Shown here one piece after another: positions 1 to 64,000 of a stretch of DNA of 64,000 nucleotides. Under the pieces are notes generated by a model that ran no database searches, was not told the origin of the DNA, and worked only from the letters and a program-made list of their open reading frames with translations. This stretch comes from an uncultured Phycisphaerales bacterium (GTDB lineage Bacteria > Planctomycetota > Phycisphaerae > Tepidisphaerales > Tepidisphaeraceae): positions 512,001 to 576,000 of the forward strand of contig CAWJPJ010000008.1 of NCBI GenBank assembly GCA_963844715.1, in the 5' to 3' direction. Every line of letters begins with the position of its first letter. Within the stretch, counting starts at the first letter, position 1. Both the position numbers and the translations under genes were made by a program.

Positions 1-593
1 GGAAGCTATCTGGCGGCGATCTCCGGGCCCTTGCTGATGGTCCTGCTCTTTTTACAGATCGGCGCCACGATTTTCGGAAGCGGGTACATGCTAATTTCGT
101 ATTTGCAGACTTCCTTCGTCGATCATCACCACTGGCTCACGCAACGACAGTTGGTCGACTCGATTGCGGTTGGGCAAATCACTCCAGGCCCACTTTTAAC
201 GACCGCGACGTTCGTCGGTTTTCTGCTGGGGCACAATCAATTCGGCTACGGCGTGGCTGGCTGCGTCGCCTGCGCCCTGGCGGCCACGGCGGCGATTTTG
301 CGCCGTCGTTTGTGCTGGTGGCGATACTGGGGCGGTGGGTGGAGAGGATTCGTCGCTCGGATTCCGGCCGCGAGGCTTTGGACGCGATGAGCGCGGCGGT
401 CATGGGGTTGATCGCCTACGCGGCGGTGGTGATGGCGGCGCAGGCGCTGGAGCCGCCGACCTCGTGGATTTGCGGCGGGATTCTCTTGGGGGCCCTGGGG
501 ATTTTGATCATTGTTCCCAGGATCAATTCGACGTGGATCATTTTTCTGGCCGCGGTGGCGGGGTGGCTGCTGCTTTCGCACTCACCGGTTTAG
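1..593 (+). CDS. chrA: Chromate efflux transporter, C-terminal part (5' truncated by the window edge; frameshift near 300)
   Basis: FGSGY...WLT...DSIAVGQITPGP motif of the CHR family; continues in ORF 312..593 (AMSAAVMGLI). Confidence 0.85.
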   Translation, partial: KLSGGDLRALADGPALFTDRRHDFRKRVHANFVFADFLRRSSPLAHATTVGRLDCGWANHSRPTFNDRDVRRFSAGAQSIRLRRGWLRRLRPGGHGGDFAPSFVLVAILGRWVERIRRSDSGREALDAMSAAVMGLIAYAAVVMAAQALEPPTSWICGGILLGALGILIIVPRINSTWIIFLAAVAGWLLLSHSPV

Positions 594-604
594 GTGAGTG
601 GTCT

Positions 605-991
605 TCACCGTTGCACCCATCGGGCCAGCAATTCGCCGCGGCTGCACACTCCAAAAGTCCTGTAAATCGACTTCACATAGACGTGGACGGTATGCCGGCT
701 GATGGCGAGGCGGTTGGCGATTTCCTTCTCGGCGTTGCCTGCCAGAAGCAGTTCGAGGGTTTGCCGCTGGCGGGGGGAGAGGGGTTCGGTCGAGGGGAAC
801 TTGGGCGGCTCGCCGTCGCCCTGGCGCGCCTGGTCGCCGAGCATTCTGCAAAACATGGCCACCAATCGGCGTTTTTTGGTGATGGAGTCGGAAAGATCGT
901 CGGGGTCGGCGGAAAGCGAGCTGCGCATCACGCGCATCAAAGCCCGCACGTCGCCGACGCGGCTGCTCTCTTGTCGAATCGAAAAATGCAT
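605..991 (-). CDS. LuxR-type HTH transcriptional regulator without a receiver domain
   Basis: LSPRQRQTLELLLAGNAEKEIANRLAISRHTVHVYVKSIY is a LuxR/GerE HTH. Confidence 0.85.
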   Translation of the reverse strand: MHFSIRQESSRVGDVRALMRVMRSSLSADPDDLSDSITKKRRLVAMFCRMLGDQARQGDGEPPKFPSTEPLSPRQRQTLELLLAGNAEKEIANRLAISRHTVHVYVKSIYRTFGVCSRGELLARWVQR

Positions 992-1189
992 TGCATCACC
1001 ACAATAGGCGAATTGCTGGGTCGATCGGACGGCCCTTAACTATACCCGCCATGCTGAGCGGCGGCCAAGAGAATCGCGGAAGTGTTTTGCGAACTCTTCC
1101 TCTACGCCGGGCTGGCAGCGCACTTTTGGGCTCGTCGCAATTGGCGTAACAAAGTACTTCGCCGGAATTTCTGCGGTTTGCGGGCGGGA

Positions 1190-1230
1190 CCCCCCACCCT
1201 GGCCCTCCCCCCGAGTACGGGGAGAGGGGA
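1190..1230. repeat. CCCTCACCC/GGGAGAGGG-type palindromic intergenic repeat
   Basis: cccccaccctggccctccccc-gagtac-ggggagagggg; related copies at 18594-18703 and 13319-13362. Confidence 0.7.
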
Positions 1231-1283
1231 AAAGGAGTGCGCGGCCCGGGGAATTCGGCAGAACAATATCAAAGGAGTTTGCC

Positions 1284-1568
1284 ATGTCTCCGATCTTTCG
1301 TAAGTCCGGCAGGGATTGCTGGGTGGATGTGTATGACACGAGTTACTTTGGGGGGAAGTTGCGCCGCATATTCGGGCCGGTCGATCTGCGGCGAATGAGC
1401 GGCGGGAGCGTCATTGTCGGGCCGGGGGCGAAGGTTCAGGTTCTGGGCCGGCGCGGGCAAAAGCCCGTGGTGATCAATCTGAAGCCGAATCGAGTGGTGC
1501 CCGATCTTTCGGCGTCGCTGCGTGGCTCGGCAATTCAATCGGCCCGGGTGGACCATCCGGGGGCGTAG
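1284..1568 (+). CDS. Small beta/gamma-crystallin-like protein
   Basis: CWVDVYDTSYFGG...GP...SVIVGPGAKV...LKPNRVVPDL pattern; RBS aaggag upstream. Confidence 0.55.
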   Translation: MSPIFRKSGRDCWVDVYDTSYFGGKLRRIFGPVDLRRMSGGSVIVGPGAKVQVLGRRGQKPVVINLKPNRVVPDLSASLRGSAIQSARVDHPGA

Positions 1569-1600
1569 CGCAATCCGCGGCCCCAACGCGGTTCAGCGGC

Positions 1601-2020
1601 TCAGGGGACGATCGCGTCGGCTTCGATTTCGATCTGAGCCTCGGCGTCGATAAGTTTGGCCACCTGGACGATGGCCGTGGCGGGGCGGATTGAGCCGAAC
1701 AGTTCGCCATGGACCTGGGCGACCTGCTCCCATTTTGAGACGTCGGTTACATACATTCGCGTACGGATGACGTGCTCGAGCTTTCCGCCGAGGGCTTCGA
1801 CGGCGGCTTGGATGATCGCCAGGGACCGGCGGGTTTGTTCGGCGAGGGTTTTGGGGTATTTGCCGTCCGGGCCGATTCCGACTGTGCCGGAGACGGCGAT
1901 GACGTTGCCGCTGCGCACGGCGCGGGAATATCCCATTTTGGGTTCCCATGCCGAGCCGGAACTGGCGGTTTGGCGGCCGTTTTTGGTTGTCACGGTGAGA
2001 CGAATGTCGTTTGCGGGCAT
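1601..2020 (-). CDS. RidA/YjgF family protein
   Basis: WEPKMGYSRAVR...VSGT...IRPATAIVQVAKLI...EIEADA. Confidence 0.9.
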   Translation of the reverse strand: MPANDIRLTVTTKNGRQTASSGSAWEPKMGYSRAVRSGNVIAVSGTVGIGPDGKYPKTLAEQTRRSLAIIQAAVEALGGKLEHVIRTRMYVTDVSKWEQVAQVHGELFGSIRPATAIVQVAKLIDAEAQIEIEADAIVP

Positions 2021-2064
2021 TTAGCAATCCTCCGATCGGTGGGATCATAGTAAAATCCGCGGCC

Positions 2065-2475
2065 ATGCAAACTCGCACGGTGCAAACGGATCGGCGCTGC
2101 CAGATGATCGATGTAACCCATCTGGTGGCGGCCGAGGTGAGAGAGGGGAAAATTCGGTCGGGGATGGCGATCGTTTATGTGCCGCATACGACGGCGGCGG
2201 TGACCATCAACGAAAACGCGGACCCGGATGTGCAGCACGATCTGCTGGGTAAGCTTCAGGAATTGGTCCCGAAGTCGGAAAGCTATTACGAACATGGAGA
2301 GGGGAACAGCGACAGCCATGTAAAAACGTCGCTGGTGGGGAGCAGCGTGACGGTGTTAATTGAGGGGGGAGAGCTGGTGCTGGGGCAGTGGCAGGGGATA
2401 TTCTTTTGCGAATTCGACGGGCCGCGACGGCGGAGCCTTATTGTCCGCGTGGTTGATTTTGGGAATAAAGGGTAA
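2065..2475 (+). CDS. yjbQ: YjbQ/UPF0047 family protein
   Basis: PHTTAAVTINENADPDV, HGEGNSDSHVK, LGQWQGIFFCEFDGPR. Confidence 0.92.
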   Translation: MQTRTVQTDRRCQMIDVTHLVAAEVREGKIRSGMAIVYVPHTTAAVTINENADPDVQHDLLGKLQELVPKSESYYEHGEGNSDSHVKTSLVGSSVTVLIEGGELVLGQWQGIFFCEFDGPRRRSLIVRVVDFGNKG

Positions 2476-2482
2476 GAGGAGA

Positions 2483-3231
2483 ATGATGACGAAGATTCGG
2501 CGATTGTTTTTGGCGGCGTTGATGGTTCTGCCGGTGGGGGTGGTTGGCGGGCAGACGTTGCCTTCGACGCAGCCGGCGCAGCAAATCGTGGGGGAGCAGG
2601 TTCCTTCGGACGATGCGGTTCTGAAGGATTTTCATTCGCTGGGGCTGGTTGACGGAGAGGTCGATATTTTTCGATCGGCGTGTCCGGTGCGCGATCTGGG
2701 GAAGAAGATGGCGACGACGCAGCCTACGGACGCGGAAATCGACGCGGCGGTGGCGCGGATGCGGCGGCTGCGCGATCTGGGGATTCGGACGGATATCTCA
2801 TTTCTGAATCCGGAAGCCGGCGCCGATGATGACAAAAGCATTCAGGCGACGGTGAATTTGGAGCAGGCGGCGGCGAACGAGGTGGGGCTGAATTATGTTG
2901 CCTTTCCGATCAGCAACGCGGGGGCGAATTCGTTGGAGGAGATGTCGGATCAGGATGTGAAGAACTGGCTGGACCGGGTTACCGCCGCCATTTTGAAAAC
3001 GCCAAAAGCGGCGGGGTGGTTTTCCATTGTTCGGCGGGGCATGACCGGACGGGGCTGGTGACGGCTTATATCCGCATCAAATATCAGCATTGGCCGGTCG
3101 AGCAGGCGGTCGACGAAATGCGCCGGTATGGGCATAACTGGGTGAAGTACTCCGCCGATGGGGGGATCTCTTCCTGGCACGAGGATCATCTGCGGGCGAT
3201 CGCGGAGATGCTGAAGGCCGAGTCCAACTGA
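2483..3231 (+). CDS. Exported protein tyrosine/dual-specificity phosphatase (frameshift near 3000)
   Basis: Signal-peptide-like N-terminus; HCSAGHDRTG (CX5R) in ORF 3016..3231. Confidence 0.8.
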
Positions 3232-3274
3232 CTCGGGTGCGGGTCGCGGGGTTATTCTGTAAGATTTCCGGGCG

Positions 3275-4456
3275 ATGACGCGGGTTCCGGTTCAGGAAGT
3301 GATGCAGGCTGCGCAGAATCACGCCGAGGGCGGCGAGTATGCGGAAGCGGAGCAGGTGTATCGGGCCATTGTGGCGCAGGCGCCGCAGTATGCGGAGGCC
3401 TGGTATGCGCTGGGGATGCTTAAATCGCGATTCGCGGATTATGGCGAGGCGATTGAATTGCTGGGCAAGGCGATAGCCGCGAATCCGGGGGAGGCACGAT
3501 TCCATGACAGCCTGGGGACGATTTTTAAGGGGGAGCAACGGATTCCGGAGGCGATTGCTTGTTTTGAGCGGGCGGTGCAGCTTCGCCCGGATCTGGACGA
3601 GCCGAAGTGGCGTTTGTCTAGCGCGCAGATGGAAGAGATGGAGTTGAGTGCGCCGGCGTGCCGGGTTTCGTATCTCATCGCGTCGCGAAACGATCATTTT
3701 TGCGGGAATCCGATGGATCGGCTGCGGCTGGTGCTGCGGCGGATTTTGGATGTGGGGGGAGATTTTGAAGTGATCGTGGCGGATTGGGGGAGCGATGTTC
3801 CGATTTATGAGGTGATGAAGACGCGTCTGCCGGCGACGGGGAAGATTCGGTTTTTGCATATTTCCGAGAGTGTGACGGAGGGAATGAAGACGCCGTTTTC
3901 GGAGGTGCATGCGTTGAATGCGGCGGTGCGGCGCAGCCGGGGGATATTCGCGGGGAGGCTGGATCAGGACACGCTGATCGGGGACCGGTTCGCGGGGTGG
4001 GTTGGGAATGTTCTGGAGGAGGATGATCGGCGGGCGTATTTTTCGATGAGGCGGGACCTGAAGCCGGGAGCGACGGCGATCGATCGCAAGGCGGCGATTT
4101 GGCGAGGGGTTTCGGCGGATTGGCCGCGATATTTCACCGGGGGGGTGGGGATTCTGCTGGCGCCGCGGCGGCTTTGGCACTGGACGCGCGGGTATGACGA
4201 GAGCCTGGTTTTCAGGAACCACATGGAACACGATTTGTGTCTGCGGTTCGCGAATTTGTGTGGACTGCGGAACCTGGGAGTGCTGATCGAGTGCGATTTT
4301 TATCATCTTTGGCATGAGGAGCCGACGGGAGTGGTGGTGAATAAGCCGAAGGCGCTGGAGCAAATCGTTGCCGATGCGCGGGCGAATCTGCGCGTGAATG
4401 ACGCGAGCTGGGGATTGGGGGAACGTGAGGGGGAGATCACGGAGAGGGTTCATTAG
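3275..4456 (+). CDS. TPR + GT-A (family 2-like) glycosyltransferase fusion
   Basis: N-terminal TPRs; SRNDHF, EVIVADWGS, NAAVRRSRG, LDQD, GYDES, HLWH. Confidence 0.75.
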   Translation: MTRVPVQEVMQAAQNHAEGGEYAEAEQVYRAIVAQAPQYAEAWYALGMLKSRFADYGEAIELLGKAIAANPGEARFHDSLGTIFKGEQRIPEAIACFERAVQLRPDLDEPKWRLSSAQMEEMELSAPACRVSYLIASRNDHFCGNPMDRLRLVLRRILDVGGDFEVIVADWGSDVPIYEVMKTRLPATGKIRFLHISESVTEGMKTPFSEVHALNAAVRRSRGIFAGRLDQDTLIGDRFAGWVGNVLEEDDRRAYFSMRRDLKPGATAIDRKAAIWRGVSADWPRYFTGGVGILLAPRRLWHWTRGYDESLVFRNHMEHDLCLRFANLCGLRNLGVLIECDFYHLWHEEPTGVVVNKPKALEQIVADARANLRVNDASWGLGEREGEITERVH

Positions 4457-4472
4457 CGGGAGTGGTGTTTCG

Positions 4473-5678
4473 ATGCGGTTTATTTATGCGGACCCGGGAC
4501 TGAAGGATGAGGTGGGGCATCACGCCAACGCGTGCCGGGCGATTACGGGGGAATTGCGATCGCGGGGGATCGAGCCGGAGGTTTTGGCGTTTAAGGATGC
4601 GTCGGCGCGGGTTTGCGAGGCGCTGGGGGCGCGGCCTTATTTTCGGGCCCATACCTACTGGACGACGGATGGGGATGCGGTTTGCGGGTGGCTGAGTAAT
4701 TTTCAGCGGTGTTGGGAGCTGACGGCGGAAGATCTTGCGAGGCTTGCGCCGATGGGGGCCGGGGATGCGTTGTATTTGAACTCGGGGCAGCCGAGCCAGT
4801 TCATGGGGATTGCGCAATGGCTGCGGCGATTGCCGGATGGGCAGCTTCCGCATGTGGTGATGGAATTTGGGACCGATCCGGGCGTGGAAATAAAAGAGAG
4901 CGAGCACGGGTACTCACTGGCGCTTCCCGATCCGCGGGTTGATGAGCGGCCGACGCTGCACCGGTTTGCTTCGCTGTGCGTGCAGCAGCGGACGGCTTCG
5001 CATCTGCATCTGGCGACGTTCGATCCGTTTAGCTCGGAGGTGTTCGGGATTTTGATCAATCGGCCGGTGGGGGTTTTGCCGCTGCTGCAAGGGGCGGCGG
5101 GGAAACTTCGGCTGCGGGAGGGAGGGGGAGGGATTACGGTGGCGGTGCTGGGGCATCAGCGGCCGAGCAAGGGGTATGAGCTGGTGCCGGAGGTGGCGCG
5201 GCTGCTTTTGAAGGCGGATGCGCGGGTGAGATTGCTGATTCACAATGGGGAGCCGTCGCGGTTGCCGGAGGCGCAGGGGGAGATTCGGAAACTGGCGGCG
5301 AGGGAATCGCGCGTGCGCGTGGATGAGCGGGTGGTGGGATTGGAGGAGTGGGGAGGTCTGCTCGAGGAGGCGGATGTGATTTTGTGCCCCTATTTGCCGA
5401 AGGCGTTTCGGGCTTCGTATTCGGCGCTGGCGGCGGAGGCGGTGGCGTCGGGGATTCCGCTGGTGGGGCCGGAGAAGACGACGGTGGCGAGTTTGATGGA
5501 AAGGTTTGGGGTTGGGGCGACGTTTGAGAAATTCGATCCGGCGAGCATCGCGGGGGCGGTTTTGAAAGTGGTGGGGGATTTTGAGAATCAGGCGCGGCGG
5601 TCCCTGGCGGCGGCGGAGAAATGGGGGGAGAGGTATGGGGTGAAAAAAACGGTGAATGCGATTTTGGGGGTGGGGTGA
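4473..5678 (+). CDS. GT-B (family 4-like) glycosyltransferase
   Basis: DPGL...GHH; LGHQRPSKGY; ADVILCPY...S...EAVASGIP. Confidence 0.8.
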   Translation: MRFIYADPGLKDEVGHHANACRAITGELRSRGIEPEVLAFKDASARVCEALGARPYFRAHTYWTTDGDAVCGWLSNFQRCWELTAEDLARLAPMGAGDALYLNSGQPSQFMGIAQWLRRLPDGQLPHVVMEFGTDPGVEIKESEHGYSLALPDPRVDERPTLHRFASLCVQQRTASHLHLATFDPFSSEVFGILINRPVGVLPLLQGAAGKLRLREGGGGITVAVLGHQRPSKGYELVPEVARLLLKADARVRLLIHNGEPSRLPEAQGEIRKLAARESRVRVDERVVGLEEWGGLLEEADVILCPYLPKAFRASYSALAAEAVASGIPLVGPEKTTVASLMERFGVGATFEKFDPASIAGAVLKVVGDFENQARRSLAAAEKWGERYGVKKTVNAILGVG

Positions 5679-5955
5679 GGTTTGCTGGTGGGTAGGGAGT
5701 TGAGGGGAGAAAGTAGATCGGGGTCGCGGTCGGAGAATTCGACATCTGCGAAAAAGGGTGGGGGGATTTGCTACGCGGGTTTCGCGATTCGACCTGTAAT
5801 TGGGGGAATTTCCTGGGTAAGTGTTGGATCGGGGTTTTAATGGGTTCCGGCGCGGGGGACATTCAGAGATATGGCGACGCCTTTTCTAATGGGCTTTTTG
5901 CGCCCGCTGGTAGAGGGCGTGCGCTGAATGTTTGAAGATGGATTTGCAATTCGAT

Positions 5956-6071
5956 GAAATACAAATGCAATGCAGGGGAGGAGGAAAAACCCCATAAGGC
6001 CCGTCCTGCGGAAACTGCCGGAGTCCTCGCCTGCAACCCTACCACTTTTTCCGACGTCCCCTAACCGTCCA
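5956..6071 (+). repeat. Dispersed structured element, copy 1 (candidate ncRNA or MITE)
   Basis: aaatacaaatgcaatgc...gcccgtcctgcggaaactgccggagtcctc...ccgtcca matches 33819 and 57489. Confidence 0.8.
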
Positions 6072-6297
6072 TGGGAAAGAACAGTGCGCGCTCGAAAGCA
6101 TCGCAACCCCCCGGTCAGTGAACGCATAAGGCAGCTACTTTATATTTTGTCTGCGGTTCAAGGTCACAAATTGTGACTTTAAAAATCGGGGAAGAGTTGG
6201 ACGTTTGAGGTGCCGGCTTGGAACTTCAAGTTCGCGAGGGGAGCTTGGTATCGCAATTTGCGTTACCCGTTCTCGGGGGATATTTGAAGATTAGGGA

Positions 6298-6323
6298 CGC
6301 GCCGTGCGAGCACGGCCGCTAAA
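6298..6323. repeat. REP-like CGC-hairpin-CGCTAAA element
   Basis: gccgtgc-ga-gcacggc-cgctaaa; sister copy at 8661-8687. Confidence 0.55.
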
Positions 6324-6349
6324 GGGGCGGGGTCCCAGCGTGGGAGGGG

Positions 6350-7810
6350 TTATAGGTTTGGTCGGCGGGTGTGCCAGTCTGTGGCTTTTTCGTACATGCG
6401 GGCGATTTTTAGGAGGGTTTGTTCGCCGAAGTGGGGGCCTAGGAGTTGTAGGCCGATTGGCAATGGTTTTTCTGCGGTGGTGAAACCGCAGGGGAGGCTT
6501 AGGCCTGCGATGGCGGCGATGTTGCAGGTGACGGTGAAGACGTCGCAGAGATACATTTGGAGGGGGTCGCCGGTTTTTTCGCCGGCTTTGAAGGCGGGGG
6601 TGGGGCTGGTGGGGCAGAGGATGACGTCGCATTTTTTGAAGGCTTGGTCGAAATCATTTTTGATTAGGGCTCGGATTTTTAGGGCGCGGAGATAATACGC
6701 GTCGTAATAGCCGGAGGAGAGGGCGTAGGTTCCGATCATGATTCGGCGTTGGACTTCTTCGCCGAAGGCTTCGGCTCGGGATTTGGAGAAGAGTTCGATG
6801 ATGTCCTTGACGGGATCCTTGGTGCGATGGCCGAAGTGGACGCCGTCGTAGCGGGCGAGGTTGCTGCTGGCTTCGCAGGGGGCGATGACGTAGTAGGCGG
6901 CGATGCCGTATTCGGTGTGGGGGAGCGAGACTTCGACGATCTCGGCGCCGAGTTTTTTGTAGGTTTCGATGGCGGCATCCACGGCGGATTTAACCTGGGG
7001 GTCGAGGCCGGCGGTGAGCTGGTATTCCTTGGCGATGCCGATGCGGAGGTTGGGGAAGGGCTGGTCGAGATCTTTTAGGTAATCGGGGACGGGGGTGTTT
7101 ACGCTGGTGGAATCCTTGGGGTCGTGGCCGGCGAGGACGTTCATCAGGAGAGCGGCGTCGGGGACATTGTGTGCGAAGGGGCCGATCTGGTCGAGGCTGG
7201 AGGCGAAGGCGACGAGGCCGTAGCGGGAGACTCGGCCGTAGGTGGGTTTTAGGCCGACGAGGCCGCAGAGGGCGGCGGGTTGGCGGATGGAGCCGCCGGT
7301 GTCGGAGCCGATAGATGCGCAGCACATTCCCGCGGCGAGGGCAGCGGCGGAGCCGCCGGAGGAGCCGCCGGGGACTCTAGTGGTGTCCCAGGGATTGCGG
7401 GTGGTTTTGAAGGCGCTGTTTTCGGTGCTGGAGCCCATGGCGAATTCATCTAAGTTCGTTTTTCCGACGGGGATGGCGCCGGCGGCTTCTAGTTTTTTGC
7501 AAATGGTGGCGTCGTAGGGGGCGCGGAAATTTTCCAGCATTTTGGAGCTGCAGGTGGTGGTGCCGTAGCTGGTGCAGAGGTTGTCCTTGAGAGCGATGGG
7601 GACGCCGGCGAGGGGGCCGGTGATTTTTCCTTCGTCCACTTCTTTTGCGCGCTGGAGGGCGCGGTCGGGGTAGAGGGAATTGAAGGCCTGGATTTTGGGA
7701 TCGAGTTTTGCGATCTGGTCGAGGGCCTGCTGGGTGAGCTGGACGGCGGAGATTTTTTTATCTCGGACGGCGTTTCTGGCGGCAAGGAGGGTGTCGTAGG
7801 CGAGGGGCAT
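6350..7810 (-). CDS. gatA: Asp/Glu-tRNA amidotransferase subunit A
   Basis: Amidase signature GKTNLDEFAMGSSTENS, PGGSSGGS, GSDTGGSIRQPA. Confidence 0.97.
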   Translation of the reverse strand: MPLAYDTLLAARNAVRDKKISAVQLTQQALDQIAKLDPKIQAFNSLYPDRALQRAKEVDEGKITGPLAGVPIALKDNLCTSYGTTTCSSKMLENFRAPYDATICKKLEAAGAIPVGKTNLDEFAMGSSTENSAFKTTRNPWDTTRVPGGSSGGSAAALAAGMCCASIGSDTGGSIRQPAALCGLVGLKPTYGRVSRYGLVAFASSLDQIGPFAHNVPDAALLMNVLAGHDPKDSTSVNTPVPDYLKDLDQPFPNLRIGIAKEYQLTAGLDPQVKSAVDAAIETYKKLGAEIVEVSLPHTEYGIAAYYVIAPCEASSNLARYDGVHFGHRTKDPVKDIIELFSKSRAEAFGEEVQRRIMIGTYALSSGYYDAYYLRALKIRALIKNDFDQAFKKCDVILCPTSPTPAFKAGEKTGDPLQMYLCDVFTVTCNIAAIAGLSLPCGFTTAEKPLPIGLQLLGPHFGEQTLLKIARMYEKATDWHTRRPNL

Positions 7811-7814
7811 GGGC

Positions 7815-8132
7815 TTATCCGGCGGAATCTTCGTCGCCGCCGATGACTTTGGGCACCTTGAAGAAGGGGCCGTCGGAATCGGGGGCGTTTTCGAGAACTT
7901 TTTCGAGGGGGAGACTGGGCTCGACGATGTCATCGCGGAAGACGTTGTGGATGGGCAGGGCGTGAGCCATGGGCTCGACGCCGGTGATGTCGACCTTGGA
8001 GATTTGGGCGACGTAGTCGAGGATGGATTCGAGTTGTCCGGCGAATTTTTGCAGGCGCGATTCGTCGAGGGCCAATCGCGAGAGCATGGCGACGTGGCGG
8101 ACCTGGTCGAGGGTGATTTTCTGGCCGGGCAT
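7815..8132 (-). CDS. gatC: Asp/Glu-tRNA amidotransferase subunit C
   Basis: VRHVAMLSRL...NAPDSDGPFFKVPKV; directly upstream of gatA. Confidence 0.95.
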   Translation of the reverse strand: MPGQKITLDQVRHVAMLSRLALDESRLQKFAGQLESILDYVAQISKVDITGVEPMAHALPIHNVFRDDIVEPSLPLEKVLENAPDSDGPFFKVPKVIGGDEDSAG

Positions 8133-8171
8133 GGAGACTAGGGTAACGGCGAAGAATAAAAAGACAAAATG

Positions 8172-8288
8172 AACCGCCAAGCCGCGGAGGACGCCAAGAT
8201 AAGACCGCCAATAAAAATACAGAGGGATTTAAATTTCTTCTTGCGCTCTGAGCTTGGCGTGCTTGGCGTGCTTGGCGTCTTGGCGGTT
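8172..8288. repeat. Nonamer-based palindromic element (AACCGCCAAG...CTTGGCGGTT)
   Basis: Inverted arms with tandem cttggcgtg units; same architecture as 46568-46685. Confidence 0.75.
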
Positions 8289-8293
8289 TTATA

Positions 8294-8545
8294 TCAAGCC
8301 GCTGATTTTGTGCGATGCTTGGGTTTTTGGACGAGGCCGTTGCGGATGGCTTTGGCGCTGACTTTGATTCGGACGACCTGGCCGTTGATGACGGCTCGGA
8401 CGCGTTGGATGTTGGGTTTGAATTTTCGGGAGGAGATGCCGGTGATTTTGGTTCCGACGCCGCCGAGGTATTTGGCTTTGCCGCGGTGGGTGACCTTGTG
8501 GCCGTAACTGGTTTTTTTGCCGGTGAAATGACAAGTGCGTGGCAT
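8294..8545 (-). CDS. rpmB: 50S ribosomal protein L28
   Basis: MPRTCHFTGKK...RGKAKYLGGVG...FKPNIQ. Confidence 0.93.
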   Translation of the reverse strand: MPRTCHFTGKKTSYGHKVTHRGKAKYLGGVGTKITGISSRKFKPNIQRVRAVINGQVVRIKVSAKAIRNGLVQKPKHRTKSAA

Positions 8546-8660
8546 AGGGGGCCTTGATAGAGAGTTAAAAACTGGTCGGGGGGGACACTTTAGCGAATGC
8601 GGGGGATGATGCAAGTGGGGGGATGGAATGGTGGTGGGGTGGGTTGGGGGTGGGGGGGAC

Positions 8661-8687
8661 CGCGCGGTGCTGCGCACCGCCGCTAAA
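8661..8687. repeat. REP-like CGC-hairpin-CGCTAAA element
   Basis: gcggtgc-tgc-gcaccgc-cgctaaa. Confidence 0.55.
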
Positions 8688-8737
8688 TATGGGGAGGGTG
8701 GGGCGAGATTTTGTGGCTGGCGATGAAAGGGGGATGT

Positions 8738-9756
8738 TTAGGCGGTTAGGGCGGAGAGGCGTGGGATTTGGGGTCTTGGTGATTCGCCGGCGACGTCGGG
8801 GATTTGGACGAGGCCGAGGGGCGCTGTGGTGCCGCGGTCGAGGATTTTTCCGGTGAGCCAGAGGAGGGTTGGGCGACCGGTCTGGCCGTGGCGGAGTAGA
8901 TCGGCGACGGCGTTGGCTTCATCGGCGCTGGTGACGAAGTAGCCGGTGCAGGGGGAATCGTCGGCGCAGCCGATGGCGGCAATGGAGATTCTGCCCGGGA
9001 CGTCGACCTGGGCCTGGGCGAGAAGGTTCAGGGTTTCGCGCGCGCCGGAGAGTGAATCACAGATGCAGGCGGTGGCGCCGTTTTCGACGGCGACGAGGAT
9101 GTCGCGCGGATAGCATGAATCGACGGAGACGTCGGCGCCGTAAGAGGGAGCGAGACGGCGGATGGTTTCGGTGATGAGGGTCTGGTTGCGTCCTTCGACG
9201 GCGACGAAGCGGCGGTGACCGCCGAGGAGAAGATTTCGGGCGATGTGGGAAGCGCCGAGGCGCGGTCGACGAGGACGGCGCTGGTGGAATAGGTTCGGGG
9301 CTCGCGGCCGACGGTGACGACGGGGATGTTTCTCACGAGCAGGTCGCGGACGAAGGGCTCGGGGGTGTTGCCCGCCAAGTCGACGACGGCGGCGAACTGG
9401 CTGAGGAAGCTGGGACGCAGGAGGGCGAGATCGGCGGTGACCTGAGCCTGGGGATTGAGGCTGCGCAGGTGATGGACGATGGCGGGCTCGACATCCTGAT
9501 CGGTGACGAGGAGCCAGGGTCCGTCGGCAGCGGCATCGGCGGCGCTGGAGCCGCGGACAAAGGTGCCACGTCCGATACTGCGGGCGAGCAATCCTTCGGC
9601 GGCGAGATCGGTGAGGGCTTTGCTGAGGGTTTTGGCGTTGACGTGGAAGCGTCGCGCCAGCTCGCGTTCGCCAGGAAGTTTTCCTGAGAGTTCGCCTGAC
9701 TCCACCGCCTGGCGGATTTTTTCGCGCAAGCGTTGGAACTTGTAGCTCATCCCCAT
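8738..9756 (-). CDS. GntR HTH + LacI-type periplasmic-binding-fold regulator (frameshift near 9260)
   Basis: KLPGERELARRFHVNAKTLSKALTDLAAEGLL...GRGTFV; shifted frame gives LLLGGHRR...VDVPGRISIAAIG. Confidence 0.85.
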
Positions 9757-9809
9757 GGTTCGACGTCTGGGATGAGTAGAATCTCCGGTTTCCATTTCAA
9801 ATCCTTTTG

Positions 9810-9828
9810 GATGTACGTTACGTACATC
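9810..9828. promoter_or_regulatory. Perfect palindrome, candidate operator
   Basis: gatgtacgt-t-acgtacatc upstream of the GntR gene. Confidence 0.55.
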
Positions 9829-10092
9829 AGCCGGTAGAAAAGTTTCGACTTATGTTATCGGCCCCATCGCTGCAGGCGAAAAGTGAACCGTGTTACCTTA
9901 TCATTCGGCCAGCGAGTCGCCTGCATTAGACTAATTTTTCGGACGGAGCCTAGATTTAGCAGATTTTGCAATTTCGTCCATATCATCTGTTAGGAAAAAG
10001 ACAAAAGAACGGGCAATGATTCGCCGGCGAACGGATGTTATGCTTAAAATGGGGGCAGGTTGGTGCACCGGGGATTTTAGGAAGGAGCGGGG

Positions 10093-11151
10093 ATGAAACT
10101 ACACAAGGGTTGTCTTTTTGGATTGCTCCTTTCGCTTTTTGCGCCAGGACGGGCCGCCGCAATGGATTGGAAACAGCTCGGGGGGATCGAAGCGGGGGTA
10201 TTGAACAGCCCGGGCTGGGATTTGGCGGCGGATGTGCTGGACCGGTGGGCTTGGAGGCATTCGGGGCGGGAATTGGCGGCGCAGGAGCGGACGTGGGGGC
10301 TATTTTTGCCAGGGAAGATCGACGAAAAGCGGCCGCTGGTGATCTTGGTGCATGGATTGGATGGGGATCGGGGGTCGTGCGCGGATTTGTCGCGGTTGCT
10401 GGAGGCGGATGGATTTCAGACGGGGGTTTTCTGTTATGCGGGGGAGGCGCCGCTGGGTTGCAGCGCTGCAATACTGGCGGAGAATTGCCGGGCGCTGCAT
10501 GAAACGTTTCCGAAACTAACTATCGACTTTGTGACGCAAAGCATGGGGGGGCTGATTGTGCGGGATTATGTGGAGGGGGACGATTACCGCGGGGGGGTGG
10601 ATCGGCTGATCATGATCTGCCCGCCGAATGAGGGGTCGAAGTGGGCGGCGCTTTCGCCGATCAGCAAGCTGGCGGTAAACGAATGGCGGTGGCGGCATGA
10701 TCCGGGGTGGAGCGCGGTGTGGATGATCGGGGAGGGATTGTGCCAGGCGGGGAGGGATTTGGTTCCGGATTCGCGATTTTTGGGGGAGCTGAATGAGCGG
10801 GAGCGGTGCGCGGGGGTGAAGTATACGATCATTGCGGGGAATGAGCCGGTGGGGGATCGGGTGGCGGCGGATTTTTTGGAGGTGGTGGGGAATGCATTGC
10901 CGCTGGCATTGGATGGGGCGTGGCCGAGCAAACAGATTCATGCGTGGGCGACGGCGGGGGCGGAGGCGCTGCGATTCAAGATCGGGGCGAGCGACGGGCC
11001 GGTGAGTTTGCAGAGCGCGGGGCTGGCGGGTGTGGGGGACGTCGTGGTGGTACATGCGGATCATCTGGCGCTGTTTGAATCGGAGGGCGGCGGGGAGCCG
11101 GCGGCTTGGCCGGTGATTCGCCAGCGGCTGGAAGCGAGCGATGGGCACTGA
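10093..11151 (+). CDS. Secreted alpha/beta hydrolase (lipase/esterase-like)
   Basis: Signal peptide; LVHGL, QSMGG nucleophile elbow, PPNEGS, SDGPV, H. Confidence 0.8.
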   Translation: MKLHKGCLFGLLLSLFAPGRAAAMDWKQLGGIEAGVLNSPGWDLAADVLDRWAWRHSGRELAAQERTWGLFLPGKIDEKRPLVILVHGLDGDRGSCADLSRLLEADGFQTGVFCYAGEAPLGCSAAILAENCRALHETFPKLTIDFVTQSMGGLIVRDYVEGDDYRGGVDRLIMICPPNEGSKWAALSPISKLAVNEWRWRHDPGWSAVWMIGEGLCQAGRDLVPDSRFLGELNERERCAGVKYTIIAGNEPVGDRVAADFLEVVGNALPLALDGAWPSKQIHAWATAGAEALRFKIGASDGPVSLQSAGLAGVGDVVVVHADHLALFESEGGGEPAAWPVIRQRLEASDGH

Positions 11152-12033
11152 ATCGGATTTTTTGCAATGGATCGCGGGACAGTCGGCGGGCTCGCCGCTC
11201 GTGAAAGTCGGCGTGGGGGATGACCTGGCGGTGCTGAAATGGGCGGGGGACGATTTGCTTTTGGTGGGGGTGGACCAGGTGATGGATGGGGTGCATTTCG
11301 ATTCGAAGAAACATTCGCCGCGACAGATTGGGAGGAAGGTGGTGAATCGGAATTTTTCGGATTGCGCGGCGATGGGGTGTTTGCCGGCGGCGATCGTGGC
11401 GACGGTGGCGCTGCCGCGGGATTATTCGTGGGAGATGGCGAAGGAGTTTTATTTTGGGCTTGCGCGATGCGGCGGATGCTTTTTCTTGCCCGGTGGTGGG
11501 CGGAGATACCGGGGTTTGGGATGGGAAACTTGTCGCGACGGTGACGGTGCTGGGGAGAAGCGCGGGGGTGAAGCCGGTGACGCGCGGGGGAGCGAAGGCG
11601 GGGGATAAGATTTTTGTCACGGGGGCGCTGGGGGGGAGCATTCTTGGTCGGCATATGGATTTTGTTCCTCGAGTCGAGATGGGGAGGGAGATTGCGCCGC
11701 GGGCTTCGGCGATGATTGATATCAGCGATGGGTTGCTGCGGGATTTGGGGAATATTTGCCGGGCTAGCGACGTGGGGGCGATTGTGGAATCGGCGCGGGT
11801 GCCGATTCATTTGGATGCGGTGGAGTTGGCGAAGCGGGATGGGGTTTCGGCGGTGGAGCATGCTTTGCGCGATGGGGAGGATTATGAGCTTTTGTATTGC
11901 TGCGCGGAGGAGATTGGGGTGGGGAGCTGCGTGGGGAGGATCGTTAGCGAGGCGGGGATTTTTTTGGAGGATGAGAGGGGGAGAGGAGGGCGGCGGAAGT
12001 GCGGGGGTGGAACCCGGAGATTGGTAAGAGCTA
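11141..12033 (+). CDS. thiL: Thiamine-monophosphate kinase (frameshifts near 11460 and at the 3' end)
   Basis: GVGDDLA, NFSDCAAMG, GGDT, MIDISDGL, GEDYEL. Confidence 0.9.
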
Positions 12034-12117
12034 GGCTGGTGGACTCGAGAGGGGCGTGCGGTTGCGCGAAGGCGTTCTTGGGTGGCGATTGGCGTCTTGC
12101 GGCGCCGCGGCTTTCTG

Positions 12118-12447
12118 TCAAGGCTCACACGGCGGATCGAACAGGACGGCGGGTATGTCGCGGGCGCCGTGGAGGACGCGAATCACGTCGATGATGTCGT
12201 CGTGGGTCAGATAGAAGATGAAGTATTTGCGGAAGCCGGGGACTGAACACTTGCGCAGCGTGGCGAGTCTGGGGTGGTCGAGTTCATAGCGCGGCCAGCG
12301 AAGGGGATGGCTGCGGATCTGGCTGTATGTCATTTCAACGGCGTCGTAGAAACGCAGGGCTGCGTTGAGATTGTCCTGGGCGATGAAGAGGGCGGCATCG
12401 TCCACGTCGGCGTCAGCCGCGGGATAGATGCGGAGGCGATATTTCAT
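12118..12447 (-). CDS. parE: ParE/RelE family toxin
   Basis: ADADVDDAALFIAQDNLNAA...IFY...VIRVLHGARD. Confidence 0.88.
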   Translation of the reverse strand: MKYRLRIYPAADADVDDAALFIAQDNLNAALRFYDAVEMTYSQIRSHPLRWPRYELDHPRLATLRKCSVPGFRKYFIFYLTHDDIIDVIRVLHGARDIPAVLFDPPCEP

Positions 12448-12736
12448 GAGTTCTTGGCGGCGCCGCGGGGCTTGGCCAAGGCGGTTTTTTGGCGCGGAAG
12501 TGCCCTCGCTTGAAGGGGGCGGGGTTGCCGCTGGCGAGTCCATCGAGGAGTTTGGAGGTCAGGGCCTGTCTGGCTTGCTGCCTCTCCTGATCCTGCTGAT
12601 AGCGCTCGCGAAGGACTTCGCGGACGAATTCGCTGGCGGAGCCGTAGACGCCGGATGAGACTTTGCCGTCTACATACTGCTTGAGGGGATGGGGCAGGGA
12701 GACATTCATGGTGACTGTGGCGGGATCGGAGGGCAT
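12444..12736 (-). CDS. parD: ParD-like RHH antitoxin (C-terminal frameshift)
   Basis: TMNVSLP...VSSGVYGSASEFVREVLR...LLDGLASG; ATGA overlap with the toxin. Confidence 0.85.
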
Positions 12737-12756
12737 AAATCTATTTTATCCTATCG

Positions 12757-12780
12757 GCCAATTATTGGCAATATTTGGCA
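12757..12780. promoter_or_regulatory. Candidate ParD operator
   Basis: gccaa-tta-ttggc palindrome plus repeated ttggca, about 20 nt upstream of parD. Confidence 0.45.
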
Positions 12781-12814
12781 TAAAGTCCGGATTCCGAACA
12801 CCAAAGCTTTGGCA

Positions 12815-13243
12815 TTAGGAGGGATTTCCATCCAGGAATTCCTGAAGGAAGATGGCGGCGGCGTGGGCGTCCTGGCGGGATTTTTTTTGTTTTCTGGTGA
12901 GGTGTTCGCCGGCCTGGGAGCGGGAGCGGAGGTGCTGGTCGGCTTGGAAGCTGGTTAGGCGCTCGTCCACGTAAATTATGGGTTTGTTGGCGCGGGCGGC
13001 GAGGTCTTGGCCGAATTTTTTTGTGGATTGGGCGGCGGGGCCTGGGGAGCCGTCCATGTTTAGGGGGAGGCCTATTACGATTCTTTCTACTTGTTCCTGG
13101 GCGATTACTTTTAGGATTTTTTCTATGGCTTGGGCGGGGGTTTTGATTTGTAGGACGGAGTGGGGGGTGGCTAGTTTTGCGGCGGCGTCGCTTAGGGCGA
13201 GGCCGACTCGGCGGGTGCCGAGGTCGATCGCGAGAGTTCGCAT
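12815..13243 (-). CDS. ruvX: YqgF/RuvX pre-16S rRNA nuclease
   Basis: LAIDLGTRRVGLALSD, GLPLNMDG, VDERLTS, DAHAAAIFLQ. Confidence 0.93.
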   Translation of the reverse strand: MRTLAIDLGTRRVGLALSDAAAKLATPHSVLQIKTPAQAIEKILKVIAQEQVERIVIGLPLNMDGSPGPAAQSTKKFGQDLAARANKPIIYVDERLTSFQADQHLRSRSQAGEHLTRKQKKSRQDAHAAAIFLQEFLDGNPS

Positions 13244-13318
13244 TTTGTTATTTTATACGGATCATACTTCAATCGCGCGACGGGTTTGACGCTTTATTCC
13301 GGTACGAAAGGCAAAGAA

Positions 13319-13362
13319 CCCTCACCCGTCCTGCGGAAACTGGCGGAAGACAGGGCGAGGGA
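13319..13362 (+). repeat. CCCTCACCC-type hairpin carrying the core of the dispersed element
   Basis: ccctcacccgtcctgcggaaactggcggaagacagggcgaggg. Confidence 0.65.
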
Positions 13363-13400
13363 GAAAACGGGCGCACGAGCTTCGAGCGCGAACCGTTTCA

Positions 13401-14497
13401 TTACTGATATTTGTCTCCGAATTTTTCTTTTAGCTTGGTGACTAGTTCTTTGACCCGTTGCGCTTGTTCTTTGGGGCAGACGAGGGTTACGTCGCGGCAG
13501 TGGACTACGATCATGTCGCTTAGTCCTATGGTGGTGACGAGATGGTCGGGGTCGTCGCTGACGATGACGTTGTCGTCGGAGTCGAGGAAGAGGCCTTTGG
13601 GGCAGCTTACGGCGTTGTTGTGATCGTCGGTGTTGAGGGTTTCGGCTAGGGCGGGCCAGGAGCCTACGTCGAGCCAATCGACGGGCATTTCTACGACGAC
13701 GACGTGGGCGGGGCCTTTGGTGTCGTGGCTGGCGGGTTCCATGATGGCGTAGTCGATGCTGATTCTGGAAGGCGCGGGTAGACCTCGCGGAGAACGGCGT
13801 CCTGATTTGGCGTGCCCCAGGCGTTGGCGATCTGCTGAAGGCCGCGATAGGCGGCGGGGAGATGGGTCTGCAATTCGGAGAGGACGGTTTTGCAGCGCCA
13901 GACGAACATGCCGCTGTTCCAGTAGTAGCGGCCGGATTCGACGTAGCGGTCGGCCAGCGCCTTGTCGGGTTTTTCGTAGAAGCCCAGGACGCGATAGGCG
14001 CCGGGGACGTCGATGGCTTCGCCGCGGTGGATGTAGCCGAGGCCGGTGTGGCCGTGGGTGGGGACGATGCCGAAGGTGACCAGGGCGCTCGGGCGCTGGG
14101 CGACGACAGTGAAGGCGGTTTCGAGCGCTTTGTGGAATTTTTCGATGGGTTCGATGACGTGGTCGGCGGAGACGACGGCGCAGACGGCTTCGGGGTCATT
14201 TTTTGAGAGGATGGCGGCGGGGAAACCGACGGCGTTGGCGGTGTCGCGGCCCATGGGCTCGCCGAGGAGATTTTTTGGGGGAAGCTCGGGGAGATTTCGC
14301 AGGACAGCTTCGGCGTGGGCGGCGGCGGTGCAGACGTAAATCTGTTCGGCAGGGATCATGCCTCGGAGGCGTTCGTAGCTGAGTTGGAGGAGGCTTTTGC
14401 CGTCGACGATGGGGAGAAGCTGCTTGGGAACGGTGCTTCTGGAGAGAGGCCAGAGGCGAGTTCCGGACCCGCCCGCCATGATCACGCCGTATCGCAT
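13401..14497 (-). CDS. manC: Mannose-1-phosphate guanylyltransferase (frameshift near 13765)
   Basis: MAGGSGTRLWPLSR...PKQ, EPMGRDTA, FYEKP, WNSGMF, WLDVGSW. Confidence 0.92.
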
Positions 14498-14580
14498 AAA
14501 TTCTGACTGGGATTATAGCAGGAAGAGGGGAAGGAAACGATGAAGGATGAACGATGAATTATGAAGTGAAGACAGCGCTC

Positions 14581-15741
14581 TTATTTAAGCGGGGACAAGA
14601 GTGGGAGGGTGGGGAACCAGAATTTGGCGGAGTTGAAATCGACTCGGTCGTCTACGTCGACGGGGGTGAGGGATTTTCCTTTTAGGGGGCCGGCGATGGC
14701 GTGGCCGTCGGCGGTCCAGAAGCTGCGGCTGTCCATGTCGATCATGATGGCGGGGGCGTGTTTGTGGGCGCGGTCGGGGATGAATTGGGGGAATAGATCT
14801 TCGTCAACCTGGCGGAGGAAGACGCGGGCGGAGCCGGTGGCGGGATCGCGCAGGATGAGGAGGGGCGGGTCGGAGAAATTTTTGGGAGCGGCGCCGATTT
14901 GATCGTCGGGGACGGCGGAGGTTTGTGTGGTGCAAATGAGAGCTACGGGCGTGTTTTTGGGGAAAACGGCGTCGGGGGTGGGATAGGCGGTGAGGAGGGG
15001 GCGGGTGGGGGCACCCGCGACGTCGGCGTCGGGAGGATAGAGGACTCGGGTTTGGGGATGATCGAGGGCGCATCGCTTCCAGGTGGTTTTGACGGTGGGG
15101 ATGGATTGGCCGAATCCGGCGGGTTTTTCGCCGCGCGGGGTGAGGCCGGTCATGCCGCTGATGAACTGGCCGAGGCGTGTGTTGTAGATCAGCAGCGTGT
15201 TGGCGGGGATGGAGACGATCTGAAGATCGCGGGGCTTGATGGAGCGATCGATGCGGATGGCCAGGGCGCGGTTGGCGAAGGCGGACCAGATGAGGACGAG
15301 GGGTTTATCCTGCTGGGTTTGAATGACGAGGGGGCGGGAGTAAAGGAAGCGGTATGGGTAGGCGATGGGGCCGTCGGAGTCGATTAGGCCTACGACCCAA
15401 TCGTCGTCGGCGGTGAAGTTATCGGCGGAGACGAAGACGGGGTCGGTGTTGACGCGAAAAGTCTGGGCCGAGTCGGGGGAGAAATGGTGAGCGAGTAGGG
15501 CCAGGACGGGGGCGAGGCCGAGGAGCCACCATGATCGAGTTCTTCCAGCGACGACGAGAGCGATGAGGATTAGGCAGAGGATGATGGAGACAGCGACGAG
15601 GGGCCATTCAAGGCGGCGGGTGAGGAGAATGAGCTGGAGGCCGAAATGGAACTGGCACCAGCCGGGGTGAACGCCGAAGGCGACGATTAAAACGGCAATT
15701 ACGGCGGGGATCAGAAGGGCCAGAGGCAAAAACACTTGCAC
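14581..15741 (-). CDS. Membrane-anchored DUF3179-like protein
   Basis: N-terminal TM helices; DDDWVVGL...AYP, TTWK...HPQTRV, GHAIAGPLKGKSL, WF motifs. Confidence 0.6.
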   Translation of the reverse strand: MQVFLPLALLIPAVIAVLIVAFGVHPGWCQFHFGLQLILLTRRLEWPLVAVSIILCLILIALVVAGRTRSWWLLGLAPVLALLAHHFSPDSAQTFRVNTDPVFVSADNFTADDDWVVGLIDSDGPIAYPYRFLYSRPLVIQTQQDKPLVLIWSAFANRALAIRIDRSIKPRDLQIVSIPANTLLIYNTRLGQFISGMTGLTPRGEKPAGFGQSIPTVKTTWKRCALDHPQTRVLYPPDADVAGAPTRPLLTAYPTPDAVFPKNTPVALICTTQTSAVPDDQIGAAPKNFSDPPLLILRDPATGSARVFLRQVDEDLFPQFIPDRAHKHAPAIMIDMDSRSFWTADGHAIAGPLKGKSLTPVDVDDRVDFNSAKFWFPTLPLLSPLK

Positions 15742-15758
15742 AACGGTACACTTTCGGC

Positions 15759-16712
15759 ATGAGTCGGCAAGACGCATTGGTGATCATGACGGAAGGTTCT
15801 GACGCGCGTCCGAAGGAGTGGCTGCGCGAGCGGGTGAGGCTGGTGGAGATGCCGGCGACCGATCCGCAATTTATTTCGCAATTAGCGGAAGCGCAGGGAT
15901 TGCTCGTGCGGACGTATACAAAGGTGAATGGGGCGCTATTGGATAAAGCGCCGAAGTTGAGAGTGGTGGGGCGGGGCGGGGTAGGGCTGGAGAATATTGA
16001 CGTGAAGGAGTGCCGGCGGCGGGGGATTGAGGTGGTGTATACGCCGGATGCGAATACCTGGGCGGTGGGGGATTTTATTTTTGGGTATATCCTTCAGCTT
16101 TTGAGGCCTTGGGAATTTTTTCGGGACAAGGCGTACGAGCCGAAGGAATTCAAACGGATTCGGGACACGGGTCGGGGGAGGCAGCTGAATGAATTGACGA
16201 TCGGGATATTGGGGATGGGGCGCGTGGGGCGGCGCGTGGGGCATATCGCGGCCAATGGGTTTGGGATGCGGGTGATTTACAACGACGTTCAGGATGTGGG
16301 CGGGCTGGTTAAATTTCCGGCGGAGGCGGTGGAGAAGGATCGGCTTTATCGCGAGGCGGACATTTTGACGATACATGTGGACATGCGCGAGGGGAACGAG
16401 AATTTGGTGGGGGCGGCGCAGATTGGGATGATGAAGCCGACGGCGATATTGCTGAATACAAGCCGGGGGGAAGTTTTGGACGCGGGGGCTTTGGCGAGCG
16501 CGATTCGGGAGAAGAGGTTGTTTGGGGCGGCATTGGATGTGTATTGGCCGGAGCCTCCGAAGGGGGATTTTCCGCTGTTGGGATTGGAGCGGGTGCTGCT
16601 GACGCCGCATCTGGCGGCGCGGACGACGACGGCGATGGAAAATATGAGCTGGGTGGTTCGGGATATTGTGGAAGTGCTGGAAGGGAGAAAGCCGAAGTAT
16701 CCGGCTCCGTGA
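15759..16712 (+). CDS. D-isomer-specific 2-hydroxyacid dehydrogenase (SerA-like)
   Basis: RGGVGLENID, GILGMGRVG, NTSRG, ALDV, TPHLAA. Confidence 0.9.
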   Translation: MSRQDALVIMTEGSDARPKEWLRERVRLVEMPATDPQFISQLAEAQGLLVRTYTKVNGALLDKAPKLRVVGRGGVGLENIDVKECRRRGIEVVYTPDANTWAVGDFIFGYILQLLRPWEFFRDKAYEPKEFKRIRDTGRGRQLNELTIGILGMGRVGRRVGHIAANGFGMRVIYNDVQDVGGLVKFPAEAVEKDRLYREADILTIHVDMREGNENLVGAAQIGMMKPTAILLNTSRGEVLDAGALASAIREKRLFGAALDVYWPEPPKGDFPLLGLERVLLTPHLAARTTTAMENMSWVVRDIVEVLEGRKPKYPAP

Positions 16713-16727
16713 AGGAGAGGGAGTAGG

Positions 16728-18495
16728 GTGGGATTTCTGGAAAATCTGGAAGCGCGGGGAGAGAGCGTGGAGTCGCTGACTGCGGCGAGGGAGGCGCGGC
16801 GCGCGCTGGCGGAATATTGGCTGGAACTTTCGGATGGGGAGGCGGAGCGAGAGTTTTCGGGGGAGATGGGGCGGATTCATTTGCAAATGGCGGTCGCGGG
16901 GGTGCGGGCCGGGATGGTGAGCGGCGCGGATGAGCGCGGCGCGAAAAGGTTTTGGAAGCGGCGGGGGATATGCCGAGCGCGGGGGCGATGTTGGCGGCGA
17001 TGCTGATGTTTTTTCCGCATCAGCTTCCTCGGTTGTGGGAGGTGGAGCGGACGCCGGAATGGCTTACGAGCGCCTATCTGGGGTTTAGCTTGTATCTGCC
17101 TCGGGTTTATCGACAGCGCGATGATCCGGACAGGGCGGTGGATTATTTGCGGGGGCATTTGCGGCGGCTGAGGGAAATTGTGTCGAGCGATGCGCCGGCC
17201 GCGCTGCGCGGGAAGATTCTGGATGCGGCGGCGGGGATGAAGGTGACGCCGGCGTATTTTTCGCGGCGGAATTTGCGCGAGGTGATGCGCGATCGGGCGT
17301 GGCTGCTGGAGGCTTGGCTGACGGCGAGGGGGCACCGGCTGGATCATTCGTTTTCGCGGCGCGTCGGGGGGAGCGGATTCGGGTGGGTGTGGTTGCGCTG
17401 GGGGTTGGGGCGGAGACGGAGACTTTCGCGGCGCTGCCGCTGTATCGGTATCTGGATCGCGGAAAATTTGAAGTGATTTTGATCGTGTGCAAATGGGGAG
17501 AGAGTGAGATGGATCGGTTTTGCCGGGGGCTGGCGGATCGGACGGTGCTGCTCGGCGGGGATTTAGCGGGTCAAGTCGCGGCGATTCGCGCGCTGGATCT
17601 GGATGTGGCGCTGGTCACGACGAACCTCACCGCTGCGACGAATCAGATCGCGATCCTGGCGGCGCATCGGCTGGGGCGGGTGCAGATCGCGGCGGTCAAT
17701 TCGTGTGTGACGACGGGGTTTCGAAATATCGACGCGCATCTTTCGGGGACGCTGGTTGAAGGGGCGAATGCGGCGGAGGATTACACGGAGAAGCTGATTC
17801 AACTCAAGGGGGCGGGGCATTGTTACGATTTTGGAACGGAGCGATTGGGGCCGCCGGAGGAGCGGGTTGGGCGCCGGGAATTTGGCGTTGGGGAAGAGGA
17901 AGTGGTTTTCGTTTCGGGGGCCAACGCGTACAAGATCGTTCCGGAACTGGAAGAGGCGTGGGCGAAGATTTTGGCGCGGACGCCTGGGTCGCGGCTGGTG
18001 CTGCATCCGGATAACCCGAATTGGATGGCGAAATTTCCGTTTGCCGCATGGATCGAGCGAATGAACGCGACGCTGGCGGCGCATGGCGCGGGGGCGGATC
18101 GGGTGGCGCTGCTCGAACGGGCGCCCGGTCGGCAGGAAGTGCTGCGGCGGATGATGGCGGGGGATGTGTATCTGGATTCGTTTCCGTTTTCGGGAGCGAC
18201 GACGATTTTGGACGGACTGGTTTGCGGGCTTGTGCCGGTGACGATGGAGGGAGGGAATTTCAGATCGAAATTGGGGGAAGGGATGATGAGGGAGTTAGGT
18301 GTGCCGGAGTGCATTGCCAGGGATGCTGGGGAGTATGTGGAGATGGCGGTCCGGTTGGGGATGGAGGGTGGGTTTCGGGAGGCGATCAAAAAGAAAATAT
18401 CGGGGGCTTTGAAGGGTGGGCCGCAGTTTTTGGATGGGAGGAGTTATGGGCTCGGGGTTGGGGAAGCGCTCTTGGAAATGACGAATGATAAGTGA
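16728..18495 (+). CDS. SPINDLY/OGT-like (GT41) glycosyltransferase without TPRs (frameshifts near 16950 and 17380)
   Basis: IRALDLDV, RLGRVQ, TTGFRNID, YTEKL, KIVPE, DVYLDSFPFSGATT. Confidence 0.75.
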
Positions 18496-18868
18496 ACGCT
18501 CCACCCCCATAGGGGGTGGCTTCAGGTAGCCCCGTCGAAGGGGGCGTGGGGGTTTTCGAGGTTCGAATTTTTGTTGGCGTCTCGCGCATCTGTCCCCTCG
18601 CCCCGGTACTCCGGGGAGAGGGTTAGGGTGAGGGGCGGCACTCGACAACCGAAAAACGCCCCTCACCCTAACCCTCTCCCCGTGAGTACACAGGGAGAGG
18701 GGATAAATTTCTCGAACTGCAGAGCCACACAGGGTCGCACGGCCATAGGCCGTGGTTTCATGTAGTAATGACGAATGACGAATCAAATTCCAATGTCCAA
18801 ATGATCGAAGCGCCATTCGGTCATTCGAACATTGATTCGTCATTCGTCATTTATCATTCGTCATTTCC
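18474..18868. repeat. Nested cluster of three palindromic repeat families
   Basis: Outer 22-nt inverted arms (21/22 identical); two ATA-loop hairpins at 18501 and 18738; inner CCCTCACCC pair at 18594-18703. Confidence 0.85.
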
Positions 18869-19404
18869 GAGACTACGTTTCGCATCTTTTCGTATTCGCT
18901 GTCGATTAGGGCGGGGATCGCGGCGCCGACGTTAACGGCTTTCTCGAGGGGGACCCAGCTTTTGCAGCCGGCGTAGGCGGGGGTGTTTTGGATTGTGATG
19001 GGGGTGGGGAGTTTGTAGGCGCGGACGAGGAGCAGATAGAGGGGGTTTTCTGGGCGGTAGTTGAAGCGCATGTCGATTAGGGCGGGGGTCCAGATGTGAT
19101 GGGCGTCCAGGGCGTCCATGACGGCGCGGGAATGCATGGGGATGATGTCTGTGATTTGGACGGCGGCGGTTAGGTTGATTTGGTCGGGCTCGGCGGTGAG
19201 TTTTTGCAGGTTCACGCCGGGTTTTAGCATTGGGGGGTTTTGATGGACATAGGTCGGGAAGAGGAGAAATTCGGGGTGTTCGATTTCGAATTCGCCGGCG
19301 GATTCGTGGATGCCGCCTTTTCGGAGGAGGAGGATTTGGCGGCCGGAGGCGAGGGCGTCGCAGACGGTTTGCCATTCTTTCAGGGCGACTTGGAGTTGCG
19401 CAGG
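18847..19404 (-). CDS. DUF1802 family protein (frameshift near 19235; start codon not visible)
   Basis: ALKEWQTVCDALASGRQILLLRKGGIHE...FLLFPTY...YAGCKSWV. Confidence 0.85.
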   Translation of the reverse strand, partial: PAQLQVALKEWQTVCDALASGRQILLLRKGGIHESAGEFEIEHPEFLLFPTYVHQNPPMLKPGVNLQKLTAEPDQINLTAAVQITDIIPMHSRAVMDALDAHHIWTPALIDMRFNYRPENPLYLLLVRAYKLPTPITIQNTPAYAGCKSWVPLEKAVNVGAAIPALIDSEYEKMRNVVSEMTNDK

Positions 19405-20515
<1,111 letters not shown>

Positions 20516-20516
<1 letters not shown>

Positions 20517-20767
20517 TAAACGGCCGCTTGCTCGGCGCGGATGTGGACTTTTCGGCCTTGGAACTCGACTTTGCCATCTTTGAGGGCGAAGAGGGTGTCG
20601 TCGCTGCCGATGCCTACGTTGAAGCCTGGGTGGAACTTGGTTCCGCGCTGGCGGATGATGATGGAGCCTGCGGTGATGAATTGTCCGCCGTAGGCTTTTA
20701 CGCCTCGGTATTGGGGGTTGCTGTCGCGTCCGTTCTTGGTGGAGCCTTGTCCTTTTTTATGTGCCAT
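20516..20767 (-). CDS. rpmA: 50S ribosomal protein L27
   Basis: [16 protein letters not shown]...[12 protein letters not shown]. Confidence 0.97.
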
Positions 20768-20786
20768 GAGTCACCTTTTTATCGCA

Positions 20787-21410
20787 TCACGTATTGGGAA
20801 TCCTGCAGAACGAGGCGCCGTCGCCTTCGTGAAGGGCGTCGGCATCGAGATGGAACGTCTGCTGTAAAGTTTTGTGGAGGATGACGGTTTGGTCGCCGAG
20901 TTTGACGGTGGCGGAATCACCCCAGAAGCCTGCGGCGAAGATGGTGAAGGTTCCCATTCGCGGGTCGGGCTCGGGCCAGATGGCGACGCCGTCCTTGGCC
21001 TGGTCCTCGCCCTGATGAATGGGTCCCGCGACGTCGAGGGCCGATTGAAGGAACTTGATGTGTTCCTTGTCCTGAACGGCGGCGAAGACGGCGGGTTTGA
21101 CATCAATGCTGTCGCTGGCGATGAGCTGGCCGTCCTGGGTGAGCATTTGAAAGCTGGGGTAGAAGAGAATCTTGTCCTGATCGGAGTTATTCACGACGTG
21201 ATAGGTGATATACCAGTAGGCGCGCGGGGCGGAGTCGCCGGGGGTTTGGACGAGGATTCTGCGGGGCTTTGCGAAATCGACGGTGAGTTCCCAGGAAGTG
21301 GGGGCGGTGGAGGGGGTCGGGAAGTCGGCGCGGACGCTGGGTGCGGATAGCCCGAGCGCAAGCAGGATCGCTGCGCCGACTAGCGGCAGAAATAGCGTAG
21401 AGCGCGTCAT
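20787..21410 (-). CDS. Secreted hypothetical protein
   Basis: Signal peptide ending VRA; beta-rich body; C-terminus possibly frameshifted. Confidence 0.7.
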
Positions 21411-21567
21411 TCCGGGTCTCCGCAGGATAGAAACGGGTTGAAAAAGCCGCCGGCGGATAGCTATCCACCGGCTTTAGGTTATTCTTATCGCCGGTGGCGA
21501 GGTTGTCAAATACGCAATCAGATGAGGGGGACGGCCTGGAAAATGGGCCTTCGCGGCCGCGTATCGA

Positions 21568-22476
21568 GTGCCGCAGGGCGTGGCGACGGAATTGCCGGGA
21601 GCGGCGGCGATGTTTTTGGGGGCGGAGTGCCACCGGGCGTCGGAGTCGCAGACGCTGGATTTTCTGCGGTACGCGGCGCAAAGGCACATCAATCTGGGGG
21701 AGACCTGGGTGGGGTTGGAAGAGGGGAAATTGGCGTGGTCGATGCTGCCGCTGCTGTCGCCGGGGAGGACGGCGCTGCTGTTTACGGCGGCGGAGTGGTC
21801 TTGCGAGAGTGCGGCGGCGGGGGAACTTGTGGGGTGCGTTTGCCGGGATTTGGCGGGGCGGGACGTGCAACTGGCGCAGGTGCTGATCGATCCGGCGCAA
21901 TTGCCGGCACGGCGTTTTTTTGCGCTTCAGGGGTTTTCGGAAATCGCGGAGCTGAACTATCTGCATGGGCCGGCGCCGCGGTCGGCACAGGGGGCGGTTT
22001 TGCCGAAGGAAATGCGACTGGAAAATTATTCGCCGCAGATGCATGAATTGTTTGGACGGGCGATTTTGGAAAGCTATAAGGAGAGCCTGGACTGTCCGGC
22101 GCTCACGGGAGTTCGGGATATTGAGGACGTGATCGCCGGGCATAAGGCGACGGGCGAATTCGATGCGACGCTTTGGCATATTTTGATTGAGAATTCGAAG
22201 GCGCTGGGGGTGCTGCTGCTGAGCCGGGTGATTGGGGCGGATTCGCTGGAACTGGTTTATCTCGGGTTGTCTCCCGAGGCGCGCGGGCGCGGGTTGGGAG
22301 ACTTGCTGATGAGGCAGGCGATGTTGCAGGTGAATCAGCAGGGGCGGAGGCGGCTTTCGCTGGCGGTGGATCGGCGGAATAATCCGGCGCTGAAGTTGTA
22401 TTACCGGTTCGGGCTGGCGCGGCTGACGAGCAAATTGGCGATGATTCGGAACCTCTCGGGGTTATCCACAAAATAA
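21568..22476 (+). CDS. Tandem GNAT acetyltransferase (MshD-like)
   Basis: YLGLSPEARGRGLG, LAVDRRNNPALKLYYRFG; start uncertain. Confidence 0.8.
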   Translation: MPQGVATELPGAAAMFLGAECHRASESQTLDFLRYAAQRHINLGETWVGLEEGKLAWSMLPLLSPGRTALLFTAAEWSCESAAAGELVGCVCRDLAGRDVQLAQVLIDPAQLPARRFFALQGFSEIAELNYLHGPAPRSAQGAVLPKEMRLENYSPQMHELFGRAILESYKESLDCPALTGVRDIEDVIAGHKATGEFDATLWHILIENSKALGVLLLSRVIGADSLELVYLGLSPEARGRGLGDLLMRQAMLQVNQQGRRRLSLAVDRRNNPALKLYYRFGLARLTSKLAMIRNLSGLSTK

Positions 22477-22584
22477 TTAACAATCTGCCCACAGGTCCGA
22501 TAATTTTGTGGATGAAAGGGTGAAAAAACTTTTTTTCAGCCTTTTTGGGGCCGATTCTATGGGCGGATTTGTCGTTGTGGACGG
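22462..22584. promoter_or_regulatory. DnaA-box cluster upstream of dnaA
   Basis: TTATCCACA at 22462 (perfect); CTGCCCACA at 22485; TGTGGATGA at 22507; TGTGGACGG at 22576; AT-rich spacers. Confidence 0.7.
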
Positions 22585-22909
22585 AAAATCCGGCAAGTAA
22601 GTCCTTTACAGCAAAGTCTTCCCAGCTTATTTTTCTGATTGTCTTCAGGGATGGTTAAGACAGCGCTTTGAAGGTCACGGGAGTGTGGCGATTTGAGGCG
22701 CGAGGCGGGAATGGCCAGAAGCGGTTTCCCGCAAGACACGTCAGGGAACACATCAGGGACGAATTGTAATCGGGCATGAAGCCTGTTCTTCGCAACGGGG
22801 AAGGATCCCATTGTCATAGGCAAGAGGCGGCTGTGGAGCCGTCCCGGTGCCGTCGCGGCGCGATGATGCGTCGTGACACGGATGGGAATTCGCACGGAAG
22901 GAGCAGGCT

Positions 22910-24475
22910 GTGAGCTGCATTAGCGCGCACGATCCGCAATTGACTCGTTTAGCCAATGCGATCGCACAGCGGGTGGGGCCGCAGCGATTTCACGTCTGGT
23001 TCAATAATTCCACGCGACTGGATTTGAAGCAGGACGGGCTGGAGATCGCCGTCCCGAATGATTTCATCAGCGAATGGATCGGGACGCATTTCGGCGGTCC
23101 GATTCAAGAGGCGGCGCAGGAAGTTCTGGGATGTTCGCTGGCGGTGCGGTTCAACGTCATGCCGCAATTGTTCGAGACAGACACGACGGACGGGGGGGAA
23201 AATAAGAATGGGAATGGGAAGGGTGAGGAGGCCGTGGCGCCGATGGCGGTGGTGAAGGCGCGGCGCGGTGAGACGGTGGCGGCAGCAGCGGTGGCGGAAA
23301 GCACGGTACGCGTGACGACGGCGAATTTGTGGGGATCGAAAATTTCGGGCGGGGGGACGGCGGTAGCGCCGGCGCGGAAGACTTCGACTCTTGACGCGGA
23401 CGCGGCGCTGAGCCGGCTTCGGTTGCGTCACGACATCGAAACGTTCATCATCGGGCAAAGCAATCAACTGGCGCACAGCACGGCGCTTTACGTCTCTGAA
23501 TATCCGGGGGCGCAATACAATCCGCTGTTCCTGCACGGGGGATGCGGGCTGGGGAAGACGCATCTTTTGCAGGGATTATGCAAGCGATTCATCCAGAATC
23601 ACCCGGCGAAGCGATGGATGTATCTGACCGGCGAGGAATTCACGAACGAATTTTTGAATGCGCTGCGGACGAACAAAATCGAGGCGTTCCGGCGGCGGAT
23701 GCGCGAGCTGGATCTGCTGGTGATCGACGACGTGCATTTCCTGGGGGGCAAGAAGGCGACGCAGGAGGAATTCCTGCACACGTTCAACGCCATCGAGGCG
23801 ATGGGCCGGCAAGTGGTGATGGTCAGCGATAATCATCCCAAGCTGATCGAGGAGTTCGGGGAGTCGCTGATCAACCGGTTTATCAGCGGGATGGTGGTTC
23901 GGATCGATCCGCCGAATTTCGCGACGCGGTGCGAGATTTTGCGGAGTTTGGCGCATCGGGCGGGGATCGGGATGCCGGAGGAAGTGGTGGGATGGATCGC
24001 GCGGCGGGTGACGCAGAATGTGAGGGAGTTGGAAGGGGCGGCGATGCGCATAGCGGCGCATGCGACGGTTCAGCAGCGCGACGCGGATGTGGCGATGGCG
24101 CAGGCGGCGTTGGGGGACCTGGACAAGCATCTGGTGGCGCCGGTGAGGCCGGAGGGCGTGCTGGACATTGTCTGCGAATATTTCAGCCTGGATTCGAAGG
24201 ATTTGATGTCGGGGCGGCGACAGCGGACGATCAGCCTGGCGCGCAGCGTGGCGATGTATCTGGTGCGGAAATTGTCGAAATTAAGTTTCCCGGAGATTGG
24301 GATGAAGATGGGTAAGAGGAATCACAGCACGGTGATTTCGGCTTGCCGGCGGATCGAGCGGGCGCTGGCGCGGAACGAGCCTTTGATCTGGAACAATCAT
24401 CTTGGGGAGCGGCATGAAGAGGCGTGTGAGCTGATTCAGCGGCTGGAGGAGCAGAGCCGGGCGCGGGGTAGATGA
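22910..24475 (+). CDS. dnaA: Chromosomal replication initiator DnaA
   Basis: YNPLFLHGGCGLGKTHL, LLVIDDVHF, TQEEFLHTFN, NVRELEGA, AMYL...SFPEIG...NHSTV; RBS aaggag plus GTG. Confidence 0.96.
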   Translation: MSCISAHDPQLTRLANAIAQRVGPQRFHVWFNNSTRLDLKQDGLEIAVPNDFISEWIGTHFGGPIQEAAQEVLGCSLAVRFNVMPQLFETDTTDGGENKNGNGKGEEAVAPMAVVKARRGETVAAAAVAESTVRVTTANLWGSKISGGGTAVAPARKTSTLDADAALSRLRLRHDIETFIIGQSNQLAHSTALYVSEYPGAQYNPLFLHGGCGLGKTHLLQGLCKRFIQNHPAKRWMYLTGEEFTNEFLNALRTNKIEAFRRRMRELDLLVIDDVHFLGGKKATQEEFLHTFNAIEAMGRQVVMVSDNHPKLIEEFGESLINRFISGMVVRIDPPNFATRCEILRSLAHRAGIGMPEEVVGWIARRVTQNVRELEGAAMRIAAHATVQQRDADVAMAQAALGDLDKHLVAPVRPEGVLDIVCEYFSLDSKDLMSGRRQRTISLARSVAMYLVRKLSKLSFPEIGMKMGKRNHSTVISACRRIERALARNEPLIWNNHLGERHEEACELIQRLEEQSRARGR

Positions 24476-25004
24476 TTCGTCTCTCAGATACGCATCATAC
24501 TTGAGTGTCATGCCCGCCCCTTCGCGTCGTGCCGAAACCAGCGGAAGGGGACAGGGAGTGCTCGCCCGGAATAACGGCGGCGGGGGTGAAACGGCGCGCG
24601 GAGATCGTGGGTCCGGCGGTTTCGAAGTCGAAAATAGATTCTTCGAAAATTGAAAATCAGAAATCAGCCGGCGTTCGGGCCGAGAGGGTCCGATAAGCGC
24701 CGCGGCGCCCATAATTCAGTGCGCGCTGAGTCCAGTCGCGCGGGGGTTTTGGGGGAGGCAGTTTTTCGAGGGCAAGATTGGGCAAAAGCGGGGCAAGGTC
24801 CGAGAAAATCCGGGCGGGAATCAACTGAATCTAACCCAGCGATCCATCCGAGACGATCTTACAGATGTCGTGAACGCTACAGGCGTTGCAGATTAACGGA
24901 TCTGGCAGCGGCCCAAATGTGCGTCACCTCACCGGAGCCCGCGGCGGCGCGAACGTTCCGCGGAGATCAGGACGTGCGGAAGTTCGGCGGCACGAGGATC
25001 GAAC

Positions 25005-27253
25005 ATGCCAAGAGATAGTTGGAAGGCAATCGCGATGGTGTGCGTTCTGTCGGCCGCGTCGGCGGCGATGGGGAGTACGGCCACCACGCAGCCGACGACC
25101 ACCAGCAGCACGACCACGACATCGGTGTTTTCCAGCGACGCGACGACGCTGTCGTCGTCATCGTCGGGCGGGAATGAATTCGGGGGCATGTCGATCGAAG
25201 AGTTGCTGAACGTGGTGGTGGCCTCGCCCGCCGGTTTGACGCCGACGGACGAGCGGGCGCTCCCGGTGGATGTGACAGAGCTGGACGCGAAGGACATCGA
25301 GCAATCGGGGGCGCGGAACCTCGACGAGGTGATGAACATTTTTGTTCCGAACGCGGAGATCATGTCCCACAATTCTCCGCCGGACGCGCTGGGGATTCGC
25401 GGGATCATCAGCGACCGCGAGGATAAATACCTTTATCAAGTGAACGGCGTGACGATGAACAACCGGATGCTGTTCGGGGCGGCGGACGAGCGCGATCTGC
25501 CGATGATGGGGGACATCAACACGTTGGACGTGGTGCGTGGCCCGGCGTCGGCGACGTATGGGTCGGGGGCGCTGGCGGGCGTTGTGGATGTCAATACGTA
25601 TACCGGCCTGACGTTTACCGGGGCGGATTTGACGGTGAAGCAGGGAATTGGGGATCAGTTCACGTCTGGGGAAATTCGGTTTGGGCGCCAATTCAGCGAG
25701 ACGTCGGGATTGTTCGTGTATTACGGAGCGGCCGAGGTGCAGGGGCAGGATTCGCCATATTTCTTTGGGCAATCGGAGCCGGCGGTGAATGGGCTGCCGG
25801 CGAACATCGCGGGGCAGCAGTTTACCGGGGGGCCGATCTCGAACGTGGGCGAGGCGGCGTTTGATCTGCCGTACCAGAAGGCGCATGTGAGTTATGTGAA
25901 CGGGCCGTGGGAGATCTGGGTTCGTTATGTTCAGGACGGCACAGATACTCGGCCGGCGCGAATATTTTCACGGGGACGAAGCCGGCGACGGAAAGCCTGG
26001 CGGACTGGCTGGCGGGGCGCGAGACGCTCAATCAGGTTTATACGAACGCGATCAGTTTCAAGAAGGATGTGTCAGATCAGTGGAATATAAGCGCTCTAAC
26101 GAGTTATGACGTTTGGGTGAATAAGGACCAGCGGGCGGGAGTCTCAACCAACCAGCCGACGCGGGTGTCGAACGAAAACCAGTTGTTCGGGCAGTTAATT
26201 GCGAATTGGAAGCCGGTGGCGAGCCAGTCGGTGGCTTTTGGGACGGAATTTTCGCAGCTTTGGTATCACGATCCGCCGCAGTCGGACGCGTTGGATTTGA
26301 CGCCGGTGGTTCCGACGCGGGATTGGCAGACACAAACGTATTCGTTCTTCGGGGAAGACCAGTGGAAGTTCGCCAAGGGATGGACGTCGTTTCTGGACGT
26401 GCGGGCGGACAAGAATACGTATCAGTACTGGCTAGTTTCGCCGCGCGGCACGATCGTTTATGAGCCGAACAAGAAGGATACATGGAAGGTGATGGGAGGA
26501 CAGTCGGTGCGGTGCGCGGACGACGAAGATATCTGGGGCCAGTGGTATCGAACGCGAACTTATCCGGACCCCGAGAAACTGCTGACGGCGGAATTGTCCT
26601 ACGACCACAAATTCACGGATCAGTTGGACCTTGCGGTGGACGAATTTTACGAGGACTATCACGCGGTGGGGTGGAACCCGAGCGCGACGGAAGAAACGTC
26701 GCTGGGACACTTCCAGATCGCGGGCGGCGAAATCGTGCTGACGTGGAAGGCGGATTCGACGCGGATCATGGCGTCGGAAGGGATTTCAACGCTGGTTTAC
26801 GGGTCGGTGCCCGGCGGTTCGCCGGCGGCATCGCAGGGAATCAGCTCGGCGCCATATGGTTTTGGGGACGAACTGGCCGCGTGGGCGCCGTCGGTGACGA
26901 AGCTATCGGTGATGCACGACCTGGATAGGCACTGGACGGTGAGTTCGTCCCTCGTTTACTACTCGGGGTTCCCGGTGCGGCAGGATTACTCGAATTATGC
27001 GGCGAGTCTGGTGAATCCGCCGGCAGGCGTGCCGCTGAGCGATCCGGGGTATACGACTCCTTACGGGCCCGACGTTTTCTGGAATGTGGGGTTGGAGTTC
27101 CGGCCGAACGATCAGTGGACGTTCCGGATCGACGGGTACGATCTGGCTTACTTGTTCGATCGCAATGTTTCGAAGATCAACGAAATTCTTCGCGAGTCGG
27201 AATACAGCACGTTGCCGGCCTCGCTGGGGGTTTCGGTTCGGTATAAGTTTTAG
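25005..27253 (+). CDS. TonB-dependent outer-membrane receptor (frameshift near 25950)
   Basis: Signal peptide; MSIEELLNV, plug motif DVVRGPASATYGSGALAGVV; C-terminal SVRYKF. Confidence 0.85.
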
Positions 27254-27356
27254 GTCTTTCTCATTTTCCGTCGCTTAGGGGCCTTTTGGGGAACGGAAAA
27301 CGCCGTGGGTGCTAAGCAAGCCACGACTATGATAAAATAGTCTTGGACGGTGCGCC

Positions 27357-27651
27357 ATGTTATTGACCCGGGAAATATTGCAGGAAAAACGGGAGGCGAT
27401 TCTGGAGATTGCGCGGCGGTATGGCGGCGCATGATGTTCGCATATTCGGATCCGTCGCGAGGGGGGACGCGACGGAGGAATCGGATTTGGACTTGATCGT
27501 GCGTTTCGATGAGGGTCGAACGCTCCTGGATCATGGCGGGCTATTGATGGACCTGCGGGAATTCCTTGGGATGAAGGTGGATGTCATTGACGAGGGCGCG
27601 CCAACCGGGCGATTTGGGCAAATCGCGCGTAGCGAGGCGGCGCCGTTATGA
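27357..27651 (+). CDS. Minimal nucleotidyltransferase (MNT antitoxin; frameshift near 27425)
   Basis: KREAILEIARRYG..VRIFGSVARGDATEESDLDL...KVDV. Confidence 0.85.
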
Positions 27652-27713
27652 AATCTGTGCGGGGCGACCAAACCCCGGCTGTTGTATATGTATGACGCCC
27701 GGCAACTTTTAGA

Positions 27714-28651
27714 TCAGTGTTGCGTCGGGGGTTCGGGGAGTTTGAGGACCATGCCGATTTTGAGGCGGTCTTCGTCCTGGCCGATGGTGGATTGATTGGC
27801 GTCGTAGAGTTTGTCGGCCATGGTGGGATCGTCGTAGAGCTTGCGGGCGATTTTTTCGAGGGAGTCGCCGCTGACGACTACGTATTGAGTTGTGGAGTCG
27901 ATCCTTGGCGTGGCGGCGGCGGATTGGGATGAGCCGGTGGGTTGGCCCAGGGGGGGGATGCTTAGGATGCGCCGACTTTCAGGTGCTTGGGATCCAGGTT
28001 GGAGTTGGCGGCGATGATTTTGGTGTAGTACTTGCCGTTGCCATAGACGGCCTGGGCGATGGTCCAGAGACTTTCGCCCTCGGCGATCACGTGAGTGCGC
28101 GGAGAGGCGGCTGTCGGGGCGGGAGTCGCAGTCGCAGTCGAAGTCGATTGAGAATCAATTGTCGGGGGCGCGGCGGGGACGTTAACCGTTGGAGCCGGGG
28201 TCTCGGCGGGGGCTGAAAGGGCGGGGGGCAGAGACGGCTGAGTGGCTGGCAGGCTGTCGATTAGCTCGGGGTGAACATTCGGGCTTACGCGATCGATGGT
28301 GGGCGTGACCGTGCGCTCGGGGGCGTCAGCGGGTACCTTGCTGCCGTTAGAGAGGGCATTGCCCCAGTCAAATTTCTGATCCGCCGAGGCGGTGGGCTGA
28401 GTGGCGGGGGCGGGGTTGGTGTCGGTGACGGAAGTGGACTGATTGTTATCCGTCGCGGTTGGATTGGGGTTGGCTTGATCGTCGCCGGGGTTGGGGGCGC
28501 TGGAGGAATCGCCGGGCGCGGTGGGCGCGCCTACATTGGCTTCCTCGGATTTGATGGCTTGTCCGCTGCGCGAGAGAACGAGCGCGTAGACGATGAGAGT
28601 AACAACGAGAATCGCACCAACTGTTAATCCGAACTTCACATCCTTGCGCAT
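27714..28651 (-). CDS. Membrane-anchored protein with two LysM domains (frameshift near 27960)
   Basis: HVIAEGESLWTIAQAVYG...ANSNL; second frame YVVVSGDSLEKIARKLY...LKIGMVLKLP. Confidence 0.85.
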
Positions 28652-28698
28652 GATTGGGACTCCTTTCCCGACGGCCCTGAATTGTCACCGGCCTGTCA

Positions 28699-31600
28699 TC
28701 AGCCGGCGGTCCGCTGCAGTTGCCCGGCGCCGTATCTTGCGGCGTAGGGCGAAGTCTTCTCGCGGTGCCAAAGTAACATCGGCGCGGCAATCGCGACCGA
28801 CGAGTACGTTCCCACCAATATGCCAACGAGGAGGACGAAAGTAAAGCCGTGGATGCCGGCGCCGCCCATGAAATACATAAAGGAGACGGTTGCGATGGTG
28901 GTTCCGGCGGTGAGGATGGTTCGCGAGAGGGTCTGGTTGATGGCGTCGTTGATGACCTGGCGGTTGAGGTGGCCGTACTTGCCGCGGTTTTCGCGGATGC
29001 GGTCGAAGACGACGATGGTGTCGATCATGGAATAGCCCATGATGGTGAGGATGCCGGCGACGACGGTCAGATTGATGCGGAAGGGCTCAATCTGAAGGAA
29101 GTTGTGGTGCCAGGCGGCGGCTATGTAGTGGGCGAAGCCGAGGGCGGCGAGGGTGAAGATGGTGTCGTGGATGAGGGCCACGACGGTGGCGGTGCCGTAG
29201 GTGAAGTTGCCGAAGCGGATCCAGATGTAAACCATGATGGCGGCGATGGAGAAGGCGAGCGCCAGAAGGCGTCGCGCTGCATTTCACCGGCAACTTCGGG
29301 ATCGAAGTTGGTTTCCTGCTCAAAGGAGGGGGGGCTGCTGATGGCCTGGCGGGCCAGCTGCCAGACGGGGCTGGCGAGTTCCTCGCTCCATTTTTGCTGA
29401 TCGGCGGTGAAAGAGACGGAGGGATTCCAGGCGATGACCACGGCGAAATCGGTGGGCTTATCCTCGGGCGTGGGGGCCTGGACTTCGTAGTTGACTTCTT
29501 CGGCGCTGCCTTCGCCGCCGGCGGAACTGAGGCGGGTGTGATCGAGGCGGGCGTGAATCTGGTCGGGCGACAAGGGGGGCGAAAGATGGTCCAGGACCAG
29601 GGCGACGCCTCCGACGTGATCCGCCGCGGCGGGCGGGATGAAGCCGTTGACGGAGAATGCGTTGTCGAGAATGGGCAGGACGGTTTTTCCGCGCGCGGCA
29701 AGGAGATCGGACTGGGAATCGTCAAACTGCGAGGCGAGTTGAAGCTTCAAGTCGCTTCCCATGGCCTGGAGGACGGCGGACTTGACGGCGGTGCGGTCGA
29801 TGTTGGGGGTGACGACCTGGTAATGCAATTGATCGGTGCCGACTGCGACGACGCTGGGGCTGGGCAGTTCCTTGGGATGTTCGTCGCTGGCCTGATCGAT
29901 GAGCTTGCGGACGTCGTCCTGAGCCATTGGGTGGGTCAACTCAAACTGCACGCTGGTGCCGCTGGCGAACTCGATGTCCATCATCTGGCCCTGGCGCACT
30001 TTCACGACGAAGAGGATCATCCCCGTGGTGATCATGATGATGCTGAAGGTGTAGAAGATCCAGGCTTTTCCCATCCAGTCCCAATTGGGTTTGAGGAGTT
30101 TGTCCCATTTGGGGAAGGAGAGGGGGAGACTGCCAAGGTGGGTGACGCCGAAGCGGTCGATGAGGAGGGCGAAGACTGTCTTGGTGACGTAGAGGGCGGT
30201 GAACAAGCTGGCGAGGATGCCGATGATGAGGGTGAGACCGAAGCCTTTCACTTCCTCGGAGCCGAACATGTAGAGGCAGACGGAAGTGATGATGCTGGTC
30301 ATGTTGGAGTCGATGATGGCGCTGTGCGCGGTGTTGTAGCTGTTTCGCAGGGCCATTTTGAGCGGGAGTCCGCGATGTTGCTCTTCGCGGAGACGCTCGA
30401 AGATCAGGACGTTTGCGTCGACGGCGGTGCCGACGGTGAGGACGATGCCGGCGATGCTGGGGAGGGTGAAGGTGGCGCTGAGGGCCGCCATGACGGCCAG
30501 AATGAGCATGATATTGAGGCAGACGGCGATGAAGGCGACGAATCCCGCGACGTAGTAGTAGCAGATGAGGAAGACGGCGACGACGACGAGGCCGAAGCCG
30601 CAGGCGATCAAGCCGCGATTGAGATTGTCGGCGCCGATGGTGGGACCGACCTCGGTTTTGCTGATGGGCTCGCTGGAAAGTTGGGCGGGGAGGGAGCCGG
30701 CGTTGAGGGTGTTGATGAGATAATCGGCATCGGCGCCGGCGAAGCCGCCGTTGCCGCCGGTGATGATTCCGCTGCCGCCGGTGATGGGATTGAGGATTCT
30801 GGGCGCGCTGATGATTTTGTTATCGAGGACGATGGCAAGATCGGCGTAGGCGTCCTGGAATTGCCCGCCTCGGCTGCGCGTGTAATTGAACCAGTGAGTG
30901 GTGAGATCGCCGAAGAGTTTTTCGCCAGCGGGGTCAAATTTAAACCCGATGGCGTTGCCGCCGTTTTCGTCGCGAGAGGGGTAAGCGGATTCGAGGCCCC
31001 AGGGGAGGGCGCTGGCCTTGGTCATGGAGGCTTCCTGGGTGACCAGGACCGGCATGTAATGTTTGCCGTTCCATTCGTGGGTTTCGGGGGGCGTGCCGGG
31101 GCGATCGAATTCGGAGACTTTATCGACATCCATCCAACGGATGGTGTCGCCGGGTTCGGGGAGGGGGCCTTTTCCGCCGGGACGCAGGCGGGCGTCCATG
31201 GCGGCGAGGTCGGCGGTGGATGTCGTGGCGGGGGTGGCCAGGATGTGGAACTCGAGGACGCCGGAACCTTGGAGGAGATGCTCGAGGGCGACGGAATCGG
31301 TGACGGCCATGCGGACGGCGTCATAATCCTTGAACTTCGCCTCCATCTGGTCCATGGCGGCGATGCGTGCGGGGTACTGCTCCCACAATCGGTGGAGATC
31401 GTCGAGCTTTCCCTGTCCGGCGAGACGCGTCGCGTCGTCGGGGGAATTGGCCTCCTCGAGGATCGATTCATAATCCATCGAAGTCAGGTTCGTGGGATAG
31501 ATCTGGGCGACCAGGGATGAATAGTTGTCCTCCAGCGGGCCAAGCTTGGCGGCGAGGGAGGGGAGGGAGAGTTTGTCGGGGTTCTGCTTGAAATGCTGGA

Positions 31601-32129
31601 TTTGATCGTAGGTGTCGGTGAGCTGCGCGAAGAGCGTTGTGCGGGTCGGGCAGCCCATGGCGAGGGCGGCGAGTTTGGCTTTGCGTGCGTCGCCGGTGAG
31701 ATGCTCGACGGCGGCGGTGACGTCCTCGGTTTTGATGTTGGTGGCGTCCAGAGCCTGGGAGGCGGCGTCAAAGGTTTTTTTGATTTCCCCGGCCTCGGCG
31801 GCTTCCGGGCTCAGGGGCATTTGGATTTCGAGGCGATTGCTCCCCTCGGGGCGCCAGACGAGGTTGCGGACGCCGTTGGGATCGACGCGGCGTTTAAGGG
31901 CCTGCATGACCTGGGTGGAGAGGTCGTCGGTCTTGGAGCCGGGGGCGGCCTGGATTTCATAAATCAGGCTGGCGCCGCCGACCATGTCAATGCCGGGCTT
32001 GAGGGAGGTTTTCTGAATGAAGGTCAGATGCGGATCGGTGAGGCGGCTGGGATGCGGGAAAATCAGCATCAGGCAAAGGACTACGATGATCCCGATGAAG
32101 GTGAATCTGGAGCGAAGGTTGGTGGGCAT
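28699..32129 (-). CDS. secDF: Fused SecD/SecF translocase subunit (frameshift near 29255)
   Basis: GIDMVGG, LNAGSLPA, AVDANVLIFER, GYSMIDTIVVFDRIREN. Confidence 0.95.
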
Positions 32130-32150
32130 GAGGACGTCCTTACCGGGATG

Positions 32151-32516
32151 TTATTTCGCGGAACTGCTGTTTTCCTCGTCGGTGACGACCCGCTTGATGG
32201 CGTCACGGGAGAATTTGACCTTGGTGTTGGTGCCTTCGTCGACCTTGAGCACTACGTCGAGGTCGCGCACATCGACAACGGTGGCATAGATTCCGCCGGC
32301 AGTCAGTACGCGGTCGCCGCGTTTGAGGTTCTTGAGCATGTCGTCGCGGGCGCGTTGCTCGGTTTTTTTGGATTTGGAGGAGGAGAAGAGGAAAAAGAGC
32401 ATGACGACGATAAGGAGAGGGAGAAGCCAGCGTTGGGGGTCGTATTGCCAGGGGACGGGCTGAGTTCCGGTGGCGGGCTGAGAGGCGGCCTGGGCTAAAA
32501 GGAAGACGGTATTCAA
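32151..32516 (-). CDS. yajC: Preprotein translocase subunit YajC
   Basis: [17 protein letters not shown]...FSRDAI; lies between tgt and secDF. Confidence 0.92.
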
Positions 32517-33690
32517 TCGAATCTCCTCGATGTCAGTCGTCCAGCGTGGCGGGATCGGCGGCTCTCCGCCGGTCCGAGGCGGCAACGAGGGTCTTCCCGC
32601 CGCCAGGAGTCGAACTGACCGCTGGCGATGCTTCGGCGGATGTCCGCCATCAGCCGCTGGTAGAATCGAATATTATGCACGGAAACGAGGATCGGGCCAA
32701 GCATCTCGCCGGCATAAAAAAGGTGGCGGATGGCGCCGCGGCTGAAGCGTAGGCAGGCTGGGCAATCGCAACCGGGCTGGATGGGGGCGATATCGCGCTG
32801 AAATTGCGCATTTCTGAGGCGCAGGGGGCCGGAGGGGGTGAAGGCGTAGGCGTTGCGGCCGTTGCGGGTGGGGAGGACGCAGTCAAACATATCGATGCCT
32901 GCGGCGACGGCGGCGACGATGTCGCGCGGGTAGCCGACGCCCATGAGATAGCGGGGACGATCTTCGGGGAGCATGGGGGTGGTTTGGCGGACGATGGAAT
33001 CCATGGCGGCGAAGCCTTCGCCGACGGCGAGGCCGCCGAGGGCGTAGCCGTCAAAGTTCATTTCGACGAGGCGGCGGGCGCACATTTCACGCAGCGGCAT
33101 ATCGACGCCGCCCTGGACGATTCCGAAGAGAGCTTGATCGCTAGCGCGGGCATGCGCGGCCAGGCATTGCTCGGCCCAGCGCAGGGTGCGCTCGACGGCG
33201 GCGCGATGGGCTTCGGCGGGCGCATCGGCGGCCGGGCACTGGTCGAAGGCCATGATGATGTCGGCGCCGAGATGATTCTGGACGGCGATGCTTTTGGCGG
33301 CGTCGAGGAAGATGGTGCTGCCGTCGATGTGGCTTTTGAAGGTGACGCCGGAGTCGTCGATGCGATTGATGTCGGCCAGGGAGAAGACCTGGAACCCGCC
33401 GCTGTCGGTGAGGATGGGACCAGGCCAGCCCATCATGGCGTGAAGATCGCCGAGATCGGCGACGACTTTTTCGCCGGGGCGCAGCATGAGGTGGTAGGTG
33501 TTGGCCAGGAGAATTTGGCGCCGGCGGCGGTGAGGTTTTCGGGGAGCATTCCTTTGACGGAGGCTTGGGTGCCGACGGGCATGAAGGCTGGGGTGTCGAA
33601 GGAGCCGTGGCGAGTGGTGGCGCGGGCGGTGCGCGCGGAGGTGAGGTTGTCCTGGTGCTGGATTTCAAATTGAAGGGGGCGCGGGGTCAT
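32513..33690 (-). CDS. tgt: Queuine tRNA-ribosyltransferase (frameshift near 33515)
   Basis: [46 protein letters not shown]. Confidence 0.95.
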
Positions 33691-33818
33691 CGAATTTTTT
33701 TGGCGGGGAGATTTGCCGGCGAAATTCGAATGATAAATGATAAATGACGAATGGCCTCATTTTGCTGAGTGCTTAGCTTGCCGCCCGAAATTTTTTGAGA
33801 TGCGAAAATCTCCTGGCC

Positions 33819-34016
33819 GCTCGTTTTAAATACAAATGCAATGCGGGAGGGCGGGAAAACCATATGAGGCCCGTCCTGCGGAAACTGCCGGAATCCTCCC
33901 GCACCCTCCCACCCTTTCCTTTTCCCCTCAAGCCGTCCAGCACCCCAAATGCAGGGAATTTGCGGGCCTAATTCGGTTCGATGTTCCGGCTGACGGAGGT
34001 CGGTCCTTCGCGCTTT
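33819..34016 (+). repeat. Dispersed structured element, copy 2
   Basis: Aligns by eye with 57489-57690 over about 200 nt. Confidence 0.8.
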
Positions 34017-34128
34017 ACGTTCACCTTTGAAATCCTGCGCGCGAATAGCGAGGCACGCCATGAAAGTGCCGGGCGGTGAAGAGTGCTGGTGGAGATGAAT
34101 ATGGGAGGCGGGTTTTCTATGGGGCGGG

Positions 34129-35562
34129 TCATTCGAGGGTTCCGGTTTCGAGTTCGGCGTCGGTGGCTTCGTCGAGGGACTTGGCTTTTACGCGGCCGGT
34201 GCGGCCGCGGAGGACTAGTTTCATGGGGACTTCGCCGAAGGGGAGGAGTTCGCGGAAGCGATTGACCATGAAGCGCTGGTAGGATTCGTTCAGGAATTTG
34301 GGGTTGTTGACGAAGAGGACGATGGTGGGCGGGGCGACGGAGGTTTGGGTCGCGTAATAGATTCTGGCTTTTCGGCCGGAGGGGGTGCTGGGGACTTTTT
34401 CCTGGAGAATCTGGCGGACCGAGCGGTTGAGCTGGCCGGTGGTTAGGCGGGTGCTCGCTTGATTGAAAAGGCGCTGGGCGGTGTCGAGGACGATCTGGAC
34501 GTTTTTGGAGTCCTTGGCGGTGCAGAAGACGATGGGGGCGAAGTCGAGGTTGACGAGGGTTTCGTCCAGATACTTGCCGAATTCCTCCATGAGGGTGGTG
34601 TCGTCGATGTCGGGGCGATTTTCGCGGGTTTTTTCCATGGCCAGGTCCCACTTGTTCATGACGAGGACGACGGGCTTGAGCTCGTCGGCGATGTAACGGC
34701 CGAGCTTTTTATCGGGCTCGCTGACGGGCAGCGTGGCGTCGATGAGCATGACGGCGACGTCGCAGCGGCGGATGGATCTTTGGGCGCGGTGGAAACTGTA
34801 GAAGTCGATGTCGCGTTTGATCATCTGGCTTTTTTTGCGGACGCCGGCGGTGTCGATGACAAGCAGCGCCTTGCCGTCTTTTTCGAAGCGGACATCGATG
34901 CTGTCGCGTGTGGTGCCGGGGACTTCGGAGACGATGACGCGATCGGTGTCTTCCTCGTAGAGCTCGGCGATGGAATTGACGAGGGTGCTTTTGCCGGCGT
35001 TGCGCTTGCCGACGATGGCCAGGAGCATTTCGGGTTCGGGGATGTTCTTCGGAGCTTTGGAGAGATCGATTTTCTTTGCGATTTGCTCGCCGATGACGTC
35101 GAGGTTGCGGCCGTTGAGGGCGGAGATGCCGAGGGGGGTACCGAGACCGAGGCGGGCGAAGTCGCCGAGGGCGGCATCGGAGGCGGCGCCGTCGGCTTTG
35201 TTTGCAAGAAGGATGGTTTTGATTCCGCGTTTGCGCAGGAGGGTGGCGATTTCCTGGTCTCCGGCGGTGAGGCCGTCCTTGCAATCGACGAGGAAGAGGA
35301 CGAGGTCGGCCTGGGCGAGGGCGAGATCGATCTGGTGGCGGATGTGGTCGGTCAATTGATCGGGATCGACGAAACCGAAGCCGCCGGTGTCGACGAGTTC
35401 GACCCAGCGGTCGCCGATCTGGAGGGGGGTGGCGATGCGATCGCGCGTGACGCCCGGGGCGTCCTGGACGATGCTGATGCGCTTGTGGGCGAGCCCGTTG
35501 AGAAGGCTGCTTTTGCCGACGTTGGGGCGGCCGACGATGGCGACGATGGGGAAATTTGGCAT
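34129..35562 (-). CDS. der: Ribosome biogenesis GTPase Der (EngA)
   Basis: Two G domains: GRPNVGKS/GVTRD/DTGG and GKRNAGKS/GTTRD/DTAG/NKWD. Confidence 0.96.
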   Translation of the reverse strand: MPNFPIVAIVGRPNVGKSSLLNGLAHKRISIVQDAPGVTRDRIATPLQIGDRWVELVDTGGFGFVDPDQLTDHIRHQIDLALAQADLVLFLVDCKDGLTAGDQEIATLLRKRGIKTILLANKADGAASDAALGDFARLGLGTPLGISALNGRNLDVIGEQIAKKIDLSKAPKNIPEPEMLLAIVGKRNAGKSTLVNSIAELYEEDTDRVIVSEVPGTTRDSIDVRFEKDGKALLVIDTAGVRKKSQMIKRDIDFYSFHRAQRSIRRCDVAVMLIDATLPVSEPDKKLGRYIADELKPVVLVMNKWDLAMEKTRENRPDIDDTTLMEEFGKYLDETLVNLDFAPIVFCTAKDSKNVQIVLDTAQRLFNQASTRLTTGQLNRSVRQILQEKVPSTPSGRKARIYYATQTSVAPPTIVLFVNNPKFLNESYQRFMVNRFRELLPFGEVPMKLVLRGRTGRVKAKSLDEATDAELETGTLE

Positions 35563-35676
35563 AAAAAAGAATGGGATTTTATTCACAATGTTGTCTTTAG
35601 TCGAACCGCGCCGTACGGATTAAATTGTGGCGTGCGCATATCGGGGGTTTTGGCGGGAGGACGAAAGGAGCTTTTC

Positions 35677-36115
35677 ATGCCTACGGTAGCCGATCTTTTG
35701 ACGTCCAAGGACACGAAACTGCACACGATTTCGCCGGCAGCGAGCGTTCTGGAGGCGGTGCAGAGGATGAATCAGCACCAGATCGGAGGCGCTGGTGGTG
35801 ATGCAGGAGGGGCAGATGGTGGGCATGTTCACGGAGCGGGATGTGCTGCGTCGCGTGATGGCGGAGCGGCGCGAGCCGCAAGACGTTCGTCTGGCGGAAG
35901 TGATGACGACGGATGTGATCTGCTGCGAGCCGGGGACGGAGGTTGCGGACGCGAGCGCGATCATGCAGCGGAAGAGGATTCGGCATCTGCCGGTGTGCGA
36001 TGGGCAGGGGAGATTAATGGGACTGATTTCGATTGGGGATTTGAACGCGTTTTATGCGAGCGCGCAGGAACAGGTGATACATCATTTGACGGATTATATT
36101 TATGGGAGAGTTTAG
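35677..36115 (+). CDS. CBS-domain pair protein (frameshift near 35785)
   Basis: GMFTERD, RIRHLPV, GLISIGD. Confidence 0.85.
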
Positions 36116-36595
36116 ATCGCCGCGCTGGCTTATGTGAGAATTCTAGTTGCACCTTGTTTGGCTATTTAAGCTTCGGCGGCGATTGTTCTTGTTTGGCCAG
36201 CATTACCTGCACGTAAAATTTGACGCTATCTTCCGAGCCATTCAGAAGGAACTTACCTATCTTTGCGAGCGGGAATGTGAATCGTTTTGGCGGCGTCCAT
36301 AAAACGGCCACAGTTCCAATGTCCTTTCCAAATTGACCCAGTTTTGGTTCGAGTGCGAGAGCCTGCTCGTAGTCGACCCAATGCCACACTATTGAAGGGA
36401 GCGCGTGACGGCGGAGCACCTCGCCAATATAGGCTCCGGCGCGGAGGATAAAGATTTTTTGCTCCTGCCCGGCTAGATTTCGAGCGCGCATTGCTTCGAG
36501 GTGTTTGTCCATCGCGTCGAGACTGTCGACTGAAAAATCAAACTTGGTTGGGTCAATTAAATCATTTCCCGGTGTGATGATTTTTGAATCACTAA

Positions 36596-37969
36596 CAGGA
36601 CGCTGAAAAACTCGGGAGTTGGCGCATTTTCCTGTCTGTTGGCCGCTTTTCAATGGCGGGTTCCATCTCGGATCGTTCCAAGGGCTTCAGTTCGTTCGAG
36701 TTCGTTGGCGGATTGCATGCCCAGGTTGAGTTTCACACGGTACTCAGGTTGCGCATCCGGATCAGATTGAACGCCGCCCCGGCCAGGTGGGCCTGCTGGC
36801 CGGTTTTTGAATGTCCGATCAACCGGGTGCGATACAGGCCGCCGATCGTCTTGGCCCAGCCGATCCATTCCTCGATCTTCTTGCGGCAACGCTGGCTGAT
36901 GGCGTAACCGAGGGTCTTGCGCGCCGACGCATCCGCTGGCGGGCCGCGATGTTGGCTCGGTTCTTCCAGCGATAGGCGGCGGTGTCGCCGCCGATCTTGC
37001 CCTCCTTCACCGCCACGTGCGGACGGATTCTTCTTCGCTCCAGCCCACGCAACAGCGGACCCTGGTCGTACCCCTTGTCGGCCCCAACCGTCTTGGGTTT
37101 GAGCCCAAAACGTTTCTTGACCCGATCGATCAGCGACAACGCGGTGACCGGCTCGCTGTTCTCCAGCGGCGAGTTGACTTCCACCGCCAGCACCAGCCCG
37201 TGGCGGTTCTCCACGATCGCGTGCAGCGCATGGCTGAGCAACGCCGGCTTGCCGTCGCTCTTGCGGACCAGCTTCGCGTCGGAATCGGTGGTTGATTCGT
37301 GGGTGTCGTTGGACCGCTTCTGGCCGTGGAAGTCCACCTCGGCGTTGCGGCCCTTAAAACCGTTGTTATCTCCCGCATCATTGTCTTTTTTGTCCTTTTC
37401 ATCCCTGGGTTTGAAGCTCTTGATCGACGCATACGCCTCGATCAGCGAGCCATCCACCGAGAAGTGGTCGGGGCTGACCAGTCCCGCGGCGATGGCCCGA
37501 CGCACCGTGCCGTCGAAAAACGCGCCGATCAGCCCGTGCTCTTCCAGCCGCCCGCGATTGTGCGAGAAGACGGTGGCGTCGAATACCTCTTCGTCGATCC
37601 GCAGGTCCAAAAACCAACGGAACAGCAGGTCGTGATCAATCCGTTCCACGAGCTGCGCCTCGGAGCGAATCGAATAGATCGATTGCAAAAGCAACGCCTT
37701 GATCAGCCGCTCCGGCGGCACGCTGGGCCGGCCTTCGGCCGCGTAGGCGGCATCAAAACGCCGACTCATGGCCTTCAAGTCTTCATCGACCATGCGCTTC
37801 ACGGCCCGCAGCGGATGATCAGGACGGACGCGTTGTTCCAGATCGATGGCCGCGATGAACAAAATGGATTGGGGATCGGCCTTGCCTCGCATGAATGACC
37901 TCCGTGTCTGGGTGTCACACAGTTCAGCGCCACCGAGAACATTCGTCAAGAGGGTTTTTCAGCGTCCTG
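36596..37969 (-). mobile_element. IS5/IS1182-like insertion sequence, 1374 bp
   Basis: Perfect 16-bp TIR caggacgctgaaaaac (36596-36611 and 37954-37969); CTAA target duplication (36592-36595 and 37970-37973). Confidence 0.93.
36733..37892 (-). CDS. DDE transposase (frameshift near 36915)
   Basis: GRPSVPPE, LLFRWFL, FSVDGSLI, GADKGYD; shifted tail RKKIEEWIGWAK...AFNLIRM. Confidence 0.92.
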
Positions 37970-38087
37970 CTAAGGAACATTAGCGAAAGGTCGATTAGGG
38001 CTCGGTCTTGAATTGTGATTGCCATATCTGTCGCCCCCTGGTCGAAAGCTCGATCCCGCTTGGTGATCGGAGCGATGTCTATCTTAG

Positions 38088-39146
38088 CTATTTCACATCG
38101 ACCGCCGCGCCGTTGCGGCGGACGGATTCGTACATGGCTTCTATTATTGCGACGGCTTTTCTTGCTTCGGAGCCGTTGGTTTCGGCTTCTTCGTTTTTGG
38201 TCCAGGACTCGTAGATGTGGAGCATGTTTTGGCCGTGTAGGTCCAGGCCTACGTCGCCGGCGTTTTTTCCGCCGCCGCTGTTTTTGGCGTTGGCGGGGTT
38301 TAGTTTTTCGAGGAGTTCCTGGTCTTTGGGTTGGGGGTCTTTGAATTCGAAACGTTTTAGGCCGTTCTCGCTGATGGCGGTTCCGAATTCGCCGCCGACT
38401 TCCAGGCGGGTGGGGCCGCCGGGCCACATGGCGGTGGTGCTGACGTAGGTTCCGAAGGAGCCGTCGGCGAATTGGAGAGCGCAGGTGAGGGTGTCCTCGA
38501 CTTCGATTTTTGCGTGGATGCGGCTGGAGGCATAGGCGCTGACGGTTTTTACCGGACCGACGACCCATTGGACGAGATCGACCTGGTGGATGCCCTGGTT
38601 CATGACGGCGCCGCCGCCGTCGAGTCGCCAGGTTCCGCGCCAGCCGCCTTTTTCGTAGTACTCGTCGTTGCGGTACCAGGGGGTGAAGGAGCCGGACCAA
38701 GCGAGGCGTCCGAATCGGCCGGCGAGGCGGGCGTCGCGGATGGCGCGGTTGGCCTCATTCCAGCGGTTTTGAAAGATTCCGGCGATTTTGACTTCGTGTT
38801 TTTTCGCGGCGTCGATCATTTCGTCGATGCGCTCGGAGTGGATTTCCATGGGCTTCTCGACGACGACATATTTGCCATGTTGGATGGCGAACAGGGCGGG
38901 CTCGCGATGCTGGCCGCTGGGGGTGCAAAGATGGACGGCGTCGATCTGCTCCTTGCGGAACATTTCTTCCATGGTGGTGTAAACGGGCGCGGCGAGACCG
39001 GGTTTGTCGAGGGCTTTTCGGCCCTTGGCGGTTTCGAGATCGCAAACGGCTGCCAGGACGCAATTGGGGAGCTTGGGGATGGTACGCACGTGCCATTCCC
39101 CAACGGTTCCTGTTCCGACGACTGCGCAACGCCATTGGCGGGACAT
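38088..39146 (-). CDS. Gfo/Idh/MocA family oxidoreductase
   Basis: VVGTGTVG, CTPSGQH, VEKP, GGGAVMNQGIHQVD. Confidence 0.92.
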   Translation of the reverse strand: MSRQWRCAVVGTGTVGEWHVRTIPKLPNCVLAAVCDLETAKGRKALDKPGLAAPVYTTMEEMFRKEQIDAVHLCTPSGQHREPALFAIQHGKYVVVEKPMEIHSERIDEMIDAAKKHEVKIAGIFQNRWNEANRAIRDARLAGRFGRLAWSGSFTPWYRNDEYYEKGGWRGTWRLDGGGAVMNQGIHQVDLVQWVVGPVKTVSAYASSRIHAKIEVEDTLTCALQFADGSFGTYVSTTAMWPGGPTRLEVGGEFGTAISENGLKRFEFKDPQPKDQELLEKLNPANAKNSGGGKNAGDVGLDLHGQNMLHIYESWTKNEEAETNGSEARKAVAIIEAMYESVRRNGAAVDVK

Positions 39147-39312
39147 AAGGAAGAAGCCTAAAGGATTGGGGGAATAGTTGCCAGTTGCGAGTTGCTGGTT
39201 GCCGGTAAATGCGGTCCTGCGTCTTCACTGGCAACTATGTAGGTATGCAGCAATAAGCATTTCGTTAGGACTGTGGCGAGATGCGGCGGCATAGGTTAGA
39301 GTAGTGAATCCT

Positions 39313-40197
39313 ATGGGTCCGACGAATGCGGCTTTGTTTCGGTTGTACCAGGCTGATCGCAAGCTCCGAGATGCACAGGGACGCCTGGACGCGGTGAGTA
39401 AAAACGTGCGGGTGCAGGAGCGGAAGGTTTCGGAGCTTTCCGAGAACCTGCGGCTGAATCAATCCAAGCTTCGAGAGCAACAGAGCCAGTCGGCGCAGTT
39501 CGACCTGGATCTGAAGGCTCGGGACGAGAAAATCGAGAAGTTGCGGGCGCAGCAGCAGACGGCCAATACCAATCGCGAGTATCAGGCGTTCCTGGTCGAA
39601 ATCAACACGGAAAAACTGGATAAGGCCAAAGTAGAAGAGCAGTTGCTCCGCGCCATGGAGACGGTCGAGAAAATGGCGGCGGAGACGGCGGAACTGCAAA
39701 AGACGCTGGAGGGAGAAGAGACGAAATTGGAGGCGATGAGGGCCGAGATCGGGGGGCGGGTGGCGGAATTGCAGAAAGAGGCGGATGCGCTGAAGCCGGC
39801 GCGGCAGGCGGCGGCGGAGGCGGTGCCGGCGAAGGCGCGGGACGCGTTTGAGCGGCTGGCGGATAAGTTCGACGGGGAGGCGATGAGCGCTTTGACGAAG
39901 CCGGATCGGCGGCGGGAAGAATATGCCTGCTCGATCTGCAATATGGATCTGGTGACTGACGTATACAACAAGCTGCATTCTCGGGATGAGTTGATGTTTT
40001 GTCCGAGTTGTCATCGGATTTTGTATATCCCAGAGGAGTTGCCGGTGGAATTGGCCGTGAACAAGGTGAAGGAGAAGAAGGAGCCGCGGACGAAAGCGGG
40101 CGGGGCGGCGACCAATCGTCAGACGGCGGCGCAGGATGTGCTGAAGTCGATCGCGGTCGAGGAGAGCGACGCGCCGGGGGCGACTTCCAAGGGGTGA
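39313..40197 (+). CDS. Coiled-coil + C4 zinc-ribbon protein (DUF164/CT398-like)
   Basis: Long coiled coil, NREYQA, CSIC...CPSCHRILY. Confidence 0.88.
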   Translation: MGPTNAALFRLYQADRKLRDAQGRLDAVSKNVRVQERKVSELSENLRLNQSKLREQQSQSAQFDLDLKARDEKIEKLRAQQQTANTNREYQAFLVEINTEKLDKAKVEEQLLRAMETVEKMAAETAELQKTLEGEETKLEAMRAEIGGRVAELQKEADALKPARQAAAEAVPAKARDAFERLADKFDGEAMSALTKPDRRREEYACSICNMDLVTDVYNKLHSRDELMFCPSCHRILYIPEELPVELAVNKVKEKKEPRTKAGGAATNRQTAAQDVLKSIAVEESDAPGATSKG

Positions 40198-40232
40198 ATC
40201 GCATTTCACACGTCTAACCTTCGGCGTCGGCG

Positions 40233-41801
40233 ATGACGTCTTCCAGAAATCAGCAGACGTTGGATTTGGCCCGGCGGCATCATCATGCCGGGAAATTTGC
40301 GCAGGCGGAGGCGCTGTATCGGCAGGTTTTGGAGAGTGAGCCGGACAATGCCGATGCGTTGGGATTGCTGGGGCTGGCGTTGTGTCAGTCGGGGCGAGCG
40401 GGGGAGGCGATCGAATGGATCGGGCGGGCGATCGAGATTGCGCCGCGGCGGGCCGCGCATTTTAGCAATCTGGGAATGGCGCTGAACGAGCTGGGGCGGC
40501 GCGAGGAAGCGATCGCGGCGTATCGGCGGGCGCTGGCGATTCAGCCTGATCTGGCGGAATTTTATTACAATTTGGGCGTGACGCTGGCCGCGGTGAATGA
40601 GTGGGATGAGGCGGCGGCGTGTCTTGGGCGCGCACGGGAGCTTAAGCCGGATTTCGAGCCGGCGGTTTCCGGATTGGCGAAGGCGCTGAAGCAAGTGGAT
40701 CGGATTGGGGCGGGGATTCGGGGGATGCGGGAGAAAATTGCCGGTGGATCAGTTGATCGAGTTTTGTATCTCCAACTTGCGGAATTGCTGGAAGAAAATG
40801 GGGAGCCGGACGAGGCGCGAAAAGTTTGGCGGGAGGCGGTGGAGCGCTGGCCGGACTATGCGGCGGCGCACTGGCGGTATGGGTGGGCTTTGCTGATCGC
40901 GGGGGATTACGGTCGCGGCTGGGCGGAACATGAATGGCGATTGAAGGTGGAGGAGTTTCGATCGAATCGGCGCGATTTCGTGGAGCCGGGTTGGGATGGA
41001 GGGGAATTGGGCGGGCGGCGGATTTTGATTTATCCGGAACAGGGGTTTGGGGACATCATTCATTTTGCGCGGTATGTGCCGCTGGTGGCGCAGCGCGGCG
41101 GGAAAGTGGTGCTGCAATGCCCGAACGAATTGATGCCGGTGTTTGCATCGCTGGGCGGGGTGCATGAACTGTTGGCGTGGGGGAAGAACGTGCCGGCGTT
41201 TGATGTGCAGTGTTCGGTGGTGAGCCTGCCGCGGGTGATGAGATTGGGCGGGCCGGAGGATGTGCCGTGGACGGGGGCGTATCTCAAGAGCGATGGAACG
41301 GGCGGGAAGAAATTTGAGGATGTGTTTGAGAAGGGGAAGGGGAAGTTCAAAGTTGGGCTGGCGTGGGCGACGCGTGCGAATCCGCCGGGGCGGTCGATTC
41401 CTCTGAAAATGTTGTGGCCGCTGGGAAGCGCGAAGATTCAGTTTTATAGTTTGCAACATGGGGCGGGGTCTGAGGAGGCGAAGAGTCCGCCGGCGGGAAT
41501 GGAACTGATCGATCTGACGGGGCGAATCCGGAATTTTGGGGATGTGGCGGCGGTGATCGACGGGTTGGACCTGGTGATCAGCGTGGATACGGCGGCGGGG
41601 CAATTGGCGGGAGCGATGGGGAAGCGGGTGTGGACGCTGCTCAAAATCGCGCCGGATTGGCGGTGGCTTCAAGAGCGGGAGGATTCGCCTTGGTATCCGA
41701 CGATGCGGTTGTTTCGGCAGAAGCGATCGGGGGCGTGGCATTCGGTTGTCGAAAAGATGGCCGAGGACCTGGTATCATTGGTCGATCAAACGAAGGGGTG
41801 A
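40233..41801 (+). CDS. TPR + GT9-like glycosyltransferase
   Basis: TPRs; EQGFGDIIHFARY, LDLVISVDT, DWRW...DSPWYPTMRLFRQ. Confidence 0.88.
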   Translation: MTSSRNQQTLDLARRHHHAGKFAQAEALYRQVLESEPDNADALGLLGLALCQSGRAGEAIEWIGRAIEIAPRRAAHFSNLGMALNELGRREEAIAAYRRALAIQPDLAEFYYNLGVTLAAVNEWDEAAACLGRARELKPDFEPAVSGLAKALKQVDRIGAGIRGMREKIAGGSVDRVLYLQLAELLEENGEPDEARKVWREAVERWPDYAAAHWRYGWALLIAGDYGRGWAEHEWRLKVEEFRSNRRDFVEPGWDGGELGGRRILIYPEQGFGDIIHFARYVPLVAQRGGKVVLQCPNELMPVFASLGGVHELLAWGKNVPAFDVQCSVVSLPRVMRLGGPEDVPWTGAYLKSDGTGGKKFEDVFEKGKGKFKVGLAWATRANPPGRSIPLKMLWPLGSAKIQFYSLQHGAGSEEAKSPPAGMELIDLTGRIRNFGDVAAVIDGLDLVISVDTAAGQLAGAMGKRVWTLLKIAPDWRWLQEREDSPWYPTMRLFRQKRSGAWHSVVEKMAEDLVSLVDQTKG

Positions 41802-41805
41802 GGCG

Positions 41806-42222
41806 ATGTATGGGAAGATACTGATAACGCTGGACACGACGCCGACGGATCGGGCGATATTGGATCACGTGCGCCCGCTGGCGCAGATGCTGAAGAGCCG
41901 GGTCGTGCTGATGCACGTGGCGGATGGATGGGCGGCGCGGCAGTATGGTCCGGATGCGGTGAGCAGCGAAGTGACGGAGGACAAGGCATATCTGGAGAAG
42001 GTTCGAGCGGAGCTTGCGGCGGACGGATTGGAGGTGCAGGCGAAACTGGCGTATGGGGAACCGGTGACGGAGATCGTGCGGTGGGTGGAGCAGGAGGGGT
42101 GCGACTTAATCGCGATGAGCACGCATGGTCATAGATTATTGAGCGACCTGGTTCTCGGAACCACGGCCAGCCGGGTGCAGCATCGGGTGAATGTGCCGGT
42201 TTTATTGCTGCGAGCGGTGTGA
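41806..42222 (+). CDS. Universal stress protein
   Basis: DLIAMSTHGHR...LGTTASRV...PVLLLR. Confidence 0.9.
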   Translation: MYGKILITLDTTPTDRAILDHVRPLAQMLKSRVVLMHVADGWAARQYGPDAVSSEVTEDKAYLEKVRAELAADGLEVQAKLAYGEPVTEIVRWVEQEGCDLIAMSTHGHRLLSDLVLGTTASRVQHRVNVPVLLLRAV

Positions 42223-42318
42223 AGAAAGTGGCGCGGGTCGGGTAAAATCATTTCGACTGGTTCGAGGTAAAAGCCGATCCTATAGTACGCTCGCCGCACT
42301 AGTACGTGGCTTCATGTT

Positions 42319-43383
42319 ATGACCGCGACTAATCATGTGACACGGGAAGAAGTGGCTGCTCCGTCACGCAAAGGCAAGGCGCTTCGCATCTTAATCATCC
42401 TGGCGATCGTCGCCGCGACGGTCGGGTTCTTGTTTTGGCTGCACGAGCGGAACTATGAATCGACGGACGACGCGTTCATCGACGGGCATGTGATCGATAT
42501 CAGCCCGAAGGTGGGGGCGATCGTGGAGAAGGTTTTTGTCGACGACAACGAGATGGTGAAGAAGGGGCAGGTGCTGGTCGAATTGGACAAGCGGGATTAC
42601 CGGGCGGCGATGATCCAGGCGATGGGGAACTTCGAGGCGGCCAAGGGGAAGGTTTTGGAATCGCAGGCGCAGATCGACGTGGATGAAGCCGACGTGGGGC
42701 AGGCAGAGGCGGAGTTGGTGGTGGCGCAGACGAACGCGCAAAACTCGGACGACGATTTTAGGCGTTGGGCGGCGCTGGACGAGCGGGCGCGATCGAAGGA
42801 GCAGATGGATAACGCGACGGCTTCGCAGAAATCGACGGCGGCGCTAGTTCTCCAGGCCAAGGCGAAGGTGACCTCGACGCAGGCGCAGGTCTTGGACGCG
42901 ACGACGAATTTGGAGATTGCCAAGGCGAACGTGGACGCGGCGCAAGGGGCGCTGGACCAGGCGATGAACAACCTGAATTATTGCACGATTCGCGCCGAGA
43001 CGGATGGCGTCGTGACGCGAAAGAGCGCTGAAGAGGGGATGTACGTGGAAGTGGGGCAGCAGTTGCTTTCGATCGTCCCGACGGACGTGTGGGTGACGGC
43101 GGATTTCAAGGAGACGCAACTGGACCGGATCGAGCCGGGGCAGTCGGTGGAGATGGAGGTGGACGCGTATCCGGGTCGGACGCTGCACGGGACGGTGCAG
43201 AGCGTGCAGAACGGGACGGGGTCGCGGTTTTCGCTGCTGCCGCCGGAGAATGCGACGGGGAATTATGTGAAGGTTGTGCAGCGGGTGCCGGTGAAGATCG
43301 TATTGGATCCGGGAGAGAACGACGATTTGGATCATCTCTTGTCGCCGGGGATGTCGGTGGAGCCGTGGGTGAAGGTCAGGTAA
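42319..43383 (+). CDS. emrA: EmrA/HlyD membrane-fusion protein
   Basis: STDDAF, FKETQL, FSLLPPENATGNYVKVVQRVPVKI. Confidence 0.92.
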   Translation: MTATNHVTREEVAAPSRKGKALRILIILAIVAATVGFLFWLHERNYESTDDAFIDGHVIDISPKVGAIVEKVFVDDNEMVKKGQVLVELDKRDYRAAMIQAMGNFEAAKGKVLESQAQIDVDEADVGQAEAELVVAQTNAQNSDDDFRRWAALDERARSKEQMDNATASQKSTAALVLQAKAKVTSTQAQVLDATTNLEIAKANVDAAQGALDQAMNNLNYCTIRAETDGVVTRKSAEEGMYVEVGQQLLSIVPTDVWVTADFKETQLDRIEPGQSVEMEVDAYPGRTLHGTVQSVQNGTGSRFSLLPPENATGNYVKVVQRVPVKIVLDPGENDDLDHLLSPGMSVEPWVKVR

Positions 43384-43389
43384 TCGTGC

Positions 43390-44949
43390 ATGCGTGTGAA
43401 CCCGTGGCTGATTGCGGTCGTCGTATCGATTGCGACGTTCATGGAGGTGCTGGACACGAGCATCGCCAACGTGTCGTTGCAGCACATCGCGGGGAGTATG
43501 TCGGCCAGCCAGGATGAGAGCACCTGGGTTCTGACCAGCTATCTGGTGAGCAACGCGATCGTGCTGCCGATCAGCGGGTGGCTGGCGACGGTGATCGGGC
43601 GAAAACGCTTTTATATGCTGTGCGTGGCGTTGTTCACGTGCAGTTCCTTGCTTTGCGGACTGGCGCCGTCGCTGAGCTGGCTGATTATTTTCCGGGTGAT
43701 CCAGGGGATCGGGGGCGGCGGGCTGCAGCCGAGCGAGCAGGCGATTCTTGCGGATACCTTTACGCCAAAGCAGCGCGGGCAGGCGTTTGCGGTTTATGGA
43801 ATCGCGGTGGTGGTTGCGCCGGCGATCGGGCCGACCTTGGGGGGATGGATCACGGATAATTTTTCCTGGCGGTGGATTTTCTTTATCAACGTGCCGGTGG
43901 GAATCATCAGCCTGATGCTGGTGAGCCAGCTTTTGAAGGAATCGGCGGCGTCGGTTGCGCAGACGGCGAAGGTGCGGGCGAAGGGATTCAAGGTGGATTA
44001 CATCGGGTTCTCGTTCGTCGCGCTGGGATTGGGATCGCTGCAGGTGGTGCTGGACAAGGGACAGGAAGACGACTGGCTGTCGAGCAATTTCATCCTTTTC
44101 TTCACGATCGTGGCGACGATCGGCATTATCGGGGTGATTCTTTGGGAATTTCACACGGATGATCCGATTGTCGATTTACCGCTGCTGAAAAAGTTCAATT
44201 TCGCTTTTACGAACATCATGATGTTCGCGATCGGGTTTATTTTGTTCGGGACGACGCAGCTTTTGCCGCAATATACGCAGAGTTTGCTGGGATATACGGC
44301 CACGCAGGCGGGGCTGGTGATCTCGCCGGGGGGATTCGCGGTGATGGCGTGCATGCCGCTGGCGGGGTATCTGGTCGGGCGCGTGCAGGCGAAATGGCTG
44401 ATCATGGCGGGGATGTTCATCGAGGGGATGGCGCTGATTTACATGACCAATTTCGATACGCAGGTTTCGTTTTCGACGCTGGCGCTGGCGCGGGTGTTTC
44501 AGGCGTCGGGGCTGGCGTTTTTGTTCGTGCCGATCAACACGGTGGCATACAGCGGGCTGCCGCCGGGGAAGAGCAATCATGCTTCGGCGCTGATCAATTT
44601 GTCGCGCAATTTGGGGGGGGGCATCGGCGTTTCGCTGGCCAACACCATGCTATTCCGCCGGACGCAATTCCATCAATCGAACCTGGTGGCGAACGCATCG
44701 GCGGGGAATCCGATTTATCTATCGGCGGTGAAGTCGATCTCGACGAGGCTGATGCGCGAGGGCTTGAGTTCGACGGCGGCGCATCAGCACGCAATTGGGG
44801 TGATTTATGCAAATTTGCAGCGGCAGGCGACGATGCTTTCGTATATCGATGTATTCAAAACGCTGGCGATCGCGTCGTTCGCGATGATCGGACTGATCTT
44901 CTTTTTGAAAAAGCAGCGTCCGGGGGAACAGGTGGAGGCGGCGCATTAG
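43390..44949 (+). CDS. emrB: EmrB/QacA DHA2 MFS transporter
   Basis: MEVLDTSIANV, WVLTSYL, GPTLGGWIT, WRWIFFINVP, LDKGQEDDW. Confidence 0.93.
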   Translation: MRVNPWLIAVVVSIATFMEVLDTSIANVSLQHIAGSMSASQDESTWVLTSYLVSNAIVLPISGWLATVIGRKRFYMLCVALFTCSSLLCGLAPSLSWLIIFRVIQGIGGGGLQPSEQAILADTFTPKQRGQAFAVYGIAVVVAPAIGPTLGGWITDNFSWRWIFFINVPVGIISLMLVSQLLKESAASVAQTAKVRAKGFKVDYIGFSFVALGLGSLQVVLDKGQEDDWLSSNFILFFTIVATIGIIGVILWEFHTDDPIVDLPLLKKFNFAFTNIMMFAIGFILFGTTQLLPQYTQSLLGYTATQAGLVISPGGFAVMACMPLAGYLVGRVQAKWLIMAGMFIEGMALIYMTNFDTQVSFSTLALARVFQASGLAFLFVPINTVAYSGLPPGKSNHASALINLSRNLGGGIGVSLANTMLFRRTQFHQSNLVANASAGNPIYLSAVKSISTRLMREGLSSTAAHQHAIGVIYANLQRQATMLSYIDVFKTLAIASFAMIGLIFFLKKQRPGEQVEAAH

Positions 44950-44973
44950 AGTTCGTACGAAGGTGAGCCGGGC

Positions 44974-46569
44974 ATGCGGAAATTTATATTGATTGCTGGA
45001 ATGACGGCGGCTTTGACGGGATGCGAAGTGGGTCCGGACTACAAGCCGCCGAATATCACGGTGCGGCCGGATTTTGCGGAGAGCGCGTCGACGCAGCCGT
45101 CGGGGGCGGCGCTGGCGTCGATGAAATGGTGGGAAACGTTTCACGATCCGGTGCTTAATTCTCTGATTGCGCGGGCGGTGCGGGGGAATCTGAATCTTCA
45201 GACGGCGGGGTCGCGGCTGCGGCAGGCGCGGGCGCAGCGCGGGGTGGTGGGGTCGGAACTTTGGCCGACGGTTAACGCGGATGCGGGGTATCAGAACGGG
45301 CGAGGAAGCAAGAATGTGGTGATTCCGGCGGGAGCGTTTGGGTCGGCGTTTCCATCCGCGTCGCCGACGGCTTCGCCCCTGGTGGTTCCGCAGGCGATTC
45401 CCGGGCAGGCGACGCCGGCGCAGGCGACGGCCACGGGAGGGTCGGGGGCAGCCGCGGGGACGGGATCGACGGCGGGCCTTGCGCCGCTGAGCCCGCTGGG
45501 AGAGGGCGGGCTGCCGGGAGTGGAGACGCAGCTTTATCAGGGCGGTTTCGACGCGTCATGGGAGCTGGACGTTTTTGGCGGACATAGGAGGGATATCGAG
45601 GCGGCGGATGCGGATACGGCAGCGGCGATCGAGGATGTGCGCGATGTGCTGGTCTCGCTCGAGGCGGAAGTGGCGCGAATTTATGTCGAGCTGCGCAGCA
45701 ATCAGAGGCAGCTTCAGATCGCGACGGATAATCTGCACGATCAGCAGGAGACGCTGGAGCTGACGCGGTCGCGGTATCACGCGGGGTTCGTGACGCAATT
45801 GGACGTGGCGCGGCAGGCGGCGCAAGTGGCTTCGACGGCGGCGACGCTGCCGGTATATGAGCAATTTATCCAAAGCGATATTCATCAACTGGGGATTTTG
45901 CTCGGACAGGATCCGGATTCGCTGATGGATGAGCTGAGCGAGCCGGGGGCGATGCCGGCGGCGGCGCCGGACGTGCCGGTGGGGGTTCCGGCGGAATTGC
46001 TGAGGCGCAGGCCGGATATTCGGCGCGCGGAGCGGGAGTTGGCGGCGGCGTCGGCGCGGATTGGCGTGGCCGAGGCTGATCTGTATCCGAAATTCGAATT
46101 GACGGGGCAGCTTGGGATCGACAGTTCGAACATCAATAATCTGATTGAATGGAACAGCCGGTATTTTGCGCTCAATCCGGGGGTGAGCTGGCCGATTTTC
46201 GACGCGGGGCGAATCCGGTCGAATATCAACGTGCAAAAGGAACTGACGCGGCAGGCGGCGGTGAATTATCAGAAGACCGTGCTGCAGGCGCTGGATGAAG
46301 TGGAAGATGCGCTGGCGTCGTATCGGCTGGAACAGCTTCGCCGCAAGGCGCTGGCGGATGCCGTGGACGCGGCGCAGCAGGCGGTGGACCTGGCCAAGCA
46401 GCAGTATCAGCAGGGCGTGATCGATTTTTTGTCGGTGCTGGATGCGCAGCGGTCGCTGTTTGAGGCGCAAACGGTGCTGGCGCAAAGCGACGCGTCGATT
46501 TCGACGGATCTGGTGGCGCTATACAAGGCCCTGGGCGGGGGATGGCAGATCGCTTCGGCGCAGCCTTAA
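44974..46569 (+). CDS. NodT/TolC outer-membrane efflux lipoprotein
   Basis: Lipobox LTGC-VGPDY; WELDVFG; LLRRRPDIR; LYKALGGGW. Confidence 0.93.
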   Translation: MRKFILIAGMTAALTGCEVGPDYKPPNITVRPDFAESASTQPSGAALASMKWWETFHDPVLNSLIARAVRGNLNLQTAGSRLRQARAQRGVVGSELWPTVNADAGYQNGRGSKNVVIPAGAFGSAFPSASPTASPLVVPQAIPGQATPAQATATGGSGAAAGTGSTAGLAPLSPLGEGGLPGVETQLYQGGFDASWELDVFGGHRRDIEAADADTAAAIEDVRDVLVSLEAEVARIYVELRSNQRQLQIATDNLHDQQETLELTRSRYHAGFVTQLDVARQAAQVASTAATLPVYEQFIQSDIHQLGILLGQDPDSLMDELSEPGAMPAAAPDVPVGVPAELLRRRPDIRRAERELAAASARIGVAEADLYPKFELTGQLGIDSSNINNLIEWNSRYFALNPGVSWPIFDAGRIRSNINVQKELTRQAAVNYQKTVLQALDEVEDALASYRLEQLRRKALADAVDAAQQAVDLAKQQYQQGVIDFLSVLDAQRSLFEAQTVLAQSDASISTDLVALYKALGGGWQIASAQP

Positions 46570-46685
46570 ATGCAACCGCGGAGACGCGGAGACACAGAGA
46601 CAAACGCGGAGAAAACCAATTCAATTCTTTAAAAAAATGAATTTGAATTCTCCGCGTTTTGCTCCGCGTCTCCGCGGTTGCATTT
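46568..46685. repeat. Nonamer-based palindromic element with a perfect 24-bp terminal inverted repeat
   Basis: aaatgcaaccgcggagacgcggag ... ctccgcgtctccgcggttgcattt; AT-rich centre. Confidence 0.85.
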
Positions 46686-46729
46686 TCCGCGCGTGAATTT
46701 GTGAGAATGAGTCCCTACAATCCGAATCC

Positions 46730-47251
46730 ATGGACGAGCAGATTATTGTGAATTTTGACGGGGGGAGTCGGGGGAATCCTGGGGTGGCGGGGACGGGGGT
46801 GGTGATCAAGGCCTTGGATGGGACGCCGCTGATTACGGTGGGGCGGTATATTGGGCATGCGACGAATAATGTCGCGGAATATATGGCGCTGATCGACGGT
46901 TTGCGGCAGGCTAAGAAGCTCGGGGCTCGGAATCTGCTTATTCGCGGGGACAGCGAATTGATCATCAAGCAGATGCGCGGGGAATATCGCGTTAAAAATG
47001 AGGCGCTGCGGGATTTGTTTACGGAAGCCTCGAAATTGGCGGGGCTATTTCAATCGGTGCTTTACGAACATAATCTGCGCGAGAAGAATTCGCTGGCGGA
47101 TCGATTGGCGAATCTGGCGATGGATCGGCGGACGGATGTGACGGACGCGGATGAATTGGCGCCGTGCGCGCCGTCGCCGGCGCGGGTGGGGAGGGGGAAT
47201 GTGGTGTGTCCGAATTGCGGGTGTGAATTTCAGCCGGGAGGAAAACAGTAA
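46730..47251 (+). CDS. rnhA: Ribonuclease HI
   Basis: FDGGSRGNPG, TNNVAEY, GDSEL, NSLADRLAN; C-terminal CPNCG tail. Confidence 0.92.
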   Translation: MDEQIIVNFDGGSRGNPGVAGTGVVIKALDGTPLITVGRYIGHATNNVAEYMALIDGLRQAKKLGARNLLIRGDSELIIKQMRGEYRVKNEALRDLFTEASKLAGLFQSVLYEHNLREKNSLADRLANLAMDRRTDVTDADELAPCAPSPARVGRGNVVCPNCGCEFQPGGKQ

Positions 47252-47847
47252 TGGGCGAGAATCCGCGGATAGAACAATTTCGGAAAATGGCGGAAGCCGA
47301 TCCGACCAATGAGTTGGGGCATTTTTCGCTGGGGAAGGCGTATCTGGACGCCGGGAACGCGGCGGCGGCGATCGCGCCGCTGCAGCGGGCGCTGGAGTTG
47401 AATCCGGATGTGACGCGGGCGTATCAGTTTCTGGCGCAGGCGATGCTCAAGGAGAATCGGTCGCCGGAGGCGGTCGAGACGCTGACGAAGGGGGTGGAGA
47501 TCGCGACGAAGCGCGGGGATTTGCGCCGCGGAACGAGATGGTGAAGATGCTGAAGGACTTGGGCGGCGCCGGTCGCGGAATTGCCGGCGAGCGTGCCGCA
47601 GGTCAGCGCGGGGGAGGGGGAAGTGGTTTGCAATCGGTGCGGGCGGGCGGGGAAGAGGCTGCCTTCACAGCCGTTTAGTGCGCCGCTGGGGAAGGAGATT
47701 TTTGAGAAAATCTGCGCGAATTGCTGGCGGGAATGGATTGGGATGGGGACGAAGGTGATTAATGAATTGCGACTGCCGCTTTCGGATCCGCAGGCGCAGA
47801 AGATTTACGATCAGCATATGCGGGAGTTTCTCAATTTGACGAAGTGA
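47251..47847 (+). CDS. TPR + Fe(II)-trafficking YggX-like fusion (frameshift near 47525)
   Basis: TPR N-terminus; LGKEIFEKICANCWREW...INELRL...MREFL. Confidence 0.75.
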
Positions 47848-47898
47848 ATGATCCGGTGCAACAAGTTGCACCGGCTTCGCGGGAGTGGGGTTTCAAAT

Positions 47899-48824
47899 TC
47901 AATCGTTCGGGGAAGGCTCGGTTTGCGGGGCGCCGCCGAGGAAGGCGTGGTATTTCATCCAGTTCATGGCTAGCGTCGGCCAGATGCCGTGGGGGTCGTT
48001 GCTGGGTTTTAGGGCGAAGCCGTGGCGGCCTTCGCTGAAGACGTGGAGTTCGGCGCTGACGCCGGCTTCGTTGAGGGCGACATAATAGAAGACGGCGTGC
48101 TCGTTTCCGTCCTTGTCGTTGTCGCTGCTGCTTCTGTCGTCTTGGGCGACGGCGAGGAAAGTGGGGGGAGTTTGTTTGGTGACTTTGATTTCGGGCTTGA
48201 GGCGGTGGGTGCCGTCTTTCAGGGTGAGATCGCCCGGATAGATGGCCAGGGCGACATCGGGGCGCGAGGCTTGTGGAGAGTCGTACTGGTCTACGGGGTC
48301 GTAGGTAAGCTGATCGAAGTGGGTGGAGACGCCGGCGACGAGGCGGCCGCCGGCGGAGAAGCCGATGACGCCGATTCGATTGGGATCGATTTGCCACTGG
48401 GAGGCCATGCCGCGGACGAGGCAGAGGGCGCGCTGGGCGTCCTGCATGGCGATGAATTCCTTGGGCTGACCCTTGTGGGGCGGGACGCGGTATTTGACGA
48501 CGATGGCGGTGATTCCTTCGCTGGAAAGCCACTGGGCGATGGTGGGGCCTTCTTTTTTGACGACGATTTTGCCGAATCCGCCGCCGGGGAAGACGAGGAG
48601 GGCGGCGCCGGCATTTTTGCTCGGGTCGGCGCGCAGACGGAGAGGGTCGGGACGGAGACGTTTGTGATGTCGAGGCCGATGGGTTTTTCGGGAGGAGGAT
48701 TGGGGGATTCGCCGGGGGCGGCGGCGGGCCAGAGATTGAGCGTGAAATCGGCGGGGCGAGGAGAAGTTGTGCAGGCGGAGAGGAAGACTGTCATGGCTAG
48801 CAAAAGTTTACGCATCGCGGTCAT
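47899..48824 (-). CDS. Alpha/beta hydrolase (xylan esterase-like lipoprotein; frameshifts)
   Basis: DAQRA, IGVIGFSAGG, RPD...YP, TPPTFL, ELHVF..GRHGF. Confidence 0.82.
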
Positions 48825-48918
48825 CCGAAATCCGAAACCAGAAACCAGAAATCCGAATCAAACCAGAAACCCGAATGACCGAATGCTGTGGCTTATTATG
48901 GTTTCGGAATTGGTTCGC
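48823..48918. repeat. Heptamer-based element (left arm intact, right arm partial)
   Basis: aaatccgaaaccagaaaccagaaatccgaatcaaa...gaatgaccgaatg. Confidence 0.8.
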
Positions 48919-48951
48919 CCGCCTCGGCGGGTGGCCTTGTCTTTCGATATC

Positions 48952-49981
48952 TTATTCGACCGTCCACGTCTCATGGCCCGTTACCAATTCTTGCAAATCT
49001 CCTTGGCCGTTGGTTTGGATGGCTTGGGCGATTTGTTGGCGGACCAGGTCGTCGTAGCAGGGTTGCTGGATGGCGCGGAAGACGCCGAGGGGTTCGGGGA
49101 AATCGGGTTGTCGCATTCGGCTTAAGAGGAAAGCGAGGGTCGGGTCGGGGGCTTTTTCGTCGTGGATGAGGAGGTCGTCGGGGGTGACGTTTTTGAGATC
49201 GACGATTTCGGGGGTTACGCCGTTGAGGCGGATGCCCTTGTCGAGGTTCTTGCCGAAGATGAGGGGTTTGCCGTGCTCGAGGTAGAGGGTGGTGTCGCTC
49301 TTGCGGGTTTTGTCGGTGGCGTAGTCGTAGGCGCCGTCGTTGAAGATGTTGCAGTTCTGGTAGATCTCGACGAAGGCGGTGCCGACGTGCGCGGCGGCGC
49401 GCTCGAGGACGTATTCGAGATGCTTAAGGTCGACGTCGATGGCGCGGGCGGCGAAAGTGGCTTCGGCGCCGATGGCGATGCTGATGGGGCGGATGGGGAA
49501 TTCGGGGGCGCCCATCGGGGCTGCTCTTGGTTTTCTTGCCTTGCTCGCTGGTGGGGGAGTATTGGCCCTTGGTGAGGCCGTAGATTCGGTTGTTGAAGAG
49601 GAGGACTTTGAGATTGACGTTTCGGCGGATGAGGTGCATGAAGTGATTGCCGCCGATGGAGAGCGCGTCGCCGTCGCCGGTGACCATCCAGACGGTGAGG
49701 TCCGGGCGGGCTAGGGTGAGTCCGGTGGCGAGGGTAGGGGCGCGGCCGTGGACGGTGTGGAAGCCGAAAGTGTTCATGTAGTAGGGGAATCGGCTGCTGC
49801 ACCCGATGCCGGAGATGAAGACGGTTTTGCTGCGATCCGTGCCGATTTTGGCGAGGACCTTTTTCATCTGGGCAAGGATGGAGTAGTCGCCGCAGCCGGG
49901 GCACCAGCGGACTTCCTGGTCGCTGGCGTAGTCGGCGGGCTTGAGAACGTTGAGGTTGGTGGTGTTGGGGACAACGCTCAT
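48952..49981 (-). CDS. korB: 2-oxoacid:ferredoxin oxidoreductase beta subunit (frameshift near 49515)
   Basis: WCPGCGD, GIGCSSR, GDGDALSIGGNH, YGLTKGQYSPT. Confidence 0.92.
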
Positions 49982-50010
49982 CTGGGGATCATCCTCCCTC
50001 GGCGTCAGGA

Positions 50011-51940
50011 CTAATTAAATCGTTGTCGTGAATAAGGCGAAGTTCGGAATCGAGGTCCCGGTTTTCCAGGACCGTTTTGGCGGCGCGGACGAGTTCGGTG
50101 ATGGTGAACGGCTGGCCGCGAACTTTGCTGAGGCCTTTGGCGTCGACGAGGAATTTCCGCGCAAGAGGAGGCGAAGCTGGCCGAGGTTGAGTTCCGGGAC
50201 CAGGAGTTTTTGAATGCTTGGATGAGTTCGCCGAGGCGCTGCGGGAGGGGGTTGATATAGCGAATATGAGCCGCGGAGACGGGGAGGCCGGCCTCGCGGA
50301 GTTGCAGGGTGGCGGCTTTGATGGCGCCGAAGGTTCCGCCCCAGCCTAAGAGAAGGAGGTCGCCGGATTCGGGGCCGGTCATGACGAGATCGTGACCGGC
50401 GGGCTGGATGCCGGCGACTTTTGCGGCGCGGAGGCGGACCATGCGTTCGTGATTGGCGGCGTCGTAGCTGACGGTGCCGGTGATTTCCTGTTTTTCGAGG
50501 CCGCCGATGCGGTGCTCGAGGCCGGGCGTTCCGGGGAGGGCCCAGGGGCGGACGAGATCGGAATTGCGTTTGTAGGGCATGGAACGCGTTCGCCGTTGGC
50601 GGACGGATGCTGGATGGAGATTCTGGGGAGTTTGTCGACGTCGGGAATGAGCCAGGGTTCGGCTCCATTGGCGATGTATCCGTCGGAGAGGAGGACGACG
50701 GGGGTCATGTATCGCGTGGCGATGGTGAAGGCTTCGATGGCCGCCTGGAAGCAGTCGGAAGGGGAGCACGCCGCGATGACGGGGACGGGGCATTCGCCGT
50801 TGCGGCCGTACATGACCTGGAGGAGATCGGCTTGCTCGGTTTTTGTGGGAAGGCCGGTGCTGGGTCCGCCGCGCTGGACATCGACGACGACGACGGGCAA
50901 TTCGGTGATGACGGCCAGACCCATGGCTTCGGACTTGAGGGCGATGCCGGGGCCGCTGGTGCCGGTTGCGCCGAGCGCACCGCCGAAGCTGGCGCCGATG
51001 GCGGCGCCGATGGCGGAGATTTCGTCCTCGGCCTGGAATGTGATGACGCCGAAATGTTTCTGGGCGGCAAGATTATGCAGAATGTCGCTGGCGGGGGTGA
51101 TCGGGTAGCCGCAGTAAACTAACGGCTTACCGGCGAGCCTTGAGGCGGCGATCATCCCCATGGCGAGGGCTTCGTTGCCGGTGATTTTGCGATATTTGCC
51201 TGGCGGGGAGCTTGGCTTTGGGGACCTGGTATTGCTCGTGGAAGAGTTCGGCGGTTTCGCCGTAGTTAAAGCCGGCTTTGAGGGCCAGGGAGTTGGCGAG
51301 GGCGACGGCGGGTTTTTTGGCGAACTTGGCGGCGATGTGCTCGAGGGTCGAGGTCGAGCGGCCTGCCATAGAGCCAATAGACCACGCCGAGGGCGAACAT
51401 GTTTTTGCAGCGATTCGATTCCTTGGTTCCAAGGCCCGATTCCTTGGTGGCGGCGGCGTTGAGCTTGTCGATGGGGACGCGGACGAGGCGATAGCGACTC
51501 AGGGAGCCGTCATCGAGGGGGTTATTGGCGTAGCCGGCCTTGCGGAGGTCGATGGCGGCGAAGGAATCTTCGTCGACGATGATGATGCCGCCGTCGCGGA
51601 CGCTGGAAAGATTGGTCTTGAGGGCGGCGGGGTTCATGGCGACGAGAGCGTCGACTTCATCGCCGGGGGTGAAGATTTCGGTGCTGGCGAAGTGGATTTG
51701 GTATCCGCTGACGCCGGCGAGAGTTCCAGCCGGGGCGCGGATTTCGGCGGGGAAATCGGGGAGGGTGCTGATGTCGTTGCCGATGGCGGCGGAGGTATCG
51801 GTGAATTGCGTCCCGGCGAGCTGCATTCCGTCGCCGCTGTCGCCGGCGAAGCGAACGGTGACGCTGGGGAGGGTGGTGGTAGGCTTGCGCGGCGCGGCGG
51901 ATGGAGCGCCATCCTGGGCCGTATCTGTCGTGGTACTCAT
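50011..51940 (-). CDS. korA: 2-oxoacid:ferredoxin oxidoreductase alpha subunit (several frameshifts)
   Basis: [48 protein letters not shown]. Confidence 0.92.
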
Positions 51941-52151
51941 TCGTCACAAACCTCTGTCTGATAGCCCAGCCACCCACCGGTGGGGAGCGAATTTCTACTA
52001 ATTCAACATGGATAGTCGAAAGTAGCGTCTTTAGGCTCGCCTCGCAACCCGTGCACTTCTAACCAAATCTTAACTTGCCTAAATTAACTTTTTTTAGTGA
52101 AAACCCTCGATTTTATTGACGCAGAGGGGGTAGAGTGGTTTGATAAGGCGT

Positions 52152-52406
52152 ATGCGGCAGCTGTATCACACCATCATCAAGCCGGAAACGAACGGAGTTT
52201 ACGTAGGATGGGTAGAGGAGATTCCCGGGGCAATGACCTACGGGAAGACCCTGGAGGAGTGCCGGCGGAATCTGCGGGAGTCGCTGCTGATCATGGTCGA
52301 GACACACCGGGACGAGGCGCGGGTGGGACTGGGGCCGGAGTGCATTCAGGAGTCGATCGAAATCGATACGGAGGAGTTGCCGGATCGGTTTGAGTTGCCT
52401 GCCTAA
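52152..52406 (+). CDS. HicB-like antitoxin
   Basis: YVGWVEEIPGAMTYGKTLEECRRNLRESL. Confidence 0.8.
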   Translation: MRQLYHTIIKPETNGVYVGWVEEIPGAMTYGKTLEECRRNLRESLLIMVETHRDEARVGLGPECIQESIEIDTEELPDRFELPA

Positions 52407-52524
52407 TCGGGTCTTTATTTAAGCCCATTCATTAGTCGGTCGCCAAAACTGCAAAGCGCGGATGCTTGAATAGCTCGTTTGACACTGACGCGTGAATCGA
52501 ATGTTGGTTCTACTGCGGGGATGA

Positions 52525-53314
52525 TTAGGCCTTGCGCCAGAACGCGCCTTGCCCGTCAATCGGGGTGATCGACTCGGCGATGTTGTTGCGCTTGCGGTAG
52601 TCGTCGACGGCCTGTCGGCATTCGATGATGTGATTGTATTCGTCGATGATCGCAAATCCGCCGGGGGACAGGCCGGGATAGAGGTTTTCTAGAGCGACCA
52701 TCGTCGACTCGTACATGTCGCCGTCGAGGCGAATCAGGGACCAGCGATGATGGCGCGAGCTTTGGAAGCGAATCGGAAAAAAAACCTTTTATGAATCGGA
52801 TGCGCTCGTCGAGGAGTCCGTAGCGGGCAAAGTTTGCCGCGACCTGTTCCTGGGAGACGGAAAGCAACTCGTACTTGTATAGGTCGATTTTGGCGTCCTG
52901 GGGATAGGCCTCGACGTTGGGGCGGGGAAGGCCCTCGAATGAATCGGCAACGTAAACGTCGCGGTCGTTGGCGTCGTATGCCATGAGCACGGCACGCATG
53001 AATATGGTGCACCCGCCGCGCCACACGCCGGTTTCAATCAGGTCGCCGGGAACATTGTGCTGCAATATTTTTTCGATGCATTCCCGCACGTTCTGGAGAC
53101 GTTTGTGTCCGACCATCGTTTCGGCGTTGAAAGGCAAATCGTTTCCTTCAAGTCGCGGATGAGTGGGAGATAAAGCTTGCAGCGTGACCTGGGTCATATG
53201 GCCGTCGGCCGCCATGGTGTACATGTGAGCGGAGTCGGTGAGCGTCATCTTCAGCAAATCGAGGTAGGCCGAGCGCACTCGCGGCAAAAGGGGATTTGGA
53301 TTTGCGTCGGACAT
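52525..53314 (-). CDS. TylF/MycF O-methyltransferase (frameshift near 52745)
   Basis: VPGDLIETGVWRGG, DSFEGLP, IRLDGDMYEST. Confidence 0.9.
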
Positions 53315-54719
53315 GAAGCTCCGTGGAGGATTTTTCGCCGGTTGGCCAGTCTAAGCAGGGCGCGAAATCAAAGCAATTACGGCCGAGTCGACTGGGAAGA
53401 GCTTTGGGTTTGTTCGGGCGCAGCGGCGCGGCTTCGACGCCGATGAGGCGCTGCCTGCCTGTGTACTTCGGCGTGGTGGTGTCCTGGACTTGCTGCTGGG
53501 CCTGGACGATCTGGTTGCGCACGGCGTCTTGTTGGGATTGGAGAACGATGCGGTCCTGCTGCAATTTTCTGTTGTCGTCGGAGAGCTGGTAGTAAATCTG
53601 CGGGAGGGGGACTTGATAGATAATGCCGTTTTCGCCGGCGATGTAGCTGCCGGCTTCGAGGCGGTGCATCTGGCGCGTGTTTTGATCGGTCTCGGCGTCG
53701 ATCTGGCCCAGGCGCTGTTGAATGGCGTCGAACTGATTTTGCAGATCGGCGACCTGCTGCTTGACTCGGTTTTCAACGGCTTGCAATTGGGCGAGTTGAT
53801 CGGAGGTGACCCAGCCGGCGCCCCAGCGGTAGAGGCCGTCTTTGGCGCGGCGGGCGCGAAGGAGGGTGTCCTGGTCGCGGAAATCGGCGGCAGCCTGCTG
53901 GCCGAGCGTGGTTTGGGCGTCGGTTGGGCTCAGGGCGGCGAGGGCTTCGGCGACGTTATCGAGAATCGGCTGGGCGACGGGGGCGGCGAGCATAGCCTGA
54001 TCGTAGAAACCCATCGCGGCTGTTTGCGCGCCGAGGCGCCATGCGGTGACGGCCAGATTGTTGAGCGTGGGGCCGTAATTGGGGGCGATGGAGTTGGCCA
54101 AGGCGAAATTGTCGCGGGCCTTGGTGAGTTGGTTTTGGTTATAGAGCTGGACGCCTTGAATAAAGATCGCGGTGGCGTTTTGGGGGTCGTCGAGGAGGGC
54201 CTGATTTAAAAGTTCAGTTGCTTCTTCGGTGTGATTTTGCAGCAGTAGATCGCGGGCGGCGATGGATTCGGTTTGGCTGACCTGGCGGAGTTTGCCGCGC
54301 TGATCGGGGGTGACCCAGCGGGTGCCGACTTTAACGAGGCCCTGGGTCTGACGGTCCTGCCAGGTTTGCAGATCCAGTTTGGCTTCGGCGAGGACCTGTG
54401 GGTCGGTGTTGGCGGCGATGAATCGCTGGTAGCGCGGGATGATCAGCAAGATGTCATCCAGCGATTCGACGGCGCGGCGCAGGGAGGCGAGGCCGTCCAT
54501 GGCGGCCTGGGGCGCTGGGGCGGTGGCGACGACCTGAATGGAGGCGATGCGGTCGGGGGCGACGGCGAGGACTTTTCCATCGTCGCGATTGATGATCCAT
54601 CCGTCGGGGGTTTTTCTGGCGCGGCCGTGGAGGACGGTTCCGTCATTGAGAGTGATGATGTCGCCGCGGGCGATCGACGCCGCTCCGAGGATGGCGGCCG
54701 CAATCCAGCGCAGATTCAT
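53148..54719 (-). CDS. Secreted TPR/coiled-coil hypothetical protein (3' end uncertain)
   Basis: Signal peptide, DIITLNDG; TPR-like LNNLAV; the overlap with tylF suggests a terminal frameshift. Confidence 0.65.
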   Translation of the reverse strand: MNLRWIAAAILGAASIARGDIITLNDGTVLHGRARKTPDGWIINRDDGKVLAVAPDRIASIQVVATAPAPQAAMDGLASLRRAVESLDDILLIIPRYQRFIAANTDPQVLAEAKLDLQTWQDRQTQGLVKVGTRWVTPDQRGKLRQVSQTESIAARDLLLQNHTEEATELLNQALLDDPQNATAIFIQGVQLYNQNQLTKARDNFALANSIAPNYGPTLNNLAVTAWRLGAQTAAMGFYDQAMLAAPVAQPILDNVAEALAALSPTDAQTTLGQQAAADFRDQDTLLRARRAKDGLYRWGAGWVTSDQLAQLQAVENRVKQQVADLQNQFDAIQQRLGQIDAETDQNTRQMHRLEAGSYIAGENGIIYQVPLPQIYYQLSDDNRKLQQDRIVLQSQQDAVRNQIVQAQQQVQDTTTPKYTGRQRLIGVEAAPLRPNKPKALPSRLGRNCFDFAPCLDWPTGEKSSTELHVRRKSKSPFAASALGLPRFAEDDAHRLRSHVHHGGRRPYDPGHAASFISHSSAT

Positions 54720-54802
54720 GTCGAGCCTCCGGCGAACGGTTCATTTTAGACGCGGCCTTTCGATTGGGAAACCGCGTGGGGGTGATTTACAATTCGCGGC
54801 CC

Positions 54803-55700
54803 ATGCCTGGAACGGACGGCCCGTGGACAATTCGGCGGTTGCTGGAGTGGACGACGGGGTATTTTACGCGCAAGGAGATCGACTCGCCGCGGTTGTCGGC
54901 GGAGTTGCTTTTGGCGCACGTGCTGGAACTGCCGCGGATCAAGCTTTACACGAATTATGAGCGCGTGGTCGAGGAGAAGAATCTGACCGCGTTTCGGGAG
55001 CTGGTTCGTGCGCGCGGCGGAGCAGGAGCCGATCGCTTATCTGACCGGGCGGGCGCATTTTTTCAATTTGGAATTCGAGGTGACGCCGGACGTGCTGATT
55101 CCGCGCCCGGATACGGAGACGCTGGTTGAGAACGTGATCCAACTGATCCGGCACGAGAAGGGATTGGAGTCGCCGCGGATTCTGGATTTGTGCACGGGGA
55201 GCGGGTGCATCGCGGCGACGATTGCGCATCAAGTGAAGGGGTCGATCGTGCTGGCGACGGAGATCAATCCGGCGGCGGCGGGGCTGGCGCGGCGGAATAT
55301 CCAGAGGCTGGGGTTGTCGGAACGGGTGACGGTTATGGAGGGGGATTTATTTCAGCCGCTGGAGCAGACGATCGATCGGTTGCCGTTTCAGTTGATCGTG
55401 GCTAATCCGCCTTATGTTCCTACGGGGCAGATCGCGGGGTTGGACCGGAATGTGCGGGATTTTGAGCCGGTTGCGGCGCTGGACGGGGGATTGGATGGAT
55501 TGGCGATTCATCGTCGAATTTTGCAGCAAGCACCGGCGAAGCTTTCGCCGGGAGGGCATATTTTTCTGGAGATCGCGTTCGATCAGGGGGAGTTGGCCAT
55601 CGAATTGGCGAAGGAACATGCGGAGTTTATCGAGGCGAAGGTGTTGAAGGATCATGGGGGGAATGATCGGGTGCTGACGGCTCGGATTAAACCCGAATGA
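54803..55700 (+). CDS. prmC: Release-factor glutamine methyltransferase (frameshift near 55010)
   Basis: VLIPRPDTE, LDLCTGSGCIA, ANPPY, ALDGGLDGL. Confidence 0.93.
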
Positions 55701-55798
55701 CGAAACCAGAAATCCGAATCAAATCCGAAACCAGAATGAGCCATAGCATTCGGCCATTCGGGCTTCTGGTTTGATTCTGGTTTCTGGTTTCGGATTTC
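55689..55798. repeat. Heptamer-based palindromic element between convergent prmC and rpsI
   Basis: Same arm as 20388; its first units supply the prmC end KPE*. Confidence 0.85.
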
Positions 55799-55803
55799 CA
55801 GTT

Positions 55804-56253
55804 TTATCGCTTGGAGAACTGGAATCGTCGGCGGGCGCCGCGTTGGCCGTATTTTTTGCGTTCTTTCATTCGGCTGTCGCGGGTGAGGAAGCCTGCGTTT
55901 CTGAGGGGGACTTCGAGGGTGCTGTCGAACTTGGCGAGGGCTCGGCCGAGACCCATGACGATGGCGCCGGATTGGCCGGTGGCGCCGCCGCCGTTGCAGC
56001 GTGCCCAGACGTCCATTTTTCCGCCGGTGCTGGTGACTTCGAGGGGTCCGAAGATGGATTTTCTATCGCCTTCGGAGGTGAAGAATTCGTTGAGGGTTCG
56101 GCCGTTGACTTCGATCTTGCCGGTGCCGGGGGCGACGCGGACGCGGGCGACGGACGATTTTCTGCGGCCGACGCCCCAGGTGTAGACGGGTTTGGCTTTG
56201 GGGGCATCGGATGCTGGAGCAGTTGTTTCAGCGGTGGGCGCGTCTTGCGACAT
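55804..56253 (-). CDS. rpsI: 30S ribosomal protein S9
   Basis: GRRKSSVARV, LTRDSRMKERKKYG, FQFSKR. Confidence 0.97.
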   Translation of the reverse strand: MSQDAPTAETTAPASDAPKAKPVYTWGVGRRKSSVARVRVAPGTGKIEVNGRTLNEFFTSEGDRKSIFGPLEVTSTGGKMDVWARCNGGGATGQSGAIVMGLGRALAKFDSTLEVPLRNAGFLTRDSRMKERKKYGQRGARRRFQFSKR

Positions 56254-56276
56254 GGTCGTGTGTTCCGTGGTTGAAG

Positions 56277-56708
56277 TTACGCGAGTTTCAATTCCTTGGG
56301 TTGCTGGGCGGAGTGGGGATGTTTATCGCCTTTGTAGATTTTGACTTTGCCGAGGATGTTGCGGCCCATCTTGCTCTTGGGGAGCATGCGGCGGACGGCG
56401 AGTTCGATTAACTTCTCCGGGTGCAGGGCCTTCATGGTTTTGTAGTCGTAGAGATGGCGGCCGCCGGGATAGCGGGAGTAGGTTTCATATTGCAAGACGT
56501 CGGCCTTCTTGCCGGTGACTCTGATTTTTTCGGCGTTGAGGACGATGACGAAATCGCCGGTGTCTACGTGTGGGGTGTAGGTCGGCTTGTTCTTTCCCTG
56601 AACGATGCCGGCGATTTTGGAGGCGAGCCGGCCGAGGACTTGGTTTGTGGCGTCGACCACATACCACTGCGCGACGACTTCGCCCGGCTTGGCCATGTAT
56701 GTGCTCAT
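56277..56708 (-). CDS. rplM: 50S ribosomal protein L13
   Basis: WYVVDA...LGRLAS, YTPHVDTGD, MLPK, HPHSAQQP. Confidence 0.97.
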   Translation of the reverse strand: MSTYMAKPGEVVAQWYVVDATNQVLGRLASKIAGIVQGKNKPTYTPHVDTGDFVIVLNAEKIRVTGKKADVLQYETYSRYPGGRHLYDYKTMKALHPEKLIELAVRRMLPKSKMGRNILGKVKIYKGDKHPHSAQQPKELKLA

Positions 56709-56741
56709 CTGCATTTCCTGTCGGAATTTTCGAGAAAAAAA

Positions 56742-56815
56742 CTTCCGGTTCGGCGGACGAAAACCGCCGGAACCAGAAGGGAGGGCCATCGTACCGGGGA
56801 GGGCGGACGTGTCAA
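56742..56815 (-). promoter_or_regulatory. Sigma70-like promoter and 5' leader hairpin of rplM-rpsI
   Basis: Minus strand TTGACA(56815)-N16-TACGAT; hairpin at 56742-56779. Confidence 0.6.
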
Positions 56816-56948
56816 TAGGCGGGCGGTTTTGGCCGGTTGGGGGTAGGCAAGGGAATATGGGCAAAAAAATATTTAATTTTCGCGATTTCTGGCGTAGCAA
56901 CGTGGAAATCAGTTGCTATAGTCCGCCTCAATTCGGAGGTTGGCCTGC

Positions 56949-57212
56949 GTGGCGTTTACCGTACGTGAGGTTCAGCCGACTCCGAATCCGAACGCGATGA
57001 AATTCGTGCTGGACCGCTCGATCAGCGACCAACCGGCAAGCTTTTTTAATTCGCAATCGGCCCAGGGTCACCCGGTAGCGTCCCATCTGTTTGCGGTGCC
57101 GGGGGTGAGCAGTCTGCTCCTTCTTGGAGATTTTGTAACGGTCAATAAGAGTCCCGATGCCAAGTGGCCGGACATTACCGCACAAGTCAAAAGGGCACTA
57201 GCGTCGATATGA
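56949..57212 (+). CDS. Nfu/NifU N-terminal scaffold-domain protein
   Basis: PTPNPNAMKF...LFAVPGV...DFVTVNK...W. Confidence 0.88.
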   Translation: MAFTVREVQPTPNPNAMKFVLDRSISDQPASFFNSQSAQGHPVASHLFAVPGVSSLLLLGDFVTVNKSPDAKWPDITAQVKRALASI

Positions 57213-57320
57213 ATTTAGCCGGGTCAATGCACCGGCTGATGAAGAGCGCGGGAAACTTAGTTATCGGACGAACGTAGTATTTAAAGAAGCAATCAATCAC
57301 ACGGAGTTTCTTCCCTCCTT

Positions 57321-57357
57321 ACCCCGTAGGTCTCACCCACGCCTACGGGGTTTTTTT
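57321..57357 (+). terminator. Intrinsic terminator
   Basis: accccgtagg/cctacggggt 10-bp stem followed by a T-tract. Confidence 0.8.
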
Positions 57358-57488
57358 GCGCATTTGTGATAGGCGGGCCGAAGGCCAATACGCATTCTGC
57401 CCCTTATGACAGATTCCATTTGAGTTCCGGGCGCATTCCATTTCGCCCTTCGTACTTGTGTCCGCCTGATACATTTTTGAGGCAATGG

Positions 57489-57800
57489 CGCTCGTTTGAA
57501 ATGCAAATGCAATGCGGGGAGGCGGGAGACACCCATACGGCCCGTCCTGCGGAAACTGCCAGAATCCTCCCCCGCACCCCTCCATCCTCTTCCACTTCCC
57601 CTCAGCCCGTCCATGACCCCCAAATGCGGGAAGGTAAAGCGGGGTTCGCTGGGTTGGTCCGGCTCCGAAGGATCGGTCTTTCTCGCTTTTCCCCCGGACG
57701 GTGAGGGGAAAAGGAGTGGGGATGGGTGGGTGCGGGAGGGAGGGGGCGAAACTTTTGGGGCCGTATATGGTTCGCCCCTTCCCTCCCGCTTTGCATTCGA
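57489..57800 (+). repeat. Dispersed structured element, copy 3, with an inverted partner arm
   Basis: Core at 57540-57568; 57696-57797 is a degenerate inverted copy of 57505-57612. Confidence 0.8.
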
Positions 57801-57984
57801 CTTTGTGCTTCACCGGAGGGCGAAAGAATTGCGACAACCAGCGCAGAACCACACGGCCAGGTTTTCCCATAGTTTTTGCGGCCGCTCGGGTGAATTTGAA
57901 ATGGTTGGGATCACCCGTTCGACTGCGGCAACTGGCCGAAGACTTGGGACATGGGATAAGAGGGCGTCCCGATCAGAACTTCAA

Positions 57985-60113
57985 TCATCTTGGCTCGATG
58001 CGTTTTAGGTTGGCGGGGAGGATTTGGTCTGCGATGGCGGGGTCTACTCGGCCGTCGGGGAAGATGATGGCCAGGTATTGGTCGGCGTAGGAGACGGCGA
58101 CTCGGCCGGCGGGGTCGGTCCAGACTCGGCGGATGGATCGGAGGAAGCTTAGGCGGTGGTCGAAGATCGCTTCGACGGCGAAGCCCGCGCCGTCGGGGCG
58201 GAGGCGGACAATTCTACCGTTGGCGTTGAAGAGCAGGAGGCGGTTTTGGGCAATCGAGACCAGCCAGGGTTGAAAATCCTGCGAGCCGGCGATTTCCTGG
58301 GGGAGAGTCCAAATATCCTCGCCGCCCGTTGGGACGGACGACGGAGAGAGTTGATCGGCCGTCGAGATATTTGTTGCCGGAGGAATCTTGGAGGAGGAGA
58401 TTTCCCTGGGGGGCCGGGGTGGTTTGGGCGGTGTCGGTTTTGGCCAAAAGCTCCCAATCGTGGTTGGTGAGGATCCAGCGGTCGGAGCGGCGTTGGACGA
58501 CGGGCCAGCCGGCGGCGTTCCAGCCGACGTCGCCGCCGGAGTCGATCATCCAGACGGCTAAGCGCGGGGAAGGGTCGATAACGGTGGGATCGAGAATGAG
58601 CGTGGGCTTTGGGGCGCCGGGGCGGCGGAAAATCCATCGGCCGTGGTTGTCGAAGCCTAGCCATTGGGTGAATTCCGTTTCGGAGGAGCGGAGCAGCGGG
58701 GTGAGCTCATCAGGTGGGAGAAAGCGCGCGGGGCTCAGCGGTGGCTTTTCCGCGATCCACTCGTCGTGAAAGGCGGCGAGCCGGGTCTGTTCATCCATTT
58801 TTCGGGAAAGCCCTGACGGAAGCAATTCGACGTATCGGCCGGGGCGGATGACGAGATAGGCGGGGTTGACGAGTTGGGGGAGTTGACCTTCGCTGGGGAC
58901 GGAGACGCCATGGGGGGCAAAGAAGACGGCTCCGCCGTCGGAGAGACGGGCGGTTACGGTGAGGAGGTTGTCCTGGATATCCATGACGCCGAGGGTGGCG
59001 CGATTGGCGCTGGCGAGGATCTGATCGATGCGCGGGCCGGCGGTGGGGGAGGCGGCGGGGCGCAATTGCTGGAGAAGGGGATAGGCGTCTGCGCCATATG
59101 CGGTGATGCGCTGAAAGGCGTCGGTGCGCTTGTCGGGGTCGGGGTCGTCGAGTTGATCGACGAGAGCTTCGATTTTTTTTTTCGTCGATCGACTGGGGAT
59201 CGAGGGGCTCGGTGATGAGCTGGACGCTTTGCGGGTCGTCGCCGCGGCGGATTTGCATGACGCTGCCGCCCAGCAGGGGGACCAGGTGGAGAATGGAAGG
59301 GGGCCAGGCGGTTGGGTCGAGCTTGAGCCAATGGCCGTCGACGAATCGTGCGACGACGTTGCCGGGCTGGACGGAATCGTCGGCGGGGATCCAGGCGAGC
59401 AGGCCGCGAAGATCGAAAAGGAATTGCGGCTTGGGGCCGGAGCCGGTGGGCGCAGGGGGAAATAGGATTCGGACAGTTGGGTATCGACGGTGATGATGCT
59501 GATGCCGTCTGGCGTGGGGACGATAAGGCGGGTTGCGCCGTTGTCGTCCCAATTCATGGCGCGGGACCAATCGAGGCCGGGGCGATTGGGGATGGGTTTG
59601 GCGTCGGTGGAGGTGACGAGTTCGAAGCCGTCATTGGTGCGGCACACGGCGGAGGCGATCTGATTGCCTCGGGTGTCGACGGTCCATAGGACGTACTCGA
59701 CGTCGCGATCGGCGATGTGCTCGGTTTCGTCGCCGGCGCGGGCCAGGACTTTGGGGAGGGGATCGGCGCTGGGATCGGAGAACCAGAGATCGCCGCGCGG
59801 GCAGAGATAAACGCGGCGAGGGATGAGCAAGTGGGCGGCGTCGGCGAGATCGAGCGCTTCGGATGGAGCGGTGGTGGTTGGATTATTTGGGAAATCGGCG
59901 GCGAGGAGCTGGGGGTAGGTGCGCATTGGCGGCGCGGAGAGGGTGGTTGCGGCGGGAGGGGAGGGTTGCGTTGTCGCGTCGGTGGGTTGCGTGACGGGAG
60001 GCGCAGGGGGGCGGTGGGGGATTTTTTCCGAAGAGGAGAACCAGGGCGATGCCGGCTATGGCGGCGACGAGCAATGAACCGGCGTACAACATTCGGGTAC
60101 GCGCAGGCGGCAT
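57985..60113 (-). CDS. Large membrane-anchored hypothetical protein (several frameshifts)
   Basis: N-terminal TM and Pro/TQP linker; coding pieces in ORFs 59883..60257, 58214..59926 and 58791..59570; central HEAT-like segment. Confidence 0.6.
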
Positions 60114-60181
60114 GCGAGTATGGTAGCGGAAAACGTGGCCCTTGGGCCGGGGTTCTTGTTGCGAGTATGATTCGCGCTCCG

Positions 60182-61175
60182 ATGGCGGATGCGATTGATC
60201 TTCGGCATGTGGAAAAGATTTACCGGCGGCGGGTGCATGCGTTGCGGGGGATTTCAATGCAGGTGCGGCGCGGGGAGATTTTTGGGCTGTTGGGGCCCAA
60301 TGGGGCGGGGAAAACGACGCTGGTCAAAATCATGACCCATGTGGTGCGGCCGACGCGGGCGGCGGGGACGATATTGGATTTTCCGATCGGGCACACGGCT
60401 ACGCTGGGGCGGATCGGATATTTGCCTGAGAACCATCGGTATCCGCGCTATCTTACGGGGCGGCAGGCGGTGGAATTTTTTTCCGCGCTTTCAAAGGTGG
60501 ATCGGCCGACGCGGCGCAAGCGAGCGGGCGAGCTTTTGACGACGGTGGGGCTGGGGGCGTGGGGGGATCAGAAAATCGGGCAATATTCCAAAGGGATGCT
60601 GCAGCGATTGGGACTGGCGGCGGCGATGGGGGCGAATCCGGATTTGCTGGTGCTGGATGAGCCGACGGATGGAGTTGATCCGGCGGGACGGCGCGATATT
60701 CGGCAGGTGCTCCAGCAACTTCGGCAGCAGGGGAAGACGGTTTTCATCAATAGCCATTTGCTGAGCGAACTGGAGACGGTTTGCGATCGGGTGGCGATTC
60801 TGGTGCAGGGGGTGGTCGCCAAACAGGGGACGATCGATGAATTGACGGTGGCGAAGCAATGTTTCTTTTTTGAATTTGCTGCGCAGCCCGAGCCGTGGAC
60901 GGGGGTTTGGAATGCGCTGCCGGGGGCGTTTACGTACGCTCCAGCGCGCAGGGAGGCCGGCGATGGGGAAACTGCCGGACCAGACGTGGTGCCAGTTTGA
61001 CGGGATCAGTTTGCGGGTCGGGAAGACGGAGCCGGCGGAGGTGCAGGGGATTTTGGATGCGCTGAGAAAGCAGGGACTGGTGATTCGGCGCATGCACGTG
61101 CTTCGTCCGAGCCTCGAGGAATTGTTTTTTGACGCGGTGGGGCCGGGGAGCGCGGTCGGGGGAGCGTCGGTATGA
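60182..61175 (+). CDS. ABC-2 transporter ATP-binding protein (frameshift near 60945)
   Basis: GPNGAGKTT, YSKGM, LVLDEPT, SHLL. Confidence 0.92.
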
Positions 61176-62286
61176 ATCAGACCTGGGCGCTGATTGTCGA
61201 TGCGTATCGCGATCTGAATTCGCGGAAAATGTTTTGGATCGTGCTGGCGATCTCGGGACTGGTCGCCGGCTCGATGTCGGCGGTGGGATTGTCGCCGAAC
61301 GGGTTTACGATATTCGGGTACGAGCTGCCGTCGCGATTTTTAAATTCAAGGGATGTGACGGCGGCGGGATTTTATAAATTGGTGTTCGTCACGCTGGGGA
61401 TCAATTGGTGGCTGACGACGTTCGCGACCTGCCTGGCGCTGATCTCGACGGCAAGTATTTTCCCGGATTTTCTGATCGGCGGGGCGGTTGATCTGTATCT
61501 GTCCAAGCCGATCGGGCGCTGGCGATTGTTTTTCACAAAATATGCGTGCGGACTGCTTTTCGTGGCTTTGCAGATTGCCTGCTTCTGCGTTGCGAGTTTT
61601 CTGGTGATCGGAATTCGGGGCGATGCGTGGGAGCCGGGGATTTTTCTGGCGATTCCGATCGTCGTGCTGTTTTACAGCTATCTATATTGCTTTTGCGTTC
61701 TCATCGGCGTGCTGACGCGATCGACGGTGGCGGCGGTTTTGGTGACGCTGCTGTTTTGGCTTTGCCTGTTCGGGCTGCACACGACGGAAGTGACGCTGCT
61801 GCTGTTCCAGACGCATGACGAGCGGGCGCACGTTAATTTGCTGGCCCAGATCGACCGGGAGCGGGCGGCGCTGGCGGAGATTCCGGCGTCGTCGACGACG
61901 TTGCCATCATTTCGGCAGAAGCTGCTGGAGACGCAGTTGGCGACGGACTTGCAGGCGCGGGACGAATACCATCCGAGTTACGTGCGGGCGCACGAGCTTT
62001 TTTACTGGACCATGGTGGGGCTGCCCAAGACGGCCGAAACCGTTGAGCTGCTGCAGCGGAAGCTGATTCGGCGGTCGGAAATTCCGGGCGAGGAGAATCG
62101 ATCGGCCGAGGATGACGAACAGAATGATTCGATGAACAGCGGGCAGATATTTTGCGCGGGGATATGGCGGCAGTGCGGAAAATAATGCGAAAGCGGACCA
62201 CCGCATGGATTGCGGGGACTTCGCTGGGGTTTGAAGCGGCGGTGTTATTGCTGGCGGGGTGGATTTTTTGCCGGCGCGACTATTGA
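61172..62286 (+). CDS. ABC-2 transporter permease (3' frameshift)
   Basis: Multiple TM helices; DLYLSKPIGRWRLFFTKY; shifted end FCRRDY*. Confidence 0.82.
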
Positions 62287-63500
62287 TCGAACCGCGAAAA
62301 TCCACAGTAGGAGTGAAACCGCCGTGGCGGGGAGGGAGAAGAGGGTCATGTTCGCGTCGATGGCGAGCCAATCGTGCCGTGCGTGATTGATTCCGGCGGG
62401 ATTGATTTTGCAGGCGATGCATCCGAGCTGGTCGTTGTAAGCGAAGACAACCAACTCCGTCGCAACGATGATGATGGTGGCGGCGACGATGACGGCGCGA
62501 AGGGGCGCGCGTATTCCACGTAAGCGACGGCCAGAAGCGGGGCGATCCAGTACCAATATTGGACGGAATTTCCTGAGCCGAAAATGATCACGGCGAGTAA
62601 AAGGATTGCCGCAAAGAGGACCAGATCGGCATCGCGTCGCAGGGGTCTGCGCCAGAGGCCGATGGAGAGGGCGACCATTGCCGGCAGCAGCGTGGCGGTG
62701 AAGACGGGGGCGTAGGCGAGGAGGGTTGAGCGCCCGCGACCAGAAGGATGAGGCCGGCGGCGCCGATGGGGCCCGGGGTTCCGCGATAGAGAATGACGCC
62801 GGAGAGGACATCATGGGGTCCCAGGGAGAAGAGGGGGGCGAGGGAAATCGCCGCCGGGCCGAGACATAGGAGGGCGCCGAGAAGGCGTGTTTTGACATCG
62901 ACGCGGCGGGCTTCGGCGATGAGCAGGGGGACGAGGATGAGGGGGAAGGTTTTGGCAAAAGCGCCCAGGCCGAGCCAGCCGGCGGCGATGAGCCAATCGA
63001 CTCTTTCCGATCGGCGGCGGAAGTTAATTAGCGATATCAGAAACCAGAGGATCAGGGTCGTGGGGATCACATCGAAATTTCCCTGTTGAACAGTGAGGAG
63101 GATCAGCAGGGGATTGAGACAGAGGCCCCACATGATGGGGGCGAAGATCTTTTTTGTCGGGCTCAACGCGCGGGCGAGCGCAGGCGGAGAGAATGAGCGC
63201 GGCGTCGGCGGCGGTGAGAAGAAGTCGGAGGCAAGTCATGAAGGGCCAGTCGAGGCGATCGCAGATGTGGCCGACGGCGAAGAGAACTTCCATCCACATG
63301 GGGGGCCAATTGAGTAGGGCATTGCCTTGGTAGGGGTTGATGCCGACGAGCAGCGCGCCGGCGATAACCTGCCAGTTGCGCAGGTCGATTCCGTACCAAT
63401 GGCCCGGCCAATAGACGATGCAGACGACTCGCGCGGCGACGGCGATGCCCGCGAGGAGCCATGCGGCGAGGGTCAGTTTTGCGCGGGGTGCGGGAGTCAT
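62245..63500 (-). CDS. Polytopic GT-C (GT87/DUF2029-like) glycosyltransferase (frameshifts)
   Basis: DL..W, NPY...NWPP, LNPL...QGNFD, KTFP, QYWYW. Confidence 0.65.
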
Positions 63501-64000
63501 GGGGTTGGCGCTTTCCTGGCGGCGAGGAGGGATCGCAATGCGGCGATCCAAAGGGCCAGCGTGGCGGCGGTCATGGGGAGGGTGAAAAGAAATACATGGC
63601 GATCGACCGAGAACCAGCGATAGATGGCGCGGTTGAAATGAGTTTGCACCCAGCGATAAAGAAAGAAGCCCATCGCGGGTTGATAGGCGTAGGCGATGAT
63701 TTCGGTGACGGAAATGACGATCGCGGCGGGGAGAATCACCCGCGCCAGATCAGACGATTGGAGATAGCCAATGACGAGGAAGGGGGCCACCCAGTACCAG
63801 TATTGAACAGCCGAGCCTGGGCCGAAAAGGAAAATTGAGATGAGAAGGAGCAGGGTGAGGAGAATGACGTCGCCGTCGTGGTGGAGGGGGCGCAGCCAGA
63901 GGATCGAAGCGGAGCTGAGCATCAGAAGGATTAGGAAGGCGGTGAAGTAGGCGGAATAAGTATGGACGGAGGCGCTGCCGGCGAGGAGGGACAGGAATCC
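63497..64000 (-). CDS. Paralogous GT-C-like membrane protein, C-terminal part (truncated by the window edge)
   Basis: FGPGSAVQYWYWVAP...FTLP.TA..L.LW parallels the downstream paralogue. Confidence 0.55.
   Translation of the reverse strand, partial: GFLSLLAGSASVHTYSAYFTAFLILLMLSSASILWLRPLHHDGDVILLTLLLLISIFLFGPGSAVQYWYWVAPFLVIGYLQSSDLARVILPAAIVISVTEIIAYAYQPAMGFFLYRWVQTHFNRAIYRWFSVDRHVFLFTLPMTAATLALWIAALRSLLAARKAPTP

Follow-up and report, generated by a model that had tools for sequence, protein, structure and literature searches.

A covarying DNA repeat restricted to one planctomycete family, with a predicted class I triplex and a loop prone to interruption

BoxC/PIT/TMECO repeats (Holder et al. 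2015, PMC4666352) are described as following a class II strand order: pyrimidine arm, loop, purine arm, third strand. The triads of the purine motif are G.GC, A.AT and T.AT (PMC4666352), and T is the natural choice where the third strand meets a C.G inversion (PMC6158708). According to Holder et al. this reverse-Hoogsteen motif cannot form in RNA; BoxC folds in vitro, and DMS footprinting in E. coli did not show the triplex in vivo (PMC4666352). Insertion of one repeat into another has been described for REPs, which occur within other palindromes (Di Nocera et al. 2013, PMC3733652). The available part of a preprint on extended TwoAYGGAY elements (RF01731, Pseudomonadota; 10.64898/2026.09.22.753630) mentions neither triplexes nor Planctomycetes. 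Our literature search, by title or start of abstract, found no publication on a Planctomycetes intergenic repeat with a triplex, nor on the element described here.

The window, that is, the whole stretch of 64,000 nucleotides analysed, belongs to a Tepidisphaeraceae genome (G000) and carries four copies of a dispersed, intergenic element of ~115 bp. A sequence-only reading had reported three, all on the + strand, each with a head, a 24-25-nt spacer, a near-invariant core, a C/T-rich tract and a CCGTCC end; all of these parts are present, and a fourth, inverted and intact copy had been overlooked. Copy 1 (subtype b; 5956..6073, +) is solo, its hairpin interrupted by a 20-nt passenger cassette (6003..6022, +), and lies between a + strand glycosyltransferase gene and a - strand amidase gene. 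Copy 2 (subtype a; 33827..33940, +), likewise solo and interrupted (20-nt cassette at 33873..33892, +), sits between der/engA and tgt. Copy 3 (subtype b; 57498..57614, +; 20-nt cassette at 57544..57563, +) is the left member of a tail-to-tail doublet and is flanked by a + strand 90-aa ORF and a - strand gene, so that copies 1 and 3 do lie between convergent genes. The right member is copy 4 (subtype a; 57693..57804, -), separated from copy 3 by a spacer at 57615..57692 (no strand assigned). The extended similarity between copies 2 and 3 is genuine (77% over 207 nt), and the extra ~80 nt that they share are doublet spacer: the sequence 3' of copy 2 (33941..34016, +) resembles the spacer of copies 3 and 4. 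On this resemblance, copy 2 is likely a former doublet that has lost its partner. The three copies first reported are the broken ones.

A profile search of this genome with nhmmer gives 19 full-length copies (E 1e-30 to 7e-8, far above chance), of which 11 are solo. The order of parts becomes legible on the strand opposite to the one first read: tail, G/A/T third strand, 3-nt linker, purine arm, a loop of 16-20 nt, pyrimidine arm and AATGC-type repeats. In copy 4, whose purine strand is the + strand of the window, these are the predicted reverse-Hoogsteen third strand (57714..57730, +), the 3-nt linker (57731-57733, +), the purine arm (57734-57750, +), a 20-nt loop with a conserved GGGGCC motif (57751-57770, +), the pyrimidine arm (57771-57787, +) and a head of short AATGC-type repeats (57788..57804, -). 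Stems measure 17-23 bp and loops 12-21 nt in intact copies (n = 16). The supposed spacer consists of the purine arm and half of the loop; what was called the C/T-rich tract mirrors the purine arm. The stem said to enclose the core exists, with its G-C/A-T swap, but is only the remnant of a longer hairpin. Compared with shuffled sequences, copies 1-3 fold no better (z -1.01 to +0.38), and copy 4 reaches z -3.6 on both strands.

Covariation, which had been proposed as a check, is observed in all three strands. Two-sided changes occur at 15/15 hairpin pairs, and 96.1% of cells are paired against 75.9% after shuffling, in an alignment that was fitted to the structure. The third strand matches the purine arm at 310.5/351 positions in 27 copies, two mis-parsed rows included, against 271.9±4.9 expected, a value that 0/20,000 permutations reach. 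Scored by the reverse-Hoogsteen code over the 106 distinct intact copies that parsing of 231 hits yielded, the match is 1202/1272 against 1002±10 when permuted, and with one copy per distinct arm it is 458/492 against 371±6; these permutation tests overstate the case because the copies are related. The third strand follows the purine-motif triad rule (G.GC, A.AT, T.AT): on the purine strand, G stands opposite G in 952/995 cases, A or T opposite A in 162/176 and T opposite C in 88/98. The linker is 3 nt long in 89/106 intact copies. A possible pseudoknot between loop and tail scores 149/272 against 100±7 in 68 copies, a signal that comes mostly from two subtypes and is anchored on its own first two pairs. 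As far as sequence comparison can tell, the pattern of arm and third strand suggests that the opposite strand folds into a class I purine-motif triplex.

The same data bear on whether the element is a multicopy structured RNA akin to extended TwoAYGGAY, that is, a transcript of the C-rich strand with a hairpin, a 3' pseudoknot and a pyrimidine-motif triple helix. Strong hairpin covariation would suit such an RNA, as would the head repeats, 3' pseudoknot and doublets, which resemble the description in the preprint (10.64898/2026.09.22.753630). However, the third strand read on the C-rich strand misfits the pyrimidine motif, with A at 48/176 positions facing A and at 88/98 C inversions, and G.U pairs fill only 15/840 cells. 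Stem mismatches also favour the other strand: of 135, G.T falls 71 times on the purine strand and 4 times on its complement, or 18 against 6 among 45 distinct contexts, an asymmetry that could alternatively stem from biased C-to-T change. Because the purine motif is reported to be impossible in RNA and the mismatches favour the opposite strand, the RNA reading is disfavoured. Rfam offers no family at threshold (0 matches at gathering score within the window; 11 loci matched just microRNA-hairpin models, far below threshold), a tRNA/tmRNA search found none, and positions 57200-58000 contain neither a sigma-70-like promoter nor a terminator. We therefore regard a structured RNA as distinctly improbable.

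The near-invariant core, by contrast with its first description, is absent from 9/19 copies and is a passenger. Its 20-nt sequence was located at 46 sites, which fall into three unrelated repeat families and include 10 in the present one; within the window it also lies inside a BoxC-like repeat (13328..13347, +; G000:C8:525330). In the 10/19 element copies that carry it, about 15-16 nt of the loop and the inner hairpin arm are missing and the cassette takes their position; the passenger-bearing copies 1-3 are likely inactive relics. The same-site counterpart of copy 3 in another genome, G137, is uninterrupted. We considered an assembly artefact; since an independently assembled 151-nt contig from run X4 equals 57474-57624 with 0 differences, the core is not one. 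Nor does it look like fused insertion-sequence ends, as no half-core adjoins a transposase in G000. Looser core patterns, searched in the family and the phylum, match mostly within coding sequence.

The core had also prompted the suggestion of a small-peptide family (RPVLRKLPESS), some of its changes being synonymous in that frame. The frames share no common start or stop and diverge on both sides, third positions are near-invariant in four of the first five codons and first and second positions vary, and the core is both missing from nearly half of the copies and present in three unrelated hosts; we give this idea practically no credence.

The element loop has received at least six unrelated passengers; a tandem duplication also lies there, and in one a/b chimera the two parts meet in the loop. 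Unrelated hairpin repeats are located in the loop in other genomes, and the same composite is found repeatedly, at several loci, in G140 and in G145. The loop is a hot spot. The shared 20-nt passenger shows that a single sequence can take over part of a hairpin in repeats of unrelated families, a hint of structure-directed recombination. A more far-reaching reading would combine an undescribed single-stranded DNA mobility system of Tepidisphaeraceae, with the class I triplex-pseudoknot as its signal, and a parasitic, templated cut-and-fill that acts on DNA structure, not sequence, whereby ~15 nt of folded repeats from three unrelated families would be overwritten by one fixed 20-nt sequence. 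We consider that combination unlikely.

Among 141 genomes of the family, 45 contain matches (1 to about 40 per positive genome), mostly as tail-to-tail doublets, and the element was not found in the other 96, same-genus G001 included. It is a DNA repeat restricted to one planctomycete family. Viral contigs gave one pattern match and 0 model matches, and a single record labelled Acidobacteriaceae had no profile match. In 87 gene contexts the neighbours are co-oriented in 52, convergent in 22 and divergent in 13, with 0 copies within a predicted gene, so that orientation has no tie to neighbouring genes. The earlier view stands: a stand-alone multicopy structured element, possibly non-autonomous and mobile, that does not serve its neighbours as a leader.

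Close pairs are tail-to-tail in 52/53 cases and mix the two subtypes in 37/52. G137 has the doublet of copies 3 and 4, and G001, G002 and G144 lack it in the corresponding syntenic interval. Such pairs of two subtypes, and three relatives that lack the doublet at the syntenic site, are what one could expect of a classical MITE. The doublet would then derive from an insertion sequence by internal deletion and retain its long terminal inverted repeats, and a DDE transposase would have moved it, duplicating the target. Yet members of one inverted pair differ in stem sequence and each keeps its own internal fold, many copies are solo (the majority in this genome), and the only gene lying within a pair is an IS110-family transposase that interrupts it. 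The IS5-like element of the window has ends unrelated to the repeat. Neither a target-site duplication nor a clean empty allele was seen, the empty syntenic sites being too diverged for such a comparison. Runs X1-X4, at a depth of 2-5, gave no joint across the element. A MITE is, in our judgement, very improbable.

We searched for a mobiliser in five small-nuclease/transposase families, in 5-8 genomes each. The element bracketed 0/11 DUF559 loci (in five element-rich relatives), 0/15 GIY-YIG loci, 0/26 Y1 (RAYT) loci and 0/51 loci of four-helix-bundle (PF05635) or PDDEXK_3 genes, and no nuclease recurred among 90 flanking ORFs (200 predicted). An autonomous partner with the same ends was not found among these families and flanking ORFs. 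One Y1 gene has a single element copy nearby and possesses its own inverted repeats. A 129-aa ORF between head-to-head copies in G153 was rejected as a mobiliser: it belongs to no Pfam family, occurs in 1/141 family genomes and has 15 homologues, all hypothetical.

Copies persist at orthologous sites with flanks just 70-80% alike, and across genera, which exceeds expectation for a purely selfish repeat. Such retention with three-strand compensation, together with the empty-handed mobiliser search, could speak for a domesticated chromosomal DNA element whose triplex a host protein binds, in nucleoid organisation or in the pausing of replication or transcription; host selection would then maintain copies that are gained and lost slowly. 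In favour, too, is the confinement of 15/15 element loci to two contigs that make up 52% of this genome (p about 6e-5); BoxC-like repeats, by contrast, occur on 7/8 contigs. Against it stand the many family genomes in which the element was not found, the hairpins broken in over half of the copies here, and the lack of a clear relation to either of the two dnaA paralogues of G140, which likewise gives no clear sign of origin-proximal clustering. Domestication seems to us rather unlikely.

We lean, with some reserve, toward a covarying family-restricted DNA repeat with a predicted class I triplex and pseudoknot, probably kept and copied through a nuclease or transposase that cuts at the loop. 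Single-stranded DNA would fold into the purine-motif triplex, closed by the short pseudoknot; some nuclease or transposase would recognise this fold in the cell and cut at the conserved loop, and because the enzyme recognises the fold the element would be kept and copied. The tail-to-tail pairs of two subtypes resemble the ends of an element that carries no gene, and overwriting by the 20-nt cassette would leave probable relics such as copies 1-3. The element thereby bears on whether bacterial intrastrand DNA triplexes are under selection. Each of 41 different arms is matched by a third strand of its own that carries T at C.G inversions, and since Watson-Crick copying cannot keep a mirror strand in step, these matched arms are comparative evidence that the purine-motif fold is read by something in the cell. 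The 41 combinations of arm and third strand also provide natural variants for direct tests. The significance is tempered by a narrow host range and by our having found no enzyme or function.

Compared with described systems, the element resembles REP dimers, BIMEs and REPINs in forming heterodimers, which in REPs lie 40-150 bp apart (PMC3733652); it differs in a unit of about 115 bp without a terminal GTAG/CGTC tag, in its third strand and in bracketing no RAYT gene. With extended TwoAYGGAY, as described in the preprint, it shares dispersed multicopy occurrence, doublets, a 3' pseudoknot, 5-6-nt repeats at one end and a suspected mobile-element-like spread (10.64898/2026.09.22.753630), but it shows neither AYGGAY hairpins nor a match to RF01731, and its doublets, unlike those described there, join tail to tail and carry the short repeats on their outer sides. 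Like BoxC/PIT/TMECO, as presented by Holder et al., it is intergenic, dispersed, found in inverted pairs and free of any tie to gene orientation, and combines a G/C-rich hairpin with a mirror third strand, purine-motif triads and a 3-nt linker (PMC4666352). The order is class I, with the third strand first, against class II in those repeats, and the stems of 17-23 bp and the conserved loop of 16-20 nt compare with consensus arms of 9 nt and a loop of 3-6 nt in TMECO (PMC4666352). Unlike BoxC, its tail can pair with the loop, it carries an AATGC-type head and it occurs in one family only; it does not bracket DUF559 genes, whereas true BoxC-like units, read by eye, bracket all 3 such genes in this genome. 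The element is thus closest in working to the BoxC/PIT triplex repeats, while not itself a member of BoxC.

The three forward-strand copies of the ~115-bp intergenic element, here called the triplex repeat, that a sequence-only reading had reported (copies 1-3; 5956-6071, 33819-34016 and 57489-57690) are confirmed at these positions. A fourth copy, missing from that reading, lies inverted and intact beside copy 3 (copy 4, 57693-57804, minus strand), and the two form the sole tail-to-tail doublet in the window, an inverted pair with the tails facing. Copy 3 is reproduced without any difference by an independently assembled contig of sequencing run X4. A profile search across G000, the genome holding the window, returned 40 matches, 19 of them full-length, and 19 copies were also recovered by a covariance model. 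They make up 15 loci, four of them doublets, all confined to two contigs that constitute 52% of the assembly.

The "near-invariant core" claimed for the element does not extend to the whole family: 9 of the 19 copies are without it. These define the base form. In it, short repeats of the AATGC type are followed by a purine arm and a loop of 16-20 nt that carries a conserved GGCCCCAA motif; then come a pyrimidine arm, a linker of 3 nt, a C-rich tract and, last, a tail with a CCGTCC end. In an alignment of 56 copies fitted to the structure, the hairpin arms covary, with two-sided changes at every one of the 15 modelled pairs.

The C-rich tract mirrors the pyrimidine arm and does not complement it; on the opposite (purine) strand it reads as G/A/T and runs antiparallel to the purine arm. 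We scored it as a third strand under the purine-motif code in 106 distinct intact copies, drawn from 231 matches after leaving out duplicates, interrupted and unparsed copies: 1202 of 1272 positions agree, where permuting third strands between copies gives 1002±10. When each distinct arm is represented by a single copy, the score is 458/492 versus 371±6, and the signal is likewise found in a smaller set of 27 copies. Among the 106 copies, G faces G at 952/995 positions, A or T faces A at 162/176 and T faces C at 88/98. The repeat is thus a predicted class I purine-motif triplex by the definitions in the available text of Holder et al. (PMC4666352). The same text states that purine-motif helices are unable to form in RNA; an RNA role for the repeat, which the hairpin would fit and the third-strand triads do not, we regard as improbable. 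Of 135 stem mismatches, 71 are G.T on the purine strand and 4 on the other; counted by distinct context (n=45), 18 favour the purine strand versus 6 the other, an asymmetry to which mutation bias could contribute. The tail can also pair with the loop on its 3' side, at positions 3-6 (149/272 versus 100±7; 68 copies kept from 148 matches, 45 being unparsed), which would give an H-type pseudoknot in which the third strand occupies the major groove; here the signal is less strong, as it comes mainly from two subtypes. A generic scan of G000 for triplex motifs yielded 14 of class I and 66 of class II, and zero after local shuffling; the family accounts for eight of the 14. Three more class I-like motifs have short loops (G000:C7:895140-895215, C7:883579 and C8:6969), the first of which shares the 3-nt linker and head of the triplex repeat and may be a short relative.

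The 20-nt core is a passenger, not a native part of the repeat. Allowing one substitution, its motif has 46 sites in G000: 10 lie in the triplex repeat, another 4 belong to an unrelated repeat of ~175 bp, and 32 were assigned by eye to BoxC-like repeats, a separate class II triplex family. Relative to the nearest intact host, it replaces ~14-17 nt in each family, a net gain of ~5-8 nt. In the triplex repeat it is seen with three or more different arm backgrounds and costs the inner pyrimidine arm as well as half of the loop, leaving the purine arm and third strand intact; because of this loss, copies 1-3 show no folding advantage over shuffles (z -1.01 to +0.38), while copy 4 shows one (z -3.6). 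A relative from another genus, G137, carries a same-site counterpart of copy 3 without the interruption. Among the 141 family genomes, three have several copies of the exact motif (G000, G001 and G144). In G019 and G143, longer, fully palindromic relatives occupy the loop position of the passenger, and such relatives also stand in the second host family in G140; in other genomes, the unrelated hairpin sequences found at this position number at least six. In one metagenome doublet a copy is chimeric, with its joint at the loop; it could be an assembly chimera. The suggestion that the core encodes a small peptide is excluded. The ~175-bp repeat, which has short inverted repeats at its termini, is present in seven copies (one at G000:C4:137790-137960), three with the passenger; an IS5-like element lies at the edge of two.

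The triplex repeat model matches 45 of 141 family genomes and, outside the family, none of the 149 genomes scanned from the phylum. Among 47 stretches of metagenome or viral origin, 26 hold a match. In a species collection, a pattern scan picked up 27 stretches; the titles of 26 name Tepidisphaeraceae or Phycisphaerales, and from these titles we infer the family. Close pairs are tail-to-tail in 52 of 53 cases, and by crude typing 37 of the 52 mix the two subtypes. In 87 contexts with both neighbours called, 52 are co-oriented, 22 convergent and 13 divergent, and no copy lies within a predicted gene. Of five relatives, three lack the copy 3/4 doublet in the syntenic gap and two are not syntenic on the right; G137 has the doublet with polarity unchanged. 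In most orthologous comparisons the element is kept, with flanks only 70-80% alike in some. Absence in some relatives and retention at most orthologous sites together point to slow turnover. Such long retention would suit a host DNA function, which we consider unlikely. In G140, an IS110-family transposase lies between two doublet members and truncates the tail of one (L098:3235-4885).

We lean towards a structure-encoded DNA repeat, read single-stranded by a putative nuclease or transposase. Ordinary templating cannot maintain a mirror strand, and the fold must therefore be selected by something. The enzyme would act at the loop of the folded single strand, which fits the two-subtype doublets, the recurrence of composite forms and the hot spot in the loop. 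A search for this enzyme found no candidate locus bracketed by the repeat among 11 of DUF559, 15 of GIY-YIG, 26 of Y1 and 51 of the four-helix bundle or PDDEXK_3; by contrast, 7 of the same 11 DUF559 matches are bracketed by BoxC-like motifs. G000 has at least 84 BoxC-like class II repeats (e.g. C8:677990-678620, C4:191750-192210 and C7:1222620-1223110), and they bracket all three of its DUF559 genes. Small tandem GIY-YIG genes with tRNA-like 3' fragments between them lie at G000:C6:558900-559700.

Elsewhere in the window, a single-copy non-coding stretch (57258-57357, plus strand; core 57306-57357) follows a 90-aa ORF, ends in a hairpin and T run, and has a C/U tract resembling an anti-Shine-Dalgarno. 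It has no Rfam match and is found in 39 of 61 family genomes, a count including a match from unpublished G004, which was among the family genomes scanned and otherwise contributes only one chance-level pattern match; most matches are 84-100% identical over ~50 nt. The stretch is a better candidate small RNA than the triplex repeat. An IS5/IS1182-like element (DUF772 and DDE_Tnp_1; 36594-37970) has 16-bp inverted ends and a CTAA-type flank. A one-base deletion at 33517 splits tgt, likely an assembly error since a contig of sequencing run X1 lacks it. G000 has two dnaA paralogues (window 22910-24475 and G000:C5:44859), as do four relatives.

In its working the triplex repeat is like BoxC/PIT/TMECO, but it differs in the order of its strands, in the size of its arms and loop and in DUF559 linkage, and is not a member. 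With the extended TwoAYGGAY elements, as described in the available part of bioRxiv 10.64898/2026.09.22.753630, it has in common its occurrence as doublets, the short repeats at one end and a 3' pseudoknot, and related variants might be present in the supplements of that preprint. Unlike TwoAYGGAY, the repeat, whose family the sequence-only reading had not recognised, has no Rfam match. Our literature search found nothing published on the family; REP heterodimers and REPs nested within other palindromes are described in the accessible text of PMC3733652. The triplex repeat is real, and is a variant of an already known, poorly understood kind of repeat.
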